Part shown: positions 1 to 64,000 of the stretch, one piece after another | How the letters are laid out: every line of letters starts with the position of its first letter | Numbering within the stretch: the stretch's first letter is position 1 | Virus record (IMG/VR): IMGVR_UViG_3300039008_000208 | Span: 1 to 64,000 of that record | Reading direction: 5' to 3' (one strand) | DNA: 64,000 nt | Source: a virus | Translations under genes and position numbers: made by a program | Notes under the pieces: model-generated | Told to the model about the DNA's origin: nothing | The model's database searches: none | The model's input: only the letters and a program-made list of their open reading frames with translations

Positions 1-1167
1 CCTCATTTCGTGAAGGAAGCAAAACGGTATTATGTAAAAGGATTTAAAGATAGCTGGTATGTCCTCCCTAAAACAACCAGTAAAGCAAATCCTGAAAACC
101 TTGCAGGACAGCACAACTACAACCTTTTAATCGTGGTTGACGAAGCATCTGGCGTTCCGGATGAAAACCACGGTGTATTACGTGGTGCGCTTACCGAAGA
201 GCGAAATCGCTATTTAATGGCTTCACAGCCAACCAGACCAAATGGACATTTTGCCGAAGCAATGACAACTCTTGCCAAAACTATTGATGGTGAGGAAGTC
301 AACGAAAGCGGTATCTATGATGCGTTTATTCTTAACTCGGAAGAAAGCCCACTCGTTTCTAAAAAATTTATCGCAGAAAAGCTTGTAGAATACGGTGGAC
401 ATCACAGCCCAGAATACCAAGTAAAGGTTTTAGGTCGTCTCCCAGATAATTTATCTGGCTACCTTATTCCAAAGCAATGGGCAGAACAAAGTCAGCACTA
501 CACAACTTTCTTTGCTCCAAATGAAGAATGGGGGTGGGTATTAACTGCCGACATTGGTGAGGGTACTCATCGTGACGCATCTGTCTATACGATTGCTCGA
601 GTTGGCGGCTATGGCATAGAAAGAAAGGTTATTTGTGTAGAACAGGAATCCTTTGTAGATAAAAATGAAAAAGAATTTGCTCGGCTACTTGCGACTATTT
701 ACCGGAACCCTAAGTATCCCAATTTGTCAATTGTCGTTGATGGAGATGGTGCAGGGCGTACAGTTATTCTTGAACTAGAAGAAATGGGGATACCGGTACA
801 ACCGATTCATTGGGGCTTACCTACTCACACAAGGGCAGATCAGAAGCGCTACTTAAACCTACGCGCATTTGCTCATCTCAAATTACGTGAAGCTATTTTT
901 GAAGAACGGTTCAAAATGGTTGAAAGTAAAGATTGGGTAAAAGAAGCATCAAAGCTGCCATACAGGATTGATGATAGAGGCCGTTATCAAATGTTCTCAA
1001 AGGAAAAAATGCGATCAGAAGGGATTCATTCTCCTGACCGATGTGACACAACTTGTTTCTTCTTCCTCGCAGACTATGTGCCGATGATCCGTGAAGAAAA
1101 ACAAACGACTAGCGTTGAAGATGATTTCAAAAAAGAAGCATTGGAGTTCTTAGATAATGTTGGGTAA
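1..1167 (+). CDS. terL: terminase large subunit, C-terminal part (5' end is upstream of the window)
   Basis: The frame is open from nt 1. It has a Walker-B-like LLIVVDEASGVPDE, then an RNaseH-like nuclease segment WVLTADIGEGTHRDASVYTIA. Its stop overlaps the next start (ATGTTGGGTAA). Confidence 0.7.
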   Translation, partial: PHFVKEAKRYYVKGFKDSWYVLPKTTSKANPENLAGQHNYNLLIVVDEASGVPDENHGVLRGALTEERNRYLMASQPTRPNGHFAEAMTTLAKTIDGEEVNESGIYDAFILNSEESPLVSKKFIAEKLVEYGGHHSPEYQVKVLGRLPDNLSGYLIPKQWAEQSQHYTTFFAPNEEWGWVLTADIGEGTHRDASVYTIARVGGYGIERKVICVEQESFVDKNEKEFARLLATIYRNPKYPNLSIVVDGDGAGRTVILELEEMGIPVQPIHWGLPTHTRADQKRYLNLRAFAHLKLREAIFEERFKMVESKDWVKEASKLPYRIDDRGRYQMFSKEKMRSEGIHSPDRCDTTCFFFLADYVPMIREEKQTTSVEDDFKKEALEFLDNVG

Positions 1168-1819
1168 AATTTCTATTGCATGTCTTGCTATGATGGACTC
1201 AAAGCCACACTTAGCTGTCGCACTCTATGATTATGAAGCCCAGTTGCTTTATATTCATAGCTGCACACCCGCAAACCCAAACAACCTCGAAGCATCTGAA
1301 TGGGTTCCAGAACTGAAAGAAAGATTGCGACAGTATGTTGAGAAAGGGTTTAGCGTTTTAATTGAAGATATTACCGGAGCAATGGTCATAGATGGAACCA
1401 CTCCGTTTTCATTTGATGATTTGTATGAAAAACGTCCTACGTTATATCACGCTTTGGACTATAATTTTTCGATGCAATCGTTACGCCAAGTAACTTACAA
1501 CGACAATATTACGCGATTCATTATTCAGGGAAATACAGAAGGCAGTAAGATTGATATTCTCCAAGATGATAAGGGGAGAAAAATCTATCGAGTAGATTGG
1601 ACACAGTTTAATGGTGGGCATAAAGCTGTGTTAATGTGCATTTGTGCAGCTATGATGCCGCCTGTTACCAATAGCTACTTAGAAACTATGTTTGAAATGC
1701 TTGAAGACATCGAAGAAGATGTAGAAGAAAGCCCTCTTTCTACATGGAATAAAATAACTGTAGAACACAGTATCAAAGAGTACCTAGAGTACGAATCTCA
1801 ATTTGATGAAACAATTTGA
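1157..1819 (+). CDS. hypothetical protein, translationally coupled to terminase
   Basis: 220-aa ORF overlapping the terminase stop, with an acidic C-terminus. No recognisable motif. Confidence 0.5.
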   Translation: MLGKISIACLAMMDSKPHLAVALYDYEAQLLYIHSCTPANPNNLEASEWVPELKERLRQYVEKGFSVLIEDITGAMVIDGTTPFSFDDLYEKRPTLYHALDYNFSMQSLRQVTYNDNITRFIIQGNTEGSKIDILQDDKGRKIYRVDWTQFNGGHKAVLMCICAAMMPPVTNSYLETMFEMLEDIEEDVEESPLSTWNKITVEHSIKEYLEYESQFDETI

Positions 1820-1956
1820 CTATCTCTAGAAAATGCCTAAAATAAAGCTTCAATCTGACTTTCTTCTAAGCTTTTTGGCGAGCTTAGAAAAAAGAATGTT
1901 TGCAAGCCTGAGAACATCTTTGCTGTTCATTTTTATGGTATGCAAACTCCGTTTTG

Positions 1957-1993
1957 CCCCTCCCGAACGGCTTTTTCGGGAGGGGTTTTTTTT
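1957..1993 (+). terminator. Rho-independent terminator ending the terminase operon
   Basis: Stem cccctcccgaa / ttcgggagggg followed by a T8 run. Confidence 0.8.
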
Positions 1994-2276
1994 ATCGAGA
2001 GATAATTTGCAGAGCTTCTTCCGGTGTAAAGCCTGTTTCTACAAGCTGCTCGTAGCACACCTTTTTACTTTTCTTTCGCAAATGAATCTCTGCGGTTTCT
2101 GGATATACAATAACAAATCCATAGTTCAACAATGCATAGCAATGTACAGATAGAGAGATTATCGCTGCTATGTACCCAAACAAAAAGCCAGCATTAAGAC
2201 TTTCCACTAACAACAGGAAAGTATGACGTCCTGTAATCAGCAAGAAAACAAACACGAAAATGGAATGGGTACGCAT
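1992..2276 (-). CDS. small membrane protein (two predicted TM helices)
   Basis: 94 aa with hydrophobic stretches IFVFVFLLITG and GFLFGYIAAIISLSV. It is the last gene of the leftward operon. Confidence 0.45.
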   Translation of the reverse strand: MRTHSIFVFVFLLITGRHTFLLLVESLNAGFLFGYIAAIISLSVHCYALLNYGFVIVYPETAEIHLRKKSKKVCYEQLVETGFTPEEALQIISR

Positions 2277-2650
2277 TACTTCTCCTTACGACTATGCGCA
2301 AAGAAGTCGCAAACAACTAATGCCACCGTCCGAGCGTATTCTTTATGTGACGCTGTGAAAACAACACCATCTAATGTTTTAAGACAAACATCCCATTTTT
2401 CACCACGTTCCCATGTTACGACCAATGTCTGCGCTCTTTCTCGAATCTTCTCAAGTAATAAGAACGCCGTATCTTTTTCCGCACTAAAATACGGAACGGG
2501 GCAGGGCAACTCCGTTTTCCCTTCGTATATCAAGGCTGGAGTTATCTCGAACGGTGTTGGTTTCCATGCGACCCCTTCAAGTCCAATACCTTCCGCAATA
2601 AACTTGTCCAATTCACGGTTTGCTAGGTTTGAAAATAAAATTTCGCGCAT
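2276..2650 (-). CDS. hypothetical protein
   Basis: 124-aa ORF abutting its neighbours. ELDKFIAEGIGLEGVAWKP is reminiscent of small phage proteins of unknown function. Confidence 0.45.
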   Translation of the reverse strand: MREILFSNLANRELDKFIAEGIGLEGVAWKPTPFEITPALIYEGKTELPCPVPYFSAEKDTAFLLLEKIRERAQTLVVTWERGEKWDVCLKTLDGVVFTASHKEYARTVALVVCDFFAHSRKEK

Positions 2651-2656
2651 AATTAA

Positions 2657-3070
2657 TTATACCTCGTATTCTTTTCTGAGCTCTGCCCAACAGTCTTGGC
2701 AGCGATAGTTAAAAGTGGGCTTGCCACAAGTGGTACAACTACGCAGGTTGGCATTTTGTTGCTTTTGCCTTTTAACAAGGCATAACCCAGTTTTTTTTGG
2801 TTTTTTACGAGGTTCAATATAGCCAGCGGCAGCAGCGGCACCACGCCCATAGGTTTCAACAAGCATGGTATTGATTGTTTTACACCGTTTCCGCTTTCGT
2901 TCTGGGCAAATAAAACGGATGAAAACACTAACAGTACCATTGTGATGCTCTTTAGTATGTTGAATGAGCACTTGCTGACTCTTTACATACCGCACCAGAC
3001 CGTCTCTACTGATTTCTAAGAAAGGCATATCGGGAACAACATAAAATTCTTCTTTTACAGCGCAACTCAT
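2657..3070 (-). CDS. hypothetical protein with C-terminal zinc ribbon
   Basis: 137 aa with CTTCGKPTFNYRCQDC near the C-terminus. Confidence 0.45.
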   Translation of the reverse strand: MSCAVKEEFYVVPDMPFLEISRDGLVRYVKSQQVLIQHTKEHHNGTVSVFIRFICPERKRKRCKTINTMLVETYGRGAAAAAGYIEPRKKPKKTGLCLVKRQKQQNANLRSCTTCGKPTFNYRCQDCWAELRKEYEV

Positions 3071-3079
3071 AGCTCCCTC

Positions 3080-3940
3080 CTAACTTGATAAATCGGTGTC
3101 ACAATGTGGACACTCAGGGGTTGAGCGATCTTTTGATACGAACTTGCCACACTTCCAGCAGTGATCTGGTTTAGTTACCTGTTTCGGAGCTTCGTTTAAC
3201 ACAATGCCTGTTCCGGCAAGCGCTTCTTCAATACTGACATGCTGAGCATCAACGGATGTTCCAATTCGTGCATCAATATATGATTTAGGCCAAAGAACAT
3301 CTGTGTAGCGCTCTTGGTTAAGGCGAATCGCTTCACTTTTTGTATATACTCCGGCCTGATTGATGTGACAGGTGTAGCCCTTTCCATCTTTTCCCCAAAA
3401 AAGAAGATCGTTACCAACATAATCACGGGTATCCTGAATGTAGAAGAGCTCTTCGTCAGGCTGGCTCACGGTAACGGAGACCACAGGATTTTCCTCTCCT
3501 GCTGCTTTGAGTCTTAATACAACTTGCCCTACAGTGCAGGACTCGTGAGCATACTTGCAACTTGCACAATTACCGTCGCATTCTTTGCTGTGCTCCACCT
3601 TTGTCGGGATCTCGACAGCCTCCTTGCAAATGGATTTTAATTCTTTAATTCGTTCATCGCTTGATCGAATCCATGAAACAAGAGTAGTGCTAGTACGCAT
3701 CCAATGCTGTTTATGCCTTTCTTCTGCATTCAGTTTGGCGCGGAGATGTGTATTTTCCTGCATGTACCCCTGAAGCTTCTCACTCATCTCTGCTTCAGCA
3801 ATCTGCGCACGCTCAAGCGCACCTTCGAGTGAATCAGCTTTGAACATGAATGAATCGTAATCAACACATCCAAAGCAAACACTTCCTTCGACATGCCTGT
3901 TCTGGCACAGGTCACAAATCAAATCAGCGCAAATACTCAT
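3080..3940 (-). CDS. Cys-rich coiled-coil protein, unknown function
   Basis: The likely start is ATG at 3940 (MSICADLICDLCQ), directly after the upstream stop. It has several CxxC pairs and a central heptad-like region. Confidence 0.5.
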   Translation of the reverse strand: MSICADLICDLCQNRHVEGSVCFGCVDYDSFMFKADSLEGALERAQIAEAEMSEKLQGYMQENTHLRAKLNAEERHKQHWMRTSTTLVSWIRSSDERIKELKSICKEAVEIPTKVEHSKECDGNCASCKYAHESCTVGQVVLRLKAAGEENPVVSVTVSQPDEELFYIQDTRDYVGNDLLFWGKDGKGYTCHINQAGVYTKSEAIRLNQERYTDVLWPKSYIDARIGTSVDAQHVSIEEALAGTGIVLNEAPKQVTKPDHCWKCGKFVSKDRSTPECPHCDTDLSS

Positions 3941-3941
3941 C

Positions 3942-4430
3942 TTAAAACCCCTCCAATTCTGCAATATGCGGATAGTCAAATTGCCAAAAACTTAATCGGC
4001 CTTTTGCCGGTACGGGCGTAATCGCTTTGGCTTTGGCAATTTGCCACCAGAACTTGGAGTCCATATCGCACCATCTACTGCCACTATGAACAAAGTGTTG
4101 TGCATCTTCCCCAAAATCAAACACCTTGTTGAAAAAACAGTTTGAGAACCGGACTACTCCGACAATATGACCTGCCAAAGCTATAGTTGCTTCATCTTTA
4201 TGCGGCTGAATAGAATCACAGATAAAACTTCGAGCTTGAAGCTCATGAATACACGCTTGAGGATTTAATAGCGGTTTAGCACTAGTATGAACTAACACCG
4301 GTGTATCATGATACTTTTCTGGAAGTTTCCAGCTTCGATTTTCGATGTTCTTGCGCGATGTAGGCTGTTGATTTTGTAAGATCAGCCATGCCCACGGTTG
4401 GCGTGTTGTTAACACTGGGTATACACTCAT
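3942..4430 (-). CDS. ASCH (PUA-like) domain protein
   Basis: The N-terminus TTRQPWAWLILQNQ..KNIENRSWKLP...VLVHTS matches the ASCH pattern. Its start overlaps the upstream stop (TAATG) and GGAGA lies upstream. Confidence 0.55.
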   Translation of the reverse strand: MSVYPVLTTRQPWAWLILQNQQPTSRKNIENRSWKLPEKYHDTPVLVHTSAKPLLNPQACIHELQARSFICDSIQPHKDEATIALAGHIVGVVRFSNCFFNKVFDFGEDAQHFVHSGSRWCDMDSKFWWQIAKAKAITPVPAKGRLSFWQFDYPHIAELEGF

Positions 4431-4813
4431 TAGCAATCTCCGTTTTCGTAACTTTTTTCCTTTTTAGCCTTTTTAATAAGAGCTTCTGACTGTTGAATTG
4501 CTTCAAGCTGTTCCGAACAGTGTTCTTTGGCTAACACCGTCATAACTTCAAGCTGGTCAACAAGCTTTGCAAAAAGATTAGGGGAATCCATCTGGACATG
4601 ACGCCAGCCTTTGACTTTTTGAAGATCAACAATGCTTGTTACAGGAATAACTTCATCAATCCCAAACCCGAAAACATGCACAAAATGCCCTTCTTCAAGA
4701 ATGTAGCTTTCATACTTTGTCATAACCGATGCGAATGCCTCTCCAATCTTTACAGAAAGTCGAGTTCCAGCAGGAATAAGCGAGGTTGGAAGTGGCTTTT
4801 GTAAATTACTCAT
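4430..4813 (-). CDS. hypothetical protein
   Basis: 127-aa ORF in the operon, overlapping its neighbours by a few nt. Confidence 0.45.
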   Translation of the reverse strand: MSNLQKPLPTSLIPAGTRLSVKIGEAFASVMTKYESYILEEGHFVHVFGFGIDEVIPVTSIVDLQKVKGWRHVQMDSPNLFAKLVDQLEVMTVLAKEHCSEQLEAIQQSEALIKKAKKEKSYENGDC

Positions 4814-5060
4814 CGCTGTTCTTCTTGCACTGCAACAAAGCAGTTCCCTGAAAATTTTTCATAACTAAGAGCACCTCGTCCCAAACTTCTGGAGACTCCA
4901 TCACTAAGTTAAGGCCACGCCCATTCTTGCGATATTCCTCACGAGCCTCTTCAAGATGCTTTTCAGAACACGCAGCAGTGTGGCCGTGCTTGCACCTACC
5001 ATTTACAAAACATGATAAAAACTTCGCCCACAAAGGATGGTCGCAAGGCTTTTTAGCCAC
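4806..5060 (-). CDS. hypothetical protein
   Basis: 84-aa ORF with overlapping stop and start on both sides. Confidence 0.4.
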   Translation of the reverse strand: MAKKPCDHPLWAKFLSCFVNGRCKHGHTAACSEKHLEEAREEYRKNGRGLNLVMESPEVWDEVLLVMKNFQGTALLQCKKNSDE

Positions 5061-5352
5061 GGCTACAGCCTTCAGGCTTACCGGCTTCTATTTGTTCCCA
5101 AACAGGATAAACTTTTCCCGTAGTAGCGTTCTGCCTTGCGACGCGCATAATACTACGTTTGAGATGTCTTGACTCTGTCGCAAGCCTTTGGACAAGGTGT
5201 ATCGCAGTATCTGATGCCGGAACCCCGTTATTAGCCTCGTAAGTAGCAAAATCGTCTGCTACGGCTTCGTCGCTACGTGAATGAAGTGAGCCTCCAGCTA
5301 ATGTAAGCCAACGATCTTCCTGCAAAACCTGTATAACGTATAAATCCATCAC
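5053..5352 (-). CDS. hypothetical protein
   Basis: 99-aa ORF in the operon. Confidence 0.4.
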   Translation of the reverse strand: MMDLYVIQVLQEDRWLTLAGGSLHSRSDEAVADDFATYEANNGVPASDTAIHLVQRLATESRHLKRSIMRVARQNATTGKVYPVWEQIEAGKPEGCSRG

Positions 5353-6116
5353 CGCATCATCCCCATAATGTTTTTAAACGCTGCTTCAAGCTCATCCATA
5401 TTCTTGGCGTTATTGATTGTTGGGAAAGCGTCGTCTTCTGCTGTTAAAGAAGGAGCATTAATGTCTGGGTATTTCTCAGCGAGCTCTGCAAAGGTTTCCG
5501 GAGAAAATTCTTTTAATTTTTTTTTATTTTCTTCCAGCTTAGAAGCATATTCACTGCTTTTCCCAGACTTAACGTGATTACGTCCTATTGCTACAGCTTT
5601 TCGCAATTGACGTAGTACCTTAGCTTCATTTTCTTTAAGTACCTCCTCTTCGGTAGGAGTCTCTTTTTCGACATCGGCTGGCTTTTCAGTCAGCGACTCT
5701 TCATGAATCTGTGTCTGGATGTAGTTTATAACTTTCTTAGCATCCACGGGTACATTTTCGTATGTTTCTGAATCATCAAGAAAGCTACAAATCACGAAAA
5801 AAGAGCCAGTCTCTTTCCCTTTCAATGAAAATAAAAAAGAAAGCTCAAGATCACCCTTGTTAAATGCTACATGGAATTCCCATGCACTTTCCTCTGCAAT
5901 CTCTTCCTCATCAAAGCCATGCTCATAAGGATCAGCGAGGTCGAGTTCAATCTCGCGGCAGATTGCTTCATCGCCAAAATGCTTTTTAACAGCATGTGCA
6001 ATTGAAGAAATTCTTTTACGCTGTGCCGGTAATGGCTCGATTCTAGATATTTTCTTCTTTTGCTTTTCTTCTAAACGTTTCTTTTCTGAGAAAAGCATTT
6101 CAGAATCAAAATCCAT
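5349..6116 (-). CDS. acidic hypothetical protein, first gene of the leftward operon
   Basis: 255 aa with GGAG 7 nt upstream of the ATG. Its C-terminal NNAKNMDELEAAFKNIMG recurs near the N-terminus of the 2105-aa protein. Confidence 0.55.
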   Translation of the reverse strand: MDFDSEMLFSEKKRLEEKQKKKISRIEPLPAQRKRISSIAHAVKKHFGDEAICREIELDLADPYEHGFDEEEIAEESAWEFHVAFNKGDLELSFLFSLKGKETGSFFVICSFLDDSETYENVPVDAKKVINYIQTQIHEESLTEKPADVEKETPTEEEVLKENEAKVLRQLRKAVAIGRNHVKSGKSSEYASKLEENKKKLKEFSPETFAELAEKYPDINAPSLTAEDDAFPTINNAKNMDELEAAFKNIMGMMR

Positions 6117-6142
6117 AAGCTCGCTCCTTCATCATTTTTTTT

Positions 6143-6199
6143 ACTATATGCGGACATATTCCCAACGTCAATACTTAGTAATATTTTTTATTACTAAGT
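6143..6199 (-). promoter_or_regulatory. leftward sigma70-like promoter plus a perfect palindromic operator
   Basis: On the minus strand: TTGACG (6166-6171), 17-nt spacer, TATAGT (6143-6148). The palindrome ACTTAGTAATA-N5-TATTACTAAGT (6173-6199) abuts the -35. Confidence 0.6.
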
Positions 6200-6298
6200 A
6201 CCGATATTTGCAATATGTGACACAGTTACCACGACATCTTTGAAAAAAGGAGTAGGCGGGGGTAGATGTGACGTATCTACATGTAAAGGTGGTTAGGT

Positions 6299-6631
6299 AT
6301 GGCTATGATATCAAGATTATCCCCTGAAAATATTGTTGATGAATTACGTAGAGTCCCTCTTTATCGAGAAATTAGAGAGAGACAGGGCGTAGCAACCATT
6401 GATGATTGGACTGAATATGAAGTGCAGCCAAATGAAGAATTGTCAGCCGATTTAATTAGCTACAACGTCTACAAAACTGCGGAGTTGAAGTGGCTAATCC
6501 TTATTGCCGCTAAACTCGATGATATGCGTGGCAGAATTGTAGCCGGAACAATTCTGGTTCTCCCTTCAAAGGCATGGGTTCGTAATCGGATTAAGCACTA
6601 TACCGACCTTGAGAAAAAGGCACGGTGGTAA
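6299..6631 (+). CDS. tail protein X-like (LysM-like) protein
   Basis: 110 aa. YEVQPNEELSADLISYNVY...AGTILVLPS follows the gpX/LysM-like pattern. It is the first gene of a rightward structural operon. Confidence 0.3.
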   Translation: MAMISRLSPENIVDELRRVPLYREIRERQGVATIDDWTEYEVQPNEELSADLISYNVYKTAELKWLILIAAKLDDMRGRIVAGTILVLPSKAWVRNRIKHYTDLEKKARW

Positions 6632-7768
6632 ATGTCGAAGTTGACGCAAACTGATTTTCGAAAATTTGAAAAGGCGCTTAATGCAGTCAGGCGGGAAAAC
6701 AAAGAAGAGCGCAAGGACGCGACAGGCCTATTAACCCCAAGCTTGATTCAAAAACACTTAAAATCCGGAAAGCCACTTGTTTTGCCTTATGGGAAAGGCG
6801 GCAAAACAGTCACTTACTCTGTTGAAGAGTTAAAAGCATTTCAGCGTGCTGCTGTTCGAGTAAAACGTGTCGAGAAATCCAGCGTTCAAGGTGTTCCTTT
6901 ACTCAGACTTGAACAGGCAAGCCACATGGCTGACAAGGAAAGAGTACAGCAGATTAAAAATGCAATGCTGTACCGGATTCGCGGCAATAATTTAAATTTT
7001 CAAGTTACTGCTTCCGGAAAGAATGGCAAACAGCATCATCAAGTCCGCATTAGACTTGAGGAATGGTATGACCATATGACTGCTGCTCAAGGCTACACAC
7101 ATGCTGCCAAGCGTGCGGCTGTAGGCCGGATCAGCTTCGAATGCAGTTGTGGTAGGCACCAATATTGGTATCGTTACCTTGCAACTGTCTCTAACTGCGC
7201 ACTAACACCCAAAGAGACGGACTTTCCCAAAATAAGAAACCCAAAGCTGGAAGGTTTTTGCTGTAAGCATGTTTTGAAAGTGTTTCAGCAACTTAAATCC
7301 CCTTCTGTTCATGCGTTGCTAGCAAAACAGATGCAGCTACAGGCCGATTCCGCAGGATACACAGATCAAGCCAGCACAAAATTTTTGACCGCCAAAGAAC
7401 TACAACAAATGAAACGCGCAAAGGGGTCTGAAAAAGATTCTAAAGATGCGAAAGATGCGTATAGGCAGTTCCGTAAAGCTAAGACTGCAATAGGGAAAAA
7501 GGTAGGGGATAAAACAATGCGCAAAGAATATAAAAAATTATTGCAGAATATGGATGCACGTATCGCTGAAAATAAAGCCCTTAAAAAGCGCGCTCAAAAG
7601 GCCGAGGCAAAAGTCAAGCGAGAAGCTATCGTGAACAAAATGCGTGGCTTTCTTGATGCTATGGACTCTATCGGTGTTGGGAGAGATGAAGCTCTTGTCA
7701 AGTTTGCTGATAAAAATGGGCTGACTGGTGCAGATGTTGAAGCCATTGCTAAGGAGTATAGCTTGTAA
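6632..7768 (+). CDS. SWIM zinc-finger protein with a Lys-rich C-terminus
   Basis: CSCGRHQYWYRY...FCCKHV fits the CxC..CxH SWIM motif. The C-terminal third is basic. Confidence 0.45.
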   Translation: MSKLTQTDFRKFEKALNAVRRENKEERKDATGLLTPSLIQKHLKSGKPLVLPYGKGGKTVTYSVEELKAFQRAAVRVKRVEKSSVQGVPLLRLEQASHMADKERVQQIKNAMLYRIRGNNLNFQVTASGKNGKQHHQVRIRLEEWYDHMTAAQGYTHAAKRAAVGRISFECSCGRHQYWYRYLATVSNCALTPKETDFPKIRNPKLEGFCCKHVLKVFQQLKSPSVHALLAKQMQLQADSAGYTDQASTKFLTAKELQQMKRAKGSEKDSKDAKDAYRQFRKAKTAIGKKVGDKTMRKEYKKLLQNMDARIAENKALKKRAQKAEAKVKREAIVNKMRGFLDAMDSIGVGRDEALVKFADKNGLTGADVEAIAKEYSL

Positions 7769-8292
7769 TGCTAGCAGAAAAACTCACCCCTCGTGACCAT
7801 AGGCCGACGGCCTTGGTTGTCTCTAAAGATTTTAAGACAATGCTGGATCAGCATCCAGAAGCCTTTGATTGTCTAATTTTTAAAGCAAACCTTGAATCAG
7901 CCACTACTTCACAGGAAAATGTTTTAGTTCAAGACTTTGCAACTGGAATTGAATCTGACAGCCTTACTATTTCCTATGCTGATCCGATTCCAAGCAGGGC
8001 TAAAATTCATGTAGAGGAAGGACAGTTATTTTCATCATATGCTGATGGCGGTGATTCAATAGCAGGTAGTCCAGACGATAGTAGCCCAATGGTTCTACTG
8101 CTAAAGGAAGATTCTATTCCAAGGCAAAGTGTTGTTATGTGGAAGGAGATGATTGGGCAGGACGACACTGAAATAAAAGAAGTCTATATGTACATTTTAC
8201 ATAGTGCTTCGCATGGTGTTGCTCCAGTCATCGGTGTAAAGCACTACTGTATACCATTTGATGCAATTGGGGAGCTTGAGGTTAATGAATAA
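7768..8292 (+). CDS. hypothetical structural-operon protein
   Basis: 174-aa ORF whose start overlaps the upstream stop. Confidence 0.4.
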   Translation: MLAEKLTPRDHRPTALVVSKDFKTMLDQHPEAFDCLIFKANLESATTSQENVLVQDFATGIESDSLTISYADPIPSRAKIHVEEGQLFSSYADGGDSIAGSPDDSSPMVLLLKEDSIPRQSVVMWKEMIGQDDTEIKEVYMYILHSASHGVAPVIGVKHYCIPFDAIGELEVNE

Positions 8293-8995
8293 TTTAGAAT
8301 TCTCAGAGCTTCGCACCGTCGATATAGCATTGAGCGCTGTTATTAAGGGGGCGTTCGACAATCTTGCTCATACTAATTCTGATTCTTTTAACAGATTGCT
8401 GGATAAAGAGCCGCAAAGGTGGATGTTCAGAATTGATAAAAGTACCGCTTCTGAGGTGCTAAAAGAGATTCGAGCAGCAAGGAAGGGGGAAGGGAAGAGG
8501 CATGATCTACCTGATTTGCCAATTGTTAATTATTTTCGACCACCAACGATTTCAAACGGAGATCGAGTTGCCAAATTCCCTTACAGAGTAGGTTATGGGG
8601 AAAGACTGGCTGCATCTGTTAAAGCAAAACTTCTGCCGTTAGCACTTGATTATACGATAATGTTTATTGCGTGGGACAAGCAAACCGTCGAGCTTATGCA
8701 GCTTGCTTGGTATGCTTATGTAACTACTCGTCAGCATACTCGTTTTGTTGCCCCTATTAAATTCTGCGGAGATGATGATTTATTCCATCTCCCCTGTTCG
8801 ATATTAGACCCAAAGTCTATCATGTTTGATGACATCTCTGAAAAATCTCCAGATAGACGTCTGTATGCTATCTCCACGCAAATTACAGTTGAAACAACCA
8901 TGCTTGTTGGTTCTGGAATTGAGATTCCAGACCCTATTACTATCATTGGTGAATGCACGTCGTACATTAAGCGATTTTCGAAGAAGGCTCTATGA
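8285..8995 (+). CDS. hypothetical structural-operon protein
   Basis: The likely start is ATG 8285, overlapping the upstream stop (ATGAATAA). Confidence 0.4.
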   Translation: MNNLEFSELRTVDIALSAVIKGAFDNLAHTNSDSFNRLLDKEPQRWMFRIDKSTASEVLKEIRAARKGEGKRHDLPDLPIVNYFRPPTISNGDRVAKFPYRVGYGERLAASVKAKLLPLALDYTIMFIAWDKQTVELMQLAWYAYVTTRQHTRFVAPIKFCGDDDLFHLPCSILDPKSIMFDDISEKSPDRRLYAISTQITVETTMLVGSGIEIPDPITIIGECTSYIKRFSKKAL

Positions 8996-9978
8996 TGAAA
9001 GAGTTTAACCTTGTTCAAAAAATTATACATCAAGAGTCTGGAGAGGAGCTTGACTTAGCCTTCCTTCATTCATTTCTTTTTGTCGAAGAAATGACACTAG
9101 CTGCTCCTAAGTTAGTTTTAAAATTTAATGACGATTTAGCTTATATTCAAGATAAATTGCGCCTAAAACAGGGCGATAAATTAGAGCTTGTTCTTGCTGA
9201 TGTCTATACCCGTGATGGTATGCAAGAGTTGTTATTATTCAATATTCTTAGCTTATCAAAATCTGAAAGCATACTCGTTATTAACTGCCTATTTTCTCCT
9301 GTATGGGAGCTCAAAAAGCCAGCAATGAAAGCGCGAGCTTTTATTAGGCGTCACCCGACATATTGTCTTAAAAAACTATTTCCAACATTACAGGTAAAAG
9401 CTTCAAGGTGCTTTTCTGTAGAAGATTACCATATCCTTGTTGGAGAACGCCCTACTGCAATGTTGAATCAACTAGCGCAGGAACAAGGAGGGCATATCTA
9501 TGTCCAGCGGGATCATGTCTGTTTTTCTCGATTAGAAGATGGAATGAGTCAAAAAGCAGATTTTACGTATCACCACAATGATAGCAGACAGGCTAATCAG
9601 ATTATACAGCATAAAAAGCTCTCAGGTGAGGTTTTGCTGCGAGATAAGGTGAAACGCGAATATAAGGGCTGGAACCTGACAAAAGGCTTTGTGAAGGCTA
9701 GCACGAGCGATAAAAAGGTGCCTTCTGAATTATACCCATCTCAACATAAAGGAACTTTGAAAAAAATAGGAATAACACCGAATCCGAGTATTGATTTTAC
9801 TTGTGTTGGGAATGGCTTTTTAACGGCTGGCATGACTTTGGATTTGGTTTGGAATCTCGAAGATGATGAACGTATTTTTGATGAAAGTATGCCAGAAAGA
9901 GTGGTGGCATGGCTTGTGGCTCATTATTACTCTCAAGAAAAATATTACTGTAGAGTCAAAGGGGTTACTGTTTTATGA
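8992..9978 (+). CDS. candidate baseplate hub protein (gpD/gp27-like by position)
   Basis: 328 aa immediately upstream of, and overlapping, the spike gene. The call rests on position only. Confidence 0.3.
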   Translation: MMKEFNLVQKIIHQESGEELDLAFLHSFLFVEEMTLAAPKLVLKFNDDLAYIQDKLRLKQGDKLELVLADVYTRDGMQELLLFNILSLSKSESILVINCLFSPVWELKKPAMKARAFIRRHPTYCLKKLFPTLQVKASRCFSVEDYHILVGERPTAMLNQLAQEQGGHIYVQRDHVCFSRLEDGMSQKADFTYHHNDSRQANQIIQHKKLSGEVLLRDKVKREYKGWNLTKGFVKASTSDKKVPSELYPSQHKGTLKKIGITPNPSIDFTCVGNGFLTAGMTLDLVWNLEDDERIFDESMPERVVAWLVAHYYSQEKYYCRVKGVTVL

Positions 9979-10916
9979 CTGAGCAAGTAATTGGGACATC
10001 CCAAAAGAAGTATTTAGAAGAATACATTGGACGTGTCATTAATGTGCATGACCCTAAGCATCTCATGCGAGTGCAGGTTTTTGTTGAGTCTTTATTTGAC
10101 GGGATGAAAGAAAAAGACTTGCCGTGGGCAACGTATAAACTTCCAATTGGTGCTCGGTTAAATGAAGGGGCTATTACTCCGGTAAAGGTCGGAGATTATG
10201 TTTGGATCGATTTTCCGTTTAATGGAGATTCGCGACAGCCACGTATTACGGGGAGTGTTCATTATTGTCCGGATAATGTTTGTCATTTGCCGGATGAAGC
10301 TTGGAAAGGGAAAGAAATTTATAGCCATAAACGAATTGGAAGTGAGTTAGAGCCTAGTCCCGTTGGCTATCATCGGGATACCGTCATTGATCAACATGGC
10401 GTTCTTGTAGAAGTTGTTGACCCTACAGGTGAAATTCGAGTTACACAAAAAGTAAGTGGATCAGCAGTAGAGATAGATCGTGATGGAAATATCACTGCAC
10501 ATTCAGAAAAGAATTTATTTGGTTCCAGTAAAGAGAATACGGAACTTATTGTTGGGAAAGATTTTATTGGAACAGTGGAAGGAGATTCAATTCTTACGGT
10601 TCAAGGAAATTCAACTCTTGATTGTAAGAAGGATATCTTAGCAAAAGCTGGTGGGAAAGCGCAGGTAAGGGCAACTAAGTCTGCAACATTGGAAGCTCCT
10701 ACAATTTATTTATCTGGAAATGTGTCTTCTGCTGCATCTGATGGTGGGACGGCTACGGAAACGAAGAAGGCTAATACGACTCATACTGGGTCATATCGGC
10801 TGATCGGTACACTACATGTTGATAATATCAAATGTGAGGAAAAAATTACATGTAAAGGGAATGTGTCGGCTCCTTTTTTTGATGGAACTGCTAAATACGC
10901 AAATCAGATTGGTTAA
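9975..10916 (+). CDS. baseplate central spike (gp5/gpV/VgrG-like OB fold plus beta-helix)
   Basis: DLPWATYKLPIG...VKVGDYVWIDFPFNGDSRQPRITGSV matches the spike OB-fold signature. The C-terminus is repetitive and beta-helix-like. Confidence 0.6.
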   Translation: MTEQVIGTSQKKYLEEYIGRVINVHDPKHLMRVQVFVESLFDGMKEKDLPWATYKLPIGARLNEGAITPVKVGDYVWIDFPFNGDSRQPRITGSVHYCPDNVCHLPDEAWKGKEIYSHKRIGSELEPSPVGYHRDTVIDQHGVLVEVVDPTGEIRVTQKVSGSAVEIDRDGNITAHSEKNLFGSSKENTELIVGKDFIGTVEGDSILTVQGNSTLDCKKDILAKAGGKAQVRATKSATLEAPTIYLSGNVSSAASDGGTATETKKANTTHTGSYRLIGTLHVDNIKCEEKITCKGNVSAPFFDGTAKYANQIG

Positions 10917-10949
10917 AAAGAAGATGAGTGGCTTTCCACTCTTTTCTAC

Positions 10950-11293
10950 TTTTACTCTTTTAGTAAGCATTTATTCTTTTACTCTTTTACTTATATAATG
11001 ATAAAAAGGTATTTTTTGCTTATAAAGCTACATTTAGGATGTCTTAAAACTACATTTGGGATGCTTGAAAGCTACATTTAGGATGTTTGAAGCTACATTT
11101 AGGATGTTTGGAAGCTACATTTAGGATTAACCTAATTTGTAGCTTTTTTTGTACGGAAAACACCCCTTAAACCCTTATGTAGCACAGGTTATAGGGGTGT
11201 TCTGTGAGTTATTTTTTTATAAAAAGCTACATTTGGGATGGAAAGTAGAAGAAAGAACTTCCTTCCGTTGTCTTTAAAGCTACATTTAGGATG
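10950..11293. repeat. plasmid-type origin: AT-rich 13-mers plus iteron array
   Basis: TTTTACTCTTTTA occurs twice (10950, 10977). The iteron GCTACATTT(A/G)GGATG starts at 11027, 11049, 11071, 11092 and 11114 (21-22 bp phasing). There is an inverted partial copy at 11131-11143 and further copies at 11226 and 11279. Confidence 0.8.
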
Positions 11294-11382
11294 TTATAAA
11301 GCTCATGGCTTTTTCATTTTGAGCTTGATCCGCGTTCTTGTTCGCTGTAAATAAAAGAAGTTCTTTGAAGGAGAAAGCCCAA

Positions 11383-12645
11383 ATGCCAACGAACAGTAAT
11401 AACGAAAAGAAAGCAGGTGTAACGAACAATAGTGTTGTCGCAAAAGACAACTCGTTAATTTCGTTTTTATGCCGTTTTGACTTAACGGAGCTACGTTTTT
11501 TAACATTTTGCATTGCCCATTATGATAGTAGGAAGGGAAACTATAGCGTAACTACTCATGTTAGTGATTTTTGTAAGGTGTACAATATTACTAAGGGCAA
11601 AGCGTATAACCAGCTTAAGCAAATTTTTAGAGCATTTAACGAAAAGCCTTACGAGGCTCAGATAGGGAAAAAACAGATAATTCGAAACTGGTTTACTGGT
11701 GCGGATTATGATGGCGGGTATATTACCTTTACGTTGAATAAAGAGATAGAGCCGTTACTGTTAGAACTCAAAGGCTCTTTTTCAAAATACAGATTGCGAG
11801 ACGTAAGCAAAATACGATCTGCGGTTGCTTGGCGGCTCTATGAGAACTTAAATCAACGTCATGGCCTAAAAACGTGGACTGTTGAGCTCGAATTACTCAA
11901 AAGTTTATTAGGCATTGAAAATAAGCACCCTCGTTGGCAAAATTTAAAAATGCGAGTGATTGAACCTTGCTTGAAGGAAATCAACGAAGTTACTAATTTA
12001 GAGGTTTCATATCAGCCAGTAAAAAAAGGGCGTACCGTTGCCAGTGTCGCATTCTTTATTGACACTAAACAGCAGCCCGAAGTCATTACTCTTGGAAAAG
12101 AGAAAGAAGAACTTTTCAAAAAACTACTTGAAATGGGACTTGGAGAGGATAAAACTTCAGTGCTCACAGATAAGGCTGTAACATATGGATTATGTACAGA
12201 GCTTATTGAGAAAATTCCTGACTATCAAGAGCGATGGATGCAGAAGAAAATTGGGACGTTGTCCAGTGCTGTAGAGTTTTGTGTAAATGCTAGAATTGCA
12301 GAACTTGAAGTTGCAAATGATGAACAGCAGGGGGGAGAGGAACTTTACAGCCTTCTTTGTGATTGCGGCCTTGCTCAAAAGACTGCAATTACTTATGCCG
12401 AGAATGCATTACGGTACGGTGTTTATGAACACTTTTTGGATAAAGTTCCGACCCTCAAGGAGCGGTGGGAGCGGAAGAAATCGGGGTCGCTAGCCGCTTA
12501 TGTCACAGGGGTATTGAAACAAGAGCTTGCTAAACTTGATGAACCTAAAGTTCCTGATGAAGATATGTCTCCTCCCTCTAAGATGATGCCAGAAGATCGC
12601 CATGACGCTAACAACTGGAAACATCACCTTTCAAAAAACAAGTAG
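11383..12645 (+). CDS. Rep_3-family iteron-binding replication initiator with an extended C-terminus
   Basis: ATG 11383 is preceded by GGAG. VVAKDNSLISF...LTELRFLTFCIAHYD...AWRLYENL...SYQPVKKGRTV is typical of RepA/Rep_3 initiators. The gene is adjacent to the iterons. Confidence 0.75.
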   Translation: MPTNSNNEKKAGVTNNSVVAKDNSLISFLCRFDLTELRFLTFCIAHYDSRKGNYSVTTHVSDFCKVYNITKGKAYNQLKQIFRAFNEKPYEAQIGKKQIIRNWFTGADYDGGYITFTLNKEIEPLLLELKGSFSKYRLRDVSKIRSAVAWRLYENLNQRHGLKTWTVELELLKSLLGIENKHPRWQNLKMRVIEPCLKEINEVTNLEVSYQPVKKGRTVASVAFFIDTKQQPEVITLGKEKEELFKKLLEMGLGEDKTSVLTDKAVTYGLCTELIEKIPDYQERWMQKKIGTLSSAVEFCVNARIAELEVANDEQQGGEELYSLLCDCGLAQKTAITYAENALRYGVYEHFLDKVPTLKERWERKKSGSLAAYVTGVLKQELAKLDEPKVPDEDMSPPSKMMPEDRHDANNWKHHLSKNK

Positions 12646-12664
12646 TAGTAAAACAGATTTAAAA

Positions 12665-12696
12665 ATCCCCTCTTTTGCATGAGGGGATTTTTTTTT
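12665..12696 (+). terminator. Rho-independent terminator after rep
   Basis: Stem atcccctc / gaggggat followed by a T8 run. Confidence 0.75.
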
Positions 12697-12798
12697 GCGA
12701 AATACGACAGATAGATCATGTCACTCTCCCTTTTTTGGGAAAAGCTCTCTAGCGTGAGTTTTGATTTAAAAAAACTCAGAACTCTAAAGGGAAATTTT

Positions 12799-14496
12799 AT
12801 GAGTGACACTAAAGCATATCTTGAACAAATTCAGGATACTTCTACCCGTGCCGCAGAGATGAAAAAGGCACTGCTGTACCCAGTCCTTTCTGCCGAAGGT
12901 ACTTTCATGACAACTGCTGAGCAGAAGAAAGTTCTTAACGAAGGATCAATTGTCTCCGGCACCGTCTATGAAGGCGTTGGTGCATCTGGTGCTCTTTTGC
13001 TGGCACAGAACAGCCGTTCATTACAGCATTATTGTAACAAACACGGTATGCCATCTGACGATCTCCTTGCTTCTGCACATGTAGCCATTGAAAATGGCAT
13101 AAAGCTCTATGCTGACTCGCATGAACTTTCTGGCACAGGCTCCATTTTTGAAAGCGTCGGTACTGAGTATAAAGATGAAGCTCAGATGATTCTGGACTCG
13201 GCAAGCGACGCGCAGGAAGGCAAAACGCTGAATACTTCTGATGGCATTATCATGCGCGATCGCATGATTGGCCTTGTGTTGCCAGTAATGCTGCAAGGTA
13301 TTTCTCATCGTCTTGCTACTCACATTCCAGCACATGCGAACCAGTCTGAAATCTTCAAAATGTCCCGTGTTGCGATGAGCACTTTTGGTGGGCTGAAGAA
13401 GAATGACGTTATCGATGTGGACTACAATGGTTCTTACTCCTGCATGGATCAGCGCTGGCAAGCGCCATCCGGTGATGGAACAAAGAAAGGGGATAATGGT
13501 GAATTTAACCTTAACACCGCAGATGCTTTTGAGACAAAGTACCCCCTTAAGCCAAAACGCTGTCGCATTATTGTAGATCACAAAGTTGTTGGCGCAGATA
13601 ACGGCAGTGGCAACCTTTCTGGGCAGTTCAGCATCGGCGACACAGTCTATCAGGTCTTTGGCACCGCCAAGTATGCAGAAGGCAAGATTGAGCCTAAATT
13701 CGACAAGCCAATTCCGGCAGATGTTACCGTTCATATTGGCTTTGATGTCGATATCGAAAAAGACCCTACTCTCATTCCGCGTGTTGACCACTTGATGGAA
13801 AGTCGCACGCTTTACCCGCATGAATCCGCAATCAATGCTGGAACCACACTTCAGGCACTGTGGAATATGCGTCGCGAACACAATGTTGAGCTCGGCAGCA
13901 TGAACATGCAAGCTATGCGTAACTTGCTTGCAATGGACAAAGACCGGAAAGTCTTGAGTGACTTATGGTTCTTCGCAGAGCACTCTCCTGTCCGCGAATG
14001 GGATGCTAACTACAGCGACGTAACAAAGCTTGAACACTATCAGACCTTGAATGAAAAGTTGGTTGCTATCAGTTCTGAACTGATGCTTGCAACTCGTAAG
14101 TCTGGCCTTGTTTCTATTGTTGCTGATCCTCTTTCTGCTGCGATTCTCCGCTATATGCCAGCGCCATTCTTTGAACCCGTTGCTGGCTATCGTGAAATTC
14201 CACAGCCGCATTATGCCGGTAAATTGTTTGGTCGCTATGACTTGTTCATTGATCCTAGCGCTCCTGCGAATAAGCTTTTGTGCTGCGCTAAAGGCACAGG
14301 CTATGGCGAAGCCGGTTACGTCATTGGCGATGCTATTCCTGCATTGTCCTTTAAGCATCCAGTCATGTCCGAACTTCAGTACAAATCTACCCTGTGGTCT
14401 TTGGGGTATCGCGATATTCATCCGTATGATGGCGAAGACTACTTCATGATCTTGTCCATCAAAAACAACCCTGTAACTGAGTTCCGTCGCAAATAA
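12799..14496 (+). CDS. candidate major capsid protein
   Basis: ATG 12799 has AAGGGA upstream. 565 aa, highly expressed-looking ORF just upstream of the sheath gene. The C-terminal region resembles large HK97-fold capsid proteins. Not verified. Confidence 0.4.
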   Translation: MSDTKAYLEQIQDTSTRAAEMKKALLYPVLSAEGTFMTTAEQKKVLNEGSIVSGTVYEGVGASGALLLAQNSRSLQHYCNKHGMPSDDLLASAHVAIENGIKLYADSHELSGTGSIFESVGTEYKDEAQMILDSASDAQEGKTLNTSDGIIMRDRMIGLVLPVMLQGISHRLATHIPAHANQSEIFKMSRVAMSTFGGLKKNDVIDVDYNGSYSCMDQRWQAPSGDGTKKGDNGEFNLNTADAFETKYPLKPKRCRIIVDHKVVGADNGSGNLSGQFSIGDTVYQVFGTAKYAEGKIEPKFDKPIPADVTVHIGFDVDIEKDPTLIPRVDHLMESRTLYPHESAINAGTTLQALWNMRREHNVELGSMNMQAMRNLLAMDKDRKVLSDLWFFAEHSPVREWDANYSDVTKLEHYQTLNEKLVAISSELMLATRKSGLVSIVADPLSAAILRYMPAPFFEPVAGYREIPQPHYAGKLFGRYDLFIDPSAPANKLLCCAKGTGYGEAGYVIGDAIPALSFKHPVMSELQYKSTLWSLGYRDIHPYDGEDYFMILSIKNNPVTEFRRK

Positions 14497-14506
14497 GGGG
14501 GGCACA

Positions 14507-14941
14507 ATGGTTACGGTAGTTTTTAAAAATAATTCAGGTCGAACTGTTGAAGTTATCCATCAAAGAAAAACCCTGTGTTTCTTTGGGGGCGCTACTGTGA
14601 CTCATGACTTTGAAAGTTCAAAGCTCACAGATCAGTTCCTTGCCGATGTAAAACGCCGTTATCCAGCCATCCAAATTTCCCTTGTTGATAAAGAGGGGGA
14701 GGAATCTCCCCCTTCAGCGGGAACAGATGCAGGAAGTGCAAGTGATCCTGTCACCAAGAAAAAGGTAACTTTGGAAGAGTTTTCTGCTTTGGTGAAGGAT
14801 GCCATGCACTCTGGCACCGGATGGTGGACTGTGACCGTTGAAGGTGTTGAAAAACCTTTCAAGGTTCAGGCTGGAAAAAACAATAAAGAAAAAGCAATCG
14901 AAATGGCTTTTTCTGAATATTGTGAGGGCGTAGATGAATAG
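14507..14941 (+). CDS. hypothetical virion-module protein
   Basis: 144-aa ORF between the capsid candidate and the sheath gene. Confidence 0.4.
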   Translation: MVTVVFKNNSGRTVEVIHQRKTLCFFGGATVTHDFESSKLTDQFLADVKRRYPAIQISLVDKEGEESPPSAGTDAGSASDPVTKKKVTLEEFSALVKDAMHSGTGWWTVTVEGVEKPFKVQAGKNNKEKAIEMAFSEYCEGVDE

Positions 14942-16850
14942 TAAAATTACAAATGCCGCTGGAATTTACACTCAGGAGCCAATTGATAATACCTTTTCCT
15001 CTGGAGGCGGTGCGGTTGCTGTGGGCGGCACGGTAATTATGGCGAATAAAGGCCGTGTAGGCGTTGTTCAGCAGGTTCTTGAAACTAACTGGAAGAAGCG
15101 TTTTGGTAAGCCGTTGCCCAAAAAAATGGCAGGGATGGAAGGGCTTCGCCATCTCTCTGAAGCAACAAAAGACTGCAACTACGTACAAGTTGTTCGTGTT
15201 GTAGCAGCAGATGCAAAATACCCCCTCTTATCTCTGCGTCGTGCAGTAGACCGTGGCAAATGGAAATCTAAAACAGATTACGTTGCTGGTGATATTGTTC
15301 GTCATTCTGATGAGCTTACCATGCTTCGTGTTCTTGTAAATCACACTTCAGAAGATTCTGAGCCATCTACGGAATCTCTGAACGATAACTATGGCATTTT
15401 TTTCCAGCACAAAGGCACTGATAAGGGAGAATGGAAGGCTGCAACGTCATATGCGGTTGGCGATATTGCAAAGCTTTCAGATGGTACTCTGATTCGCTGT
15501 ATGAAAGAGCATACATCATCAGGGCAATCTCCTGTCGCAGATAAGCTTGGTGCAGAATGGCAGTACTTTACGTTGTCTGCGCCGGTTGAAAACTATTTTG
15601 ACGTTGATGCAAAAGCCTATGGAACCGAGGTGCTGAATGGTGATGATGATCTGATGATTGTCTCTCCTATTGACGGCGATCCTTCCATTAACCGTTCTTT
15701 GCGAATCGAAGAGCTCGATGAAAAAACAAAACGCTTCACTATGACATTTCTTGATAAGAATGAGCTTGGTGAAGAAGTTGTCCTTGAATCTCACACTGTC
15801 GGTATTGATCCAGATGATACGGACGACATGGGTGCTCCTGCGTACATTGAAACTGTTTTTGAAAACCAGTCGGGCGCATTCAAAGTGGACTGGAACGACA
15901 ATTACGCTTGGGAAGATGCAATTGATGCCCTTCGTGCAATTGAATCCGAAGATTTACGACCTACGCAAATTGCATTCAAGGGCGGTACGAACGGCGGAAC
16001 TCCAACCACTGAAGATTGGAAAAAAGCATGGAATCTCCTCCGCAATGAAGATGTCGTTGTTCAACTTTTGTTTGCAGGTGGTAACTATGATCCGGACGTT
16101 ATTGCTCATGCAGGTAGCATTGCTGACTTCCGACATTGCTCACTTGACTTTGATGCACCGCCGTACCTGAATCGGGAAGCCGCTATCAAATGGGTTCAGG
16201 ATGCAGGATTTAATTCTCGCCATATGCGTTGCTACCATGCCCCATATAAGGCCAACGACCCTTGGCGTGGTGGTAAAACTGTTTGGGGTGTTTCCGGATC
16301 GGCAGCGGCAGCAAAGGCACGTTGTAATTCTATGTTTCGAGGTGCTACTCCATGCGTCCACATGTCCCATGCTGGCGAAAAACGTGGATTTATTGAGCGC
16401 ACTGGCATCGTGGCATTGTACCCAGATAGCGAATTAGATCGTGATGCATTCTATAAGGCTCGCATTAACCCTGTAGTTCCATCTACCGGTGCTGGTGTCA
16501 TTATCGACGACAACCTGACTATGCATCATTTGGAAAACTACAGTCGCTTTGGTTGGGTTACGGACATTCTGGATTTCATCGATCACATCTATGAAGAAGT
16601 AGCGCATAACGCACAGCATGATGATGATGCCAATACGGTGCAAATTCTTACTGATGGCATGAAAACAAAGCTCGATGAACTCGTGGTGTCCGGTGCTTTA
16701 GTTCCTCCTCGCAATCCTGCCGTTGATGGCAATCAGCCGTATGTTCTGACGGTAAAGCAATTGAAAATTGATATGTGGTCTGTGCAGTGGGATGTCTGTC
16801 CTACTGGTTCTGCACGTCGCATCACAGGCCAGCCAAAAATGGTTAAGTAG
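14934..16850 (+). CDS. contractile tail sheath protein
   Basis: The N-terminus AGIYTQEPIDNTFSSGGGAVAVGG...WKKRFG...YVQVVRVV follows the conserved sheath pattern. 638 aa. Confidence 0.7.
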   Translation: MNSKITNAAGIYTQEPIDNTFSSGGGAVAVGGTVIMANKGRVGVVQQVLETNWKKRFGKPLPKKMAGMEGLRHLSEATKDCNYVQVVRVVAADAKYPLLSLRRAVDRGKWKSKTDYVAGDIVRHSDELTMLRVLVNHTSEDSEPSTESLNDNYGIFFQHKGTDKGEWKAATSYAVGDIAKLSDGTLIRCMKEHTSSGQSPVADKLGAEWQYFTLSAPVENYFDVDAKAYGTEVLNGDDDLMIVSPIDGDPSINRSLRIEELDEKTKRFTMTFLDKNELGEEVVLESHTVGIDPDDTDDMGAPAYIETVFENQSGAFKVDWNDNYAWEDAIDALRAIESEDLRPTQIAFKGGTNGGTPTTEDWKKAWNLLRNEDVVVQLLFAGGNYDPDVIAHAGSIADFRHCSLDFDAPPYLNREAAIKWVQDAGFNSRHMRCYHAPYKANDPWRGGKTVWGVSGSAAAAKARCNSMFRGATPCVHMSHAGEKRGFIERTGIVALYPDSELDRDAFYKARINPVVPSTGAGVIIDDNLTMHHLENYSRFGWVTDILDFIDHIYEEVAHNAQHDDDANTVQILTDGMKTKLDELVVSGALVPPRNPAVDGNQPYVLTVKQLKIDMWSVQWDVCPTGSARRITGQPKMVK

Positions 16851-16857
16851 GTACATT

Positions 16858-17622
16858 ATGGGAAATTTTGTTTTTGAACGTGATTCTGATTTTGCTGGCC
16901 TTGTAACTCTTGGTGTCGAACCAGCTTCGCCCGATACTTCTGCTGGTACTGATCAGCTTTTTGAGTCTGTAACGGTAGACGGTAAAAGCATCGATGATGC
17001 TCGTCTTCGTGCGATGGCGATGGGAGCAGTCATGACTTGGGTTGAACAGGGCGAATTTGACTACAGCGAACTTGAAGCCCTTGTTATCGGCGTTACTGAC
17101 CTCGATGGGGAAGAGGAAGTTTCTAAGGATGAGGAAGAGTTCTATTCCGCAGTTTGGGATGAAGTGCCTAATGCTTTGCTGTCCCTTGGCGGCTCTGCTG
17201 AAAACATTACAGACTTCATTGACAATGAAGACGATGATGCCGGTTCTCGCCTTGGCGCGCGCTTAAAAAAAGTGTTGGACGAAGAAACCGCAGAGGACAG
17301 TGAAATTGTGCTGGCCTTTGCAGAGGGTTCTGAAGACGCTCTTCTTGAAGGGGCGAATGAAGCAGATGATGGTGGCTTTATTTATGAATCCATCATGCAA
17401 GATAAAGATGGTAACGACATGCTGCTCGAAGCAGCATTTAAGAAAGTGAAAGTCATTAAAGATGGCAAAGTTACCATTAAGAAAAAGCGTGTTTCCGGAA
17501 AAGCTCGCCTTTCTGCTGCACAGAAAGCTGGTTTGAAAAAAGCGCGTCGTAAAGCAAATAGCGCAGCAGCACGCAAAAAGCGCAAAAAATCCATGAAGCA
17601 GCGTAAAGCCAGAGGTATGTAG
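16858..17622 (+). CDS. acidic protein with a highly basic C-terminal tail
   Basis: ATG 16858 follows the sheath stop. The body is D/E-rich and the tail is K/R-rich (KKRKKSMKQRKARGM). Confidence 0.45.
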   Translation: MGNFVFERDSDFAGLVTLGVEPASPDTSAGTDQLFESVTVDGKSIDDARLRAMAMGAVMTWVEQGEFDYSELEALVIGVTDLDGEEEVSKDEEEFYSAVWDEVPNALLSLGGSAENITDFIDNEDDDAGSRLGARLKKVLDEETAEDSEIVLAFAEGSEDALLEGANEADDGGFIYESIMQDKDGNDMLLEAAFKKVKVIKDGKVTIKKKRVSGKARLSAAQKAGLKKARRKANSAAARKKRKKSMKQRKARGM

Positions 17623-17624
17623 CG

Positions 17625-18242
17625 ATGGCTGCGCGGGGCGGGAAAACGGTTGGGGTTAATGACCCCGCCGTTTCACCGCACGTTAAAACGTGGATTATGC
17701 AAAATGGAATCATGGTCTGTGGGATAACATCTGAAGGTGCAGTAAAGGATGTTCAAGATAACTGGAACTCTCCTTTCGAAGGAGAAGCTGTGGGCAGTAA
17801 GTTTGCTAAGACTGGCGGCGTAATTCAATCTGGCCTCATAGAAGATACTGTCGGCATTGGAGCCGGATCAGGCCAAACGTCCATTAGCTTAATTCAATCA
17901 CGACAGGTATGGGAAGGCGCTCAGCCGCATTCATTTACTCTTCCTATCTGGTTTTATGCGCTGCAAGATGCATATTCTGAAGTTAGCCTTGCGTTACGGT
18001 ATTTAGAAGAATTCAGAAGTCCTGAATTAAATAATGCAACCCCCTTTGGACGCATTCCACAGCCTGTCACCATCAAAATTGGCAAGCGAGCCATTTACCC
18101 CAACTGTGTAATCGAAAGTCTTTCAGAGCCGCTTGATACACAGGTTGATAAAAACGGCTATCCAGTAACGTGCATGGTCAACCTGCAAGTTCAAACAAAG
18201 CAAATTATTAACAGGAGCCAAGTGGCTTCTCATTACGGTTAA
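17625..18242 (+). CDS. tail tube family protein candidate (gp19-like)
   Basis: 205 aa downstream of the sheath gene. The pattern WEGAQPHSFTLPIWFYA...VTIKIG...VIESLSEP...VNLQV is tube-like. Confidence 0.4.
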   Translation: MAARGGKTVGVNDPAVSPHVKTWIMQNGIMVCGITSEGAVKDVQDNWNSPFEGEAVGSKFAKTGGVIQSGLIEDTVGIGAGSGQTSISLIQSRQVWEGAQPHSFTLPIWFYALQDAYSEVSLALRYLEEFRSPELNNATPFGRIPQPVTIKIGKRAIYPNCVIESLSEPLDTQVDKNGYPVTCMVNLQVQTKQIINRSQVASHYG

Positions 18243-18253
18243 GGGAGAATCCT

Positions 18254-18784
18254 ATGGCTGTTATTTCCAATACAGGCAAAGCCAACATTCAGAAAGTCAA
18301 AAATAAACTCAAAAAAACGATGGCTCTTGGTGAATCAGTTAAGGGCAGTGAGTTCTCTGTCCAGATTGCTGGCTATCCAGACCTGTCCTTGTTGATTTCA
18401 TCTACTCAAATGGCACCAATGCAGCGTGAAGGCACAGAGCGCTTTGTAGCATTCGGGGCAAAAGTAAATGAGCAGGGGCGCTTTATGAATGCTCAGGACA
18501 TCACTTTTACCGTTGAACAGGTTGTTTCTGGTGCTTCTTACCGCGATCTTCGAAAAATTATCAAAAACAAAGAATACGTAGATATTGTGATTGGACTGGA
18601 AGGTGAATCCTTTGAAACAAATCCAGAAAACACCGTAAAACTTGAGTCTACATGGATCGAGTTGGAAGGCGCTGATGTTTCACATGAAGACGGAGCCGTC
18701 GGCATTAAAACATCCGGCACATTCCACGCAAACTGGGTTAGCTGGTTAGATGATGAGCAAGTAACCCTCCAAGGTGAAGGATAG
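18254..18784 (+). CDS. tail tube family protein candidate
   Basis: 176 aa. SEFSVQIAGYPDLSLLISSTQMAP...ITFTVEQ resembles tube/gp19-like beta-sandwich proteins. Confidence 0.4.
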   Translation: MAVISNTGKANIQKVKNKLKKTMALGESVKGSEFSVQIAGYPDLSLLISSTQMAPMQREGTERFVAFGAKVNEQGRFMNAQDITFTVEQVVSGASYRDLRKIIKNKEYVDIVIGLEGESFETNPENTVKLESTWIELEGADVSHEDGAVGIKTSGTFHANWVSWLDDEQVTLQGEG

Positions 18785-18789
18785 CACAT

Positions 18790-19368
18790 ATGACTCCAGC
18801 ACAGTTGCTTGAAGAAGCGAAAGATCAGTTCATTATTCTTTTCCATAACGAAGAATCAAAGCTGACAAGTCTGCTGCGTAAAGCACTTGGAGATTTTCAA
18901 GATAATGCTGGAGCTATGGCAAGCCTTTTAGTGGAAGACAAGGGGAGTGCAAAGCAATTCAGCTTGCCTCCCCATTTTCTTTCAACTGCCGTAGCGACAG
19001 ACAGCGATGGTGAATGGGTTTTTGTTGAAGAGTTTATTGAAGCAAACACAAATGAAAAAAAACTTCGCGCTGAAGTCGATGCAACAACTAAGTTCCCAGT
19101 CTCCGTTAAATATTTTTTAGATATTCAGCACTGGCCTTTGGATGAAGATTTACCGAATGGGGTTATTAATCCAACCCTAGATTATCTCGTGGCATTAATC
19201 GCAATCCCGAATACAGAACGAGAACGTGCTGTGATGCTCGCTAACGGTTCTCCTGTGGAGTTGCCAACGAAAGCTGAGTTGGAAGAAAAATGCGATAAAA
19301 TTAAAGAATCTTTGAGTGATAGAGCATTTCAGCTTCCTGTTGTCGCAGTATCAACAACTATGGGGTGA
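18790..19368 (+). CDS. hypothetical tail-module protein
   Basis: 192-aa ORF. Confidence 0.4.
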   Translation: MTPAQLLEEAKDQFIILFHNEESKLTSLLRKALGDFQDNAGAMASLLVEDKGSAKQFSLPPHFLSTAVATDSDGEWVFVEEFIEANTNEKKLRAEVDATTKFPVSVKYFLDIQHWPLDEDLPNGVINPTLDYLVALIAIPNTERERAVMLANGSPVELPTKAELEEKCDKIKESLSDRAFQLPVVAVSTTMG

Positions 19369-19371
19369 TGG

Positions 19372-19893
19372 ATGGTTATTCGTACTCGATCTGACAGTGC
19401 GATTGTCGCAAAAATGAAAAGGGCTGTGCAGCAATCACTTTCGACCCATTATCAGAAAGAATGTCTTTTTCGTATTGAGATTGAAGGGCAGCCTGATGAT
19501 TTTGCAATCTATGTAAAAGAAATCACACACGGATCGCCAGAAATTGAAACAGAACCCCAAAAGGTTGGCGTCACAGGGTTAAATTATCCAACGGGACTAT
19601 CTCCCGCTCCGTTGACCATGACGCTCTACGATAACGAAGATGAGCGCATTTACAAGTTCGTTAATGGACTACGCGAGCTCGTATACAACAAAGATGGCAC
19701 TGTTAATTTGCCGTTTGGTCAAGATGGGTACGTTAAGAAAATAAAAAAATTTAATATTGCTGAAGATGGAACGGAAACTCTTGCCGCAACGTGGGAAATG
19801 TTCGTCACGCAATGTGGTGAGATAACACAAACCTATGAAGGTAATGGACTGATGGAATTTTCCGCTACATTTTCATCTTTTAGAATTAAATAG
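19372..19893 (+). CDS. tube-like paralogue or tail-module protein
   Basis: 173 aa. CLFRIEIEGQPDDFAIYVKEITHGSPEIE...LTMTLYDNED repeats the pattern of the two ORFs above. Confidence 0.3.
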   Translation: MVIRTRSDSAIVAKMKRAVQQSLSTHYQKECLFRIEIEGQPDDFAIYVKEITHGSPEIETEPQKVGVTGLNYPTGLSPAPLTMTLYDNEDERIYKFVNGLRELVYNKDGTVNLPFGQDGYVKKIKKFNIAEDGTETLAATWEMFVTQCGEITQTYEGNGLMEFSATFSSFRIK

Positions 19894-19902
19894 AGGGACT
19901 TC

Positions 19903-20709
19903 ATGTCAACTATCCCAGAATGTTTTTTGCCGAGCAATCCTGACTGCGTTGTGCGCTTACGCATGGCTACAATAGAAGACAGTATTGATTTTTGTAATGT
20001 CCATGAGTTTGCAGAAGAAGAAAAAACAACATTATTCCTCGAAACAATTCAGGACAAGGCCACATATTCCAACCCCAAAAAGTGGACAGGTGATGATCGC
20101 CGCTTTGTTCTGTTTTGGTATTGGATTCACAGCAATGAAATCCATGACCTCATGCTTACATTTTCTTATCAATGTGCTGAATGTGGAGAAGAGCACTCTG
20201 TTGCGATTACTCAAGGCGAAATTGTTAATTCATTAACAGCGATTCAAGGCAAGCCCGAACGCGATATTACGGTTGATGAATTGAAGTTGACTGTTCGCCC
20301 GCTTGATGGTGCTGCTCTTGAAGAGCTTGAAGCGATGCAAATGCAGTATTTGGAGACAGTAGAAGAGTTTGGGGAACATTCAAAAGAAGCACAGCATGAA
20401 AAAGCAAAAAATAAGTTTGCGAAGCTGCTTTTCAGTGTGGCTTTTCCGGAAGAAGAAAAGAACGAAGCTAAAGATCGCGTTGCTTATCGTGAAGAAAAAT
20501 TGTTGAAACTCCCTTTTACTACCTACTCAAAGCTTGTTGAAGAACACAAACTTGCGCTCAAAGGTATGCAGCATGGTCTGCGAACTACATTCAAAAATGG
20601 CCAGCTCCTATTTGTTTCTGATTTGAAGAAATGTCCTAATAATCCTGACTCCAAGGGGGTTTCTTTAACATTCCCCTTTCGGATTGCGGACTATATTCCG
20701 CAAATATAG
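19903..20709 (+). CDS. candidate tail assembly chaperone (by position upstream of the tape measure gene)
   Basis: 268 aa. A +1-frame extension stays open to 20839 (see findings). Confidence 0.35.
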   Translation: MSTIPECFLPSNPDCVVRLRMATIEDSIDFCNVHEFAEEEKTTLFLETIQDKATYSNPKKWTGDDRRFVLFWYWIHSNEIHDLMLTFSYQCAECGEEHSVAITQGEIVNSLTAIQGKPERDITVDELKLTVRPLDGAALEELEAMQMQYLETVEEFGEHSKEAQHEKAKNKFAKLLFSVAFPEEEKNEAKDRVAYREEKLLKLPFTTYSKLVEEHKLALKGMQHGLRTTFKNGQLLFVSDLKKCPNNPDSKGVSLTFPFRIADYIPQI

Positions 20710-20853
20710 CCCGCATTTTTGGGACACTGTCTTGGAAAACTTAACGCTGTATGCAGGTCAAGATTTAAAAAACTTACTGGATACGTCACAGCAGCGTGTG
20801 TTGGCCTTAAACAAGGCTACAATAAAAAAATACAAGAAATAAGTAGGTAGGCT

Positions 20854-23280
20854 ATGGATTCCATAGATTTAGATAGCTTCAGTCCCGTTGCTGCACCTAA
20901 GAAGAAAAAGTCATCAGCCGTAAAAGATGATGTGTTGGAGGAACGAGCAGGATTACTTGAAGATGATGCAACATTGGAGACGATTTTAGGGCAAGAAATC
21001 GTTCCGATATTGCAAAATATCGATGCCAATACACAAGGGTTAAAAGCTGTTTCTACAGTTTTTGCTTCCATTGTTTCTACAATGTCTAGTGTTGCTGGAG
21101 CGCAACAGGCATTACCGCAGCCCGTTTATCCTACGTCGGTATCCCGAAAAAGCAGTACCCCCCAAAAAGCAGAAGCGCTTTCTCAATCTAAGGGGAAGCG
21201 TTTTTCTACTGAGAGTATCTCTGTTGAGAGTAGTTCTACTGAGGCAATTGTAAATAACAGTACAGTGGAAGCAGGTACAAAAAAGCCTGTGGAAATATCC
21301 CCAACATGGAAAGTTATTGACGAGCCAACAGCTATCGCCGCTCCATTTATTAACCCGCAAGAGGAGTCAAGCTCTCAAAAAGCTTATACCAAGGCGAAGG
21401 AGAAAGAGGGGGAGAAGGAGAACGGACGGGGGTTAAAAGATTACTTTAAGAATTTTTCTGGTGAGCTAATTTCAGATAACAAGCCGGAAGGAATGCAGGA
21501 TGTTGCTGGTTCTGCCGCTGGCGGTGTTTTATGGTCAGCGGCGATGGAACTTAAAGAAGCTTCAAGTGGTTTTGGTGAAATTGATACAGATGACGGCTCC
21601 GTAGCAGGGATTTTAAAAAAAGTTGCAATGGATAAGACAGGCCTGACGGCTTTGGCAGAAAAAAAAGAAGCTGCCAAAGAAAAACTGACTGAAAAGGTGC
21701 AAGTGTGGGCTACCGGTAAGCCGTCTGAAAAGCTGCCAGAGGGTTATTCTCGTGATGTGAATGGGAAATTGCGAGACATGCAAGGCAAATTCGTATCAAA
21801 GGATCAGGCTGAAGAAATCGGAATACCTCGTTCCCTCCCATCACAGGAAGAGTCTACTCGCAAATCCAATCTTTCTACGGTTTCGGAGACGAATGCGAAA
21901 CCAGTTGTGGAGGAGAAGGATCAAACTCAAGCAATGGAAGAAGTTGTCGCAACTTTAGAGTCTAATGACGCAAAGGCAGAAAAGCGAAGTGAAGATTTAG
22001 AGTCTACTATTGCAAACACTGCTGGCGCAAATGGCTCATCGGGGGACTCGCTTCTGTCTGATGCCTTTAACATGTTTGGAGGCAAAGATCGAAAACGTAG
22101 TAGAAAAAAAGGTAAGCGTGGTAAATTTGGCAAGGTTGGTGGAGCATTAGCAGCAATTGCTGGCGGCGGTGGCTTATTAAGTACGCTCTTCGGTAATGGT
22201 GGCGCTGAAGAAGTGGCAATGGATGCCGTTGAGGATAAAGCTGTATCAAAATTTGGTGGAAAGTTTGGTGGAAAACTTAGTGCGAAAATAGGTGAAACAG
22301 GTGTTGGTAAGCTTGGCACCAAGCTTGGGGGAAAGGGGGCTGCTAAACTGGGAGCACGAGCGATTCCTGTTGTCGGGCAAGTCCTCGCCGCAGGAATGGC
22401 GCTAAAGGATGGGTATGACGGTTGGAATGACTCAGAGATGCAGCAGGAAGCGTTTGACCTACATTCTGGGCAAGAAGCATCTACTGGGCAAAAAATGGCG
22501 AGTGCTGTTGCAAATGCCGTTGATATGGGTGGACTGGTTTCAGGTGGGTTATCCATGCTTGGCGCAGATGTAGATACTGCTGACATTGCAAAAGGACTGT
22601 ACGGTCTTTTCTCATCTGACGATTCAGGAATTGATAACGACGAAGTCGAAAAAAGCGTACCGGCAGCAGAAACAAAGGATGAAGTTATATCTGCTACTGA
22701 TGCAAAAAGATATCAATCAAGCTCTACTTTTGCGGAACATTTTAAAAAAAATGCGGATACTGCAAAAACAGCTTCTGAAAAATATTACTACAATGATGCT
22801 GCTGAAACTAATCGTGCAAAAGCGGCAGAAATTGCTGAAAAGTACGGCATTGGAGAGACAGATAAGCTTGAATATTTAGATGATGGCAGCGCACGAATTG
22901 TACGTGGTGGAAAAGTTGCACAAAAAAAACAGCATATTTCTGACACAGAGAACAGCGAAGCTAGCCCAAAAACTGTGGATGTGTCAGGGTCAAAAACAAC
23001 TGCGGAGTCTAACGAAAGCGTAAGCGGTCAGCTTTTGCAGAAAAAAGAAGAAGCTGTCTCTGTCCGGAAAGTTATTCAGAAAGAAAAAGAGCAGCAAAAA
23101 GCGCAAGATCGAACTGCTTCCCCTTCAAAGAAGGAGAGTAAGTCTGATAGGGCGTTATCTAAAATTCTTACAGTGCTTGAGTCGGATCGTAGGAAAAAAC
23201 CAGAGACAACTCCGAGCCAGTCAATACCGGTAGAGTATGACGACGTAACTACAACGCTAATGGTCAAAGACAGAATTTAA
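20854..23280 (+). CDS. tail tape measure protein
   Basis: 808 aa with low-complexity and coiled regions. It has a Gly-rich hydrophobic core (GGKFGGKLSAKIGETGVGKLG...VVGQVLAAGMAL). It sits between the chaperone candidate and the baseplate genes. Confidence 0.6.
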   Translation: MDSIDLDSFSPVAAPKKKKSSAVKDDVLEERAGLLEDDATLETILGQEIVPILQNIDANTQGLKAVSTVFASIVSTMSSVAGAQQALPQPVYPTSVSRKSSTPQKAEALSQSKGKRFSTESISVESSSTEAIVNNSTVEAGTKKPVEISPTWKVIDEPTAIAAPFINPQEESSSQKAYTKAKEKEGEKENGRGLKDYFKNFSGELISDNKPEGMQDVAGSAAGGVLWSAAMELKEASSGFGEIDTDDGSVAGILKKVAMDKTGLTALAEKKEAAKEKLTEKVQVWATGKPSEKLPEGYSRDVNGKLRDMQGKFVSKDQAEEIGIPRSLPSQEESTRKSNLSTVSETNAKPVVEEKDQTQAMEEVVATLESNDAKAEKRSEDLESTIANTAGANGSSGDSLLSDAFNMFGGKDRKRSRKKGKRGKFGKVGGALAAIAGGGGLLSTLFGNGGAEEVAMDAVEDKAVSKFGGKFGGKLSAKIGETGVGKLGTKLGGKGAAKLGARAIPVVGQVLAAGMALKDGYDGWNDSEMQQEAFDLHSGQEASTGQKMASAVANAVDMGGLVSGGLSMLGADVDTADIAKGLYGLFSSDDSGIDNDEVEKSVPAAETKDEVISATDAKRYQSSSTFAEHFKKNADTAKTASEKYYYNDAAETNRAKAAEIAEKYGIGETDKLEYLDDGSARIVRGGKVAQKKQHISDTENSEASPKTVDVSGSKTTAESNESVSGQLLQKKEEAVSVRKVIQKEKEQQKAQDRTASPSKKESKSDRALSKILTVLESDRRKKPETTPSQSIPVEYDDVTTTLMVKDRI

Positions 23281-23283
23281 TAG

Positions 23284-23631
23284 ATGTATACTGAAGCGAG
23301 TAAAAATCTCACCTCTGCGATTGGCGCTGACATTGCGATCAAAAACGAAGCAGACGCAATCTCAGAGCGAATTCAAGAGTGGTTCGAAACGCCAGCGGGA
23401 ACTATCGCTGATTTGCCGCACTGGGGACACAATCTATCGTCTTTTCAACATGATTCTGGCTTTAATGAAATGGCAATTGGCATAGAATTGTCGATTGTTG
23501 AGAAACTCCCCATTGATGTTGATGGTGTTGTATTGAGAGGAGTTGGCGTTGAAGAGGTCGCTATTGATGCGTATCGAATCTACATTATTCATCAACTAGG
23601 AATGACTGTAGCGGAACTCAATTTGAGCTAG
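23284..23631 (+). CDS. baseplate wedge protein, gp25/gpW-like
   Basis: ISERIQEWFETPAGTIADLPHWG fits the gp25-like pattern I..L.T..G.....P.fG. Confidence 0.5.
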   Translation: MYTEASKNLTSAIGADIAIKNEADAISERIQEWFETPAGTIADLPHWGHNLSSFQHDSGFNEMAIGIELSIVEKLPIDVDGVVLRGVGVEEVAIDAYRIYIIHQLGMTVAELNLS

Positions 23632-23639
23632 GGATTCAT

Positions 23640-25040
23640 ATGATTAGTATTAGCTCTGCAAAGCAAAAATTTGCTGAAATCCTTTCTTCTACCACTGCAT
23701 GGAAGCCTCTTGCATCATCTCAGTTCGTAGAGCATCTCTCTGTGTTTGTAAGCTGGTGCCTACGCTCTGCGCAATTTAGTACAGAAAGGAATCGGCAAGA
23801 AGCCTATGCTTCAACAGCCATTAATCCCTCTAGTATTATGGCTCATGCTGAAGACAGGGAATATTTGCCCATAAAAGCTTCCCCATCTAAGGGAGCGATA
23901 ACAGTAGAAAACATAGGAGAGCATACCTTTTCGCTGCCTATTCATACAGAGTTTTCTACTGAAGATGATATTCCCATCGTAACTCTTCAGGCTGTAAAAA
24001 TTGCCGCAGGGGGAAAAGTCGTAATTCCAGTAGCCCAGAAGACGTTAGTAGAACGGCTTTTTAAGGTTTCTGAAGGTATTTCATTTTATTCTGTAATGCT
24101 TCCAGTTGAGGATACAGCGCATATATCAAGCTTCAACGTAATGGTAAAAGAAGATGAGCATCTGCCATTTGAAAATTGGGCATATGCTCGATTGCTGACT
24201 AATACCAATTCAAAAAGCAAGGTTTATGACCAGTTTTATAGCCATACCGATCAGTTCGGAGTTCGGTTTGGTAATGGAACATTTGGGAAAATACCAAGTG
24301 TAGGTAGTGAGATTTTGGTGAAATGCTGGCTTACACAAGGAGAGCTTTTTTTAAGCGCAGGGCAGGAAGTATTTACAGTAAAAGAGCTTCCTGTAGAGAT
24401 CGTTGCAACAATCTCCACCGCTATTACAGGCGGTAATAGCGCCGAAGGAATTGAGAGTATACGAAAAAGTCTTCATTACTGGCAAATATATGATGATAAG
24501 CTTGTCTGGGATGATGATTATCCGTTTTTCTTAAACCGCGTTGTTCCAACAATGACATTTATTAATGTTTGGGGTGAAGCTGAAATGGAAAAACAAGCGG
24601 GAGCCCCTAGTGTCGAGTATATCAATAAAATTTTCTTTTCTGCATATGCTCCAGACATCGACGCACCTAACTTGTGCTTGGCAGCGCTGAAAGAAAAGCA
24701 CTCAGCACCTTTGAATAAATTCTTCAAGCATATTCCTGTAGTTCACAAGTATTTTAGATTGACGATTACGGGTAAGGTTCTTCCTGATGTAATTATTGAT
24801 GATGCAGAAGAGGAGGTTAAAAGAGCCCTGCTTACTGCGTACGGAAAGGACTCAGCAACTCGAAGAAAAAATGTTTTGTGGAACGAGCTTGTCGAAGTTG
24901 TTCAAAAGACAGGCTTCTTTGAAGAAGGGTCTGGAGCATCATTCCAAATGACCCCATCTGGTTCTCTTACCCCAGAAGAGTTGCAAGACATGGTGTCCAT
25001 CGACATTGAAAATACAACAGTTGAGTTAGAGTACTTGTAA
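23640..25040 (+). CDS. baseplate J-like protein candidate
   Basis: 466 aa directly after the gp25-like gene. The call rests on position only. Confidence 0.35.
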   Translation: MISISSAKQKFAEILSSTTAWKPLASSQFVEHLSVFVSWCLRSAQFSTERNRQEAYASTAINPSSIMAHAEDREYLPIKASPSKGAITVENIGEHTFSLPIHTEFSTEDDIPIVTLQAVKIAAGGKVVIPVAQKTLVERLFKVSEGISFYSVMLPVEDTAHISSFNVMVKEDEHLPFENWAYARLLTNTNSKSKVYDQFYSHTDQFGVRFGNGTFGKIPSVGSEILVKCWLTQGELFLSAGQEVFTVKELPVEIVATISTAITGGNSAEGIESIRKSLHYWQIYDDKLVWDDDYPFFLNRVVPTMTFINVWGEAEMEKQAGAPSVEYINKIFFSAYAPDIDAPNLCLAALKEKHSAPLNKFFKHIPVVHKYFRLTITGKVLPDVIIDDAEEEVKRALLTAYGKDSATRRKNVLWNELVEVVQKTGFFEEGSGASFQMTPSGSLTPEELQDMVSIDIENTTVELEYL

Positions 25041-26173
25041 TGCGCGATTGGCTTCTTAAGCGGCTTTCTCCTGCCAGAAGGAAAGATGAGCGTTGGACGC
25101 AACTTGCGATCACTCTGCAAAGTTTTTGGGAGTCCACTTTTTACCCAGAGTTGAAGCGTCTTGAAGATATGCGTTCAATATACACGGCGCATCCTCAAGA
25201 TTTAAAACAGAAGATGAGGGAACTCGGTGACTACTTCGCACCGGACATGCCAACACAGAACGATCAACCGTTAGCAGTAGCTTGGCGAAAGGCTGAGATT
25301 CTTAGAAAAGATAAAGAGTATCTTTTTGAATCGCTTTTTCAGAGAAACTTTGCCGGTTTGGACGTACGTTGGATTCCTTTATGGGCTGATAACAGAAAGC
25401 CATATGGAACTGCATTTGCACCAGCAGATGATCTTGCCAGTTGGGAGAAAGAGCTTTTCTACTTCTTGACATCTCGCGGAAAACTTAAAGCTAATTTAAC
25501 TCACATCCATCGGTCTGGAAGGACGAAAGAAGAGTTTCTAGCAATCGCAGAAAAATTGGTGCGCCGATTCAAGCCAACACACATCGTGTATGATGGGATA
25601 ATTTTTTATATCAATGTTGACCTTGAAGTATCTCCATTCATCGTTTCTCCTGCTTTTATTAGTAAAACATACCAGCAGATAGACATTACGTTTTCGCACT
25701 CTCGTTTACTTGATGCACATCCGGCAGATATGTCGCCACACTTAGATGAGCAAATTGATTTTGCTATTACGGCTCAATCGAACCAGACAGTTGCTCTTTC
25801 GTTTGTTCCGGAAGATCGACTGTTGAGCTTGGATCATTACGTTGGTGACGATGAGTTGCCTTGTGACTGGCTTCCTTTGGACTTAGTGCGAGGCGATGAT
25901 TCTAGTATGTTGGCATTTTCTCTTTTTGATGTGCCTTACATGCAAAATATTTCGACTATTCCCATACCGGCATTCAAAAAAGCTACATTTGCTGTCGCAA
26001 AAAAAGAATCAAAATTTTTTATTGAGTTTGAACCTGTTCCAGAAGCTATTGCAAAAACAAAACATGTAGTTCCCGTTCCGTGGGGGGTACGCGAGAGCAG
26101 CTTGGACAGGTACCCGAAGTTTGATGAAGTCCATTGCGATTTCGCACCATTGGACATGGTTATAGGAGATTAA
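25040..26173 (+). CDS. baseplate or fibre-proximal structural protein
   Basis: 377-aa ORF overlapping the upstream stop. Confidence 0.35.
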   Translation: MRDWLLKRLSPARRKDERWTQLAITLQSFWESTFYPELKRLEDMRSIYTAHPQDLKQKMRELGDYFAPDMPTQNDQPLAVAWRKAEILRKDKEYLFESLFQRNFAGLDVRWIPLWADNRKPYGTAFAPADDLASWEKELFYFLTSRGKLKANLTHIHRSGRTKEEFLAIAEKLVRRFKPTHIVYDGIIFYINVDLEVSPFIVSPAFISKTYQQIDITFSHSRLLDAHPADMSPHLDEQIDFAITAQSNQTVALSFVPEDRLLSLDHYVGDDELPCDWLPLDLVRGDDSSMLAFSLFDVPYMQNISTIPIPAFKKATFAVAKKESKFFIEFEPVPEAIAKTKHVVPVPWGVRESSLDRYPKFDEVHCDFAPLDMVIGD

Positions 26174-26176
26174 TGG

Positions 26177-26611
26177 ATGGAAGATGAAAAGATTTTTCAA
26201 AGTGCGATCATTTTAGATCGGTTTTACGAAAAAGTGGGACGTGCTGCTGCTGGAATTGGGCAGTGTCCGCGAATCATTAAATTTAAAGCAGGGTATGGCT
26301 ACCTTAATGAGTCTGTGCCAGAAGGCAAACCGCCTGAGATTCTGTCAGTTCCGTATGACCTTGAAGAGGTTCCAGAACCTTTTTACACCGGTAGCGTAGA
26401 TGCTCAATTTAGCAATGGCTCAACATTAGTTAAATGCACTATTCCAGAAGGCGGTATTGCAACATCAAAAAGATGTTCTGTGATTGGGCTGTACGATCAA
26501 GATGAAGAATTGGTTGCAATGTGTGTAGCGTTGCCTGATTGGGTTAAACCATCTCAGGAATACACCGTGTACCCTTCTATTAATTTCCCGATCAACAGAA
26601 AGGGAGAGTAG
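26177..26611 (+). CDS. tail-collar fibre domain protein (DUF3751-like)
   Basis: KFKAGYGYL...CSVIGLYDQDEELVAMCVALPDWVKP...INFP resembles the N-terminal domain of the P2 gpH family. Confidence 0.4.
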   Translation: MEDEKIFQSAIILDRFYEKVGRAAAGIGQCPRIIKFKAGYGYLNESVPEGKPPEILSVPYDLEEVPEPFYTGSVDAQFSNGSTLVKCTIPEGGIATSKRCSVIGLYDQDEELVAMCVALPDWVKPSQEYTVYPSINFPINRKGE

Positions 26612-26614
26612 TAC

Positions 26615-27181
26615 ATGGGATTACAGCAAAGCGTTTCGTTTAGAGCGGAAAGAACTTCTGTAGCTTTAAACCGAAAGTTCGCAGGAATCATCCCCGCAGG
26701 TGTTTATTATGGCTTTAATATTAAACCAGCCGGTGGGATGAATATCTCGTTGGAAGCGGATGAAGACTATCCGGCTAATGTCGCTGTTATAGACCGTAAT
26801 GGGTATTCTATTACTCTGACAGATCAGGACAACACTACTTATAGCGTGCCATCGACTGGTGAATGCTACGTATGCATCCAAGCAATATATCTGCCTGATG
26901 CTCATGGTGAACAAAGTATTGTCTTTTGCAGTGCTCCTGAAAAACATCATGTGGTTTTGGGTAAACTCAAAATTCCGTCCGGAACTACAGTTATCACTGC
27001 TGACATGATCTCCGAAGACGGGCGAACTATCGGCAACCCGATGCTTTGGCTCATGGACGTTAGTGCTCGTTTTATTAAGACCAGCACAGAAATCATGGGC
27101 GTACAGCAGCGCATTACGAACTTGGAAAATTGGGCAAAAAGCAAGGGCTTCGATCCCACCCAAACGTACTCTGGAAAGTAG
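26615..27181 (+). CDS. hypothetical tail fibre-module protein
   Basis: 188-aa ORF. Confidence 0.35.
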   Translation: MGLQQSVSFRAERTSVALNRKFAGIIPAGVYYGFNIKPAGGMNISLEADEDYPANVAVIDRNGYSITLTDQDNTTYSVPSTGECYVCIQAIYLPDAHGEQSIVFCSAPEKHHVVLGKLKIPSGTTVITADMISEDGRTIGNPMLWLMDVSARFIKTSTEIMGVQQRITNLENWAKSKGFDPTQTYSGK

Positions 27182-27190
27182 GAGAAATAC

Positions 27191-29239
27191 ATGTCCTCTA
27201 TACAGAAGCAGCTTGATGTACAGAAAAAAGCTGTAGAAGACCTTGACGCGCAAGTAAGTACGATTCTTGCTGCCGCCGGTGACGGAAAGCTTGATCCAGC
27301 AGTTATTGAGCAGCAGATTAAAGATGCAACTGATGATGCTATTGAAGATGTATTGGAAACGCTGGATGGCTTGGATTTAACAGAACTGAAAACCCGCACA
27401 GACTTGCAAGCGCGGCAGTCTGAAATTCAAAATACATACAACCCCGACACCAAGTTCTTTATGGAGTTTTTCTCTACGTTGTACAGCGTTCGCGACGAAC
27501 TCGTAATTGATGATGTACGCACGGTTGCCGGTGATGATTCCATTGATGTTTCGAATGTTAAAGGGATCGAAGTCGGCAAAGAGTATGTTTTAGAAAAAGA
27601 TGGCGTTACACGTTTTGTTACGATCAATGAAATCTTTTCTGATACCCGCGTAAAAGCTACTGCTCCAATCAACCATTCATTCACCGGTGCAACTATGAAG
27701 CGCACTGATTGGAAAATTTTGAATGGTGAAGCAAATCTTACAGCCGGTGACGTTTACTACTCAAAACCAGTTAACCTCGATACTGTCAGCAATACAGATA
27801 AAGCGCTTGTTATTCGCAGGCGAGATAATGCTGCAGTACTCAGAATTTTCTGTAAGAAATTCAATGGGGATTGGATTGAACAGCACTGGGACTGGAAGCG
27901 TGACGCAAAGGGCGTTGCTGGCTTCGTAGACTATGAATTTACTCTAAAAGAGCGTGGCGATTTGCATATAAAAATCGTCGCAGATGGCTCTACTACTGTG
28001 AAGTATATGATAGGTGTGTCCCGTGCAACAGGGCTTCGCGGCTTCCATAACCCTCCCTTAACTCCAACCTGTGTTCTTCCGGCAGATGGCGCTACTGGCT
28101 TGGGAGAAACTCCGGCACTAGCGACAACTGCATACACCCATCCTGCGAAGACAGCACAGCGCGGGACTGTTTTTGAAGTGAGTAAAAAGGCAGATGATTT
28201 TACCGGAGACAATCTGGTTTACTCATCTGGAGAAGTTGTTGGTATTGCAGCAACGACAGCTAAAGGAAAATTGCAGACAAACACCAAGTACTATCAGCGT
28301 GCAAAGCATGTTGATGCCCTTGATGGTATCTCTGAATGGTCTGCTGTTACTTGCTTCACTACAACAGGGTCTTTTGTGACTGTAGATCAGCCAACAGGCA
28401 AGGCACCAGTTGCCGGAGCAGAGCTAAGTTCTCCAGATGGACTGACGCTGACATCAAATCCATTTGCAACAACTGGCGGTAGTGATACGCACGCGGCCTC
28501 ACAATGGCAGATCGCGAAGAATCCGAACTTTGATACTATTCATTGGGATTCCAACGAAGACAGTGCCAATAAAGTGTCTAAAAGCGTTCCGGACGGCACA
28601 GCAGAGCGTGGTGAAACCTATTACTGGCGCTGCAGACACAAAGGCGCAAACAAAGGTTGGTCGGACTGGTCGGCGCCATTAACGTTTTCCGTTATCAATA
28701 TCGGAAACGGAGTAAGAGTTGATGGCGGTATCGCTATTTCCCATACATTTACGGATGGACAGCAAGGCTACATCATTGTCGCGCCTGCGTCTAAGCGAAC
28801 TACGAAAAAGTGGGGATTGTACAACCTCGATACTAGTCTTGCCAACTTGTCTTCTGCATCATCCAAAGACCCTAAGTCTGGTGCACAAAACACATCAGTT
28901 CTTTGTTCTGGTTCCTACAGCAGTCATAACGATGGGCAGGGTTCGGTTGGCGCTCCTGCTGCTGAGTATTGTGATAATCTTATATTTGAAGGCTGCAATG
29001 ACTTTTTTCTGCCTAACAAAGAAGAACTTGCCAAAATCATTTCACAGAAAGCCATTATTGACGCTGCTGACGAAACAAGTGGAAATAAGTTCTCTAGTAT
29101 TGGCTCTAACTACATCTGGAGCTCTTCGGAGAGCACTAGCGATCACGCTTGGGTGCAGCGCCCGAGCGACGGTTCTCAGAGTAACGGCCTTAAGAACACT
29201 GACTACTTTGTTGTGCCGTGTCGGAGGTTTATCCCTTAA
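27191..29239 (+). CDS. tail fibre / receptor-binding protein, DGR target (two FN3-like repeats plus a DUF1566/CLec-like tip)
   Basis: 682 aa. The VR occupies the last ~35 codons (SSSESTSDHAWVQRPSDGSQSNGLKNTDYFVVPCRR). Confidence 0.8.
   Translation: MSSIQKQLDVQKKAVEDLDAQVSTILAAAGDGKLDPAVIEQQIKDATDDAIEDVLETLDGLDLTELKTRTDLQARQSEIQNTYNPDTKFFMEFFSTLYSVRDELVIDDVRTVAGDDSIDVSNVKGIEVGKEYVLEKDGVTRFVTINEIFSDTRVKATAPINHSFTGATMKRTDWKILNGEANLTAGDVYYSKPVNLDTVSNTDKALVIRRRDNAAVLRIFCKKFNGDWIEQHWDWKRDAKGVAGFVDYEFTLKERGDLHIKIVADGSTTVKYMIGVSRATGLRGFHNPPLTPTCVLPADGATGLGETPALATTAYTHPAKTAQRGTVFEVSKKADDFTGDNLVYSSGEVVGIAATTAKGKLQTNTKYYQRAKHVDALDGISEWSAVTCFTTTGSFVTVDQPTGKAPVAGAELSSPDGLTLTSNPFATTGGSDTHAASQWQIAKNPNFDTIHWDSNEDSANKVSKSVPDGTAERGETYYWRCRHKGANKGWSDWSAPLTFSVINIGNGVRVDGGIAISHTFTDGQQGYIIVAPASKRTTKKWGLYNLDTSLANLSSASSKDPKSGAQNTSVLCSGSYSSHNDGQGSVGAPAAEYCDNLIFEGCNDFFLPNKEELAKIISQKAIIDAADETSGNKFSSIGSNYIWSSSESTSDHAWVQRPSDGSQSNGLKNTDYFVVPCRRFIP
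28064..28671 (+). repeat. direct repeat copy 1 (shared with 32640-33247)
   Basis: Gap-free collinearity with a constant offset of 4576 nt. It contains long identical runs such as gcaccagttgccggagcagagctaagttctccagatggactgacgctgacatcaaatccatt. Confidence 0.85.
29120..29226 (+). repeat. DGR variable region (VR)
   Basis: Aligns to the TR over 107 nt. All 11 differences lie opposite TR adenines. Confidence 0.9.
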
Positions 29240-29254
29240 TTTTTAAACTGTCTT

Positions 29255-29276
29255 TAGGGGGCGTTTAAGCCCCCTA
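29255..29276 (+). promoter_or_regulatory. GC-rich hairpin downstream of the VR (candidate DGR target-recognition element)
   Basis: tagggggc-gtttaa-gcccccta: an 8-bp stem 28 nt after the VR end, with no T-run. Confidence 0.5.
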
Positions 29277-29292
29277 TTGCTGGACTACTAGC

Positions 29293-29670
29293 TTGAACCA
29301 ACAGCCTTACGAGAAGGTGCCAATCTATAGAACGGCACGAGATATACTAAGAGACACACACGTAATGACAGCAAGCATGAACAAGGCGTATAAATTCTCA
29401 CTTGGAGAAACCCTTAGAACATCAGCGCTGGCGCTTACAGAAGGCATTTTTTTAGCATACGAGGAGCGGGAAAATTTAAAGCGAAAATTGTCAGCTATCA
29501 AGTTAATAAAGCGCACGGTGCAGCGCATACTTATAAACTATCGCATTGCAAATGACCTACAGCTGATTTCTGCAAAGCAATACGGAGTGCAGGTTGAGCG
29601 ACTTGTAAACATACTTGCGCAATCGAAAGGATGGGAAAAGAAAACAGCAGAGGCGCTAAATAGTAAATAA
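29293..29670 (+). CDS. avd: accessory variability determinant (Avd, four-helix-bundle family)
   Basis: TTG start, 125 aa. VPIYRTARDIL...KFSLGETLRTSALALTEGI...ANDLQLISAKQY matches the Avd / S23-IVS family pattern. It lies between the target gene and the TR. Confidence 0.75.
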   Translation: MNQQPYEKVPIYRTARDILRDTHVMTASMNKAYKFSLGETLRTSALALTEGIFLAYEERENLKRKLSAIKLIKRTVQRILINYRIANDLQLISAKQYGVQVERLVNILAQSKGWEKKTAEALNSK

Positions 29671-29804
29671 CACGGACATGGCTTGAATACATGCAGTTAC
29701 GGCTGCACGTAGAATGCTTCCACCTCGGATTGTACCACCTGTGCGGTAGATAAAAATGACTTACTTTTGCGGAAACGCGACTTTAGGTTTTGAGAGTACA
29801 ATCT

Positions 29805-29911
29805 AGCTCTTCGGAGAACACTAGCAATAACGCTTGGGTGCAGCGCCCGAGCGACGGTAATCAGAATAACAACAATAAGAACAATGACTACTTTGTTGTG
29901 CCGTGTCGGAG
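29805..29911 (+). repeat. DGR template repeat (TR)
   Basis: Rich in AAC/AAT codons (NTSNN...NQNNNNKNN) and identical to the VR except at 11 adenines. Confidence 0.9.
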
Positions 29912-29924
29912 ATGGAATAAAACC

Positions 29925-31034
29925 GTGAACTTTGCAAAGCAATATACATATCAGGACATCTTTCATGCGTACATGATGTGTCGAAAAAGAAAACGAAACA
30001 AAAAAAGTGCAATTGCATTTGAAATTAACTTTGAAGAAAACTTATTACAGTTGCTTAATGAGGTTAATAGTGGGCGCTATAGGATAGGAAGAACAACAGT
30101 TTTTGTTGTTACATATCCGAAAGCTCGTGAAATATGGGCGGCACTTTTTCGTGATAGAATTGTGCATCATCTTGTGTATGAAGAAATAGCGCCGTTTTTT
30201 GAAAAACGATTTATTGAGGATACGTATAGCTGCCTAAAAGGGCGAGGCGTACTCGCCGCTTCTGATCGTTTGATGCAATTTCATCGTAAAGCAACAGGTA
30301 ATTACGCAAAAGACACTTGGTTTTTGCAATTTGATATAAAGAATTTTTTTGTCAGTATTGAAAAAGAGATTCTTTTAGATTTGCTGCTTCAGCACGTAGA
30401 GAGTGGAATATCTCGAAGACTTCTTGAGCAAATAGTGTGGCATGACCCAACTGTTAATCCCATCGTAAATGGTAAACGCTCTTTTTTTGCTAAAGTTCCA
30501 CCTCATAAATCTCTTTGGAATGCACCAAAGAACAGAGGGCTGCCTATTGGCAATTTAACCAGCCAGTTTTTCAGCAATGTTTATTTGAATGAACTAGATC
30601 AGTTCGTCAAACATACGTTACGAGCCCAATATTACGTCCGCTATGTGGATGATGCTGTAATATTACATCATGATAAAGCCACGTTGCAGCGTTGGTTAGA
30701 AGAGGTAGATGCTTTTTTGCGCGAAAAGCTCAAGATTTCATTACATCGAGATAAATGCTTTATCAAACATGCATCGCAAGGAATTAATTTTGTAGGAGCT
30801 ATTGTCAAGCCTTATAGGCGATATGCAAGACGGTCTACAATTTCTAAAGCAAAGACAAGCGCGTTTGCAGTGAGTAGACATCCTACAGAGCAGAATATTG
30901 CGTCTGTGAACAGCTATCTTGGACTTATTCGCAATACTGCATCTTATAAAATGCGTAAAAAAATATGCGAACATTCTAAAATTTCAACAATAGTTAGTCA
31001 TGATTCTAATTATTTCAAATTGATCCAACTTTAA
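29925..31034 (+). CDS. DGR reverse transcriptase
   Basis: Carries IGNLTSQFFSNVYLN and YVRYVDDAVIL motifs. The start is ambiguous: GTG 29925 or ATG 29973. The tracked ORF start at 29790 reads through the TR. Confidence 0.85.
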   Translation: MNFAKQYTYQDIFHAYMMCRKRKRNKKSAIAFEINFEENLLQLLNEVNSGRYRIGRTTVFVVTYPKAREIWAALFRDRIVHHLVYEEIAPFFEKRFIEDTYSCLKGRGVLAASDRLMQFHRKATGNYAKDTWFLQFDIKNFFVSIEKEILLDLLLQHVESGISRRLLEQIVWHDPTVNPIVNGKRSFFAKVPPHKSLWNAPKNRGLPIGNLTSQFFSNVYLNELDQFVKHTLRAQYYVRYVDDAVILHHDKATLQRWLEEVDAFLREKLKISLHRDKCFIKHASQGINFVGAIVKPYRRYARRSTISKAKTSAFAVSRHPTEQNIASVNSYLGLIRNTASYKMRKKICEHSKISTIVSHDSNYFKLIQL

Positions 31035-31046
31035 AGGAGCGCCTCT

Positions 31047-31661
31047 GTGTTTTACGATAGTAACAAAAAAGCGAAGCTTACTGAAAGTCAACTATTTCGA
31101 TGTTATGGATTGAAGCCAACAGATGATCTTGTAAATGTTGGCTCTGGCATTTTCTCGCTTAATGAGCCTGTGCCAGAGGGTTTTGACGAAGAGGTGCATA
31201 ACATTATCGTAAGCGGCTTCACAATCAATAAACAAACAGCCTCTGCTACCAAAGATTCTCGAATTGAGTTTAAAGAGCGTGCGGTTGTTGAATCAGTAAT
31301 AGCGGCACGGTTAGGCGAAAAACGCTATAAGCTGGAAACTGCTGGCATAACATGGAGAGAGCATCCTGTTCACACCGATCGCGAAGCACGTTTTTTGATT
31401 GCAGTTGAAATGAAGGCGATTGAGGATGGGTTCCGCAAAGATGGTAAAGAGTGGAAATTTAAAGATGGATTTCATTCTGTCTCAAACGCAGATTACCCCC
31501 TGCTCTCGGCGGCAGTATATAAATATTCATCTGGATGTTTTGATCGTGAAGCGGAGATTTGCAAACTTGTAGCAGAAGCAGAAGACACCGCTGGAGCATA
31601 TCAAGTGTATCTTGACGAAAAAGATACCGGCTGGCCGGAAGATACTGACAACGTAGACTAG
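31047..31661 (+). CDS. tail fibre assembly / DUF4376-like protein
   Basis: GTG start with AAGGAG 8 nt upstream. 204 aa, located between the two fibre genes. Confidence 0.4.
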   Translation: MFYDSNKKAKLTESQLFRCYGLKPTDDLVNVGSGIFSLNEPVPEGFDEEVHNIIVSGFTINKQTASATKDSRIEFKERAVVESVIAARLGEKRYKLETAGITWREHPVHTDREARFLIAVEMKAIEDGFRKDGKEWKFKDGFHSVSNADYPLLSAAVYKYSSGCFDREAEICKLVAEAEDTAGAYQVYLDEKDTGWPEDTDNVD

Positions 31662-31677
31662 CTTGTAAACAAAATAC

Positions 31678-31710
31678 AGTGGGGCATCGTAGTTAGCCCC
31701 ACTTTCTTTA
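31678..31710 (+). terminator. weak hairpin / attenuator before the second fibre gene
   Basis: agtggggc-N10-gccccact followed by ttcttta. Confidence 0.3.
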
Positions 31711-31724
31711 CGCGGAGTAGAAAT

Positions 31725-33293
31725 ATGACAACTCAAACACAAGCTTCCGTTCTTGCTATAATGAGCGGAACTGCAGGCATTGCAGAAAAAGTTAAACGTT
31801 TGCTTGCCGCCATTGGCTCTGGAGACATTGACCCTGATGCTATCGAAGAGACTATCCGTGTTGCAACAGAACAAGCAGTATCAGACACGCTAAAAGAGAT
31901 TGAAGGTCTAGCAGCAACCGAACTGCTGAATAGAACAGATGAGCAGCGTATGCTTCAATCTATTCAAAATGAATTGTCACCAAAGTTGAAGTATGCATTT
32001 GAGTTTTTTCATCCTCTTTATGCTCTTTCCGACGTAATCACTGTCGCTGATGTTGAAAGCGTTACTGGTGATGATTCTATTGATATGGAAAGTACCACAA
32101 AGTTGAAAGCAGGGCAGGAATACATCATTCAGAATGATAGCATTCAAGAGACGATCACAGTAAAAGAAATCTTATCTGTTAATCGCATTCGAACACAGCA
32201 ACCCGTACAAAACACAATACGTGGAGGCCAGCTTGTTAGAACGAATTGGAAGTACATAACAGCCACTGCTGCCAACGGCGGGGCAACATTGGCTACCGCT
32301 AAGAAGGGGCAAGTTTATTACTCAGACACAATTGATGTTAGCTCTGCCTTTGTTTCTTCTAATCGAAAAGCCATGATCCTTCGTACCGACGAAGGTGTAA
32401 AACCGCCAACGTTTTTGTACAGAAAAGCAAACTCCAGTACTGCATGGACTCCTGTGGTGTGGGAATATCAACGCCCAGCCCCCCATACTCCGTCAAAGCT
32501 CGATATTGAATACACGTTTGAATATGACGGGGAATTCGAAGTTAAAATTGTTGCAACAGAAAATGCAACAATTGACTTCATTATGTTTATTACATCGCCT
32601 TCGGGAATAAAGAGTGGCCTTCATCACCCCCCAGCGATTCCAACCTGTGTTCTTCCGGCAGATGGCGCTACTGACGTTGGCGAAACACCAGCATTAACAA
32701 CTAGTGCATACACCCATCTTGCGAAGACAGCACAGCGCGGTGTTTTTATTGAAGTGAGCAAAAAAGCAGATGATTTTACCGGTGAAAACCTTGTGTTTAA
32801 TTCCGGCGAACGTGCCGGTGTGTCTGTGGCTCCCGATAAAGGCGTATTGCAGACAAACACCAAGTACTATCAGCGCGCAAAGCATATTGATGCCCTTGAT
32901 GGTATCTCTGAATGGTCTGCTGTTACCTGCTTCACGACAGCAGGGTCTTTTGTGTCTATCGATACGCCACGCAGTACAGCACCAGTTGCCGGAGCAGAGC
33001 TAAGTTCTCCAGATGGACTGACGCTGACATCAAATCCATTTTCAACAACTGGCGATAGTGATACGCACGCGGCCTCACAGTGGCAGATCGCGAAGAATCC
33101 GAACTTTGATACTATTCATTGGGATTCCAGCGAAGACAGTGCCAATAAAGTGTCTAAAAGCGTTCCGGACGGCACCGTAGAGCGTGGCGAAACCTATTAC
33201 TGGCGCTGTAGACACAAAGGCGCAAACAAAGGTTGGTCGGACTGGTCTGTCGGGAATGTTTTTACTATTTCCAGAGTCGCTATTGAGGAGTAG
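31725..33293 (+). CDS. tail fibre paralogue lacking the diversified tip domain
   Basis: 522 aa, collinear with the first fibre through both FN3-like repeats. It then ends (VGNVFTISRVAIEE) with no DUF1566/VR. Confidence 0.7.
   Translation: MTTQTQASVLAIMSGTAGIAEKVKRLLAAIGSGDIDPDAIEETIRVATEQAVSDTLKEIEGLAATELLNRTDEQRMLQSIQNELSPKLKYAFEFFHPLYALSDVITVADVESVTGDDSIDMESTTKLKAGQEYIIQNDSIQETITVKEILSVNRIRTQQPVQNTIRGGQLVRTNWKYITATAANGGATLATAKKGQVYYSDTIDVSSAFVSSNRKAMILRTDEGVKPPTFLYRKANSSTAWTPVVWEYQRPAPHTPSKLDIEYTFEYDGEFEVKIVATENATIDFIMFITSPSGIKSGLHHPPAIPTCVLPADGATDVGETPALTTSAYTHLAKTAQRGVFIEVSKKADDFTGENLVFNSGERAGVSVAPDKGVLQTNTKYYQRAKHIDALDGISEWSAVTCFTTAGSFVSIDTPRSTAPVAGAELSSPDGLTLTSNPFSTTGDSDTHAASQWQIAKNPNFDTIHWDSSEDSANKVSKSVPDGTVERGETYYWRCRHKGANKGWSDWSVGNVFTISRVAIEE
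32640..33247 (+). repeat. direct repeat copy 2 (shared with 28064-28671)
   Basis: See copy 1. Confidence 0.85.
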
Positions 33294-33298
33294 GCACA

Positions 33299-33676
33299 GT
33301 GCATAAAATTTTAACTAAGCGACCCGTAAAAATTAAACCTGTGTCATGGGTTCCATTTGGTGTTGCTGCCATCACGCTTGGGCATACAATCTACATTTTG
33401 CGTAAGCAAATTGATAACAGGCCATTACTGAATCACGAGACAAACCACGTCGCACAGGCTGAAGAAGAGAAGACGCTTTTACACTTCTGGGGCAAATATC
33501 TGTTTAGCCGCAAGCATCGCTTTGCGTATGAGGCTGACAGTTTTGCGGTGGAAGTTAAAAGCAGTGGCGATCTGGAGCAGTGCGCGTATTTGTTCCGTAA
33601 AAACTACTTCTTAAATATTAGCTTCGACGAAGCGCGACAAGGCATACTTGCTGCGCTGGAAAAGATAGCAAAGTAA
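33299..33676 (+). CDS. small HExxH (zincin-like) protein
   Basis: GTG start, 125 aa. It has an N-terminal hydrophobic segment and the motif NHETNHVAQ. Confidence 0.35.
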   Translation: MHKILTKRPVKIKPVSWVPFGVAAITLGHTIYILRKQIDNRPLLNHETNHVAQAEEEKTLLHFWGKYLFSRKHRFAYEADSFAVEVKSSGDLEQCAYLFRKNYFLNISFDEARQGILAALEKIAK

Positions 33677-33719
33677 CTAGTCTTCAAGTCCGACAATAAT
33701 AGAGCTATATAACACATAG

Positions 33720-33751
33720 AACGCCCTGCAATTCCGCAGGGCGTTTTTTTG
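33720..33751 (+). terminator. Rho-independent terminator after the fibre module
   Basis: aacgccctgc-aattcc-gcagggcgtt followed by T7. Confidence 0.8.
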
Positions 33752-33794
33752 GCGTATGGTTCATCGGTATTTTAGCTAAAATATTGGAGGGATC

Positions 33795-34388
33795 ATGCCT
33801 CAAGTTCGTCTTGATTTTGAGAAGCTAACAGAAGCTGGTTTGAAACCGGTAGTTAGGAAAATAGAAAAACATGGCCTTACAGTAGCAAGCATAAAAGCTA
33901 CAAATAAGGCTAAACGGATGTCGGGTTATCTAACAAAGTCTGTGATTTTTGTCTTTGATACAGGACAGCAGTTGGAAGTTTTGGTCAAAGCCGACGGGAC
34001 GGTTTTTCAGGTAAAATTAAACCGTAAGGTTGTACCTATTAAGGCTGTGTCTAACATTGACAAAGCAATTGTCGAGCTTGTTGATGCCGTACAGGATAAT
34101 GAAAGAAAATATTTGAAAGCCAAGAAACGTCGTGAAGCGCAGGTTGCTAAAAAACTTGCTACAGGTTCGCCTGCTCGGATCACTCGAAAAGAAAAACTTG
34201 ATAAAGCTAAAGCAATGCAAAGTGAGTTGCAGAGTGAGTTAGCAGTTTATCAAGAACGTATGCAGTCTCTTGATCTTGCCGATCTTCAAGCTCGACTTGA
34301 AGACAAGAAGGCAGAAGAAGCATTATTGCAAGAAAAAAATACCGAACTTAAATCAGAACTCGAAGGTTTGAAAAAGGAGGCTGTATAA
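33795..34388 (+). CDS. coiled-coil protein sharing its N-terminal module with the next ORF (Hdf-like relationship)
   Basis: 197 aa. SVIFVFDTGQQLEVLVKADG...KLNRKVVPI resembles QLPFSDGQSVSIIFHSPEGD...LLNKRDITHVV in the 745-aa ORF. Both segments are followed by coiled coil. Confidence 0.35.
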   Translation: MPQVRLDFEKLTEAGLKPVVRKIEKHGLTVASIKATNKAKRMSGYLTKSVIFVFDTGQQLEVLVKADGTVFQVKLNRKVVPIKAVSNIDKAIVELVDAVQDNERKYLKAKKRREAQVAKKLATGSPARITRKEKLDKAKAMQSELQSELAVYQERMQSLDLADLQARLEDKKAEEALLQEKNTELKSELEGLKKEAV

Positions 34389-36625
34389 TGCCAATTACTC
34401 GTGAAGAAGTATTACAAGCCCCTGTCAACCCGAACTTCAATGGAATAAAGATTACGGCAGAAGGCGGTACGTTGGTCGGCTTTTCTGTAAACGAACTTGA
34501 TGATGTTTACTACAAGTTATCTAGTGGCAGGTATGAAGATGCTTGTTTGCTAGAGTCTGTAAGCTTCGATGCAATCGACGAATTTTGGAATCCAGCTTCT
34601 GTTGTTTTTGGCGAAGACATGCTTCTTGAAGCTGTTACGATCCCTTCGTATGCTCGTACAGGCCAACGCATGAAAGCTGTCGTGCGTGTCATGAATAAAG
34701 CTCTAAGCAGTAATGAATCTGGCATTACTGCTGAAGCTCCGATTGTTGGTAAGCCGAAAAAGCAGGGAAATTTTGCATACGTGACAGTACAGCTTCCTTT
34801 CTCTGATGGGCAGTCTGTATCGATAATCTTTCATTCTCCGGAAGGAGATAAAAAGAAAATTGAAGCCACTGATCCATTGATTGCGTTTCGCTGGCTGTTG
34901 AATAAGCGCGACATAACACATGTTGTAGCTCCGGAAAGTGGTCGCGAAATCTCGTTAGAAGAAATTTCCAAACGAGTATCTCAGCTTGTTGAGAAAAATC
35001 ACGTCCGCTTTATGAAAACGCAAAAAGCGGCGATGGAAGAACAGAAAGAGCTTGAAGCAACGGAAAATTCTATTGCTGAAATTAAAGAACAGATTACGAC
35101 TACTACTGAAAAAGTGGAACAAGCTGTAAAGCAGAAGGAAACTGTTGAGTCGAAGATTGAAGCTCGTGATGTTCGCATTTCTAAGCTTGCGGATGAAAAT
35201 GCTAAGCTTGAGGCAGAGATTGTCGAATTAAAAGCTAAGAAGGCGGCTACAGCCCCTCAAGAGGGCGGCTCTGATGGTGAAGGTGCTAATCCTGAAGTAA
35301 CTGATGAGGTAGTCCCAGACGAAGAAGTTTCTCGTATTGATCCGTTTTGGAAGCCTGAAAAACTTCCGTCCGATGTACGTACTGCATTGAAAAAAGTACC
35401 TGTGCGCGTGACAGTTGGCGAACTCCCGTCAACATTCCCTAAAGAAGTTCGCCGTGGTGGGCATCTTATCATGAAGGCCAGCCGTCCGATTACAAGCGGT
35501 AACGACATTATCTGGGGTAAACACTTTGCCGGTATCAACCCTGAAGGCCAGTATGCAGCACAATCTATTGAACACAACCGTAAGCTTGATGCATCCGTCA
35601 TTGCGGTAGTTTCAAAAGAACAAGCATACGAGTACCTGACTCATAAATTCGGTGATGAATTTACGAATTCAGATGCGGACGATGAAGCTCGTATGGAGCT
35701 TGCTGAAACACAGCTTTCCAATCTCGAAGGACTTGCCTATCCAGAGTTCCTCAAAGCCTTTAAAAACCCTACTGATGAAAGTGAAGCTGGTGAGGGAGAA
35801 GGTGAAGAAGGTTTAAATAACGATACGTTCCCAGAAGAATCCGTTATCCGTGCGCTGAATGGCGTTGTTCTTGGTAAAGATACAGCGGCAGACATGGCGG
35901 CAGACGGCGGCTATGCTGGCATATTGAAAGATAAGCTGTTGCAGGAAAAGTATCAGGATGCGCTTGACCACATCCTCGGCATTCGTATTGTTGAGGTGCG
36001 CAACGCGCTTCGTGATCTTGGTTGGAGCGGTGAGCAAAATGGTACGCTGTCTAAGAATGGTGTGACTGCCAAGTTTGAATATGAGCATGTAGGAGCCGGT
36101 AAGAATGTAGTGGGTTATTCGATTAACGGCATTCGTGACGACCTTACTGCCCTTTCTGAGGAGCTTGCAAGGCAGATTGACACTACTGCCCCAACTTCAG
36201 CCAATGAGCCTGAAGTTGAGGAAGGGGCTGATGTGAACGAGCCATATCCTGTCGGTTTTACTTGGGCTGAAGGTATGAAAAACTTTAAAGTTGTTGATCG
36301 CGAAGGTGAAAAGTACATCATCGAAGACACTGCTATGGCGGGAATGTTTCCAGAAGTGGTAACCTATGAAGAGCTTCATAACCGAGTGACTAACCCACCT
36401 CGCCCAGAAAGGGGTAGCGGTGAATTTAATCCAGCAGTGGAATCATTGAAGAGCATTGTTGCTGGCGCTTATGACCACGATCCGGAAGGACTGGAAGCTG
36501 CCCTTGATGAAGCAGCGGAGTATCTTGAAGAACGCGATTTGTTAAAGCGATATGACGAACTTCTTAATGAAGCAGCAGATAAAGCAGCACAAGTTGCGAT
36601 TGATGGCGCAAAAGGGGTAGCGTAA
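34388..36625 (+). CDS. large coiled-coil virion-associated protein (DarA-like by architecture)
   Basis: 745 aa with ATGA start/stop coupling. It has a central coiled coil and acidic linkers. Confidence 0.3.
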   Translation: MPITREEVLQAPVNPNFNGIKITAEGGTLVGFSVNELDDVYYKLSSGRYEDACLLESVSFDAIDEFWNPASVVFGEDMLLEAVTIPSYARTGQRMKAVVRVMNKALSSNESGITAEAPIVGKPKKQGNFAYVTVQLPFSDGQSVSIIFHSPEGDKKKIEATDPLIAFRWLLNKRDITHVVAPESGREISLEEISKRVSQLVEKNHVRFMKTQKAAMEEQKELEATENSIAEIKEQITTTTEKVEQAVKQKETVESKIEARDVRISKLADENAKLEAEIVELKAKKAATAPQEGGSDGEGANPEVTDEVVPDEEVSRIDPFWKPEKLPSDVRTALKKVPVRVTVGELPSTFPKEVRRGGHLIMKASRPITSGNDIIWGKHFAGINPEGQYAAQSIEHNRKLDASVIAVVSKEQAYEYLTHKFGDEFTNSDADDEARMELAETQLSNLEGLAYPEFLKAFKNPTDESEAGEGEGEEGLNNDTFPEESVIRALNGVVLGKDTAADMAADGGYAGILKDKLLQEKYQDALDHILGIRIVEVRNALRDLGWSGEQNGTLSKNGVTAKFEYEHVGAGKNVVGYSINGIRDDLTALSEELARQIDTTAPTSANEPEVEEGADVNEPYPVGFTWAEGMKNFKVVDREGEKYIIEDTAMAGMFPEVVTYEELHNRVTNPPRPERGSGEFNPAVESLKSIVAGAYDHDPEGLEAALDEAAEYLEERDLLKRYDELLNEAADKAAQVAIDGAKGVA

Positions 36626-37533
36626 TGTCTCTCTCATTTAAAGAGAAGCGTGCTCTTACAAAGGTTGTTCATGCCAAGGTGAAACAGCTTGAATCTGGTG
36701 GGCTGACTTTTAAAGAAAAAAGAACTGCCACTAAAGAGCTTAATGAAGCTGTCAAAAAGCTTGGAGCACAGCTTGGGGCGATAAGATCAAGTAAACTTCT
36801 TGATAAACTTGTTGCTGGTGATTTCAACAAACTTGCTCCATTACCTTTTATTGCGAAAGTTCGCGAGGTTGTGGAATCTATAGGCAATGATGTTAAGCCG
36901 GTATTGCCTCCGGTTATTGAATATGTTGCCCTTAACAAGGGGAACATCGGCATCATGGAGTCTGCAATACTTGAGTCAGTGCAAATGATGGGTTCTCCAG
37001 TGCAGTTTCAGACAGCTCATGAAAGACAATCGGCAGTATTAACGATTGATATAGATCACGATTTCAAGGAACCGGCAGTTTTTCGCTCTCAAATCCGGTG
37101 CCTCGAAAATGCCAGTGTAGAGGATGAGATTACATTAAAAATCAACAGCCTTGGTGGTCGAACTGATGCTGCAAAGGCATTTTATGTGGCTTTGATGGAA
37201 ACGAAGGCCAAAACCAAAGCTAAGCTGCTTACTGCACACTCTTCTGGCGCAATCGTTGCTTTCGCATGTGATGAGATAGAACTCACTCCACATTGTGAAG
37301 CGATGATTCATAATGCTAGCTATGGAATGCGTGGTAAAGTCAACGATGTTCATGCCAGCGCAGCATTTTCGCAGCAGCACCTTACCGGTTGGTACAATGA
37401 GCTATTTCAAGGCTTTTTATCTCAAGATGAGATTGATGATGTAATGAAGGGTCAAGATATGTATTTTGGCTATTCTGATCTCAAAGATCGCCTTGATAAT
37501 TGGACGCCTATTCGTCAGCGAGAAGGGCGGTAA
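36625..37533 (+). CDS. ClpP/S49-family serine protease (prohead protease candidate)
   Basis: ITLKINSLGGRTDAA...LLTAHSSGAIVAFACDEIELTPHCEAMIHNASYG follows the ClpP/SppA pattern. Confidence 0.55.
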   Translation: MSLSFKEKRALTKVVHAKVKQLESGGLTFKEKRTATKELNEAVKKLGAQLGAIRSSKLLDKLVAGDFNKLAPLPFIAKVREVVESIGNDVKPVLPPVIEYVALNKGNIGIMESAILESVQMMGSPVQFQTAHERQSAVLTIDIDHDFKEPAVFRSQIRCLENASVEDEITLKINSLGGRTDAAKAFYVALMETKAKTKAKLLTAHSSGAIVAFACDEIELTPHCEAMIHNASYGMRGKVNDVHASAAFSQQHLTGWYNELFQGFLSQDEIDDVMKGQDMYFGYSDLKDRLDNWTPIRQREGR

Positions 37534-37535
37534 TA

Positions 37536-39365
37536 ATGAACAATAGTTTATTTGAGGCGGCGCAAGCCGCTTCTTACGAATCTCTACATGCCGAGAAAGT
37601 GGAAGGGGTTAAGCAAAATATCAGTAGCGCCTCATCAATGGGCGAACTTGAAGAAATTTTTGCAGCAGCTTTTAGTCTTGGAAGCGTAGAAGAACGCCAG
37701 CGAGATATAGCGTATCTAAATGCTTTTGATGTTGCAGAACAGCAATATGCAGAGGAGAAAAAGAATTCTCTTAAAGCGATTTCTGCTCAAACGCTTCTTG
37801 CTGAGCTTCAACTAGATGAGGTCGTGGCAGCAAATAAGACATTGAAGAGACGTGATTCAGGTCGCAATCTTGGGAATGAAGTAGAACAAGCTTTTTCGTC
37901 TCTTGGTCAGCAAGTTTTAAGCTCTATAGCAGGAGATGTTTACTCCGAAATCCTTGAATTACGAAAAAAAATTGTAATTCTTCGAGGACAGCGAAGTGAG
38001 TTGGACAAGCCATTAAGAGAAGCTTTTCGCACACAACAGCACAATATTATTAATGGTGATGAATATAGGAAACTTAGCGAGCAGTATGATGTAGATGCAA
38101 ATGCAGTATATCGTAAGTATAGAACGCTGGCAAAAGAGCTTGATATCGACTCTCCTGACTACTCGCAAAAAATCTCAAACATTCAAAAAGAATATAAAAA
38201 GGAAAATGATGCACTTTATGAAAACTTTAAAGGGAGGCAGTTAGCTTTATTTAATAAAGCAGAAGAAGAGTACAAAAGAAAATCAGTTGAAGTGACAAGC
38301 GCCATTGATGAAGAAATTAAAGAAGCTGAAGCTCGTAAAAACGCTTTAGAACTTGAAAAATATAACAGTGTGATAACGAAGTTAACAGAGCGCTCTCCCA
38401 TTTCTGAAAAAGATGCAAAGCTATGGGTTGAATCTCATGTGATTATTAAAAAAGATGCGTTGGCACGATTAAAAAAAATACCTAACTATTCTAACGTTGA
38501 AGACTTCAAGTCAGACATTGCGAAATTTTATCGTCTTTGTGGCGGAAAGATTGCATCTGTTAATTTTGTTGCGACAAAAGGGAAGAAAGAGCGGGCTTTT
38601 GCGTCTGATAAGAAAAATGTTATCGCTATCTCTTCTGATATGGACAAAGAAGTTCTATTTCATGAGCTCGGACATCACTTAGAGTTTCGCAACACTATTG
38701 CACAAAATGCCATATGTAATTTTATTAGTCGGCGCACAAATGGCGAGCGACTCGCTAGCTTAAATAGTCTCACCGGATTTAATGGGTACAGCAAAGATGA
38801 ACGGGCGCGAAAAGATGCATTTATTAGTCCCTATGTAGGTAAACACTATAAGGACGGATCGACGGAAGGTATTTCAATGGGTGCTCAGTATCTTTCAAGT
38901 CCAGATGCTTTGTTTTCGTTGTTTGAGCGTGATAAAGAGCATTTAGAACTTGTAACTGGAATGTTTGCTCATACTGACAGTGCAACTCATGCATATTTTG
39001 AAGCACAGCGTCATGATGCTCTGAGTGAAAAAGAAATAGTGCTTTTAACTGATGCGTTTGCCGTAGCTCTTGATAAGGTTATTACTGCTAAAAAGATGGC
39101 AAGATTTGAGAAACGTCATTCTCGTATGATTGAAAAATTTGGTCGAACATACATGGTGTATCTTGAAGACGGGAGACGCCAAGGGTTTACTAAGATTCGC
39201 AACGCACGGGCATTCTTTTATCTCGTTGAAGCCGGTAAGCAAGGATTAATTCCTGAGACAGTAAGTCCGCTAACGGCAATGAACTATACATATGGCAAAA
39301 AAATTCCACCGTGGTTTACTGAACACTTTGAGTTTCAAGACCTTATAGATGTAGATGGGGTATAG
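37536..39365 (+). CDS. zincin-like metallopeptidase domain protein (polyvalent-protein type)
   Basis: 609 aa from ATG 37536. It has an FHELGHHLE HExxH motif and a long helical N-terminal half. Confidence 0.5.
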   Translation: MNNSLFEAAQAASYESLHAEKVEGVKQNISSASSMGELEEIFAAAFSLGSVEERQRDIAYLNAFDVAEQQYAEEKKNSLKAISAQTLLAELQLDEVVAANKTLKRRDSGRNLGNEVEQAFSSLGQQVLSSIAGDVYSEILELRKKIVILRGQRSELDKPLREAFRTQQHNIINGDEYRKLSEQYDVDANAVYRKYRTLAKELDIDSPDYSQKISNIQKEYKKENDALYENFKGRQLALFNKAEEEYKRKSVEVTSAIDEEIKEAEARKNALELEKYNSVITKLTERSPISEKDAKLWVESHVIIKKDALARLKKIPNYSNVEDFKSDIAKFYRLCGGKIASVNFVATKGKKERAFASDKKNVIAISSDMDKEVLFHELGHHLEFRNTIAQNAICNFISRRTNGERLASLNSLTGFNGYSKDERARKDAFISPYVGKHYKDGSTEGISMGAQYLSSPDALFSLFERDKEHLELVTGMFAHTDSATHAYFEAQRHDALSEKEIVLLTDAFAVALDKVITAKKMARFEKRHSRMIEKFGRTYMVYLEDGRRQGFTKIRNARAFFYLVEAGKQGLIPETVSPLTAMNYTYGKKIPPWFTEHFEFQDLIDVDGV

Positions 39366-39367
39366 CT

Positions 39368-40336
39368 ATGAATTCTGACTATGTATTTGAAATTACGCTT
39401 TCATCTGGTCTTGTAACTGTGGCAATCCATGACACAGAGTGGGATAGCCCTGCGATAGGCACTGCAACAAGTCTTTTTACTGATGCACTTGAACAATTTC
39501 ATGAGTTGATGAGGTTGTATGGATTTGGCAGAGAAGGACATCTTTTTTCTTTGAAAAGCTGCCGTCCTGAAGATTTGGTGATAGCCCTTGTGACGTGCCA
39601 GACGTATCATAAGCTAGATGGATTAAGACATTGGAAACTTGTGTCAGGGAACTGGCCTGAAATGCTCTGCGAGCATTGTCAGTTTATTGTTCCGTATCGT
39701 AGTGGAAGTAGAAAACCGAATGGGTGCTGCAAATTAACAAAACAGGACAGAGATCATGACGCTGTCTGCAATCTGTTTGACGACCAACTTTTTGAGTCTG
39801 CATCCGCTGCTGAAATTGCACAACAGGCAAACGAGTCAGCAACATCGCCAGAGAATGATCTCCCAGAGCCAACGCAGAAGCAGAAAGAATCAGGCAATTA
39901 TAAAACAGGTAAATTGCGCATCGCGGGTCTAAATATTTCCATTGAAAACCCTGCTGGTTCCAAACGGTCTGGTGTTGATCCGAATGGCAATGAATGGTCT
40001 ATTCAGCTTCAACATCATTATGGGTATGTAAAAGGCTCGCTAGGCAAAGATAAAGACCATGTAGACGTATTTATAAATCCGAAAGCATCTGAAGATGAGA
40101 TAATCGCACGTCCGATATACGTTGTAGATCAAATTTCGCCTGAGACAAAAGAATTTGATGAACACAAGGTTATGTTTGGGTTTGCAGATAGAAAGGCCGC
40201 AGAAGAAGCATATTTATCAAATTATGAACAAGGCTGGAATGGCTTAGGAACTATTTCTGAGATGAGCATGAATGTCTTTTCTGCATGGGTGTTTAATAAA
40301 AAAGCGACGAAACGCCCTGCTGGTATTACGAATTAA
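39368..40336 (+). CDS. inorganic-pyrophosphatase-like domain protein with a Cys-rich N-terminal domain
   Basis: ISIENPAGSKRSG...HHYGYVKGSLGKDKDHVDVFI...IYVVDQI parallels family I PPase (NYGYI...DGDPVDVLV). Confidence 0.45.
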   Translation: MNSDYVFEITLSSGLVTVAIHDTEWDSPAIGTATSLFTDALEQFHELMRLYGFGREGHLFSLKSCRPEDLVIALVTCQTYHKLDGLRHWKLVSGNWPEMLCEHCQFIVPYRSGSRKPNGCCKLTKQDRDHDAVCNLFDDQLFESASAAEIAQQANESATSPENDLPEPTQKQKESGNYKTGKLRIAGLNISIENPAGSKRSGVDPNGNEWSIQLQHHYGYVKGSLGKDKDHVDVFINPKASEDEIIARPIYVVDQISPETKEFDEHKVMFGFADRKAAEEAYLSNYEQGWNGLGTISEMSMNVFSAWVFNKKATKRPAGITN

Positions 40337-40354
40337 TAGTTTTGTACATTATGC

Positions 40355-40383
40355 CCCACGCTATTTTTAGCGTGGGTTTTTTT
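40355..40383 (+). terminator. Rho-independent terminator
   Basis: cccacgct-attttt-agcgtggg followed by T7. Confidence 0.8.
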
Positions 40384-40450
40384 AGCTTCAAAAAATGCGA
40401 TATGCGGCAGATAGAACAGTGGAGCTATCCCTTCTTAGGGTTATTGAGCT

Positions 40451-40491
40451 ATCGAATTAAACGATGCGTAGAACGTATCGTCTAATTCGAT
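40451..40491 (+). promoter_or_regulatory. 18-bp imperfect inverted repeat upstream of the 2105-aa gene
   Basis: atcgaattaaacgatgcg-tagaa-cgtatcgtctaattcgat (2 mismatches) followed by ttttt, ending 31 nt before the ATG. Confidence 0.4.
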
Positions 40492-40522
40492 TTTTAAATG
40501 ATAGCCACACTAGAGAGAGCAG

Positions 40523-43500
40523 ATGCAAGATCAAATTTTTGAACAGCTTTCCGACGATGAAAAGGATAGGCTTAACTCTGCAAAAAATTATAGAGAACTT
40601 GAAGCCGCGTTTACAGAAATAATGGGCTTGGGAGGCAGCAGTAGCGAAGCTCTCAAGCCCAACGCATATCAAGCGACGGACTCAGAGTATGGGTTGAAAG
40701 CACGAGGAGTAAAGACCCGTGAAAAGCTCAATGCTCAAGCTATAGAAATTATTAACCGTGTTGATAATCCACAAGACCTGACGGAAGAAGATCGTAATAT
40801 CTTGTTACAGTATTCCGGCAAAGGTGGTCTTTCCGATAATTCTCAGTATGAATACTACACCCCTACATTTGTCGCAGAAGGCGTCTGGAATGCACTTAAG
40901 AAAAACGGCTTTGCGAGTGGTTCTGTGCTTGAGCCTAGCTGTGGTGCTGGCGTGTTCCTTGGAACAAAACCAGAAGGCGCTGTCTGTTTTGGCAATGACC
41001 TTGATCCCGTAGGCTCTAAAGTCTCTAAGTTACTTAATCCAGAAAGCATTGTTTCAAACACACCATTTGAGGCAGTCGTGGTGTCGGCTGAAGACGAGTC
41101 GTTTGACTGCGCCGTCGGTAATGTTCCATTCGGATCAGCGCGAGGTGCTTCCGCCAACCTTGACCCCGCCTACAAAAATGAAAAGCAGATTGAACGCTAC
41201 TTTCTTCTGCGAATGCTCGATAAAATTAAACCGAATGGTCTAATTTGTGTTGTAGTTCCAACCAACATTATTGGAAAGAGAGATGCAGGATGGCAACGAT
41301 TCCGCATCGAACTTTCAAAAAAAGCTGAGTTCCTTGGTGCGCATAAGCTTGCTGGAGGTAATGGCCGTAAAGACGAAGATGTTTTTGGTGGCAAAGGTGG
41401 GCAGGGAACAAGTACCACCACTGATGTAATTGTGCTTCGTAAACACCCCCGCTCTGTCCTTGATAAAATCCATGATATTGCGTCTGACACGCTGTGGGCA
41501 ACTAACGTCTATTTTGATGAATTTATTGAAGGCCGGTACTGGCAGGGAGAAGGTAAGCCGTTTATCCAAGGTGAATATTCCTTAAAAAAACGTAGGAATG
41601 GATTTGATGAAGTTGTTTCAGGTGGCGCTGTAGAACCAGCAGCAGTAAAGGCCAAGCTTGCTCATAAATTTCATTCTCGCATTGATTGGGATGAACTGGA
41701 TGCTGCTGAGCCGCGCGAAGTTTGTGCGGTAGAAGGCGATAGACGTTATCTTGGCGGTGTTTCTTTCGAGTACACGAATGGACTGTGGCAAAAGGTGGTT
41801 GTATCCCAAGAGACTATTACCCCTATTTCTGAAGAACAGTATGGATTTGCTACTGAACAGGATTTGGCTTTTGCCCTGCAAAATAATGCTACGCTCCTTT
41901 CATTATCATATGAACAGGCTCAAGCGTTACTTGCGGATTATCCATCACAGTTAAGTGAACTACAAAAAGAAGCGATCAAATATGGATTGAATAAGCCTGA
42001 AGCGCTTCGTGAGCAGCTTATGCGTGGTATTTTGTTTGGTGGTATGCTTTCTCGCATGAAATCAGCGGAAGATCAGGGTGAAGATGTTTCTATGGAGCGG
42101 CAGGTTTTGCAAGAGCAGATTGTCGCTGAAATTGATACCTACGGACATCCATTAAACAATTCACGCCTTCGCAATGCGGCTTCTGACTCTGGCTTATTTA
42201 AGATGTACCAGAACGCCGTAGATAGAAAAGGGCAATTTTCTGCATTGCTTTCAGGGCAATTAGAGCGTGCTGTTGACCGCATAGGCTATGACGCCGGTGA
42301 TCCAACGGATGTCGTGACTCATATGTTTGTCCGACAAGGGAAGCATAATATTTTCTTTGATGATTTTAAGGAAATGTATGTTGGTGAGCGCAAAATAGAA
42401 AGCTTGGGAGATTTGGCAAATGTTGACGGACTCGCCATTACTCCGTCTGGCACTTTGATGCCAATGAATCGATATTGCTCCGGTGATATTTTTTCGAAAA
42501 TTGCAGAGCTCGCTGAAGCGATGGATCATGAGGGAGATCAGCGCCTAGTTGCTTGTTGGAAGCGCCAGATTGATGAAATGCTTTCTAAAATGAAGAAAGT
42601 GGAAACAGAAGACATTGTTTTCGGAGTTCAGCAGAACTGGTTTGACCGCAAATACATTGATGATTTTATCCGCTCTGAAGGCTTTGAAATCGGCTACGGC
42701 AAAGAGCTTGAAGTGGAGAAAGAACATTATGATGGGACGACATATACCGCTACCGAATTCGATTATGATTACACCGGCCTTGATGGAGAATTTGTTTACA
42801 CTGGGAAAGGCAAGAACTCTAAAAATAAGTTCGAAAATCAGCTTATTAAAGTCTTGAATGGTGGAAAAATTGATCGCCTTGTCCCACCTCAAGGCATGTC
42901 AGATACAGAAAAGAAAGCATGGAAAGAAACAAAGCTTATTGAGTACCACGGTGAATTAAATGCACTTGAAGAGCGTTTTAATTCATGGATGCAGCAGCAC
43001 AAAGATATTCAGTCCATTACTGATTCATATAACCGTAAATTTAATGGCTACGTGCCAGTGCAGTATGAAACTGATCCGTTAGTAGGCATGGACGAATACT
43101 TTGCTGAAGATGTAAAGCTGCATGGTTATCAGAATGCTGAAGTGCGCCGTCTTTCAGAAGAAGGGCGGGGTATTTGTGGTTTTGGTGTTGGTTTAGGAAA
43201 AACCTTTACTGGCCTTGCAACATGTGCTCATGACCACAAAATGGGGCGTAGTAAGAAAAAATGTATTGTTGTGCCAAAATCAGTTCTCGAAAACTGGTAT
43301 CACGAAGCAAGAGCACTTTATAGGCAAGATTTTTTCTACAACAAGATAAAATTTATCGGACTTGAAGTTGTGCGCGATAAAGGTGGCAACATTACTCAAG
43401 TGCCACTGATGGATGAGCGTGGGGAGCAGGTTATTAGCAAGACGGGCAATCCTGTTTTTCAAGATAAGCTTAAAGCAAAGGGGGGCTATGCCTACATCGC

Positions 43501-46500
43501 TGATCAGCTTTGGGAGGTTGTCCAGTCTAATCCGGCAATTGTCGTAATGTCCCGTGATTGGTTCGCTAAAATCCCACTGAAGCAAGAAGCGAAGGATATG
43601 TACGTCGATGATATGATGGCTTTGTTACCAACCGATGGTGATAAAAAGAGCTACCAGCAAGACGTAGCGCGGCAGAAAAAGCAAGAACAATATGCAGATG
43701 AAGGGACTAACAAGAAAGATAGTTTCCCGTTTTTTGAAGAGATTGGGTTTGACTCAGTCATGGTCGACGAACTGCATGAACAGTTTAAAAACTCTCTTCC
43801 TGCCGGTCAGAAAACTCGTGGTATTGCATATCTTCCTGCTGCCGGTACTGCTCAGAAAGGTCGCGACATGGCTATGAAAGGCCATTACTTGCGCACAATG
43901 AATAACGGACGTGGTATTGTCGGCCTATCTGCTACCCCAGTCACAAATTCTCCATTCGAAATTTTCAATCAACTGTCGCTTGTTGCTGGTGTTGATGATT
44001 TTCAGCGCTTCGGCGTTTCCAATGTTGACGATTTTGTGCGTATTTTTGGCAATACAGAGCTCATGGATGTGATGAACATTAAAGGAGATGTTCAACTTAA
44101 AAATGCGCTTTCAGGCTTTAAAAACCTTGATGGACTCCGCTCTACATTCAATAAGTTTGTAAATCTACAAACTGCTGATGATGTAGGTAAAGAAGTACAT
44201 GTTCCTACTCCTGTCGAGAGTGTTCACGACGTAGAAATGACCAGTGAACAGGAAGAGCTCTATTCTTCATTAAAGCGTCGTGCAAATATTCTGCTGAATG
44301 CCGAGTCTATGCTTGATGCGGCAAAAATGCAGGGGGTAGAGGAGCTTGAAAAAGTACAAGCAGAAATTAAAGCCCTAGAGGGCGATTCTGTATTTTCCAT
44401 TATTCGCGATATGGACAGGGTTGCCACAGACGTAGACTTGTATCGCCGGACAATGACGTTCATTCTGCCTAAAAAACATAAAGAAGCGACGTTGAAGCTT
44501 GTTGATGGGTTGCCGGATACATACAAAGCGCCTGTGCTTGACGAAGAAACAAACAAGCACATGGTAGACCCTGAAACCGGTAAAAAAATGTATCGTAATG
44601 CAGAACTGGAGTACTCAATTCTTGATGATGAAGATACGTTTCGCCTTATTTTACCCGATCTGTATGAAGACTTAGTCCTCAAGGCTATGCCGAAGTTTGA
44701 TATTGCCGAATCTGATACAACTCATCCTTTGACACCTAAGTATGCTGCTATGGTGGCGAATGCTAAAAAACACCATGAGGCAAAAGGCAAACAGCTTCTT
44801 TTCACTGAGGAAAAGACACAGCACCGAAAGCTGAAGCGCCTATTGGTGCATAATATTGGCCTCACTTCAAAGCAGATTGCAATCATTAACGCAGATGAGG
44901 CAGCAGGAGAAAAGCTTGATACGATAAGCAAGAATTACAATTCAGGTACGCACATTTTTGCTATTGCGAATAAAAAAGCCGAAGTTGGTGTAAACCTACA
45001 AAAAGGTACAACAGCTATCCACCACATGACCTATCCGTGGACACCGGCAAGTATTAACCAGCGTAATGGTCGCGGTGTTCGACAAGGGAATTCTCAGAGC
45101 TCTGTTGATGTCTACTATTACTCAGGCAAAGGTACATTTGATAATTATCGAAGAATGACGCTTCTTTCTAAATCCACATGGATGGAAGATTTGTTTTCTG
45201 GAAAAGAAACATCTCTTGAAAACGCGGATGCAAGTAGCCGTGAAGAGATGATTATTATGGTAGCAGAGAATCCTGATGAAATGCGTAAAAAGATTGAGCA
45301 GCAGCGCCTTGATCGGGAAAAAGAGCGTGCTAAAAAAGAGCGTGTCCAGCTTACTAACCGTTTTCAAACCTATGCAAACAATGCCCGTGCGCTAGCAAGT
45401 AATGAAACTCGAAAAGAAGAAGCACGCGAGCAACGTCAGCGTGTTGTTGATTCTTTGAAAGAGAAACTTAATAGCCAGAAGCAGCTTGGCAAAATTGATG
45501 CCGCAGAAAAAACTCAAATAAAGCTGGACAAGGCAGAAGAAAAACTTGCGCGCGTTGATGCCGAATTTGCAGCCGAAAAAGCTCGACTGGAACGCACCGT
45601 AGCGCAGCATAAGGGCTATCTTTCTTCAAAGGCAAAAGAGGGTAAGCTACCATTCTCTGCCAGCCTTGTAGATCACCCCGAAAATGCTATTGCTGATACT
45701 CGTGGGCGTCTCTACATCGTAGGGGAATATTTTGAGCGGATGCTTAAAGGCTCAAGCCTTGGGATTTTCCAAGTTGTGGAGATAGAACAAGACACCCGTC
45801 GAGTTATTATCGATGTAATTTCTGGTAGGCCTTTTGGTTTTGAAAAGGTGATTCCCATTGTTGATTTTAAAGGTGTCATTAAAAAATGTACTATTTCTCA
45901 ATCTGAATTGAATATTGCGAGGCTGACTAATCAAGGTTGCGAATATGCGGATTTACCAAAGTTTATTCCAAAAGATGAATACCTGAAACTCCAAGCTACC
46001 TTTAAAAAACCACATGGGTACTATTTTACAAATGAGGCGGAGAAAGGGCTAACACTTGTTTCTCATAGTACCTTTATCCCTGCGTACCCAGAACCACAAA
46101 ATAAGAACTTTAGAGAAGCTGCATTTAATGCTTACGTCGAGCGTAATAGGACGCAGGGGCGTTATACTGCTGTTACTGAGATGATGGAGTCTTTGTTTGG
46201 TGCTGGATGGGAAGAAGAGGCAAAACAGTACGAAACAAACCTTTCTGAAGGTAAGGTAATTAAGCTCCTAAATCAGCATTTTGAAGATAAAAAAGAAGAA
46301 TTGGGTCTGACAACTGATAAAGAGCTGCTTCATCAGTTGTACCGTTTTCTTTACAGCGCGAAAGCGGAGCTAAAAAAACTTGCAGACAATCATCGTGAAC
46401 TCGAAGCATGGGTTGATATTTTTTACGAGGCAAAAAAAGCAAAGCTGAATACAGCAATAAATGAAGAAAAGTTAGCGTTGAAGAGGCAAGAAGAAGAAAA

Positions 46501-46840
46501 GGCGTTAGAGCAAGAAGAGGTCGCACGAGAAACGGGCACATTTTACTCTTTGTCGTCTGCGGATATTGACCGGTTTAAAGAGATCGGCATTACGCTGAAA
46601 GTTAATCAAAATAATTTTGTTACGAAGTGGAAACGATGGACGAACGAGTATGATGCATTTTCTCGAATTTTCATTTCTGGATATGCAACTCGTGCCGCCT
46701 TTGCTGGAAATGCTGATGCAAAGGCTATTTTTGATGCTAAATTTACGAAGGATTGGCCTGAAGCTTCTGGTGCATGGTGGCATGTAAAATCAGATTGTGA
46801 TGTGAATGAACTGTTTCAGTTGTTTAATGAAGCAAGTTAA
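40523..46840 (+). CDS. N6-adenine DNA methyltransferase + SNF2 helicase fusion (DarB-like polyvalent protein)
   Basis: 2105 aa. Methyltransferase motif I is LEPSCGAGVF and motif IV is GNVPFG. Helicase motifs are GVGLGKT, MVDELHEQF, LSATPVTNSP and QRNGRGVRQGN. Confidence 0.75.
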   Translation: MQDQIFEQLSDDEKDRLNSAKNYRELEAAFTEIMGLGGSSSEALKPNAYQATDSEYGLKARGVKTREKLNAQAIEIINRVDNPQDLTEEDRNILLQYSGKGGLSDNSQYEYYTPTFVAEGVWNALKKNGFASGSVLEPSCGAGVFLGTKPEGAVCFGNDLDPVGSKVSKLLNPESIVSNTPFEAVVVSAEDESFDCAVGNVPFGSARGASANLDPAYKNEKQIERYFLLRMLDKIKPNGLICVVVPTNIIGKRDAGWQRFRIELSKKAEFLGAHKLAGGNGRKDEDVFGGKGGQGTSTTTDVIVLRKHPRSVLDKIHDIASDTLWATNVYFDEFIEGRYWQGEGKPFIQGEYSLKKRRNGFDEVVSGGAVEPAAVKAKLAHKFHSRIDWDELDAAEPREVCAVEGDRRYLGGVSFEYTNGLWQKVVVSQETITPISEEQYGFATEQDLAFALQNNATLLSLSYEQAQALLADYPSQLSELQKEAIKYGLNKPEALREQLMRGILFGGMLSRMKSAEDQGEDVSMERQVLQEQIVAEIDTYGHPLNNSRLRNAASDSGLFKMYQNAVDRKGQFSALLSGQLERAVDRIGYDAGDPTDVVTHMFVRQGKHNIFFDDFKEMYVGERKIESLGDLANVDGLAITPSGTLMPMNRYCSGDIFSKIAELAEAMDHEGDQRLVACWKRQIDEMLSKMKKVETEDIVFGVQQNWFDRKYIDDFIRSEGFEIGYGKELEVEKEHYDGTTYTATEFDYDYTGLDGEFVYTGKGKNSKNKFENQLIKVLNGGKIDRLVPPQGMSDTEKKAWKETKLIEYHGELNALEERFNSWMQQHKDIQSITDSYNRKFNGYVPVQYETDPLVGMDEYFAEDVKLHGYQNAEVRRLSEEGRGICGFGVGLGKTFTGLATCAHDHKMGRSKKKCIVVPKSVLENWYHEARALYRQDFFYNKIKFIGLEVVRDKGGNITQVPLMDERGEQVISKTGNPVFQDKLKAKGGYAYIADQLWEVVQSNPAIVVMSRDWFAKIPLKQEAKDMYVDDMMALLPTDGDKKSYQQDVARQKKQEQYADEGTNKKDSFPFFEEIGFDSVMVDELHEQFKNSLPAGQKTRGIAYLPAAGTAQKGRDMAMKGHYLRTMNNGRGIVGLSATPVTNSPFEIFNQLSLVAGVDDFQRFGVSNVDDFVRIFGNTELMDVMNIKGDVQLKNALSGFKNLDGLRSTFNKFVNLQTADDVGKEVHVPTPVESVHDVEMTSEQEELYSSLKRRANILLNAESMLDAAKMQGVEELEKVQAEIKALEGDSVFSIIRDMDRVATDVDLYRRTMTFILPKKHKEATLKLVDGLPDTYKAPVLDEETNKHMVDPETGKKMYRNAELEYSILDDEDTFRLILPDLYEDLVLKAMPKFDIAESDTTHPLTPKYAAMVANAKKHHEAKGKQLLFTEEKTQHRKLKRLLVHNIGLTSKQIAIINADEAAGEKLDTISKNYNSGTHIFAIANKKAEVGVNLQKGTTAIHHMTYPWTPASINQRNGRGVRQGNSQSSVDVYYYSGKGTFDNYRRMTLLSKSTWMEDLFSGKETSLENADASSREEMIIMVAENPDEMRKKIEQQRLDREKERAKKERVQLTNRFQTYANNARALASNETRKEEAREQRQRVVDSLKEKLNSQKQLGKIDAAEKTQIKLDKAEEKLARVDAEFAAEKARLERTVAQHKGYLSSKAKEGKLPFSASLVDHPENAIADTRGRLYIVGEYFERMLKGSSLGIFQVVEIEQDTRRVIIDVISGRPFGFEKVIPIVDFKGVIKKCTISQSELNIARLTNQGCEYADLPKFIPKDEYLKLQATFKKPHGYYFTNEAEKGLTLVSHSTFIPAYPEPQNKNFREAAFNAYVERNRTQGRYTAVTEMMESLFGAGWEEEAKQYETNLSEGKVIKLLNQHFEDKKEELGLTTDKELLHQLYRFLYSAKAELKKLADNHRELEAWVDIFYEAKKAKLNTAINEEKLALKRQEEEKALEQEEVARETGTFYSLSSADIDRFKEIGITLKVNQNNFVTKWKRWTNEYDAFSRIFISGYATRAAFAGNADAKAIFDAKFTKDWPEASGAWWHVKSDCDVNELFQLFNEAS

Positions 46841-46852
46841 ACGAGGTCTTAC

Positions 46853-47287
46853 ATGTTGAATTTAACATTTCTGAAGCCTTCAGAGGAAGAGTTAAAACCT
46901 GTCGTTACTTATGCAACGGAGGCTGTTGGGGAAGAGGCGTGGAGAGAATCTTTTTTAGTGAATATTGTTCAGCTTCTTCAAAAAAGGCCTCTTCAATATC
47001 GAGCTTTTGGGGCTTATTGGTGGCTTTTAAAAGCTGAACTTCTTGCGCTTAGTATCGATGTTTTTGGTGACGAAACAGATGCGGAATGGGTTGAAAAAAT
47101 AAATTATGGCCTATCTGTCACAAATATCGTTGCCGCCTTTATTTATTACGAAAAACGCATAGAGTTGGGGTTAATTTTTGAATCAAATCATTTGATTGAA
47201 TTGATTGATTCAGATGGTGACATCAATACCAAACCCTATGTGCTGCACGATCCGGAAATGGAAATATTGGCAGTCAGTCGGAAATAA
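46853..47287 (+). CDS. hypothetical protein
   Basis: 144-aa ORF between the large fusion gene and the portal gene. Confidence 0.4.
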   Translation: MLNLTFLKPSEEELKPVVTYATEAVGEEAWRESFLVNIVQLLQKRPLQYRAFGAYWWLLKAELLALSIDVFGDETDAEWVEKINYGLSVTNIVAAFIYYEKRIELGLIFESNHLIELIDSDGDINTKPYVLHDPEMEILAVSRK

Positions 47288-47291
47288 ATAT

Positions 47292-48974
47292 ATGGGAAAC
47301 AGCAAGCTTAACAGGCTAGCAGGAAAAATAAAGGGTGGAGCAGGAGCTCTACTGTCGGTATTTCCTTCGTACTCTGGAGTGTCAGCGTATGATGCGAGAA
47401 ACGTGGATATTCCTTCTTCTGGCGGGGGGCTAATTGCCCCCCGTTTCTCCAGTGAATTTAATCAACTTAAATCATTGGATGGCGATGCCACGGGAGAATC
47501 TAAAAATATTCCCAAAATGCCTACAGAACGCCTTTCTAAGTATCCTTTTTTTCGCACAATGGCCTCTGATCCGACGATTGATAGCGCTATCAAGATGCAC
47601 TTATCTCATGCTTTTTCTTCAAATGAGGAAACTGGCGATATTGTCCGGTTTGAATCTGTAGCTGACGAGCACAATGAAATTGTCGAGGACTTACGCAATA
47701 CGTTCAAAGACATGATTAATGAAAATTTGCATAAATGGGCTTACCCTGCTGCTATTTTCGGTGTGAATTATGCTCGTATTTATGGCGAAAATAAAATTGG
47801 AATTACGCATATCCGCAATGATTACTATACAAATCCGGAATTCGTTAAGGAATTCGAGCAAGCAGGGAGGCTGGCTGGATTTACTTGCGGCTATAATGGT
47901 GGACATGATGAAGTGCGTCTTCTTGAACCGTGGAAAATGGCTGCATTTAAGACCCCATTTTATCATAACTCAAGTATGATCGAGCCAATGCGTGTTAGTG
48001 GGGCAGAAGTCAATCTTTACGACGATGATTTAAGCAAAGAATCGTTATCGGAAGCCGAAGATTACGGAACATCATTGATTGAAACAGCCTATGAAGCATG
48101 GTTTGACTTAAATGAGGCTATCTTGAGTCTCAATATGTCTCGTAAAAATGCCGCACGTCTTGATCGAATGGTGGGGGTGCAGATGGGACGGTTAAACCCT
48201 GCTCAAGCAGCCAGCTACCTGAATACTATTTCAAGGCAATTTAAAGGCTCTCAGCGGAAGCTAGCACGTAATACTCTTCGTAGAGATTCTGTATCAACGA
48301 TCAATAACATACTGCTCCCAATACAAGGTGAACATGGCGGCATTGACATAAACACCGTTGAAGGTACGCCAGATATCCAAGGCCTTGAAGACGTGTATTT
48401 CCATGTGAAGCGTCTGGGGTCTGCAATTGGTATTGATCCAGCTCTATTAGGATTTGGTGAGTTTCTTTCTGGAGGTCTTGGGGATGGCGGATTCTTCAGG
48501 GTTTCGATTCTTGCTGCGCAGAAGTCGCATATGCTTCGAAAAGCTGCAAAGCAGCTATTAGAGCGTATGTGTGAGATTCACGTTGCTTATAAGTATGGAA
48601 AATTCTTTCCTGCGGGTACGAAACCGTGGCGTATAGTCTTCGAAAGCGTGTCTACTGCTATGGAACAGGAAGCACAGACAAATCTCGAAACCAGAGTGAA
48701 TCTAGCTGTTGCAATGGCTACCTTAGTCCAAACATTAGACCCCGAAATGCGCGGACTAGATAAGCATAAGTTGGAAAACTATTTATTCACTAATCTCACT
48801 AAGATGGATGAAGAAACCTTTAAAGAAATTTTTCCAGAGAAACTTGCCAAGGAAGCGGCAAAAGCTGCTGAAGAAGGTGAGAATATGGATCAGGATGGTT
48901 TCTTTGAATCCGTTCAAAATGAACCTCAATTGCGACAATTTATCTATGAAGTTGTTGCAGACGTTATGAACTAG
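47292..48974 (+). CDS. portal (head-to-tail connector) protein
   Basis: ATG 47292 follows the upstream stop. ERLSKYPFFRTMASDPTIDSAIKMHLSHA resembles the conserved connector N-terminal motif (RY..y..M...PeI..AL.iya). Confidence 0.55.
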   Translation: MGNSKLNRLAGKIKGGAGALLSVFPSYSGVSAYDARNVDIPSSGGGLIAPRFSSEFNQLKSLDGDATGESKNIPKMPTERLSKYPFFRTMASDPTIDSAIKMHLSHAFSSNEETGDIVRFESVADEHNEIVEDLRNTFKDMINENLHKWAYPAAIFGVNYARIYGENKIGITHIRNDYYTNPEFVKEFEQAGRLAGFTCGYNGGHDEVRLLEPWKMAAFKTPFYHNSSMIEPMRVSGAEVNLYDDDLSKESLSEAEDYGTSLIETAYEAWFDLNEAILSLNMSRKNAARLDRMVGVQMGRLNPAQAASYLNTISRQFKGSQRKLARNTLRRDSVSTINNILLPIQGEHGGIDINTVEGTPDIQGLEDVYFHVKRLGSAIGIDPALLGFGEFLSGGLGDGGFFRVSILAAQKSHMLRKAAKQLLERMCEIHVAYKYGKFFPAGTKPWRIVFESVSTAMEQEAQTNLETRVNLAVAMATLVQTLDPEMRGLDKHKLENYLFTNLTKMDEETFKEIFPEKLAKEAAKAAEEGENMDQDGFFESVQNEPQLRQFIYEVVADVMN

Positions 48975-48987
48975 AAAGGACAATGCT

Positions 48988-50031
48988 ATGGGCAAAAAGG
49001 TTCTCGATACAATTACAGCAGAATTTAACATGCTAACTGAAGGGCGTCAGTACAGCGGTAATCATCGGTCTTATCTTGTTGATAACGCGATGAAGGTCGT
49101 TGACTCTGAAGCTACAAAAGAACGTATCGCCATTCGTGAAGCGTTTGGTTATTACGGGCATGGTTTTCGAAAGCTTGCAAAAAAAATGAATCTTGAAGAG
49201 ATAGAGCCGGTACGTTTGCCCAATGGCCAGACAACTGTGATTCACGCAGTTCCTTCCAACCTTACTACTGGCTTAACGGTTTCGAAAGATGGGGTTGTGA
49301 AGCATTCTCAGGACATTCTTGATACAGATTCAGGGCAGCTTGTCTCCAGACTCAATGGTAGTCATGTTGGCGGCTTTTCATGGGCTTGTTCCGGAGTAGA
49401 TCGCCAGCGGAGAGGCATCTCTATCATGACAGGGTTTAGCGGAATGGACTACGTGCTTCAGCCAAACTTTACGGCAAACCGTGGGTACATTCTGGAGTCA
49501 GTTAGTAATGAAGACTTCATATTAGAGTCAGTTTCGAAGGTGGTTGGCGATGATAAGGTTGCCGAACAGCTTGTAAGCTTATGGCAGATGGATGCTGTAT
49601 ATGAAGCAGAGCAGCTTCGTTCGCAAATTGAAGATGCTACGGCTATTGAAGTCGAGCTCACCAACCGCTTGCACGAGAAAGACGCCGCTCTTGAATCCAA
49701 AACTACAGAATTTGATGATCTCTCTGAGCAAATGAAGGCAGCCGTTGCTTCGCAGGAGGCAGAGCGTGAATATCGAAATCAACTTGTTGAATTTATCAGC
49801 GAAAAGGCACCGTTTTTCATTCCAGAAAATATTAAACATGCCATGCTGGAAAACGACTTCACAAAGGCAACAGGATTGTTTGAAAGCGCACAGCAGTTTC
49901 ACTTTGAATCTCTCCCGCTGTCAGCATCAAACCATAGCAAAGGTACGGTGATTGACACTGGTAGAATGGCAGCCTTCCAAGAGCCAGAGGCTGATTCTGT
50001 GGATGCTATTTTTGCTGTCCCACCTCTTTAA
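48988..50031 (+). CDS. scaffolding or prohead-protease-like protein
   Basis: 347 aa directly after the portal gene, with a C-terminal coiled coil and an acidic tail. Confidence 0.35.
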   Translation: MGKKVLDTITAEFNMLTEGRQYSGNHRSYLVDNAMKVVDSEATKERIAIREAFGYYGHGFRKLAKKMNLEEIEPVRLPNGQTTVIHAVPSNLTTGLTVSKDGVVKHSQDILDTDSGQLVSRLNGSHVGGFSWACSGVDRQRRGISIMTGFSGMDYVLQPNFTANRGYILESVSNEDFILESVSKVVGDDKVAEQLVSLWQMDAVYEAEQLRSQIEDATAIEVELTNRLHEKDAALESKTTEFDDLSEQMKAAVASQEAEREYRNQLVEFISEKAPFFIPENIKHAMLENDFTKATGLFESAQQFHFESLPLSASNHSKGTVIDTGRMAAFQEPEADSVDAIFAVPPL

Positions 50032-50042
50032 GTAAAGTGCAA

Positions 50043-50143
50043 ATGAATAAAATTTAAATAAGCTTTATTCATAGTGAAGCTATTGTTTCATGAGGCTTTT
50101 AGGTGAATAAAGTTTATTTAAATAAAGCTCATATGAATAAAGC
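50043..50143. repeat. cluster of TGAATAAA(G) repeats
   Basis: Copies at 50044, 50064 (inverted), 50104 and 50134, plus a partial copy at 50119. The first pair forms the 9-bp inverted repeat ATGAATAAA/TTTATTCAT. Confidence 0.6.
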
Positions 50144-50148
50144 GCTGA

Positions 50149-50196
50149 ATCTCCATTCTCTTAATTAAACAAGAGAATGGAGATTTTTATTTTTTC
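50149..50196 (+). terminator. strong Rho-independent terminator after the portal operon
   Basis: atctccattctctt-aattaaac-aagagaatggagat followed by a T-rich run. Confidence 0.85.
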
Positions 50197-50341
50197 CACC
50201 ATAGTCGGTTGGATATTCTTCCTACTATTCTACCTATGCAGATATTCCATAGACGTCGAAATATTGGCATGACAGAACCCTCTTGGAAGCACCTTTTTAT
50301 AGCAATTAAGTTACGTTGTTGTCGGGCAAGTTTGTAAAGCA

Positions 50342-50557
50342 TTATTCACTTCCTGCTGCTGGTTCAAAAAGTTCACATGAATCGTAAGGATCAGGATCAT
50401 CTTGAACGCAACATGCGCCATTTTCATCATAACCCATCGCATCATCGTCATGCCCTTTTTCCCAAAAGATGCAGGTTTCGTCTGTATCGCAATTAGCACA
50501 TTTCATATTCGATCTTCCGTTAGTTATGTTTTCCAACGTTGAGCCATTTTCAAACAA
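50342..50557 (-). CDS. small acidic Cys-rich protein
   Basis: 71-aa ORF, last in the leftward operon. Confidence 0.35.
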   Translation of the reverse strand: MFENGSTLENITNGRSNMKCANCDTDETCIFWEKGHDDDAMGYDENGACCVQDDPDPYDSCELFEPAAGSE

Positions 50558-51138
50558 GCTTTGCAGGTTACTTTTGCATCGTAGAGGTTGCCGTTACCAT
50601 CATAGCATCGCAAATGCGAATTATCCGACCATTGTTTCCCTTTATTGCGGGAACACAAAAACTCTCCAGCTTCGCGGGAAAGACGGCCTTCGGCAAGAGG
50701 TTCAAGCAACTCTATGTGTCCTACCGTTGACTTATTTATCCCGTTGCCAGCAGAAGTTGGAGAAAGTCCAGAGAGTACATCTTTCATTCCTGTACGCCAC
50801 TTTACAGGAACATTAAGACAAGCATTAAATGCCTCGGATTCTTCGCGACAAATATTTAATCTTTCTTCATCGCGTAATTTTTCTTGTCTTCGTTTCTCTT
50901 CCCGCTCTTTTGCTGCTTCTGCAAGCTCGCAATAGAACCAACGAGATAGCCAGACGCGCACTTTTTTCCCAACTGGCAAGTCGGGCTGCTCAAGACCACT
51001 TCCTAGAGTGAGCACGACTCCATCGTTAACAGTAATACTGCGTGGCGTAGTGACCATTACAATTTGTGTCTCGAAAGAATGCAAGAAGCGCGGTGGCAAC
51101 AGACCGGTAGATGTTAGCTTGTAGACATGATGATTCAT
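50524..51138 (-). CDS. hypothetical protein
   Basis: 204 aa with AAGGA upstream of the ATG. Confidence 0.45.
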   Translation of the reverse strand: MNHHVYKLTSTGLLPPRFLHSFETQIVMVTTPRSITVNDGVVLTLGSGLEQPDLPVGKKVRVWLSRWFYCELAEAAKEREEKRRQEKLRDEERLNICREESEAFNACLNVPVKWRTGMKDVLSGLSPTSAGNGINKSTVGHIELLEPLAEGRLSREAGEFLCSRNKGKQWSDNSHLRCYDGNGNLYDAKVTCKACLKMAQRWKT

Positions 51139-51274
51139 GTTGAATCCTTATGCTCCAGCTTACTCCCTTTACGGGTGCTCCCCATTGGAGCACCTCAAGC
51201 GAGTGATAAACAAACGGAATGAAAGCATCCGTAAAGAGAGTAAGCCATTTCGTTCAAGAAGGGAGTGCGTTACA

Positions 51275-52066
51275 CTAGTTGTTTTCCATACCACATCGCG
51301 AGCAAATGAAGCGGTCATTTCCATCATCATCCGTGTCGCGGATTAAACGAGCAGAACAGGCTTCACAGAACATAGAGTCTTCAAAAATAAGCTTGGCTTC
51401 GCAGGTAGGGAAGTTGTTACGTTCATCCATTACGGTCTGACTTATTGAAGAAAGAATTTCTTCAGGAACAGGTTCGTAAAGAGTGTCAAGCTTAGCGTGA
51501 ATGAGAGCTTTTTCGGCTTCAGAAAAACTACTCCATTCAATTTCGAAATAGTCTTCCCAAGCAATAGTATCATCAGAATTTACGGGACAACCAAACACTA
51601 CATTTTCGTCATGGAAAAAGTAAGCAGTACCCATTTCCTCGATCACTACTGCCTTTGACCAGTTACGAACTTCGTAGCTCTGGTAGTCAACTTTGTCAGC
51701 TTCAGCGTCATACTGAAAAACTACGGTAAGCTGCCTGAAAGGAACTTCCAGATAAGCAACGCCTTTTTGGGCGTCCGGTGATGGGGTGCAGTCGTGAATT
51801 TCGCAGCAATCGTGAGAATAACAAGGCTCAAGTCCTTCTTTTTCAATTGTAGCAAGCTCATCATTCAGGATGTGTTTGTAGAAATTTTCGGTTGGTTCGT
51901 TATTAAACTCATCCCGTGGAACAACAATGGAAGCTTCATAAGAAGGTGAGGAGGTAAGAGGAGGGAAATCAATACTTACAGAATAAGGCTTGTTATTAAG
52001 GGTATTGATTTTAAGTTCCAGACCAAGCTCTTTGGCTTTCGCAATCATTTTTTGGCGGTATGTCAT
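51275..52066 (-). CDS. hypothetical protein with C-terminal zinc ribbon
   Basis: 263 aa ending in CEAC...CSRCG. Confidence 0.45.
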   Translation of the reverse strand: MTYRQKMIAKAKELGLELKINTLNNKPYSVSIDFPPLTSSPSYEASIVVPRDEFNNEPTENFYKHILNDELATIEKEGLEPCYSHDCCEIHDCTPSPDAQKGVAYLEVPFRQLTVVFQYDAEADKVDYQSYEVRNWSKAVVIEEMGTAYFFHDENVVFGCPVNSDDTIAWEDYFEIEWSSFSEAEKALIHAKLDTLYEPVPEEILSSISQTVMDERNNFPTCEAKLIFEDSMFCEACSARLIRDTDDDGNDRFICSRCGMENN

Positions 52067-52142
52067 TTTTAAGCTCCGTTTTGAGGTCGTTAAATCACTC
52101 GTTTAAGCAGCCTACCGGAGTAGGCCGCTTCGTACCAATGAA

Positions 52143-52658
52143 TTAATTACCAAACATTTCTTTGTATTTTTTCTCAGGAGTGAACTTCCCGTCAACATAA
52201 ATACGGGAAGGGAACTGGTTAAACAAGGTGCCTTTCGTAGAGCATTTGAGAATCACATCTTGGGTAATAGAGATGTCATGCCCTGCGCGTTTACCATGAA
52301 TTGTAAAGCGTAATCCGTCTAAATATTCAACTTGAACACTCTCTATTTCTTCAAGTTTTGATTTAAGCTTACCTTTCCATTTGGATACAGTCGCATCTGC
52401 ATACTCAACTGCTTTTCTATCTATCGACGATTGGTCTAAGTACTTTTCAGCATTCGTTCGGTTAGTTTTACCTCTGAAAAGGCCATGCATGATGCCGCCC
52501 ATTCCAAAAGAACGAGCAAAGCGGCGGTCATTGTAAACTCCTTTCAAAGTGAGTCCGTGTTGCTTAATAGCATTGTTCCAAATCGTTTTAACCATATCTT
52601 TAAACCGAGCTTCTAAAGTCGGCCTAAAAGATTCGAGAGCTTTTTCTAAAGATTCCAT
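52143..52658 (-). CDS. hypothetical protein
   Basis: The likely start is MESLEK (ATG 52658), with GGAG 7 nt upstream. Confidence 0.4.
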   Translation of the reverse strand: MESLEKALESFRPTLEARFKDMVKTIWNNAIKQHGLTLKGVYNDRRFARSFGMGGIMHGLFRGKTNRTNAEKYLDQSSIDRKAVEYADATVSKWKGKLKSKLEEIESVQVEYLDGLRFTIHGKRAGHDISITQDVILKCSTKGTLFNQFPSRIYVDGKFTPEKKYKEMFGN

Positions 52659-52729
52659 ACTATCTCCGCTTGTTAAGGTTGAATCACTCGCTGACACCCA
52701 CCACCAATGTGATGGGTGCGGACTAGAGA

Positions 52730-52882
52730 TTAAACTTCAGCGACTTCCCAAGCTCCACAAACGTTATCTGCAAAATTCGGAAGTTCGGCTTTAACTTCTG
52801 GTGCAGATGGCTTTGTCATACGGCAAATGAACTTCACCGTCCCATTGTCGGTTACGAATTTACAAATAAACTGTTTTGGCAT
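52730..52882 (-). CDS. small ORF (50 aa), first gene of the leftward operon
   Basis: Absent from the ORF track because it is under 60 aa. It reads MPKQFICKFVTDNGTVKFICRM... and has GGAG 8 nt upstream. Confidence 0.4.
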   Translation of the reverse strand: MPKQFICKFVTDNGTVKFICRMTKPSAPEVKAELPNFADNVCGAWEVAEV

Positions 52883-52924
52883 TTTCAAACTCCGTTTTTT
52901 ATGACCATCCCCTGTCTGTTTTTA

Positions 52925-52980
52925 TGACTATGTAATAAATGTGCTCAAGTCAACATATTGTGATTATTTTTTATTACTAA
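52925..52980 (-). promoter_or_regulatory. leftward promoter with an operator half-site
   Basis: TTGACT (52948-52953), 17-nt spacer, weak TAGTCA. TATTACTAA at 52972-52980. Confidence 0.4.
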
Positions 52981-53073
52981 CGACAATAGTTGTGAATATT
53001 TACCTCTTAATAAGTTGTTTTATATACAAAAAAAAGCCCCAGTCTGATTTTTTCACAGCAGGGCTCTTTAAGC

Positions 53074-53094
53074 CAACTGACTATCAATCAGTTG
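53074..53094. other. candidate recombination core (7-bp inverted repeat, 7-bp spacer)
   Basis: caactga-ctatcaa-tcagttg, 36 nt from the recombinase stop codon. Confidence 0.3.
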
Positions 53095-53129
53095 ACCAGT
53101 GTTGATTTTATTGGATTTTTTAGATTTTG

Positions 53130-54107
53130 TTACGCGAATGTTACTCTTTCCGATTCTTCAAGCAACATATCGCCGTCTATATGCGCGTAAATTTCTGTTG
53201 TGGAGTAATGTTCATGTCCGAGCAAATCTTGCAATACACGCAGATTTCCGCCAGCCATAACAAAGAAGGATGCAAACGAATGACGTAGATCGTGAAGGTG
53301 CATATCATCACGACCTATCGCAACAAGCGCCTTTTTGATCCTTTTGCTGACGGTGTCGGGGTGAAGGCGTGAGAATACATATTCTCTATTTCGTGGAAGT
53401 TCCTCAAGGACAGAACGAAAAGTTTTGTTGATCGGGTAAAAACGACTAACGCGAGATTTCGATTTTAAGACAAGATATTTCCCTTTCCCAAGGTCAACAT
53501 CGCGCCATTTCAATTCTAACAACTCGTTCCTTCGGCGTCCTGTGCTCAAGTATGCCAAACACAACAAACGCATTTCTCCCTCAAGTTCTTCCAGTAACTT
53601 CTGAGCTTCATTCTTGGATAGATAACGAGGTGGCTGCTGTTCTTTCGGGAGTTGCCGAGCAGTTCTGAATGGATTCTCAATACTATACCATTCGCTAGCT
53701 TTGTTAAATATACTGCGAATGTGGCGTATGTAGTTATTGATAGAACTGACTTTTAAACCACGGTTTTTACATGCAGCCACCATCGCATCTAAATGCCTCG
53801 TCGTTACGTCAGAGACAAGTATATCGCCGGAACTGGACATAAGGTTTTCAAGTGCAAGCCTGTTCGCAGCAAATGTTTTCGCTGCCTGTACACTTTCTGC
53901 CCAAGCTAAATACTCTTTCTCAAAATCTTTGAGCTTTGTTTGAGATGGAGTATACGACTCAGCATTTAAGACCTGTTGGCATGTTTCAATATATTTTTGC
54001 ATTGCCTCTTTATAGGATGTTGTTCGCAACGAACGTCTTTTTTTCCCGACCTCAATATAATAGCTTGGCCTGTTCGGTAACTTGAACGGCTTGCGTACAT
54101 GCAACAT
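53130..54107 (-). CDS. tyrosine recombinase (integrase or plasmid dimer resolvase)
   Basis: STGRRRNELLELKWRDVD and HLHDLRHSFASFFVMAGGNLRVLQDLLGHEHYSTTEIYAHI give the R..HxxR..Y catalytic pattern. The start at MLHVRK has GGGAGAG upstream. Confidence 0.8.
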   Translation of the reverse strand: MLHVRKPFKLPNRPSYYIEVGKKRRSLRTTSYKEAMQKYIETCQQVLNAESYTPSQTKLKDFEKEYLAWAESVQAAKTFAANRLALENLMSSSGDILVSDVTTRHLDAMVAACKNRGLKVSSINNYIRHIRSIFNKASEWYSIENPFRTARQLPKEQQPPRYLSKNEAQKLLEELEGEMRLLCLAYLSTGRRRNELLELKWRDVDLGKGKYLVLKSKSRVSRFYPINKTFRSVLEELPRNREYVFSRLHPDTVSKRIKKALVAIGRDDMHLHDLRHSFASFFVMAGGNLRVLQDLLGHEHYSTTEIYAHIDGDMLLEESERVTFA

Positions 54108-54150
54108 GCATAGCTCTCCCATAAGAATAAAACATTTTCACAACATCATT

Positions 54151-54180
54151 CTTATAGCATACTGGGGAGAGGTTTATCAA
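54151..54180 (-). promoter_or_regulatory. candidate recombinase promoter
   Basis: On the minus strand: TTGATA, 18-nt spacer, TATAAG. Confidence 0.35.
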
Positions 54181-54220
54181 TTTTTCCAATCTGTTGATTC
54201 TGTTCTAAACAGAGCTATAT

Positions 54221-54254
54221 AAAAACCCCTACTGCGAACATTCGTAGTAGGGGG
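54221..54254 (-). terminator. Rho-independent terminator (minus strand) upstream of the recombinase gene
   Basis: Stem cccctactgcg / cgtagtagggg. The minus-strand transcript ends in UUUUU. Confidence 0.65.
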
Positions 54255-54261
54255 TAATTAT

Positions 54262-55092
54262 CTAAGCAGCGACTTTAGCTTCTCCTAGTTTCCCGATCCA
54301 ATAGGGAATTGTTGGGCATTCAGAAACAAGTTTTGCTACAGTCACTTCCTTTTCAAACTTATACCCCAGAGCAAGCCCTGAGATGTCGGCTGATTTAAGG
54401 ATCAGCCCAGTTTCTTTTTTAGTGCACTCTTTAACTTCGGCACGACTTCGGGCTGCAACGAGGAAAGAATCTCTGACTAAATAAACAGTCGGTTGAGTCA
54501 TGTCTTTCTGCTCAATCCACTCTTCATTCCAGATATATCGCATCAGCCCATCAATGACTTTGTCAATATCTGCTTCAAAGCGTTCTTTAATTGGCTCATA
54601 CTCTTTCATAGAGTCATTTAACATTTCATCGAGCTTAAGCCACGGCTCTTGATGCCGCTCTGGAACACGCTCTTGCATTTCATAGATCAATTGCAGGACG
54701 GCAGAAATAAACACTAACAAATGCACTGCATCTCTTCCTGCCAGTCTATTTAGCTCAAGGTCGAAATGATAGTAGACCGTAATTAAATACTCATATGGAA
54801 TAAGTGAAGAGATTTGATCCTTTTCGATGAGTGCAAATTGCTGCCGCATATTCGCGCAAAGCTCCGCATACTTCCCATCGGTTTGATTCGCAGTACTCTT
54901 CTCGATTCTTTGAAGAAACCTATAGAGGCAAAGGCGCTCGCGCATTACGCTTGCAAGCTCAGCATTATCTTTAGCCCAAGCAAGTCCAAGTCTTATCATT
55001 TTGGGACTAGGGCGAAGGCCAAAATTGGGAACACCACGTTTTTGTTTAGTGTTCTTTCTGTTTTTCTTTACACGCTTTTTAGACACTGCCAT
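54262..55092 (-). CDS. hypothetical protein with a basic N-terminus
   Basis: The likely start is MAVSKKRVKK (ATG 55092), with GAGG upstream. Confidence 0.4.
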   Translation of the reverse strand: MAVSKKRVKKNRKNTKQKRGVPNFGLRPSPKMIRLGLAWAKDNAELASVMRERLCLYRFLQRIEKSTANQTDGKYAELCANMRQQFALIEKDQISSLIPYEYLITVYYHFDLELNRLAGRDAVHLLVFISAVLQLIYEMQERVPERHQEPWLKLDEMLNDSMKEYEPIKERFEADIDKVIDGLMRYIWNEEWIEQKDMTQPTVYLVRDSFLVAARSRAEVKECTKKETGLILKSADISGLALGYKFEKEVTVAKLVSECPTIPYWIGKLGEAKVAA

Positions 55093-55993
55093 TACGAACC
55101 TCTGGATACTGAAGCCACTTTTTGCCATCAAGTTCAGGCTCTTTAATGAGCTTGCCTGTTCCATCTGGAAGTTGTTTTAAGAAAAACGGGACACCAGCCT
55201 CGCTGCACTGATCGCGAAGGTTACGTACTGCATCAAAATCAGGACTGCGCCCCGCTTTATTGCCAAGCGATTCTGTGCCGCAGATTACCCAATCAAGAGC
55301 ACGCCACGGTGGTGCTTCATCGCTTCCATGATGTGAGATAAGCGAATTCAAGCTGAAACCATTATCACAACAAATACTCGACAGGCTTATCCAGCCCAAC
55401 ATCGGTTCTATGCTGACAAAATGCTTTGCCGCTGGAGTCTCCAACAGGTAGGGAATGCGCTCATTAGCCCACGCCTGATTTTCAATGGTCACGCCACACC
55501 AGATGTTTTCCAGTGGTCGCTCAATCTTGGTGTATGCCTTCTGCAGTTCCCGTGCTGGTAGTGCGCCCTGCAATCGACGCTTCCAGCCAACGCTAGTCAA
55601 CGTATTCATAAACTGCATCATGCGCTCTGCACGTTTAGTCAGCACGAGAAACGTATGTTGAGGTGCCAGCCCCATGTACGCGAAGATCATGTACAGTGCT
55701 TCGTCTGGCACGTTTTCATGAAAAGTATCTGACATGGAGTTCACGAAGATCATGCGAGGTTTCTTCCAAGAAAGAACTTGCTCCATACGCTGAGGAAAAA
55801 CATTAACAACGCCTGTCCATTCACCATTTGGCTTGATGGTGTCTTGTGTTAGATGTTGTGTCTGCGGATTCGCAGCAAGTCTGCGGGTCATACGTTCAGC
55901 ATAGCAATTCTCACAGGCCGCACTTACTTTAGTACAACCGTAATGAGTATTGATTGTGGCCTCTGCCCAGGGAATTCCTGTTTTATTGCTCAT
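55079..55993 (-). CDS. phage Gp37/Gp68 family (DUF5131) protein
   Basis: TGIPWAEATINTHYGCTKVSAACENCYAERMTRRL matches the family N-terminus. Confidence 0.65.
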   Translation of the reverse strand: MSNKTGIPWAEATINTHYGCTKVSAACENCYAERMTRRLAANPQTQHLTQDTIKPNGEWTGVVNVFPQRMEQVLSWKKPRMIFVNSMSDTFHENVPDEALYMIFAYMGLAPQHTFLVLTKRAERMMQFMNTLTSVGWKRRLQGALPARELQKAYTKIERPLENIWCGVTIENQAWANERIPYLLETPAAKHFVSIEPMLGWISLSSICCDNGFSLNSLISHHGSDEAPPWRALDWVICGTESLGNKAGRSPDFDAVRNLRDQCSEAGVPFFLKQLPDGTGKLIKEPELDGKKWLQYPEVRNGSV

Positions 55994-56489
55994 GTTTTAC
56001 CCTCTCAACCCAAGTTTTAATTGGAAATACTTCCCCATCACCACCAAATCCAGTTTGCTCAAGCCGGTTACAGATAGCTTGCGCCATTTCTTCTGATTTG
56101 TGTGTATCGGTGGAGACGTTCGGCACTCGTCCTAACTTTATGCAATCAGGCCATTCCGCATTTGAAGAAAACTGCGTAGTTGCTTTTTTATTAAAAGCAT
56201 CCAGCGTCCAATCGCCTTCGTATGGTTCAATGACATAGCTATTGCCATCGCCACAACACCACATAGACGGCTTGCCTTCTACCCATTCCATCTCGTGTGG
56301 ACGGATGCCGAGTAGCTTACCGTTGGTAGCCTCGACGCTAACCGCGCCATACTGATTCATATAGGCTTTATGGACTCCGGCAGGAGCAACAGTTCCGGCA
56401 AACGCCCAGTCACCACGGACATCGTGCAGGAGGCGAACGGTTGGAGTCTCACCTTTGGGAGTTGTTTGAGTCCTACGCATTCCAGTCAT
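55983..56489 (-). CDS. hypothetical protein
   Basis: 168-aa ORF in the operon. Confidence 0.4.
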   Translation of the reverse strand: MTGMRRTQTTPKGETPTVRLLHDVRGDWAFAGTVAPAGVHKAYMNQYGAVSVEATNGKLLGIRPHEMEWVEGKPSMWCCGDGNSYVIEPYEGDWTLDAFNKKATTQFSSNAEWPDCIKLGRVPNVSTDTHKSEEMAQAICNRLEQTGFGGDGEVFPIKTWVERVKHEQ

Positions 56490-56991
56490 AATCCCACCAC
56501 CAGTTTTTAAAAAAACCCTCGCCTACATACAGGACTTCACATGAGCAATCTCCTTCATAGCCTTGAGTACAACCAATACAAGCAACTTCAATGTGATCGT
56601 AGCTATTATCGGATTTTGTAAGGCCGAAATCGAATAGAATGCAGATCAAAAATTTCAGCAAATAACCAAGAGATCGCAAGTTGCTTCGCCGGATTAGTTC
56701 GTCAGACTGCCAGTTCTTTGCAAAAATTTCCTTCGCAAATTTTAGTCGAGAAACAAGGTGTGTTTCTGGGTAGCCTTTTTTCAAACACTCATCGCAAGAG
56801 TACATGCAGTGGGAGTCAGGAAAGAGAACTCCGCACGAGCACTTTCGAATTTTGGGGTAATCCCACCATTGCCGAAATTCAGAGTACTTACGCTCCTTAT
56901 CGAGGTTTTTAAGATCGCGAAAAAGACGAGTAGGAGTATTCCACCACCAACGAATAGAGGCACGTAATGTTGAAAAAGGAAGTCTAACCAT
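56473..56991 (-). CDS. hypothetical Trp/Cys-rich protein
   Basis: 172-aa ORF in the operon. Confidence 0.4.
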   Translation of the reverse strand: MVRLPFSTLRASIRWWWNTPTRLFRDLKNLDKERKYSEFRQWWDYPKIRKCSCGVLFPDSHCMYSCDECLKKGYPETHLVSRLKFAKEIFAKNWQSDELIRRSNLRSLGYLLKFLICILFDFGLTKSDNSYDHIEVACIGCTQGYEGDCSCEVLYVGEGFFKNWWWDYDWNA

Positions 56992-57367
56992 GCCGCTTCT
57001 CCCAACATTCTTCGATCATTCCGAAAAGCTTTTCTTTTGCTGCTGGAGTCAGATTCTTTACTTGGGAAGTAAGCAAGTCTTCGCCGCAGCCTTCATCAAA
57101 AATTCGGTCACGAAGTTCAGAAAGGATTTCACCAAAGTTGTAAGTACAAAAATACGCTGTGCGTAGTGAAAGGCAATCTGCGCAAGTTTTTGATGTGTTG
57201 AGATAGTCATCCCAAACATAGGTTTCTCGCTTATATTTTTCGCCTTTTTCAATTGTACGGCTGCATTCAGAACAGGTATGCTGTTTACGTGCAGTAGGAG
57301 TTGTCTCAGACAACATGGCTACATATTCACCATCGTAATCTTCAATTTGGCAGGAACAACTCATCAT
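56984..57367 (-). CDS. hypothetical Cys-rich protein
   Basis: 127 aa with several CxxC-like pairs. Confidence 0.4.
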   Translation of the reverse strand: MMSCSCQIEDYDGEYVAMLSETTPTARKQHTCSECSRTIEKGEKYKRETYVWDDYLNTSKTCADCLSLRTAYFCTYNFGEILSELRDRIFDEGCGEDLLTSQVKNLTPAAKEKLFGMIEECWEKRHG

Positions 57368-57675
57368 TAACTCCGTTTTTTTGTTTTCAAAATTTGATAC
57401 TTATTTCCACATGCGGTGCAGATGGCTCGCATGGAGCCAGATCGAGTTTGCTTCATTTTGCCACCGCATTCACAACACCTTGTTCTAAGAGCTTCAATCA
57501 TGGCTTTATTGATTGTTTCAGCGCTTATTCTACGCTGTCTTTTGGGAATTATTCCCAACTCTTTAAGAACTTTCCGGTATTCCACTTCAACCCATTTTTC
57601 ATGGTCTCCATCACCAATTCGTTCTCCAAGCTTAATAAGACGCTCGTGGAGGTGTTTTTCTCTGTCTGAAGACAT
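57367..57675 (-). CDS. small zinc-ribbon protein
   Basis: The likely start is MSSDREK (ATG 57675). It has a C-terminal CCECGG...CTACG. Confidence 0.4.
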   Translation of the reverse strand: MSSDREKHLHERLIKLGERIGDGDHEKWVEVEYRKVLKELGIIPKRQRRISAETINKAMIEALRTRCCECGGKMKQTRSGSMRAICTACGNKYQILKTKKRS

Positions 57676-57739
57676 AGGTATTGTCCTAAAAAGCCTTTTC
57701 CGGAGAAAAGGCTTTTCAGTTAACCAAAGGGGGGAGCCT

Positions 57740-58039
57740 TTAGGATTTGTTGAGACGTTCACCCAGACGTTTACCAGCTTTAATCTTGAGTTTACGTCTG
57801 GCTGGAATTTCAATTGGCTCTCCAGTGCGAGGATTGCGCCCTGTGTGGCCTTTACGCTCAACAACAGAAATGGTGAGCATATCACGAACAATCAAGCCAC
57901 GCCCCAAGGCGAGGCCTTCTTCGAGTTCTTCGAACACAGAGTCTACAATGCTTTTAATTTTAGCTGCCGAAACTTCTGGATTGTTCGCAGCTACAGCGCT
58001 AACCAACTCTTTGCAATTCATGTTAGGTAATGTAGTCAT
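57740..58039 (-). CDS. HU/IHF-family DNA-binding protein
   Basis: MNCKELVSAV...GRNPRTGEPIEIPARRKLKIKAGK is the typical HU beta-arm sequence. Confidence 0.8.
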   Translation of the reverse strand: MTTLPNMNCKELVSAVAANNPEVSAAKIKSIVDSVFEELEEGLALGRGLIVRDMLTISVVERKGHTGRNPRTGEPIEIPARRKLKIKAGKRLGERLNKS

Positions 58040-58058
58040 AGCTCACTCCTTTTACCGA

Positions 58059-59861
58059 TTAGGTAAGTTCAAGTTCTGCGATAAATCGCGATTCTGGGGT
58101 ATTCAGAGTAACAATTTCATCACCGGCAAGACGTTCTTCGATTTCAGGACGAACTGCCAATATAAGGCGCTCTTCTGCACGAGTTACAGCTACGTATGTT
58201 AAACGCCGCTCCTCTTCGATTCCTTTTGCCGTCATAGATTTTTTATGTGGGAGGATGGTTTCATTGCAGCCATATAAAAAGACTGTAGGGAACTCTAAAC
58301 CTTTGCTTGCATGAACAGTCATGAGAGTAACGGACGGTTCTGTCTCTTCATCTAATTCATCCTGAACATCATAGAATGTCAGCCATTCAAGAAAGGTTTC
58401 AGCAGTTGCATCTGGGTGTGCTCCGCACCATTCCCCAAGGATAAATGAAATTCTATCCATTTGAGGCAGGTCTGTTGCAGTTGCTACTTTATTTAACGAC
58501 CAATACACAAGTTCAATGAACGACTTGCCGTCTGTAAAACTCTCAAATTTTGCACAATGCGCTTGGTAGTGGCTGCACACATCTAAGATCGCAGTGGTGC
58601 GAATCTCTTGATAACACTCATCAAATACGCCGAGAACTCGCCGGTACAGCATGTATGAAAAGTTGTCATAAGGGTTCACAGCAAGCTTAATCGGAGCAAT
58701 GACCGTCCTGAAGGCTTCCGAGCGAGTAAGAGCGTTCTTTTCTCCAACCCTTCTGAATGGAATATTCAGATCAGAAAGGGCTTTCCCTAGTCCCTCAAGC
58801 AGTCCATGACTTCGAGCAAGGACAGTAATATTTTCTGGAACATCCGCACCGGTTGAAATAACGTGCTGCATACATCCGGCAAGCATAGCTCCAGTTGCAT
58901 TAGGTAGTTTTCCGACAATGACTTCGTGGTTATCTATTACAGTAGGAGTCATTATTGTATCGAAACGCTCTTTATTGTGAGTAATGAGCCTGTTTGCAGC
59001 ATTTACAATTGATGTAGCAGAGCGGTAGTTCTTTTCAATCGGGAAAATGTCGAAAGAGTCTTTGTGCTCAAGTAGATAGGCTGGAGCCGCACCGCGAAAG
59101 CCATAGATAGACTGGTTTACATCACCTACACAAAATAAGCTTGCTTTAAGCTTCGTGACAAGCTGCTCAATAATGCTCCACTGCAACAAATCAATATCTT
59201 GTACTTCATCTACAAGAATATGCCGCCAGTTTGCATGTTCTGTAATACAGCCATCTTCTAACAGTAAACGAAGGCCGTGGATCAAGCCTGAATAGGGCAG
59301 GGCATTGTTTTCTTTGCAGCGCTGATGAAAAGACTGAAAGACAGGAAAAACTTCATGGTAGGCATCGGGTTCTTCACCGGTTTGCTCAAACTGATTAAAT
59401 ACAGCAAGAATATCTTTTTTTCTGATCTTCCAACGTCCATCAATAAGGACGCCAAGCTCTTGGCAAACATCCCTTAACAACATCTCACTTTCCCACTCAG
59501 AATAGACAGTAAGGTTTTCTCGGAGTCCTATACGCTCCCCAAACTGTTGAATGAGCCGTAAGCCAACACTATGCATTGTGGCGAGATGTACCTTTTTTGC
59601 TTCATCGCCAAGGGACTTGATAAGGCGTCCTCGCATTTCTTCTGCTGCTTTTCGTGTAAAGGTAAAAGCCAACACATCGTAAGGAGATATACCATCTTCT
59701 TGAATTAGCTTCGTGATCCGCGCAGTAAGGGTGCTGGTTTTCCCAGCACCCGCACCGGCGATTACAAAGGCGCGCTTTGAGTCAGTATTGACTGCGGCAA
59801 GCTGTTGTGGGCTAAGCTTCACCACGCACCTCTTTCTGGCTAAAGACTTGCCAGCCTTCAA
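58059..59861 (-). CDS. UvrD/Rep/PcrA-type SF1 helicase
   Basis: Motifs AGAGAGKTSTL, ILVDEVQD, GDVNQSIYGFRGA, NYRS, VHASKGLEFPTVFL and YVAVTRAEERL. An alternative GTG start near 59822 is possible. Confidence 0.8.
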   Translation of the reverse strand: MKAGKSLARKRCVVKLSPQQLAAVNTDSKRAFVIAGAGAGKTSTLTARITKLIQEDGISPYDVLAFTFTRKAAEEMRGRLIKSLGDEAKKVHLATMHSVGLRLIQQFGERIGLRENLTVYSEWESEMLLRDVCQELGVLIDGRWKIRKKDILAVFNQFEQTGEEPDAYHEVFPVFQSFHQRCKENNALPYSGLIHGLRLLLEDGCITEHANWRHILVDEVQDIDLLQWSIIEQLVTKLKASLFCVGDVNQSIYGFRGAAPAYLLEHKDSFDIFPIEKNYRSATSIVNAANRLITHNKERFDTIMTPTVIDNHEVIVGKLPNATGAMLAGCMQHVISTGADVPENITVLARSHGLLEGLGKALSDLNIPFRRVGEKNALTRSEAFRTVIAPIKLAVNPYDNFSYMLYRRVLGVFDECYQEIRTTAILDVCSHYQAHCAKFESFTDGKSFIELVYWSLNKVATATDLPQMDRISFILGEWCGAHPDATAETFLEWLTFYDVQDELDEETEPSVTLMTVHASKGLEFPTVFLYGCNETILPHKKSMTAKGIEEERRLTYVAVTRAEERLILAVRPEIEERLAGDEIVTLNTPESRFIAELELT

Positions 59862-60420
59862 TGGAATCTTCGTCTACTTCAAAGCAGGAATTCACAAAAA
59901 TCTGTGCGTCAACAGTAGAAGATGCGATATGGTCAAGCATCGCGGGAAGTTCATTACCAAGCTCTGCTGCTTCAAGCACAACGATGCCGTTTTTGGAACC
60001 GCTTAACAGCGCGTAGGCAAAGGCTGAGTCAAACTCAACGCGCTGCCCACCAGACAGGCCAGCATACGGAACAAAAATCTCTTGTTCATCGACTTTCATC
60101 ATCCATCCGTAAACGAGTTTTTCTTCGACAAGATTAAATACTGGGTAGCCTTTCTCTGAGTTGAGAATATGCTGCATACGTTCCCGCAGAACTCCAAGAC
60201 TTGATTCGAGAACTCTTTTCTTAGCGAGAACCATCTGAGAGATTTTAGATTCAAGCTCTTCTACCTCTTTTTCAAGCTTGCGAGACTCTTTAGCCGCACT
60301 TTCTGCCTGTTCATCAAGGGTTTGTGCTTTTAGTAGCATGTCGCGTTCTTCCTGCAACGTGCCCATAGCTGCTTTGAGGCCGTCTTCGCGAACCTTCATG
60401 AGATCAACACTATTAGTCAT
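59812..60420 (-). CDS. Rad50/SMC-like ATPase, C-terminal half (coiled coil plus LSGGQ signature)
   Basis: About 85 aa of heptad-rich sequence, then YAGLSGGQRVEF and GIVVLEAAE. Confidence 0.55.
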   Translation of the reverse strand: MTNSVDLMKVREDGLKAAMGTLQEERDMLLKAQTLDEQAESAAKESRKLEKEVEELESKISQMVLAKKRVLESSLGVLRERMQHILNSEKGYPVFNLVEEKLVYGWMMKVDEQEIFVPYAGLSGGQRVEFDSAFAYALLSGSKNGIVVLEAAELGNELPAMLDHIASSTVDAQIFVNSCFEVDEDSIEGWQVFSQKEVRGEA

Positions 60421-61546
60421 GAATAATACCTGCCTTTTTCAGCTTTTTAAGCTGTTGCTTGTAGACCAAATTGACAGCACACATCCCCGCACAATCTTGA
60501 GCGGATAGCGCCTTCCCGATTGCTGCCATTGCATTGGCAACAGTCGCAGTGGCAGTAGCTCCCTTGGGAGCCATGTCGTGTAGGGCAGTTTCAAGTACGT
60601 ATGGCGTTGTTTTAGCGTGGCTTGGTTCTGGAACCGAAGATTTCCCTTCAGTTTTGGAGTAAAGCTTATCCATCAATTTTGCATTTTCTGGATTTGACAG
60701 TGAAAATGGATCACTGGCTTCGCTTTCTTGTACTGGTGTTTCCGGAACTGGCTGCTGAACATCAGCTTGGTAGGCAGATTCGTCGAATGGCGGCTCTTCA
60801 GTCGATGCCATATTTGAGCTTACAGCAGGAGATTCGGCAGCAAGGTTGTCTGCTTCTTTTTCTGCGGCAATTCGACCTTTTCGCTCTGCCATTTCTTTTT
60901 GAAAAGCTTCTAATTCAGCTTTACGTCCTTCAATCTCGTTTTCAACCTCTGGCAAGCTTTTCGCTGGCAAATTAAGCATGGCGCGTGAGCTTTTCAGAGT
61001 CTTTACAATCTCTTTCTGCTCACGCATTTTTGCTTTAATTTTTTTGAGTCGCTCTTTTTTTTGAGTCAATTCAGAGCTTAACTCCTGAATGTCACCAGAA
61101 GGCGGAAATAGTGCAAAGAGATGCTGCTGTTTCTTTTCTTCGGAAAGGTCAACGAATGATTGCAGGTCAGCAATTCTAATACTGTGTGTATGCAACGACA
61201 TTTCAAACACATTTTTGTTTGCATTTTCGCCGTTAACATAGAACTTCTGAGTCGCACCGCCTGTTTTAGTCCGGCGTATAACACGTTCATAGGTAGTGCC
61301 AGAAATGCGCGCTCCTACCCGCATTTCTTCGGCTGACTCTTGGCACATCGCAGCCATAATATCGCCAATCTTCTTACTCAAACCGGCAGCAGGAATGCTG
61401 CCGGTAATAAGAAGCTGTAACGCATTGACACGGGTAGATTTGCCAGTTCCAACTGGGGCAGTATACAGATGTTTTTGCCCGACCAGATCGTCATGGAATG
61501 TCTGTCCACGGAAGTTTTTTGCGAAAATAGCTTCAATACAACTCAT
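60413..61546 (-). CDS. Rad50/SMC-like ATPase, N-terminal half (Walker A plus coiled coil)
   Basis: APVGTGKST Walker A, a coiled coil, an acidic low-complexity region and a CAGMC near the C-terminus. Its stop overlaps the next start (ATGACTAA). Confidence 0.55.
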   Translation of the reverse strand: MSCIEAIFAKNFRGQTFHDDLVGQKHLYTAPVGTGKSTRVNALQLLITGSIPAAGLSKKIGDIMAAMCQESAEEMRVGARISGTTYERVIRRTKTGGATQKFYVNGENANKNVFEMSLHTHSIRIADLQSFVDLSEEKKQQHLFALFPPSGDIQELSSELTQKKERLKKIKAKMREQKEIVKTLKSSRAMLNLPAKSLPEVENEIEGRKAELEAFQKEMAERKGRIAAEKEADNLAAESPAVSSNMASTEEPPFDESAYQADVQQPVPETPVQESEASDPFSLSNPENAKLMDKLYSKTEGKSSVPEPSHAKTTPYVLETALHDMAPKGATATATVANAMAAIGKALSAQDCAGMCAVNLVYKQQLKKLKKAGIIHD

Positions 61547-61548
61547 AA

Positions 61549-62838
61549 CTACTCCGCATCCACAATTGCAGTCACGCGGGAGTGGATATCCATTGCGTTG
61601 AATGGAGTAGCTTCCTGAATACCTAAGTCTGCCAGAGCCTGTGCGTATTCATCAGGGAACATGTTTGCCGTAACAGAAAGGTTGCTAAAAGCCTTGATCT
61701 GCTCTTCAGTCGGAGCCTGTTCTGGCTCTAAGTCTTCAAGTGGCTGCTCGTTAGAGTCTTCGACATGAGCATATTCTGCATCTAACTCTAATGCTTCCTG
61801 AACCGTTGTCCCTTCACCAACAATATCTTTTGCATCTTCAGCGTCCATGCCATCAACCATATCAGGAAGGGTTTCAAGTGTATCTGTTCCGGACATGCAT
61901 TCCCACTTGACGCCTGTTTGTCCCTCAAGGGCTTTTGCAGTTTCACTTCCTTTCCCTTGTGAGATGTTTGCAACTTTCTTTACTGCTTCGGTAAATTTTG
62001 CAGAAGAGAACTGGACTGAGCCACCATCAACAGGAAGATAGGAGATTACCTCCATCTTTAATGATGAAGCATTGTCCACTGGCTTATCCACACCAAACAG
62101 GTGTTTCATCGCGTTTCGCTGAGCAAACGTCTGTGTGATTTCCAAAGCTTTTTTCTGGCGGTTAGACATCGTTGCCATCAGATTTAAGAATTCAGAGTGA
62201 TTTGCATCTGCATAAATGGAAACATACGGGTTGAGCGGAAATTCAATCCAGTTTTGATTATTGTTAGTTGCTGGAGGTGTCTTAGGAGCCCCCATTTTGA
62301 ACTGATCTTTCTTCCACTTAGCTTTGTTTGTTAAGTCAGCACGAAGAATTGTCATGCTATCAAAAACAGCGGTACGATCAGAAACTTGTGGCTGCCCTGT
62401 GGCTCCATAACGGAAACACATCGAACGAACATGCACAGCAATTACATTGCCGAAATCATCACGCTCTACGTGAGGGTTTTTTTGCTCAACGCCATCAACA
62501 ATGACGGTAGGGGCGTTCATCACAACAGCGCCAGCAGCATCTGCAAGACGCTTAAAGCCAAAAGCAGAGACAGTCACAACCTCTTTGCCTTGTCCCATCG
62601 GGATTCCAACGAGAGTTCCATCTGACGTTGAAAGACTTACGTTTTGCTTGATTGCAGTAAGGCGGCCTGACTGATCACGAATCTGAAGAACTTCATTGTC
62701 ACCAAGACAGGCAACATGCTGATTACGCAAAGCGGCAATGTAGTTTGTTAATGCCGTTGCTTCGCTAGGATTTGACTCTTGTAAAGCAAGAGCGGCTTTC
62801 TCTGCTTTCTTCATCAATGTCTGTTCGTTTGTACTCAT
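61549..62838 (-). CDS. possible RecT-like single-strand annealing protein
   Basis: 429 aa, first gene of the operon (AAGGAG upstream). TFAQRNAMKHLFGVDKP weakly resembles RecT MAKKTAIRRLFKYLP. The C-terminal tail is acidic. Confidence 0.25.
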   Translation of the reverse strand: MSTNEQTLMKKAEKAALALQESNPSEATALTNYIAALRNQHVACLGDNEVLQIRDQSGRLTAIKQNVSLSTSDGTLVGIPMGQGKEVVTVSAFGFKRLADAAGAVVMNAPTVIVDGVEQKNPHVERDDFGNVIAVHVRSMCFRYGATGQPQVSDRTAVFDSMTILRADLTNKAKWKKDQFKMGAPKTPPATNNNQNWIEFPLNPYVSIYADANHSEFLNLMATMSNRQKKALEITQTFAQRNAMKHLFGVDKPVDNASSLKMEVISYLPVDGGSVQFSSAKFTEAVKKVANISQGKGSETAKALEGQTGVKWECMSGTDTLETLPDMVDGMDAEDAKDIVGEGTTVQEALELDAEYAHVEDSNEQPLEDLEPEQAPTEEQIKAFSNLSVTANMFPDEYAQALADLGIQEATPFNAMDIHSRVTAIVDAE

Positions 62839-62871
62839 TTAAATCTCCTTTTTGCAAAAACCGTTTGACCA

Positions 62872-62926
62872 GTTATGACCAATTACAAGCCCTAAGTCAA
62901 TACGTTAGTAATATAAAATAATACCA
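62872..62926 (-). promoter_or_regulatory. leftward promoter with a palindrome-like operator
   Basis: TTGACT (62895-62900), 17-nt spacer, weak CATAAC. GTTAGTAATA-TAAAA-TAATACCA at 62904-62926. Confidence 0.4.
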
Positions 62927-63055
62927 TTGCAAAAGTTGCGGGTTTGTCTTATCGTCACTTTATAGACTGAGGGGCGGAATTAGCTGTTGTTTATTTAATT
63001 GCTACTTATAGACAACACTAGTATGCGGTGCGCTGAAGTTTTTTAAGGAGATATA

Positions 63056-63454
63056 ATGGTAAAAAAGAACTGCCCACTTTTAACAGCTAAGATCACATTC
63101 ACAGAGCTTGCGGAAGAATGTGAACTAACCCCACAAGAATTATGGGACGTAATTTTAGGCTTAGAAACCATACCGGTTGCCGCAAAAAAATTAAGTGAAT
63201 GGACAGGCATGTCGGTTCCATCTTTTTATAAGCCTACTCAGCGCACTCGAAACTGTTTCTTAGAATGGATGGCATTTAACATTAACGTACAGAGTCGGCA
63301 TCTGCGAGTGATCCTTCAGCAAAAAGCTACTGCGGGTAAGAAAGCAGCAATTGCTCTTGAGCAATTTACTGGTATCCCAAAGATTGCTTGGATTTTCCCA
63401 GAACAAAACTCTAACTGGATGATGGAAGCTATTAGCAGAAAAGGAAGCGAGTAG
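63056..63454 (+). CDS. putative DNA-binding regulator (Cro/YdaS-like HTH segments)
   Basis: 132 aa, divergent from the early operon. ELAEECELTPQELWDVILG and KAAIALEQFTGIPKIAW look like HTH segments. Confidence 0.35.
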   Translation: MVKKNCPLLTAKITFTELAEECELTPQELWDVILGLETIPVAAKKLSEWTGMSVPSFYKPTQRTRNCFLEWMAFNINVQSRHLRVILQQKATAGKKAAIALEQFTGIPKIAWIFPEQNSNWMMEAISRKGSE

Positions 63455-63533
63455 CACTTTTTGATGCTTTTAGAGCGGGAATAACGCGGGTTTCTTTTTT
63501 TTGCTTTAAAAGCAATAAAGTGAGTAAAAGAAA

Positions 63534-63565
63534 AGCCCGTAATGGTTGTCATTACGGGCTTTTTT
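63534..63565 (+). terminator. Rho-independent terminator, possibly bidirectional
   Basis: agcccgtaatg-gttgt-cattacgggct, flanked by an A-run and a T-run. Confidence 0.75.
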
Positions 63566-63798
63566 ACTATCCGTGGAGACTAGATAAAAGGGGAAACCTC
63601 CACCGAACAGCTTTGTCTCACGCTACTTTCTGGGGAATGAAAGAATCAAAGCAAGGACATTATAGCAGTCTACCGTCAGAAGATGTTGAAAAAAACACTT
63701 CTTATTTCAATAGGTTGCAATTTTGTTTTTTAATCGACTGAAAACTCTATGAGCTTTAAAGGCTCTATAAACGCTGTTAGCGTTTTTTTTAATGTTTA

Positions 63799-63828
63799 TT
63801 GATTGCAAGTTTGCAATTCATGTATAAT
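63799..63828 (+). promoter_or_regulatory. sigma70-like promoter
   Basis: TTGATT, 18-nt spacer, TATAAT. The spacer contains the direct repeat TTGCAAgtTTGCAA. Confidence 0.5.
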
Positions 63829-63855
63829 GAGCGAAATCGAAAAGTAGGAGCACTT

Positions 63856-64000
63856 ATGCTGACACTAGATGAGTTGAGAGATGAGCTCTCTGAGGCTCTC
63901 CGAAAACACGGACTTGAGCAAAAGGAATTCGCTCTTTTTGCTGATGTACAAGAAAGCTGCATTTCTCGCTTTCTTTCCGGAAAGGCTGTCTATGTGAATA
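63856..64000 (+). CDS. XRE-family HTH regulator, N-terminal part (runs off the window)
   Basis: AGGAG 6 nt upstream. Reads MLTLDELRDELSEALRKHGLEQKEFALFADVQESCISRFLSGK. Confidence 0.5.
   Translation, partial: MLTLDELRDELSEALRKHGLEQKEFALFADVQESCISRFLSGKAVYVN

Follow-up and report, generated by a model that had tools for sequence, protein, structure and literature searches.

Why does an iteron origin with its own initiator gene lie between the baseplate and capsid genes of a tailed phage? In the stretch of viral DNA analysed here (64,000 nucleotides, hereafter the window), an earlier note made from the sequence alone had described such a locus and read it as the signature of a prophage that is maintained as a low-copy plasmid. 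We assign a probability of about 0.75 to the reading that the region between 10.9 and 12.7 kb is a self-contained, terminator-bracketed, theta-type Rep_3 plasmid replicon carried by a circular, ~94-kb myovirus that falls within the P1 supergroup, whose prophage is kept as a plasmid. As the plasmid replicon of P1 itself lies in this slot, the likeliest view is that the element is a phage-plasmid of conventional type, though a new one.

Anatomy of the iteron origin

The cassette and its boundaries comprise the following features (window coordinates):

10926–10941, plus strand: intrinsic-terminator-like hairpin (GAGTGG-CTTT-CCACTC) followed by a T-run, closing the baseplate operon before the origin
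10942–11026, no strand: AT-rich stretch (81% AT), candidate DNA-unwinding element
11027–11129, plus strand: five-iteron array (G/A)CTACATTT(A/G)GGAT(G/T)
11159–11201, no strand: imperfect hairpin AACACCCCTTAAACC / GGTTATAGGGGTGTT holding an inverted partial iteron
11226–11240, plus strand: isolated iteron copy 6
11274–11301, plus strand: putative rep promoter, read by eye, with iteron copy 7 (11279–11293) in its spacer
11383–12645, plus strand: rep, a 420-aa Rep_3 initiator (Pfam, PDB, predicted fold)
12661–12692, no strand: strong hairpin with a 12 bp stem and T-runs on both sides, bidirectional terminator-like, between rep and the capsid gene

Terminator-like hairpins bracket the ori-rep cassette on both sides. 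Within it, the repeat core CTACATTTRGGAT occurs in seven exact copies (starts at 11028, 11050, 11072, 11093, 11115, 11227 and 11280); counting the leading G or A, the iterons start at 11027, 11049, 11071, 11092, 11114, 11226 and 11279. Their spacing is 22, 22, 21 and 22 bp, then 112 and 53 bp, and all seven are located within 356 bp upstream of the rep ATG. The earlier note had listed the first five of these positions, with 21–22 bp phasing, and the two extra copies before rep, and exact repeat matches are found at each of them; the inverted partial copy that it mentioned was located at 11167–11183 (GCTACATAAGGGTTTAA on the minus strand). Its iteron consensus holds overall, apart from copy 2, which starts with A and not G, and copy 5, which ends with T and not G.

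Exact copies of CTACATTTRGGAT are confined to 11028–11292 (265 bp), whether one considers the 64-kb window or the ~92.5 kb assembled from the element. With up to two mismatches allowed the core is observed 12 times, compared to a mean of 2.85 in 100 dinucleotide shuffles, 0 of which reached 12. The 85-bp AT-rich block sits directly upstream of the five-iteron array and harbours two copies of CTTTTACTCTTTTA, a repeated 14-mer; the members of this repeat family lie at 10943–10962 and 10970–10989.

The elements of the putative rep promoter, a -35 hexamer TTTAAA (11274–11279) and an extended -10 element TGtTATAAA (11293–11301), were read by eye and are absent from the output of a consensus promoter scan, which is why we treat the promoter as putative. 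The position of iteron 7 within it suggests that Rep may repress its own synthesis.

No DnaA box was found at up to one mismatch in 10917–11382; the nearest match, at 10817–10825, falls inside the baseplate hub gene, and DnaA-box counts across the whole window are at chance level. Likewise, the origin shows no GATC cluster, and the ~92.5 kb seen contain no further iteron array of the incA kind. The cassette has the lowest GC of its neighbourhood. GC skew tracks the direction of transcription in this DNA and is uninformative on the origin.

A Rep_3 initiator with a remodelled C-terminus

The rep reading frame begins with the ATG at 11383, preceded by GGAG at 11371–11374, and its stop codon ends at 12645. 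Its 420-aa product had been described as Rep_3-like, and profile searches bear this out, with matches to Pfam Rep3_N (WH1, PF01051; E = 1.5e-29; 103.6 bits, cutoff 22.4; amino acids 19–156) and Rep3_C (WH2, PF21205; E = 2.5e-17; 63.3 bits, cutoff 21.1; amino acids 169–225). This is further supported by a match to RepE in the PDB (~1e-10 across amino acids 47–225) and by the AlphaFold model, in which the WH1–WH2 blocks mostly have pLDDT values of 70–91 and which matches RepE54-iteron complexes (E = 2e-8, TM 0.58–0.64 on the target), pi (5.8e-7) and also RctB. Thus, by sequence and predicted fold, the reading frame encodes a Rep_3 initiator.

The locus shares the WH1–WH2 fold, the phased repeats beside rep and the AT-rich region with the Rep_3 iteron plasmids (mini-F RepE, R6K pi, pPS10 RepA, Acinetobacter RepM), and plasmids of Desulfobacterota (Pseudodesulfovibrio, cable bacteria) are likewise of the Rep_3 iteron type. 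In contrast to these plasmids, rep is carried here by a tailed-phage genome.

The C-terminal part of Rep consists of two copies of a four-helix module (amino acids ~239–312 and ~319–385) followed by a disordered, acidic and proline-rich tail. The nearest homologs (34–41% identity) carry one copy of this extra helical module, and their cysteine-rich C-terminal tail is replaced in this Rep by the second copy. Three of the nearest homologs were examined, and each has 3–4 iterons at exactly 22-bp phasing upstream of its rep gene. Two of the three are encoded on contigs of cable-bacteria MAGs together with plasmid genes (relaxase, T4CP and MobC; a toxin-antitoxin pair), and the third on a small contig with a weak integrase-family match.

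The cassette occupies the slot of the P1 plasmid replicon

The genes on either side of the cassette identify its position with respect to the P1 map:

9975–10916, plus strand: baseplate hub/spike, homolog of P1 gene 5 and final gene in the baseplate block (Pfam Phage_base_V; phrog_430, 1.6e-30)
12718–14496, plus strand: major capsid protein, P1 gene 23 homolog (Pfam Gp23)
14934–16850, plus strand: tail sheath, P1 gene 22 homolog (phrog_1036, 1.8e-107; 35% identity to the D6 sheath)

The hub protein is 29% identical to D6 orf66, which is annotated as similar to P1 gene 5, and the capsid protein is 27% identical to the D6/P1/P7 capsid protein (tblastn, 4e-52). The placement of the cassette between a baseplate spike gene and the capsid and sheath genes, as the earlier note had it, stands, the flanks being a Phage_base_V hub, a Gp23 capsid protein and a sheath.

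In P1 (NC_005856) the replicon oriR/incC - repA - incA - parA - parB - parS has the same slot and orientation as the cassette: P1 reads upfC..upfA, oriR-repA-incA-parAB, 23, 22, and the window reads gene 5 homolog, ori-rep, 23, 22. In both genomes the slot follows the baseplate/spike-associated block and lies directly upstream of genes 23 and 22. The slot upstream of the capsid gene houses a replicon in P1 and in this element alike, and a replicon among structural genes is the norm for the P1-type phage group and no oddity. The likeness to P1 extends to five iterons at ~21-bp phasing before rep, to iterons that overlap the rep promoter (putative in this element), to a separate replicon elsewhere for lytic growth (probable in this element), to a genome of ~94 kb with a PacB-type terminase, and to ~25 morphogenesis and Dar genes in common (compared via D6). 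P1 RepA passes the Pfam Rep3_N cutoff, as does the Rep described here; BLASTP between the two is not significant, and the link is visible at the profile level only.

There are also clear differences. Unlike that of P1, the origin lacks a DnaA box, a GATC cluster and a downstream incA-like array. While parAB adjoins the P1 replicon, a Soj-type parA lies ~20 kb away in this element. Homologs of C1, Lpa, RepL, Cre and phd/doc were not detected (D6 counterparts, for which the D6 annotation gives the P1 equivalents; tblastn, E<1e-4), and there is no nucleotide-level similarity to P1. A megablast search with 8000–20000 of the window gave no match to any phage or plasmid record, so that the DNA relatedness to be expected between members of a single genus is absent.

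D6 (MF356679), a P1-like plasmid prophage, provides a second comparison, as its orf42 is an annotated pfam01051 initiator located among tail genes. An AT-rich stretch and about five phased iterons precede rep in D6 too, and its par genes are elsewhere. The Rep of D6 is a distant relative of the one described here (21% identity over 208 aa, E = 2e-9). However, the D6 gene is found between pmgB and tub and not at the junction of genes 5 and 23, a DnaA-box-like site is present at D6, and its Rep has 251 aa without the C-terminal extension. Also not detected here were the StbA/StbB and ParA-like proteins of D6, its Cre-like recombinase and rox site, and its C1 repressor.

The closest capsid proteins (37–38% identity, full length) are encoded on P1-related plasmids of Vibrionaceae and Alteromonas (for example p0908, NC_010113; V. 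campbellii, NZ_CP050473), which are circular and come from cultured marine bacteria. They have the same local order of baseplate V, capsid, small ORF and sheath, but no rep in the slot between hub and capsid; their replicon, rep_cluster_1599, is elsewhere. Exchange of replicases at one fixed site has already been described for P1-group genomes (PMC7969092).

A circular element with a P1-type backbone and a partition gene

The parent element is a ~93,974-bp circular assembly without chromosomal flanks. Of three permuted contigs (94,101, 94,115 and 94,116 bp, from three metagenomes), one has a 141-bp exact terminal overlap whose junction is continuous in the window, and the other two have different breakpoints. 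No host DNA was seen on any inspected contig from the roughly 9–11 datasets that contain the element; source datasets are JGI 3300045488, 3300045489, 3300045494, 3300038726 and 3300039093, SRR21418658, SRR21418663 and SRR21418665, and SRR31168975 and SRR31169012. The circle was also nearly closed starting from the outermost genes of the window and full-length ParA, with ~92.5 kb seen and ~1.45 kb missing. A parent contig that is circular and separate from the chromosome, and par genes outside the window, had been named as things to look for; a circular assembly free of chromosomal flanks and, outside the window, a parA gene were found. The parA gene, ~20 kb from rep, encodes a 292-aa protein (CbiA/AAA_31, Soj-like, 3e-38), and downstream of it come a 114-aa ORF and a terminator. 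The small ORF has no family match, and no convincing parS-type repeat array was found around parA.

Approximately 25 proteins are homologous to those of D6/P1 (24–42% amino acid identity), largely in the same order, and represent morphogenesis and defence genes, among them pacB, 26, 25, 6, 5, 23, 22, 21, pmgG, pmgC, tub, pmgB and sit, and furthermore bplA, 16, darA, darB, ulx, prt, pro and pmgM. The phage gene set includes TerS, TerL, portal, protease, capsid, sheath, tube, baseplate, a Sit-like protein, a fibre region and a GH108 endolysin; the large terminase is 38–42% identical to D6 PacB. Of the features of a phage-plasmid in the usage of Pfeifer et al. 2021 (PMC7969092), the element has the full range of morphogenesis, packaging and lysis functions, a plasmid-type initiator and a partition system, the latter with a putative ParA partner. 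Among 50,697 phage records the capsid protein matches punaviruses only, and it matches 929 plasmids, the best being Vibrionaceae plasmids (38%). Scanning GTDB species genomes with the capsid protein gave no relative. Judged from these protein similarities, the backbone is that of a P1-supergroup phage, and the known members of this supergroup are phage-plasmids.

Within the ~92.5 kb seen, neither Pfam and PHROGs nor the comparison with D6 brought up a repressor, an antirepressor, Lpa, phd/doc or any further gene for immunity or addiction. The Pfam and/or PHROGs scan, which also looked for toxin-antitoxin genes, covered ~60 non-structural ORFs, and many ORFs lack any family match. For the claim of a plasmid-maintained prophage, the circle, parA, the P1 backbone and the slot speak in favour, while the missing repressor and the topology of packaged DNA count against it: a circular assembly is no proof of a plasmid state, because headful packaging is to be expected from a PacB-like terminase, and circularly permuted virion DNA would also close into a circle.

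This ambiguity is the basis of an alternative that we regard as unlikely, in which the Rep_3/iteron cassette would serve as the sole or an additional vegetative origin of a virulent or integrative phage without any plasmid state, and the circles reflect headful-packaged, permuted DNA. The PacB-type terminase, the lack of a recognisable repressor and the presence of an integrase-family gene would all fit, and Rep_3 genes are also present in records of phages that are not known to be plasmids, e.g. a Skunavirus. Yet lytic replication has a complete module of its own at its disposal. Just right of the window lie a 389-aa initiator (phrog_9474), a DnaC-like loader and DnaB, and the initiator gene contains an 11-bp-periodic, origin-like internal repeat array; this second module probably drives lytic replication. 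Moreover, it is hard to see what a strictly lytic phage would gain from a Soj-type parA, and the characterised backbone relatives P1, P7 and D6 are plasmid prophages. Iteron replicons such as those of RepE, pi and P1 RepA are copy-limiting systems, ill suited to runaway lytic replication.

The tyrosine recombinase and the possibility of integration

One further gene bears on the state of the prophage:

53130–54122, minus strand: tyrosine recombinase (Pfam Phage_integrase, 1.6e-29), with integration, dimer resolution (raised by the earlier note) and cyclisation as candidate roles

The protein has only remote similarity, to P2-type integrases and Xer proteins about equally, and none to the Cre-like protein of D6 (E = 0.11). 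Comparisons with phages, plasmids and the PDB gave remote, uninformative matches only, and a search for lox- or dif-like inverted repeats beside the gene found only a terminator-like 13-nt pair (54226–54253).

The presence of a tyrosine recombinase makes an integrated state possible. We consider it improbable, to a greater degree than a vegetative origin, that the element is an integrative temperate phage and the Rep_3 cassette captured plasmid cargo, either inert or serving incompatibility with, or exclusion of, resident plasmids. The closest relatives of Rep are indeed plasmid genes of another lineage, the low GC of the cassette would be in line with capture, and the similarity of the recombinase to P2-type integrases is no less than that to Xer proteins. 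The cassette itself argues otherwise: the rep ORF is intact, all seven iterons are perfect, terminators insulate the unit, and the ori+rep segment does not differ between five independent contigs. It also occupies the slot of the functional P1 replicon, parA is present as well, and the inspected contigs are free of host DNA. Very improbable is a decayed phage-plasmid that replicates by Rep_3 and has lost virion production, for which the many ORFs without assignable function and the precedent of P1-like plasmids without phage function (PMC10879196, PMC13221032) might be cited, as the terminase subunits, portal, protease, capsid, sheath, tube, baseplate, tail-fibre region, DarA/DarB and endolysin are long intact ORFs in P1 order and no truncations were seen.

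Proposed replication cycle and probable host

For the preferred reading, a plasmid replicon of a phage-plasmid, we propose the following scheme. Origin firing would begin with Rep monomers binding the five phased iterons and opening the adjoining AT-rich DNA, onto which the replicative helicase would be loaded. Rep bound to the promoter-proximal iteron would limit its own synthesis, and such autorepression, together with copy-number control by iteron pairing (handcuffing) and the distant Soj-type parA locus, would give a stably inherited, low-copy extrachromosomal prophage. We infer the term low-copy, which the earlier note had also used, from the iterons and parA. Lytic growth would probably proceed via the module right of the window, with its initiator containing internal repeats, its DnaC-like loader and DnaB, and the two replicons would thereby divide the labour between plasmid state and lytic cycle.

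Enterobacteria, Vibrio, Acinetobacter and some Firmicutes are well-documented carriers of phage-plasmids. This architecture is already known and nothing about it is conceptually new. The element DnaB is 76% identical to the chromosomal DnaB of a Halodesulfovibrio MAG, which suggests a Halodesulfovibrio-like host; the hosts are uncultured bacteria, probably sulfate-reducing Desulfovibrionaceae. A literature search found no report of a phage-plasmid in sulfate reducers, and a preprint that mentions Halodesulfovibrio and viruses proved unrelated to this element. With this probable host, the P1-type body plan reaches into a very distant lineage, in which the virion and Dar modules are conserved and the replicon, partition genes and regulators all differ.

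A bolder proposal, to which we give clearly less than even odds, is that this is the first phage-plasmid of the P1 supergroup from sulfate-reducing Desulfovibrionaceae (hosts resembling Halodesulfovibrio), with a maintenance replicon captured from Desulfobacterota plasmids into the P1-replicon junction. The remodelled C-terminus of its Rep, with the zinc-ribbon-like tail lost and the helical module duplicated, might then retarget helicase recruitment to the host-derived DnaB and the DnaC-like loader of the element. If so, the junction of genes 5 and 23 would be an ancient cross-phylum hotspot for replicon swapping. Within the microbial communities of anaerobic sediments or enrichments the element itself could mediate transduction, and the 1.8-kb cassette is a candidate replicon for Desulfovibrionaceae vectors.

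Iteron origin

The replicon cassette comprises an iteron origin and the gene for the initiator Rep:

10926-10941: terminator-like hairpin, one side of the cassette
11028, 11050, 11072, 11093, 11115, 11227 and 11280: starts of seven exact CTACATTTRGGAT copies
11167-11183: inverted partial iteron copy
11383-12645, + strand: rep ORF from its ATG, 420 aa
12661-12692: terminator-like hairpin, other side of the cassette

The phased iterons that the earlier note had claimed ahead of a 420-aa ORF are thus borne out, with intervals of 22, 22, 21 and 22 bp between copies 1-5, i.e. about two helical turns. The iterons deviate by an A for G at the start of copy 2 and a T for G at the end of copy 5. No further exact copy occurs elsewhere in the window or in the ~92.5 kb assembled of the element, and none of 100 dinucleotide-preserving shuffles matched the iteron count. 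On its upstream side the array adjoins an 85-bp block of 81% AT with a repeated 14-mer inside. No DnaA box was found at the origin in a box search and no incA-like iteron array in the ~92.5 kb. The segment containing origin and rep is identical in five independent contigs.

GGAG lies 8 nt 5' of the rep ATG. Read by eye, iteron 7 is located between TTTAAA (11274-11279) and an extended -10 element, TGtTATAAA (11293-11301); as the consensus promoter scan gave no call around iteron 7, this rep promoter is putative. Given the position of iteron 7 inside it, Rep would repress its own gene.

Rep belongs to a family of plasmid initiators

Profile searches place Rep in the Rep_3 family, as the earlier note had supposed (Pfam Rep3_N 1.5e-29, Rep3_C 2.5e-17). 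RepM and RepE of NCBIfam were matched below their cutoffs, and RepE was matched in the PDB at ~1e-10. An AlphaFold model, computed with nine homologs, comprises WH1, WH2 and two four-helix modules, and Foldseek retrieved only iteron-binding initiators with it, namely RepE54-iteron complexes (2e-8), pi, RctB and pPS10 RepA. In the C-terminal half, a ~70-aa four-helix module occurs twice in tandem (copies 31% identical, E 7e-13; window 12091-12540, aa ~237-386); no Pfam family covers this module.

The closest homologs have lengths of ~360 aa and share 34-41% identity with Rep. For two of the three examined, the surrounding cable-bacteria MAG contig carries plasmid genes, either for a relaxase, a coupling protein and MobC or for a toxin-antitoxin pair; the contig of the third is small and gives a weak match to an integrase family. 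All three are preceded by iterons of their own sequence, in 3-4 copies with exactly 22-bp phasing. The top PLSDB match is a Pseudodesulfovibrio plasmid (36% identity). Judged by these sequence contexts, the lineage is one of genuine plasmid initiators that share an origin layout. The plasmid homologs carry a single helical module and then a Cys-rich zinc-ribbon-like tail (CW..C.VR.RG.AG.RKKC..C), whereas the phage Rep lacks the tail. The contigs with the closest named homologs (L092 and L093, from Electronema and Electrothrix) also encode large RHS/YD-repeat toxins; rep is preceded there by an H-NS-like gene and followed by short ORFs that are Rep3_N fragments.

A circular element with a P1-type backbone

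Three JGI contigs (94,116, 94,101 and 94,115 bp), each from a different metagenome, encode an identical Rep; their breakpoints differ. The 94,115-bp contig has at its far end the gene that directly precedes its first base, its two ends share an exact overlap of 141 bp, and the window runs uninterrupted across this junction. The element thus assembles as a circle of ~93,974 bp, recovered outward from the window except for ~1.45 kb. Host DNA is absent from all contigs inspected, which come from the roughly 9-11 datasets with the element. On the question of circularity and separation from a chromosome, raised in the earlier note, the assemblies therefore give a circle with no chromosomal flanks.

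When 50,697 phage records were searched with the capsid protein, matches were almost confined to P1, P7, D6 and relatives (27% identity, ~1e-50); 929 plasmid records were matched, those of Vibrio, Photobacterium and Alteromonas best (37-38%). Local comparison with D6 gives ~25 homologs in largely conserved order, from pacB via baseplate, capsid, sheath, tube, sit, bplA, darA and darB to portal and protease. DarA, DarB and Ulx, the antirestriction proteins of P1/D6, have homologs encoded at 34388-36625, 40523-46840 and 46853-47287, with DarB (2,105 aa) 34% identical to that of D6 over 1,855 aa. Their conservation in so distant a relative suggests that the Dar system is part of an ancient P1-type core. 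A relative, the Vibrio plasmid p0908, carries a diversity-generating retroelement in its tail region (L021:2718-5633; Avd, reverse transcriptase and a SUMF1/formylglycine-type target gene), of which no counterpart was noticed in the window.

Followed in the direction of its capsid gene, P1 has PAAR/upf genes, oriR (five iterons phased at 21 bp), repA, incA, parA, parB, parS, 23 and 22, and the window a gene 5 homolog, five iterons, rep, a gene 23 homolog, a small ORF and a gene 22 homolog. By this gene order, which agrees with the position between baseplate spike and capsid/sheath genes described before, the replicon occupies the P1 replicon slot. Profile search places P1 RepA itself weakly in Rep_3 (25.7 bits, cutoff 22.4), and BLASTP does not align it with the element's Rep. 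In D6 a gene annotated as pfam01051 stands among the tail genes, preceded by about five iterons, and in the P1 group the replicase is replaced at a fixed position and one subgroup has rep and par apart (Pfeifer et al., PMC7969092). In all its essentials the architecture thus has precedents.

Partition, recombinase and a second replication module

Two loci lie outside the window:

L088:10001-11257 (left-hand contig): par locus; parA, a 114-aa ORF, then a terminator
L084:11002-14567 (right-hand contig; window-equivalent ~64,057-67,620, just past the right end): second replication module

The search for par genes beyond the window, proposed earlier, yielded a 292-aa Soj-like ParA with Thermus Soj as its closest match (3e-38), encoded ~9 kb beyond the left end of the window and roughly 20 kb away from rep. 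Compared with Soj it contains an extra stretch of roughly 35 aa, and just upstream of its gene an AT-rich 85 bp lies between the arms of a 14-nt perfect inverted repeat. The 114-aa ORF matches no family, no parS repeats were found around parA, and a separate 380-aa protein (L088:15172-16314) gives only a faint ParB_N match.

The second module encodes a 389-aa initiator-like protein (PHROG replication-initiator family phrog_9474, 1.2e-15), a DnaC-like loader and DnaB. The initiator coding sequence holds 11-bp-periodic repeats (L084:11475-11560, 11576-11604 and 11658-11696), an origin-like array recalling lambda O/ori-lambda and P1 repL/oriL.

The tyrosine recombinase (53130-54122, - strand), for which the earlier note had suggested a role in dimer resolution, reaches no more than 29% identity to various integrases and Xer proteins; in the PDB it matches integrase 5c6k best, then XerC-like, XerA and XerD proteins. 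Similarity to the D6 Cre-like protein is absent, and no lox-like site lies beside the gene. A 194-aa RdgC-like protein recalls hrdC of P1. Among ~110 genes in the window and the contigs extending it (L080, L084 and L088), Pfam and further scans recognised no HTH-type repressor, antirepressor, Lpa-like activator or toxin-antitoxin pair.

Function of the cassette

The Rep_3 family, circular assembly, parA and P1 slot support in silico the earlier proposal of a low-copy plasmid prophage; we put at roughly three in four the probability that the cassette is a plasmid-maintenance replicon while the second module drives lytic replication. Rep monomers would bind the phased array and unwind the neighbouring AT-rich block, with autorepression through the promoter-proximal iteron; iteron pairing together with parA could provide stable low-copy inheritance, and lytic replication would fall to the second module, by analogy with the oriR/oriL split in P1.

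The main weakness of the plasmid reading is that headful-packaged DNA would likewise assemble as a circle, which is expected here because the terminase is PacB-like. The scans that recognised no repressor, antirepressor or addiction module weigh against it too, as do the searches that yielded no DnaA box, incA-like array or parS repeats. The circle would thus also suit a vegetative origin of a non-plasmid phage, an unlikely alternative. That the cassette is inert or exclusion cargo of an integrative phage is less probable again, and a decayed P1-like plasmid is the least credible. The plasmid reading, supported in silico, makes the element a new, very divergent P1-type phage-plasmid of modest novelty, whose canonical replicon slot is filled by another Rep_3 lineage.

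Host and neighbouring genes

The element's DnaB (L084:13176-14567) is 76% identical to that of a Halodesulfovibrio MAG and 75% to that of a Desulfovibrionaceae MAG, the next matches being at 50%. The Halodesulfovibrio dnaB has a chromosomal rpsF-rplI-dnaB context with nothing else common to the element, and the sequences suggest recent capture from the host. DnaB identity, matching GC content (43.5% for the element, 43.0% for the Halodesulfovibrio MAG) and the affinity of Rep to Desulfobacterota plasmids point to a Desulfovibrionaceae host. A literature search turned up no phage-plasmid from sulfate reducers, and the element probably comes from a host group without previously described phage-plasmids of this type.

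Towards the right end of the window, 57740-62838 (- strand) forms a DNA-metabolism block, with a DUF5131 gene further left:

55079-55993: DUF5131
57740-58039, - strand: HU-like protein
58059-59861, - strand: UvrD-family helicase
59812-60420 and 60413-61546, - strand: SbcC-like pair, apparently split (SbcC C-terminal piece and AAA_23)
61549-62838, - strand: 429-aa ORF without assigned function

Left of the window lie a GH108 endolysin, TerS and TerL. The large terminase is a 646-aa PacB homolog (L080:8071-10011), its C-terminal part being encoded at window 10-1167, and contains a mini-intein of ~137 aa (Pfam Hom_end_hint) that splits the Walker A motif (...SGHG/CFSAG...ILHN/TGKS...).

Follow-up and report, generated by a model that had tools for sequence, protein, structure and literature searches.

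The 64,000-nt stretch of viral DNA analysed here (the window) very probably carries a functional Avd-type diversity-generating retroelement (DGR), borne by an uncultured 94-kb P1-like myovirus. The DGR itself is an ordinary kind of system, and its RNA layout is possibly new. In the ORF list, the target fibre (27191-29239, 682 aa), a TTG-start ORF (29293-29670, 125 aa), and a third ORF ending at 31034 that encodes the reverse transcriptase (RT) were all found where an earlier reading made from the sequence alone (the sequence-only reading) had placed them (Table 1). The same reading had described the cassette as a classic mtd-avd-TR-rt layout, which holds for the gene order but not for the spacing: the TR abuts the RT gene, and a long structured spacer lies upstream of the TR.

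Table 1. Coordinates of the DGR cassette, its RNA elements, and the neighbouring fibre genes in the window.
Feature	Position	Strand	Evidence or remark
S N-terminus homologue, 188 aa	26615..27181	+	blastp to P1 S aa 18-208, 25% identity, E 9e-13
DGR target, distal tail fibre, 682 aa	27191..29239	+	N-terminal part, two Ig/FN3-like repeats, Lcl_C/DUF1566 tip
Ig/FN3-like repeats (two)	~28055-28705	+	Pfam Ig_Rha78A_N E 1.5e-7; internal repeat E 6e-6
Lcl_C/DUF1566 C-type-lectin-like tip	~28691-29239	+	Pfam and structure prediction
VR	29120..29228	+	codons 644-679 of 682, before final 'FIP' and stop
GC-rich inverted repeat TAGGGGGC-GTTTAA-GCCCCCTA	29255..29276	.	8-bp stem, DNA fold; 27 nt downstream of VR
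avd, 125 aa, TTG start	29293..29670	+	PHROG 3206 'Avd protein of DGR', E 8.7e-15, residues 3-121
Putative 'Sp-like' structured non-coding RNA domain, 134 nt	29671..29804	+	covariation in relatives
RNA hairpin P1	~29688-29711	+	68-72% paired, poorly supported
RNA long-range duplex	29718-29726 with 29909-29917	+	single strand in spacer with TR 3' end
RNA helix P2	29727-29735 with 29796-29804	+	abuts 5' end of TR
RNA helix P3	29737-39 with 29745-47	+	A-rich stretch after P3
RNA helix P4	29759-29771 with 29776-29788	+	GAAA loop
TR	29805..29913	+	part inferred to be copied, 29805-29908
DGR reverse transcriptase, 369 aa	29925..31034	+	GTG start probable, 12 nt after TR
DUF4376 protein	31047..31661	+	Pfam DUF4376 E 1.8e-7; PHROG tail fibre E 3.5e-15
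Paralogous fibre 2, 522 aa	31725..33293	+	53% identical to target over 498 aa

A repeat finder recovered VR (29120-29226) and TR (29805-29911) as an ungapped direct repeat of 107 nt (90% identity, offset 685), and a base-by-base count gave 11 mismatches, all of which are A in the TR (five become G, four C, and two T) and fall at the first or second position of AAC/AAT codons. Adenine accounts for 33 of the 107 nt of the TR, and the probability that 11 random mismatches would all fall on A is 6.2e-7. The ungapped alignment, the mismatch count, the base split, and the TR and VR peptides quoted in the sequence-only reading were all reproduced exactly, with 0 of the 11 mismatches at a non-adenine TR base. 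Beyond the end given in that reading, an additional TR-A/VR-G difference lies at 29912/29227; it is identical in both natural VR alleles described below and brings the count to 12/12 differences at TR adenines, and the homology ends within 2 nt after it. The common 3' segment GTGCCGTGTCGGAG, followed by divergence (G/A at 29227/29912), is a candidate IMH/IMH* boundary. A search of both strands of the 64,000-nt window found no second VR. The GC-rich inverted repeat downstream of VR is a candidate target-recognition hairpin or cruciform, or a candidate terminator of the fibre gene; no T-run follows it, the related cassette L012 has a similar hairpin (GUUCAA loop, different stem), and the relative L013 has none.

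The most likely start of the RT is GTG 29925, and the RTs of relatives align from residue 1-7 of the 369-aa product. The ORF that opens at TTG 29790 and runs through the TR was rejected as an ORF-finder artefact. The translation contains both motifs that had been pointed out as DGR-typical, IGNLTSQFFSNVYLN and YVRYVDD; its IGNLTSQ and YVDD fit the I/LGxxxSQ palm motif and the YxDD of the DGR RT clade. It matches Pfam RVT_1 (E 2.3e-19) and PHROG 1423 (E 2e-94). Its best PDB match is Bordetella bRT (8ub7, E 1.3e-32, from bRT residue 13), whereas group II intron RTs match far more weakly (~1e-9; LtrA, 9e-10), and the NCBIfam group II, retron, and Drt models all scored far under their cut-offs. 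The closest phage RTs, from Burkholderia and Pseudomonas phages, are ~45% identical and lie beside annotated Avd genes. These matches support grouping the RT with DGR RTs, as had been proposed, and distinguish it from group II intron and retron RTs.

The accessory protein Avd is present in ~74% of DGRs. The identification of the TTG-start ORF as Avd is upheld by its PHROG match (Table 1) and by its conservation with the avd genes of related cassettes, to which it is 43-53% identical from residue 1-4 onward; these relatives also conserve the N-terminal residues that only the TTG start includes. Pfam and NCBIfam each gave a sub-cut-off match, to bAvd (E 1.2e-5) and DivGenRetAVD (E 4.6e-7), respectively, and a sequence comparison of Avd with the solved Avd gave no match. 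The profile searches suggested in the sequence-only reading matched all three families (Avd, DUF1566, and DGR RT), but the Pfam/NCBIfam scores for Avd and the Pfam score for Lcl_C lie under the respective cut-offs.

We compared the window with other assemblies of the same phage. The alignment of 22,049 nt between the window and L001, a nearly identical 94-kb metagenome contig (JGI 3300045494), has 17 differing columns, and 16 of these lie in the VR, comprising 13 substitutions and a 3-nt in-frame deletion of one codon. All 13 substitutions are at TR-A positions (non-adenine differences, 0), the TR is identical between the two, and relative to this TR the L001 allele differs only at adenines (12/12). 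The single SNP outside the VR (19972) is also present in L003, which has the window's VR; therefore, the VR was switched on one genomic background. The sequence-only reading had named a clonal VR, in populations with an intact and expressed RT, as evidence against its interpretation; instead, the differences between two natural alleles are confined to TR-adenine positions, and these alleles show that the DGR is active. The loss of a codon in one allele is not a textbook DGR outcome; indels opposite AAY codons have been catalogued in DGRs (PMC5758913). Two alleles were seen in all, and the presence of one of them in five assemblies suggests that turnover may be slow or selection strong.

It is very unlikely that the second allele is an assembly artefact rather than a real haplotype, for example a chimera assembled from TR and VR reads, or the consensus of a mixed population. 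Short-read assemblers can mix near-identical repeats, the 3-nt deletion is unusual, and other contigs of the same phage have single-base indels that resemble assembly errors. However, at 12 TR-A positions the base of the allele is not that of the TR and mostly not that of the window VR, and therefore a TR/VR chimera is impossible; moreover, the allele is in frame and has no non-adenine change, and a consensus over a mixed population would in itself mean that DGR diversity exists. We find it just as hard to credit that the element is a decaying or fossil DGR, in which TR and VR record past mutagenesis, the element has ceased to work, and recombination between phage strains has preserved the second allele from an earlier time. 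The prevalence of one VR allele, common to 5 of 6 or 7 assemblies, would fit such a history, but all three ORFs are intact, the TR is invariant, and the flanks show no recombination tract. The backgrounds of the two alleles differ at ≤1 site in ~22 kb outside the VR, a divergence too small to accommodate an old polymorphism, and compensatory changes across relatives keep the RNA structured, as described below.

The sequence-only reading had assigned the C-terminal domain of the target fibre to a DUF1566/C-type-lectin fold mounted on two FN3-like repeats. The repeats were supported by the Ig_Rha78A_N match and the internal repeat (Table 1). The tip matched Lcl_C (PF07603) at E 4.5e-7 (30.6 bits, under the 34.9 cut-off), and its sequence profile matched the Lcl C-terminal domain 8q4e at E 4.7e-4. 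The AF2 model of the tip (pLDDT 97.1) had 8q4e as its top Foldseek match in the PDB (E 1.9e-5, TM to target 0.69), followed by many C-type lectin-like domains with weak E-values, and its BFVD matches were phage DUF1566 and tail-fibre proteins (TM 0.6-0.73). The tip family comprises 1,813 representative clusters, in agreement with these fold matches. The predicted structure and the profile matches support the view that the tip folds as an Lcl_C/DUF1566 C-type-lectin-like domain. DUF1566/'CLec2' targets make up category d of Wu et al. (2018), an example being the Legionella LdtA DGR (PMC5758913). The window resembles this class in that the C-terminal VR overlaps a weak match to DUF1566 (Lcl_C), the architecture is B (avd-TR-RT), IMH-like divergence follows the last mutable adenines, and an indel occurs opposite an AAY codon; it differs in that the domain is a phage tail-fibre tip and not a bacterial surface lipoprotein. 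The placement of the window tip in this class rests on a sub-threshold Pfam score and a structure prediction.

In the proposed mechanism, a transcript spanning the avd-TR spacer and the TR would be copied over the TR into cDNA by an RT-Avd complex that misincorporates opposite adenines, and the cDNA would replace the VR, a run of 36 codons that ends just ahead of the closing 'FIP' of the distal tail-fibre gene. We infer this cDNA route of mutagenesis. The ligand-binding face of the tip would be randomised while the scaffold stays constant, and, with the adenines gathered in 10 AAY codons, no new stop codons would arise. Such variation would be expected to alter the set of host surface structures to which the phage can bind, and the host-range switching proposed in the sequence-only reading may follow.

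Three related cassettes, L012, L013, and L015 (RT 53-61% identical), have the same gene order, and their TR/VR differences are adenine-only in L013 (10/10) and L015 (15/15); in L012, 14/14 are at adenines, a single T in the IMH region being the exception. The closest cultured RT relatives, Burkholderia phage Magia and the Pseudomonas Detrevirus phages (~45% identical), likewise have avd, a spacer of 130-163 nt, TR, and RT, with the TR abutting the RT, but they differ in having two VRs and small stand-alone lectin-fold targets encoded outside the tail module. At the equivalent place, the Magia spacer is complementary to the TR 3' end over 5 bp (AUCUG/CAGAU); covariance models gave no detection in the Magia and Detrevirus spacers. 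The window cassette resembles that of BPP-1 in its target-avd-TR-RT order (mtd-avd-TR-brt), an RT homologous to bRT, the presence of Avd, adenine-specific mutagenesis directed at AAY codons in the C-terminal end of a receptor-binding protein, the GC-rich end of VR and TR, and an inverted repeat downstream of VR. It differs in its tip (Lcl_C/DUF1566 on Ig/FN3 repeats, as opposed to the Mtd fold), in the phage that carries it (a 94-kb P1-like myovirus), in its low RT identity (a phmmer match in two stretches), and in its RNA layout. In BPP-1, the TR is followed by the ~140-nt structured Sp, from which, downstream of the TR, come the primer, one strand of the stop duplex, and the stem-loops bound by RT/Avd, whereas in the window the TR abuts the RT gene (12 nt) and the avd-TR interval is taken up by a structured RNA of 134 nt.

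Covariation among relatives shows that the avd-TR spacer holds a conserved structured RNA. RNAalifold analysis of five spacer sequences revealed compensatory changes in 22/30 pairs, and a covariance-model alignment of 10 loci was 86% paired, compared with 32-41% when slid (0/500 shuffles); a search of Rfam for a family covering the spacer RNA gave no match. The long-range duplex makes 8/9 pairs in the window and is present in both the MFE and the centroid fold of the window RNA; across 14 loci, with the duplex blocks anchored by hand, it is 87.5% paired, compared with 30-52% when slid, and 6/8 pairs covary. The elements occur in the order found in Sp, namely a hairpin, a primer strand paired to the TR 3' end beside an invariant G, a stop-duplex strand, a short stem-loop, an A-rich stretch, and a long stem-loop with a GNRA tetraloop. 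These data suggest that the Sp scaffold of BPP-1 may have been circularly permuted to the 5' side of the TR in a DGR lineage (14 loci, RT 42-61% identical) that possibly includes cultured phages such as Magia, a proposal that we regard as evenly balanced. By analogy with one solved system, that of BPP-1 (bioRxiv 10.1101/2023.10.23.563531), strand 29718-29726 would act as a cis-primer paired to the TR 3' end, and P2, at the TR 5' end, would act as the polymerisation stop; the stop duplex would be closed by the bases immediately 5' of the TR, and the template would be a loop bounded exactly by two helices. If true, cis-priming of DGR reverse transcription would have been solved in nature in a second way, and this layout might explain some of the approximately one quarter of Avd-type DGRs in which downstream elements have not been detected.

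The spacer structure could instead regulate RT translation or transcript stability, or serve only as a binding site for RT/Avd, with priming taking place downstream of the TR in the RT coding region as in BPP-1; we lean slightly against this reading but take it seriously. It gains from the assignment of helix functions only by the BPP-1 analogy, from the hand anchoring, from locus L187, which keeps only 6/8 pairs of the long-range duplex, and from the poor support for hairpin P1. On the other hand, P2 ends exactly (0 nt) at the first TR/VR-homologous base in the window and L012, 1 nt before it in L013, and 4 nt before it in L015, and in 14/14 loci an invariant G marks the 3' limit of TR homology, with the duplex partner beginning right after it. 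The duplex is also kept in loci that were not used to form the idea, such as L178, where CUC/GAG is replaced by UUG/CAA, and structure prediction over the first 150 nt of the RT gene gave no covarying structure.

The phage is a distant P1-like myovirus. Homologues of pmgB, sit, pmgA, bplA, 16, the S N-terminus, and hdf occur in P1 order at 25-32% protein identity, together with DarA, DarB-like, and portal matches, and contigs of the phage measure 94,101-94,116 nt. It has no nucleotide similarity to any phage record and is therefore not a member of the genus Punavirus. The S N-terminus homologue, which also matches PHROG tail-fibre N-terminal families, is probably a baseplate-proximal fibre adaptor, and the DUF4376 protein is probably an assembly or chaperone partner of the target fibre; in P2-like relatives, the DUF4376 gene directly follows the homologous fibre gene, and avd, TR, and RT are absent between them. 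Fibre 2 has the N-terminal part and the Ig/FN3 repeats of the target without its lectin-like tip and VR; a 612-nt tract of its gene is 88% identical to the target fibre DNA, and no TR-like match was found in it. As in P1, where the Cin-invertible fibre segment occupies this place, the slot of the DGR cassette lies between the constant S N-terminal part and hdf/darA and is served by two alternative distal fibre genes (Sv/U and Sv'/U' in P1), and in both phages the purpose is to vary the receptor-binding end of the fibre. Neither an invertase nor inverted repeats were found in the fibre slot of the window: P1 chooses between two prefabricated tips, whereas the phage studied here varies one tip by retro-mutagenesis.

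More than 30,000 diversity-generating retroelements (DGRs) have been catalogued, and one more that is directed at a phage tail fibre is an unsurprising core finding. What the present element adds is a DGR caught in the act: two alleles of the variable repeat (VR) share a genomic background with no other variation between them across 22 kb, save a single SNP. The repeat finder and pairwise alignment gave a single strong direct repeat, in which VR and the template repeat (TR) align without gaps at 90% identity. A base-by-base count revealed 11 mismatches, and the downstream copy has A at each of them (5 to G, 4 to C, and 2 to T); all 11 fall at position 1 or 2 of AAC/AAT codons in the fibre reading frame. 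Adenines make up 33 of the 107 nt of TR, and the probability that 11 mismatches would all lie on A is 6e-7. An extra A/G difference is present at 29912/29227, and TR/VR homology stops two bases further on; both strands of the window were scanned, and no further copy of the TR pattern was found. The coordinates, mismatch counts, peptides, and RT motifs of the sequence-only reading were all correct on recount. The element has every DGR-defining feature that could be tested, and it shows the avd-TR-RT architecture, a common one, with a target of DUF1566 type (PMC5758913).

Positions of the DGR and neighbouring features (window coordinates unless a contig is named)
Feature	Position	Length	Source or remark
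Target fibre ORF	27191-29239	682 aa	ORF list
VR	29120-29226	107 nt	Repeat finder, pairwise alignment
avd ORF, TTG start	29293-29670	125 aa	ORF list
Conserved structured RNA	29671-29804 with 29909-29917		
Long-range duplex	29718-29726 with 29909-29917		
Helix P2 of spacer RNA	29727-29735 with 29796-29804		
TR	29805-29911	107 nt	Repeat finder, pairwise alignment
RT, long ORF	End at 31034		ORF list
Fibre 2, paralogous ORF	31725-33293	522 aa	ORF list
Tract shared by the two fibre genes	28063-28671 and 32639-33247	612 nt	Over Ig/FN3 repeats
ORF directly after fibre 2	33299-33676	125 aa	
P1-type antirestriction set	33795-46840		
L001 VR allele	L001 11930-12035		Codon missing at window equivalent 29173-29175, frame kept

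Naturally active phage DGRs whose targets are tail fibres with Ig-like domains adjoining a variable domain have been well documented (PMC8144416). For the present element, a protein search found a 99% identical fibre protein that differs in VR only, and several JGI metagenomes contain the fibre gene on contigs 94,101-94,116 nt long. One assembly of the same phage, L002, is identical to the window across 22 kb, and another, L001, differs at 17 alignment columns in 22 kb, of which 16 are within VR and one is outside (19972). Thirteen of the VR columns are substitutions, every one at a TR-adenine position, and the remaining three form a 3-nt in-frame deletion opposite an AAT codon of TR; DGR indels opposite AAY codons have been described before (PMC5758913). 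TR is unchanged in L001; relative to it, the L001 allele differs at 12 positions, all of them adenines in TR. The SNP at 19972 is common to L001 and a third assembly, L003, yet L003 has the VR of the window; thus, VR was rewritten on a single genomic background. When both alleles are considered, VR departs at least once from TR at 17 of the 34 adenines in the 109 nt of TR; the 17 include position 29912, where the alleles share one fixed difference. The sequence-only reading had proposed VR polymorphism at TR-adenine positions as a test of the element, and two natural alleles that differ at such positions while TR stays constant support a DGR that is active in nature, on the strength of two consensus sequences compared rather than a population measurement. 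Searches of IMG/VR and the JGI metagenome collection for exact patterns of the VR 5′ flank returned nothing and so yielded no additional VR alleles. Host-range switching would be the expected consequence. Single-base deletions were also seen in two assemblies: in L004 (window equivalent 27205, 27224), they shorten the target fibre at its N-terminal end (628-aa call), and in L003 (window equivalent 21267, 21293), they split a Sit-like gene; assembly errors could explain them, or the variants may be real and defective.

The RT matches Pfam RVT_1 and PHROG 1423 (E 2e-94). Its best solved relative is the Bordetella DGR RT 8ub7 (E 1.3e-32), and group II intron RTs match it approximately 23 orders of magnitude less strongly. 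The best relatives in phage genomes, about 45% identical, are those of Burkholderia phage Magia and Pseudomonas Detrevirus phages, where they adjoin genes annotated as Avd. The RT gene most likely starts at GTG 29925, because homology to the BPP-1 reverse transcriptase (bRT) and to the relatives begins only past TR; for the same reason, the ORF that opens at TTG 29790 was rejected as the true RT, its translation of TR being an artefact of ORF listing. The 125-aa ORF upstream of TR matches the PHROG "Avd protein of DGR" (E 8.7e-15), and the Pfam and NCBIfam Avd models also match it with scores under their cut-offs. The first 24 Avd residues are kept in related cassettes, and the TTG start is therefore favoured over the shorter ATG call of JGI. 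A PDB sequence search with Avd gave no match.

TR lies 12 nt from the RT start and is separated from avd by a 134-nt spacer, with like proportions in the relatives and in Magia. This spacer, together with the 3′ limit of TR/VR homology at 29909-29917, contains a conserved structured RNA. Besides the window, the spacer RNA loci comprised L012, L013, L015, L018, L173-L175, L177, L178, L187, L195, L197, and L202. RNAalifold predicted 30 pairs from five spacer sequences, with compensatory changes in 22. A covariance model detected the RNA in ten loci, where 86% of cells pair compared with 32-41% when the partners are slid, and the covariation score was reached by none of 500 shuffles; the ten-locus alignment behind these numbers was fitted to the covariance model, which biases them in favour of structure. 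Model R1 detected the spacer RNA in the closest lineage only; the second model, R2, brought four more loci, whose RTs are just 42-45% identical, and did not detect Magia-type spacers. No Rfam family was found at gathering thresholds across the window, and a search of 29240-30200 returned only a chance match (E 2). Helix P1 of the spacer RNA is weakly supported. Helix P2 ends one base short of the first TR/VR-homologous base, 29805.

The strand immediately 5′ of P2 (UUCCACCUC) is complementary to the strand at the 3′ limit of homology (GAGAUGGAA). This long-range pairing is present in the consensus fold of a longer alignment, and folding the window RNA by itself gives the same duplex in both the MFE and the centroid structure (z = -2.98). 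Across 14 sequences aligned without gaps, in blocks picked by anchoring on conserved motifs, the 8-bp duplex is 87.5% paired, compared with 30-52% for slid partners; compensatory changes occur in six of the eight pairs, and none of 500 shuffles reached the score. Among the loci found after the idea had been formed, L195, L202, and L178 have all eight pairs, with UUG/CAA in L178 in place of the otherwise constant CUC/GAG, and L187 has only six. The TR base that immediately precedes the duplex, G29908, is the same in all 14 sequences.

Structural work on Sp, the RNA downstream of TR in Bordetella phage BPP-1, described an Avd-binding stem-loop, then a primer strand that base-pairs with the TR 3′ end beside the first templated G, then a stop-duplex strand whose partner lies just upstream of TR, followed by a short stem-loop, unpaired adenosines, a single-stranded ring, and a long RT-binding stem-loop (bioRxiv 10.1101/2023.10.23.563531). 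The spacer of the window presents helix P1, the duplex strand, the P2 strand, helix P3, an A-rich stretch, and helix P4 with a GNRA loop in the same order as in Sp, but on the 5′ side of TR rather than downstream. We therefore proposed, from structure prediction and by analogy, a circularly permuted DGR RNA with an Sp-like scaffold upstream of TR, a proposal that we consider evenly poised between right and wrong. In a survey of 278 DGRs that covered 40 nt before and 100 nt after TR, downstream elements were found in 207 (bioRxiv 10.1101/2023.10.23.563531). Our literature search, of incomplete coverage, found no upstream Sp-like arrangement, which does not by itself prove novelty. The comparison suggests that the scaffold for cis-primed reverse transcription could lie on either side of the template, a possibility that can be tested in vitro and that matters for engineering DGRs as targeted-evolution tools.

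The target fibre has an Ig-like Pfam match, an internal repeat (E 6e-6), and a C-terminal match to Lcl_C (formerly DUF1566) of 30.6 bits, slightly below the cut-off; a PDB sequence search with the whole fibre gave no match. A word-indexed search with the tip alone gave one homologue, and a profile query was required to recover what is a large family (1,813 representative clusters, E < 1e-3). An AlphaFold model of the tip from a 31-sequence alignment reached a pLDDT of 97.1, superseding a poor AF2 model from six sequences (pLDDT 59.7). Foldseek placed the tip model closest to the C-terminal domain of Legionella Lcl (8q4e; E 1.9e-5), followed by a long tail of C-type lectin-like domains; the nearest viral models are DUF1566 and tail-fibre proteins, and the tip sequence profile also matches 8q4e. 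One family representative, the 412-aa homologue P0075, has a C-terminal end (...SDGNQNNNNKNNEFWAVPARR) with the same asparagine-rich pattern as the translated TR of the window. Either a VR that has not been diversified or a translated TR would account for this end, which suggests that other elements use a TR of the same design.

Fibre 2 is 53% identical to the DGR target in amino acid sequence overall, and it has neither the lectin-like tip nor a VR. The tract shared by the two genes has 88% DNA identity, far above the remainder of the gene, which suggests recent gene conversion or duplication between the fibres. The ORF directly after fibre 2 has an HExxH-like motif (HETNH) and weakly matches PF13699, the eCIS core domain (E 6.6e-4); its product may serve fibre 2 as a separate tip or as an accessory protein.

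The window is phage DNA, encoding terminase, portal, sheath, baseplate, tail-fibre, Hdf, DarA, and DarB-like proteins. Its region 19903-34388 is collinear with 28000-46000 of phage P1 (NC_005856) from pmgB through hdf, with proteins 25-32% identical, in the order pmgB, sit, pmgA, bplA, 16, an R-sized ORF, and the S N-terminus, then hdf and darA. Immediately before the target, a 188-aa ORF matches the constant N-terminal part of P1 fibre S. In phage P1, the stretch from this constant part to hdf holds the Sv, U, U′, Sv′, cin, and lyd genes, including the Cin-invertible C segment, whereas in the window the DGR target comes first in this slot, followed by avd, TR, RT, a DUF4376 gene, the tipless fibre paralogue, and its 125-aa neighbour. 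Neither an invertase nor inverted repeats were seen in this slot by the ORF list or the repeat finder. Two unrelated tip-changing mechanisms appear to have been recruited to one place in a single phage architecture, the slot of the P1 DNA-inversion switch. A literature search of incomplete coverage found no DGR in P1-like phages, and megablast of the cassette and the surrounding 25 kb against 50,697 phage records gave no match.

Homologous fibres with tips about 60% identical to that of the target are also encoded on P2-like contigs (L005-L008, JGI 3300035388/9), where the DUF4376 gene directly follows the fibre and avd, TR, and RT are absent from the contig. No repeat involving the fibre 3′ end was found within these contigs, and a DGR elsewhere in those genomes is possible. 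The DGR cassette of the window sits between the fibre and DUF4376 genes as if inserted. Related cassettes, accompanied by the Ig-plus-tip part of the fibre only, occur in contigs of 40-63% GC. The cassette and tip appear to travel as a module.

No tRNAs were found in the window, and a promoter and terminator scan of 26000-34500 performed no better than on shuffles. The antirestriction set comprises an Hdf-like protein, a DarA-like protein (745 aa), a Clp-type protease, and a DarB-like methyltransferase/helicase of 2,105 aa. A tyrosine recombinase (53130-54122, minus strand; PHROG integrase, E 1.4e-60) and a replication-initiation-like protein (11338-12645) are also present, and in putative Cre-like and RepA-like roles, they would fit a P1-like plasmid-prophage lifestyle.

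What the first reader, a model, noticed from the sequence alone, without database searches (positions are those of the whole stretch)
33795..50031. Candidate capsid-packaged, Dar-like anti-restriction / polyvalent protein module next to the portal
Two successive operons (an intrinsic terminator at 40355-40383 separates them) encode, in order:
- a 197-aa protein whose N-terminal module recurs in the following 745-aa coiled-coil protein
- a ClpP/S49-type protease
- a 609-aa HELGH zincin
- a pyrophosphatase-like protein
- a 2105-aa fusion of an N6-adenine methyltransferase (LEPSCGAGVF, GNVPFG) and an SNF2 helicase
- a 144-aa ORF, then the portal and a scaffold/protease-like gene
In coliphage P1, restriction defence is provided by proteins packaged in the head (DarA, DarB, Hdf, DdrA, DdrB, Ulx). 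There, DarB is a ~250-kDa methyltransferase-helicase and Hdf is related to part of DarA. As I recall the P1 map, darB lies next to the portal and protease genes. The architecture here parallels that, but with extra enzymatic cargo (zincin, PPase-like protein). It may be a distinct, larger injected counter-defence set.
Basis: partly seen in the sequence, partly recalled or inferred. Interest (0 to 1): 0.7.

Follow-up and report, generated by a model that had tools for sequence, protein, structure and literature searches.

The report
P1-type Dar capsid cargo module, rearranged
This 16-kb stretch of a distant relative of phage P1 encodes homologues of all six proteins that P1 packs in its head to protect injected DNA from restriction, plus two extra enzymes (a ClpP-like protease and a pyrophosphatase-like domain) that look as if they are docked in the head and then cut free.

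Summary
The window is a roughly 94-kb P1-like myovirus, 25-36% identical to P1 at protein level.

Genes 33795-50031 encode, in order: Hdf, DarA, a DdrA-like domain fused to a ClpP-like serine protease, a zincin homologous to the C-terminal domain of P1 DdrB, an InPase-domain protein, DarB, Ulx, the portal (Prt) and Pro. Terminator-like hairpins at 33720, 40355 and 50147 delimit two units.

- The zincin is not extra cargo, because P1 DdrB carries the same domain.
- DdrA is not missing. It is the N-terminal 108 residues of the "ClpP" protein (hhalign 96%, E 4e-9).

What is truly additional to P1 is the ClpP-like domain and the InPase protein. P1's DdrB ParB-like domain is absent.

Two results go beyond the finding:
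- The DdrA-like domain is a swappable N-terminal module. It has 185 cluster representatives and is fused elsewhere to ClpP-like protease, zincin, InPase, DarB, ParB and nuclease domains.
- The experimentally mapped P1 capsid maturation site (LE|S) recurs at the domain boundaries of the cargo proteins.

This suggests that cargo is docked and then released by cleavage. It is a new variant of a known system. Packaging and anti-restriction activity remain untested.

The parts
33720..33752 (+). Hairpin plus T-run that ends the upstream tail-fibre/DGR unit. It marks the start of the darA-type operon.
   Evidence: Perfect 10-nt arms at 33720-33729 and 33736-33745, followed by TTTTTTT on the + strand (sequence read). 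The scan listed the same palindrome.
33795..34388 (+). hdf homologue (197 aa): DarA_N-type N-domain plus a charged helical C-terminal half.
   Evidence: Pfam DarA_N E 1.2e-10. PHROG 'Hdf-like antirestriction' E 6e-33, full length. 28.6% identical to P1 Hdf by tblastn, E 4e-14.
34388..36625 (+). darA homologue (745 aa): cleavable N-terminus, DarA_N domain (88-204), coiled coil (about 190-290), and a divergent C-terminal half.
   Evidence: Pfam DarA_N E 7e-32. PHROG 1926 E 4e-56. NCBIfam anti_RE_DarA scores 142 bits, below the equivalog cut-off of 350, over residues 53-289 only. 31% identical to P1 DarA residues 25-280. No DarA_C match. The C-terminal segment 509-619 is 43% identical to the phage Rb1 'internal head protein'. 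'MLLE80|AV' corresponds by local sequence similarity (read by eye) to P1 'DLLE68|AI', the point from which P1 DarA is ordered in cryo-EM.
36625..36948 (+). DdrA-like N-terminal domain (aa 1-108) of the 302-aa protein, proposed as a capsid-docking adaptor.
   Evidence: hhalign of seven such domains against P1 plus D6 DdrA: probability 96%, E 4e-9, colinear over the full length. Against P1 DdrA alone: 60%, E 9e-5. The domain is a stand-alone 103-aa gene directly after darA in L010/L011.
36955..36981 (+). Linker 'GIME|SAILE|SVQ' (aa 111-119): two copies of the LE|S maturation-site motif between the adaptor and the protease domain.
   Evidence: Motif search. E112-S113-A114 are invariant in all four homologues.
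37009..37533 (+). ClpP-like serine protease domain (aa about 129-302).
   Evidence: Pfam CLP_protease E 2e-11. The best NCBIfam match is 'head maturation protease, ClpP-related', E 3e-14. Aligned with solved ClpP structures, S206 and H229 sit on the catalytic Ser and His. S206, H229 and D272 are invariant in the homologues.
37536..39365 (+). Zincin (609 aa): about 290 aa of long helices, then an HExxH domain homologous to the C-terminal domain of P1 DdrB. No ParB-like domain.
   Evidence: BLASTP against P1 DdrB 821-935: 30% identity, E 2e-11, including HELGHHLE. H376, E377, H380, E383 and E444 are invariant. 31% identical over 350 aa to the Rb1 'metallo-peptidase'. No Pfam, NCBIfam or PDB sequence match.
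39368..40336 (+). InPase-domain protein (322 aa): Cys-rich N-domain of unknown type (1-about 140), 'QLFE|SA' motif at 142-147, then a type-I pyrophosphatase-like domain (170-308).
   Evidence: Pfam InPase E 6e-53. The DKDHVDV, ENP, HYGY and FDEHK motifs are conserved. The whole two-domain unit (aa 32-315) is 37% identical to part of the 'DarB-like' giant protein of Sinorhizobium phage PBC5.
40355..40383 (+). Intrinsic-terminator-like hairpin between the two units.
   Evidence: CCCACGCTA-TTTT-TAGCGTGGG followed by TTTTTTT.
40523..46840 (+). darB homologue (2105 aa): N6-adenine methyltransferase plus SNF2-type helicase.
   Evidence: 32.5% identical to P1 DarB over 88% of its length, E 0. Methyltransferase motifs I and IV are identical in type to those of P1, L009 and Rb1; Walker A is GLGKT at 890 and motif II is DELH at 1082. 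Pfam Eco57I, SNF2-rel_dom and Helicase_C.
46853..47287 (+). ulx homologue (144 aa), directly downstream of darB as in P1.
   Evidence: PHROG 'Ulx-like anti-restriction' E 5e-27. 28% identical to P1 Ulx, E 1e-10. The P1 order darB-ulx is shown.
47292..48974 (+). Portal (prt homologue), 560 aa from ATG 47292.
   Evidence: PHROG portal E 2e-141 and Pfam Portal_T4. 33% identical to P1 Prt. Start codon.
48988..50031 (+). pro homologue (347 aa): conserved N-terminal domain (GYYGHG, GGFSWA) plus a C-terminal long helix. It carries three LE|S-type motifs.
   Evidence: 31.5% identical to P1 Pro, E 4e-32. Conserved residues. Motifs at 169, 179 and 298. The AF2 model shows a helix at 189-273, but the N-domain is low-confidence.
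50147..50195 (+). Terminator-like hairpin that ends the darB-ulx-prt-pro unit.
   Evidence: 16-bp stem followed by TTATTTTTT.

Best explanation
This is the Dar (defence against restriction) capsid-internal protein system of a distant P1-like phage. The two P1 operons are brought together here and run co-linear with the portal and pro genes.

Shown by homology: Hdf, DarA, DdrA (as a domain), the zincin domain of DdrB, DarB and Ulx are all present, next to Prt and Pro.

Inferred from what is known in P1:
1. Hdf-DarA pairs line the inner capsid surface and come first in an ordered incorporation.
2. The DdrA-like domain docks next and here carries a ClpP-like protease into the prohead.
3. The zincin, the InPase protein, DarB and Ulx are loaded as well.
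4. The prohead protease (Pro is the shared candidate) cuts at [LIMF]-E|S/A motifs. This trims the capsid protein and the DarA N-terminus, and releases the ClpP-like and InPase domains from their N-terminal targeting domains.
5. The cargo leaves with the DNA at infection and protects it in cis from type I restriction.

The extra enzymes probably widen the function. The InPase domain may hydrolyse pyrophosphate or nucleotide-type defence signals. The ClpP-like protease may process cargo or clear scaffold inside the head.
For: - Homology of every component.
- Whole-window synteny with P1 structural genes. The source contig is 94,101 bp.
- The P1 gene map and domain content for comparison.
- Catalytic motifs are intact in DarB, the ClpP-like domain, the zincin and InPase.
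- The same module recurs in other P1-like contigs with domains shuffled. L009 has Hdf-DarA-DdrA::ClpP-InPase+2H-DarB-Ulx-Prt. In L010/L011 DdrA stands alone, a zincin follows, and an InPase match lies directly upstream of the DarB match on the same strand, apparently in the same reading frame. Rb1, L014 and L015 have InPase fused to the N-terminus of DarA.
- The DdrA-like domain has 185 cluster representatives. Most are 100-150 aa. Others are fused N-terminally to ClpP-like protease (7), zincin, InPase, InPase+DarB, ddrB-ParB, PBECR nucleases or an Acb2/Tad1-like domain.
- P1 gp23 is cut at AMLE120|S121 (PMC9024508). The aligned site in the window's capsid protein is SIFE|SV.
- [LIMF]ES[AV] occurs 14 times in the window's ORFs against 3.2 +/- 1.7 in shuffles, and 11 of the 14 are in head proteins, at domain boundaries.
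- The motif precedes six of the eight InPase domains aligned that have sequence upstream, whatever that upstream sequence is; two others (L014, L015) have LD instead of LE there. It recurs before the next domain in longer fusions.
- A solved portal protein (PDB 9b41) carries a C-terminal InPase domain, E 5e-27.
- Literature: P1 Dar proteins are in the virion, are incorporated in the order Hdf/DarA, DdrA, DdrB, DarB/Ulx, and are ejected with the DNA (PMC9024508, PMC12810830).
Against: - Nothing here shows that these proteins are in virions or that they affect restriction. Everything functional is transferred from P1 at about 30% identity.
- The C-terminal half of DarA is not recognisably DarA-like (no DarA_C), and the NCBIfam equivalog cut-off is not reached.
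- The DdrB ParB-like domain is absent.
- The xESA motif follows the DdrA-like domain in many unfused family members too. It could therefore be a structural feature rather than a cleavage site.
- Three motif copies lie in the portal, which is not known to be processed in P1.
- Pro could not be shown to be a protease. The AF2 model has pLDDT 54. There is no PDB or Pfam match and no hhalign similarity to T4 gp21.
- No promoter was found for the second unit.
Confidence: 0.75

Rival explanations
1. The module is mainly a head-morphogenesis unit. The ClpP-like protein is the real prohead maturation protease of this phage clade. DarA and Hdf act as internal scaffold or size determinants, and any counter-defence role is secondary.
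For: - The closest curated family of the protease domain is 'head maturation protease, ClpP-related'. Several PHROG head-maturation-protease families also match.
- About 890 phage records carry related ClpP-type domains, in most of the records listed annotated only as ATP-dependent or Clp proteases.
- Pro could not be confirmed as a protease.
- In P1, DarA and Hdf affect head size (PMC12810830).
Against: - P1 has no ClpP-like gene, yet it cuts its capsid protein at the same LE|S motif that is conserved here. The shared gene, Pro, is therefore the better candidate for that cleavage.
- The ClpP-like domain is one of many alternative cargoes on the DdrA-like domain. It is absent from the related contigs L010/L011, which have stand-alone DdrA.
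- The protein itself carries two LE|S motifs in its linker, as a substrate would.
- The two readings do not exclude each other.
Confidence: 0.12
2. The cargo set is aimed at nucleotide-signalling defences such as CBASS or Thoeris rather than, or in addition to, restriction. The injected InPase domain would degrade signal nucleotides.
For: - In relatives the InPase domain is fused to 2H/Acb1-like phosphoesterase domains. In L009 the matches are 2_5_RNA_ligase2 at E 3e-6 and Acb1 at E 6e-3. In L006 the Acb1 match is weak.
- One DdrA-like fusion carries an Acb2/Tad1 hairpin domain.
- Iyer et al. 2017 proposed a nucleotide-like substrate for these InPase domains (PMC5512222).
Against: - The window's own InPase protein has no 2H domain.
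- The Acb1 matches are weak.
- The alternative role, clearing pyrophosphate to help early polymerase reactions, fits equally well.
- No biochemical data exist for this InPase clade.
Confidence: 0.2
3. The methyltransferase-helicase and its neighbours are a host-type defence island (DISARM- or BREX-like) carried as a moron, not virion cargo.
For: There are weak NCBIfam matches of the helicase C-terminal region to DISARM DrmD (E 2e-8, 33 bits against a cut-off of 610) and to an anti-phage phospholipase D protein.
Against: - 32.5% identity to P1 DarB over 88% of the length.
- The gene is embedded between Dar homologues and the portal, within the structural gene block on the same strand.
- All the defence-family scores are far below their cut-offs.
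Confidence: 0.02

Closest known systems
Dar system of coliphage P1 (Hdf, DarA, DdrA, DdrB, DarB, Ulx; Iida 1987, Piya 2017, Gonzales 2022, Zheng 2026)
   Same: - Homologues of all six proteins are present.
- The internal order is the same: hdf-darA-ddrA-(ddrB) and darB-ulx.
- The module lies next to prt and pro.
- Hdf and DarA share DarA_N.
- DarB has the same methyltransferase and helicase motifs.
- The LE|S/A motif is conserved at the capsid-protein maturation site and, by similarity of the surrounding sequence, at the DarA N-terminal site.
   Different: - Identity is only about 28-33%.
- The two operons are adjacent and co-directional with the portal. In P1 they are 12 kb apart and darB is divergent from prt.
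- DdrA is fused to a ClpP-like protease.
- The DdrB counterpart lacks the ParB-like domain and consists of a coiled coil plus the zincin.
- There is an additional InPase protein.
- The C-terminal half of DarA is unrelated (no DarA_C).
- No lydA/lydB holin genes lie upstream.
Dar-like modules of other P1-like phages and contigs (Xanthomonas phage Rb1 PQ569993; IMG/VR UViG_3300042274_000144, UViG_2654587515_000001 and UViG_3300021597_000002; Logan contigs L014/L015)
   Same: They use the same kit of parts: DarA_N proteins, a zincin of about 600 aa, InPase, DarB, Ulx and the portal. L009 also has the DdrA::ClpP fusion, at 46% identity.
   Different: The parts are joined differently. InPase is fused to the N-terminus of DarA in Rb1, L014 and L015, appears joined to the N-terminus of DarB in L010/L011, and is fused to a 2H phosphoesterase in L009. 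DdrA stands alone in L010/L011. L009 has no zincin.
Polyvalent proteins of phages and conjugative elements (Iyer, Burroughs, Anand, de Souza, Aravind 2017)
   Same: - The domain vocabulary is the same: DarA_N, InPase, the DdrB-type metallopeptidase, SNF2 helicase and N6 methyltransferase.
- The idea is the same: packaged effectors delivered at infection and separated by proteolysis.
   Different: - Here most domains are separate genes rather than one giant polypeptide.
- That paper mentions neither DdrA nor any ClpP-type or serine protease.
- It attributes processing to the zincin. The motif evidence here points instead to prohead-protease sites at domain boundaries.
T4 internal proteins (IPI-III, Alt) with an N-terminal capsid targeting sequence removed by the gp21 prohead protease
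   Same: The logic is the same: an N-terminal targeting element, cleavage after Glu in a hydrophobic-x-Glu context, and injection with the DNA to counter restriction. The T4 details are from my own knowledge; PMC9024508 makes the comparison for the DarB targeting sequence.
   Different: - The targeting element proposed here is a folded domain of about 105 aa (DdrA-like), not a peptide of about 10 residues.
- There is no sequence relationship.
- Pro shows no detectable similarity to gp21.
Portal protein with a C-terminal InPase domain (PDB 9b41 chain L, 'gp19 Portal', 765 aa)
   Same: The InPase domain belongs to the same family (E 5e-27 over residues 181-316), and here it is part of a solved portal protein.
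   Different: There it is covalently part of the portal. Here it is a separate protein with its own N-domain and a putative cleavage site.

Membership tests
P1 Dar system | Hdf: a small protein with a DarA_N-type domain, encoded directly upstream of darA | tested here: met
   Pfam DarA_N E 1.2e-10. PHROG Hdf-like E 6e-33. tblastn against P1 Hdf E 2e-14. Its stop codon overlaps the darA start codon.
P1 Dar system | DarA: DarA_N domain plus helical capsid-binding region, and a DarA_C domain | tested here: inconclusive
   The N-terminal half meets the test: DarA_N scores 110 bits and is 31% identical to P1 DarA 25-280. DarA_C is not detected, and NCBIfam anti_RE_DarA scores 142 bits against a cut-off of 350.
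P1 Dar system | DdrA: a protein of about 120 aa encoded directly after darA | tested here: met
   [quoted passage not shown] Stand-alone orthologues occur in L010/L011.
P1 Dar system | DdrB: ddrB-ParB N-domain plus C-terminal HExxH metallopeptidase domain | tested here: inconclusive
   The zincin domain is homologous (E 2e-11). There is no ParB-like domain anywhere in the window. Phage D6 DdrB shows the opposite case: its only significant Pfam match is ddrB-ParB.
P1 Dar system | DarB: a fusion of more than 2000 aa of an N6-adenine methyltransferase and a superfamily-2 helicase | tested here: met
   32.5% identity over 88% of the length. Motifs I and IV, Walker A and DExH are present.
P1 Dar system | Ulx: a protein of about 145 aa encoded directly downstream of darB | tested here: met
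   PHROG Ulx-like E 5e-27. tblastn against P1 Ulx E 1e-10. The position is as in P1.
P1 Dar system | The proteins are incorporated into the head in a DarA/Hdf-dependent order and ejected with the DNA | not testable with these tools
   This needs virion proteomics and mutants. Only indirect support is available: the genes sit in the late structural block, and the maturation-site motif is shared with the capsid protein.
P1 Dar system | Protects the packaged DNA in cis against type I restriction-modification | not testable with these tools
   This needs plating assays on restricting hosts. The host of this phage is unknown: the source is JGI metagenome 3300045494.
ClpP-related phage head maturation proteases | ClpP fold with a catalytic Ser-His(-Asp) | tested here: met
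   Pfam CLP_protease scores 44.5 bits against a cut-off of 20.2. S206 and H229 align with the catalytic residues of ClpP. S206, H229 and D272 are invariant.
ClpP-related phage head maturation proteases | Curated family score (NCBIfam Clp_rel_HeadMat), and a role as the phage's capsid-processing enzyme | tested here: not met
   The score is 53 bits against a cut-off of 120. A second candidate protease, Pro, is present, and P1 processes at the same motif without any ClpP-like gene. The role itself is untestable here.
Polyvalent-protein InPase domain (Pfam PF18823) | Type I pyrophosphatase OB-fold domain with conserved acidic metal ligands, in a phage virion context | tested here: met
   178.7 bits against a cut-off of 26.8, covering the full model. 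The D-x-D-x-x-D, ENP and DEHK motifs are retained. Enzymatic activity was not tested.
Polyvalent-protein metallopeptidase (MPTase, Iyer 2017; Wss1/SprT-like zincins) | A match to the family model, or a zincin fold of that type | tested here: inconclusive
   There is no Pfam match even at E<5. The best PDB fold match is yeast Wss1, but it is not significant (E 0.43). Homology to the P1 DdrB domain that Iyer et al. call an MPTase is significant.

The most novel reading that the evidence does not exclude
The DdrA-like domain is a general capsid-docking adaptor of P1-like phages. Any effector placed behind it is loaded onto the DarA-Hdf lattice and then cut free at an LE|S site by the prohead protease. 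Effectors seen behind it are a ClpP-like protease, InPase, a zincin, a ParB-type nuclease, PBECR nucleases, an Acb2/Tad1-like sponge and DarB itself. The module would thus be a plug-and-play delivery system for counter-defence proteins. On this reading the ClpP-like protease is itself injected and attacks host defence proteins, rather than only acting inside the head.
Probability: 0.3. Interest if true: 0.75.

Novelty: new variant of a known kind. Interest (0 to 1): 0.5.

Why it matters
How P1 selects and loads its Dar proteins is an open question. Gonzales et al. 2022 found a targeting signal only in DarB and no common signal among Dar proteins.

This divergent module, read together with its relatives, offers a testable answer: a folded DdrA-type domain as the docking unit, and the capsid maturation site as the release signal.

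It also shows that the Dar cargo set is variable and includes enzymes not found in P1 (a ClpP-like protease and InPase, with 2H phosphoesterases in relatives). This hints at targets beyond type I restriction.

In practice, such an adaptor plus cleavage site could be used to load chosen proteins into P1-type heads for delivery into bacteria.

Tried and rejected
- Megablast of the 16-kb region against the phage and plasmid collections found nothing. The phage is too divergent for DNA-level comparison.
- A genome-contig scan with the ClpP-like alignment found no relative, so the host remains unknown.
- Direct BLASTP of the ClpP-like protein against P1 DdrA, and of the InPase protein against P1 DdrB, gave nothing. 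The DdrA relationship appeared only with profiles.
- Pro as a protease was not confirmed. A profile search against PDB sequences gave only chance hits. The AF2 model was too poor to search with, at pLDDT 54. hhalign against T4 gp21 gave probability 0.1%.
- Zincin classification failed. There was no Pfam, NCBIfam or PDB sequence match. The PDB fold search had no significant hit. The viral fold search returned only uncharacterised phage proteins.
- A candidate shared promoter word, GAGCTAT, seen in three intergenic regions, is not enriched: 11 copies against 7.7 expected. The P1 late-promoter -22 box is absent upstream of both units. No sigma-70-like site lies in 40384-40522.
- The paper by Piya et al. 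2017 (PMC6011833) is not held. Its results are cited through later papers.
- The host defence island reading (DISARM-like) was rejected on context and on scores far below the family cut-offs.

Full report
**1. What is there**

The region holds nine co-directional genes on the + strand: 33795-34388, 34388-36625, 36625-37533, 37536-39365, 39368-40336, 40523-46840, 46853-47287, 47292-48974 and 48988-50031.

Three hairpin-plus-T-run sites bracket them into two units. They lie at 33720-33752, 40355-40383 and 50147-50195. I found no promoter for the second unit, neither a sigma-70-like site nor the P1 late -22 box. 'Two operons' therefore rests on the terminator alone.

**2. Identity of the element**

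DNA searches find nothing. At protein level, however, the window is co-linear with phage P1 across baseplate, capsid, sheath, tube, tape-measure and fibre genes, at 25-36% identity. An identical Pro protein lies on a 94,101-bp JGI metagenome contig, which is about the size of P1.

**3. Identity of the genes**

| Window gene | Identity | Evidence |
|---|---|---|
| 197 aa | Hdf | Pfam DarA_N; PHROG Hdf-like, E 6e-33 |
| 745 aa | DarA | Pfam DarA_N; PHROG DarA family, E 4e-56 |
| 2105 aa | DarB | 32.5% identical to P1 DarB over 88% of its length; same methyltransferase motifs I and IV (NVPF variant) and helicase motifs |
| 144 aa | Ulx | PHROG E 5e-27; P1 Ulx E 1e-10; same place downstream of darB as in P1 |
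| next two genes | Prt and Pro | |
| 609 aa | zincin of DdrB type | aligns with P1 DdrB residues 821-935, including HELGHHLE (30% identity, E 2e-11) |

Iyer et al. (PMC5512222) identified that part of DdrB as its metallopeptidase domain. The zincin is therefore part of the P1 set, not an addition.

The order is hdf-darA-ddrA-ddrB in one operon and darB-ulx in another, the latter divergent from prt-pro.

**4. The 'ClpP' protein is a fusion with DdrA**

Its C-terminal 175 residues are a ClpP-fold serine protease. Pfam gives E 2e-11. S206 and H229 align with the catalytic pair of solved ClpP structures. S206, H229 and D272 are invariant in the homologues. Its nearest curated family is the phage 'head maturation protease, ClpP-related', though below that family's cut-off.

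Its N-terminal 108 residues contain a tandem LSFKEKR helix motif and a G-x-F...P..FIAKV segment. In two IMG/VR P1-like contigs this same domain is a stand-alone 103-aa gene directly after darA, which is the position and size of P1 ddrA. A profile of seven such domains aligns end to end with a P1 plus D6 DdrA profile, at hhalign probability 96% and E 4e-9. Against P1 DdrA alone the figures are 60% and E 9e-5.

So all six P1 Dar components have counterparts here. Compared with P1, the window lacks the ParB-like domain of DdrB and the DarA_C domain. It adds the ClpP-like domain and the InPase protein.

**5. Relatives show a shuffled kit of parts**

The ClpP-like fusion is rare: a word-indexed search of 5.8 billion proteins found four clusters. 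In every case where context is available, it sits directly after a DarA gene (L004, L006, L009).

InPase turns up in many joins:
- as its own gene (this window);
- with a 2H/Acb1-like phosphoesterase (L009 and L006);
- fused to the N-terminus of DarA (Rb1, L014, L015);
- directly upstream of DarB on the same strand and apparently joined to it (L010/L011);
- as DdrA::InPase and DdrA::InPase::DarB (P0017, P0018).

A solved portal protein (PDB 9b41) ends in the same domain. Iyer et al. had already predicted that this InPase clade is virion-packaged.

**6. The DdrA-like domain is modular**

An exhaustive profile search of 1.84 billion cluster representatives found 185 members at E<=0.001. Most are 100-150 aa. 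Of the 150 best hits listed, 57 are 185 aa or longer.

Among the longer ones, the domain is fused, usually at the N-terminus, to:
- the ClpP-like protease (7 representatives);
- the window-type zincin;
- InPase;
- InPase plus DarB;
- ddrB-ParB;
- PBECR2 or PBECR3 nucleases;
- an Acb2/Tad1 hairpin domain.

In P1, DdrA is the first protein incorporated after Hdf and DarA (Piya 2017, as cited in PMC12810830). The inference is that this domain docks cargo onto the DarA-Hdf lattice. Gonzales et al. noted that BLAST finds no common targeting signal among Dar proteins. Neither that paper nor Iyer et al. discusses DdrA fusions or a ClpP-type protease.

**7. A shared cleavage motif**

P1 capsid protein gp23 is cut between E120 and S121, in the context AMLE|SVAAEM (PMC9024508). 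The aligned position in the window's capsid protein reads SIFE|SVGTEY.

The pattern [LIMF]ES[AV] occurs 14 times in the 62 window ORFs. Residue shuffles give 3.2 +/- 1.7, with a maximum of 9 in 300 shuffles. Eleven of the 14 are in head proteins:
- the capsid protein;
- DarA at residue 55;
- the 302-aa protein at 111 and 116, exactly between the DdrA-like and protease domains;
- the InPase protein at 142, between its N-domain and the InPase domain;
- Pro, three copies;
- the portal, three copies.

DarA also has MLLE80|AV, which by similarity of the surrounding sequence corresponds to P1 DLLE68|AI. The P1 cryo-EM model of DarA begins at residue 70, and residues 1-69 are thought to be removed.

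Across relatives, an LE|S motif precedes six of the eight InPase domains that have upstream sequence in the alignment, whatever lies upstream; L014 and L015 have LD at that position. It recurs before the next domain in longer fusions.

I read this as docking followed by proteolytic release, the same logic as T4 internal proteins.

Caveats:
- The xESA motif also follows many unfused DdrA-like domains, so it could be structural.
- The portal copies are unexplained.
- I could not verify that Pro is a protease. Pro remains the best candidate because it is the gene shared with P1, which has no ClpP-like gene.

**8. Mechanism and rivals**

The best-supported account is a P1-type Dar system with a docking-and-release loading scheme and an enlarged enzymatic cargo (confidence 0.75 for the Dar identity, less for each inferred step).

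- The main rival is that the ClpP-like enzyme is the true maturation protease and the unit is chiefly morphogenetic (0.12). This is not exclusive with the best account.
- A second reading is that the InPase branch targets nucleotide-signalling defences (0.2). It rests on weak 2H/Acb1 associations in relatives.
- A host-type defence island is excluded by context and scores (0.02).

**9. Novelty**

The Dar system, the DarA_N and InPase domains, and the polyvalent-protein concept are all published. New here, as far as the searchable literature shows, are:
- the DdrA::ClpP-like fusion;
- the recognition of DdrA as a widespread swappable N-terminal module;
- the coincidence of the mapped P1 maturation motif with cargo domain boundaries.

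This is a new variant of a known kind, and it yields a directly testable hypothesis about how Dar cargo is selected.

Noticed in passing
window 27191-31034 (VR 29120-29226, TR 29805-29911, RT gene 29790-31034): A diversity-generating retroelement lies next to the Dar module. There is a reverse transcriptase (PHROG 1423, E 2e-94) and a 107-nt repeat pair at 90% identity. All of the roughly 12 mismatches are adenines in the RT-proximal copy. The variable copy is the 3' end of a 682-aa tail-fibre-like gene. P1 switches its fibres by Cin inversion; this phage appears to use a DGR instead.
   Followed up: partly
window 10917-11337: This intergenic region holds at least eight direct copies of AAGCTACATTTAGGATG, plus one inverted partial copy. 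It is an iteron- or operator-like array, possibly a replication origin, a partition site or a repressor-binding array of this P1-like element.
   Followed up: no
window 40451-40491: A 19-nt-arm inverted repeat (89% complementary, 3-nt spacer) followed by TTTTT lies 32 nt upstream of the darB start, downstream of the terminator at 40355. It could be an operator or an attenuator for the darB-ulx-prt-pro unit.
   Followed up: no
window 28040-28339 and 32616-32915: A 300-nt direct repeat at 80% identity links the 682-aa fibre-like gene to the 522-aa ORF 31725-33293. That ORF has a 941-aa relative upstream of hdf in L009. These are probably paralogous fibre segments.
   Followed up: no
window 47292-48974 (portal residues 120, 450, 538 of the 560-aa form): Three copies of the FESV maturation-type motif lie in the portal protein, where 0.15 would be expected. 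P1 Prt has one (ILESV) near its C-terminus. Portal processing is not described for P1.
   Followed up: no
L004 4805-11291 (NCBI GCA_043955495.1, contig JBINOJ010001437.1): The DarB homologue of this related contig is interrupted by an intein-type insertion (Pfam Hom_end and LAGLIDADG_3). The tblastn match to DarB breaks between 7357 and 8465.
   Followed up: no
L009 11336-12688; L006 4136-6490: InPase proteins of related Dar modules carry a C-terminal 2H phosphoesterase domain (2_5_RNA_ligase2 at E 3e-6, with weak Acb1 matches). In L006 there is also a weak RadC match. This hints at a nucleotide-signal substrate.
   Followed up: partly
window 53130-54122 (-) and 58059-59861 (-): A tyrosine recombinase (PHROG integrase, E 1e-60) and a large helicase (PHROG 1967, E 3e-101) lie on the opposite strand downstream of the module. 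The recombinase may be the counterpart of P1 Cre or a true integrase.
   Followed up: no
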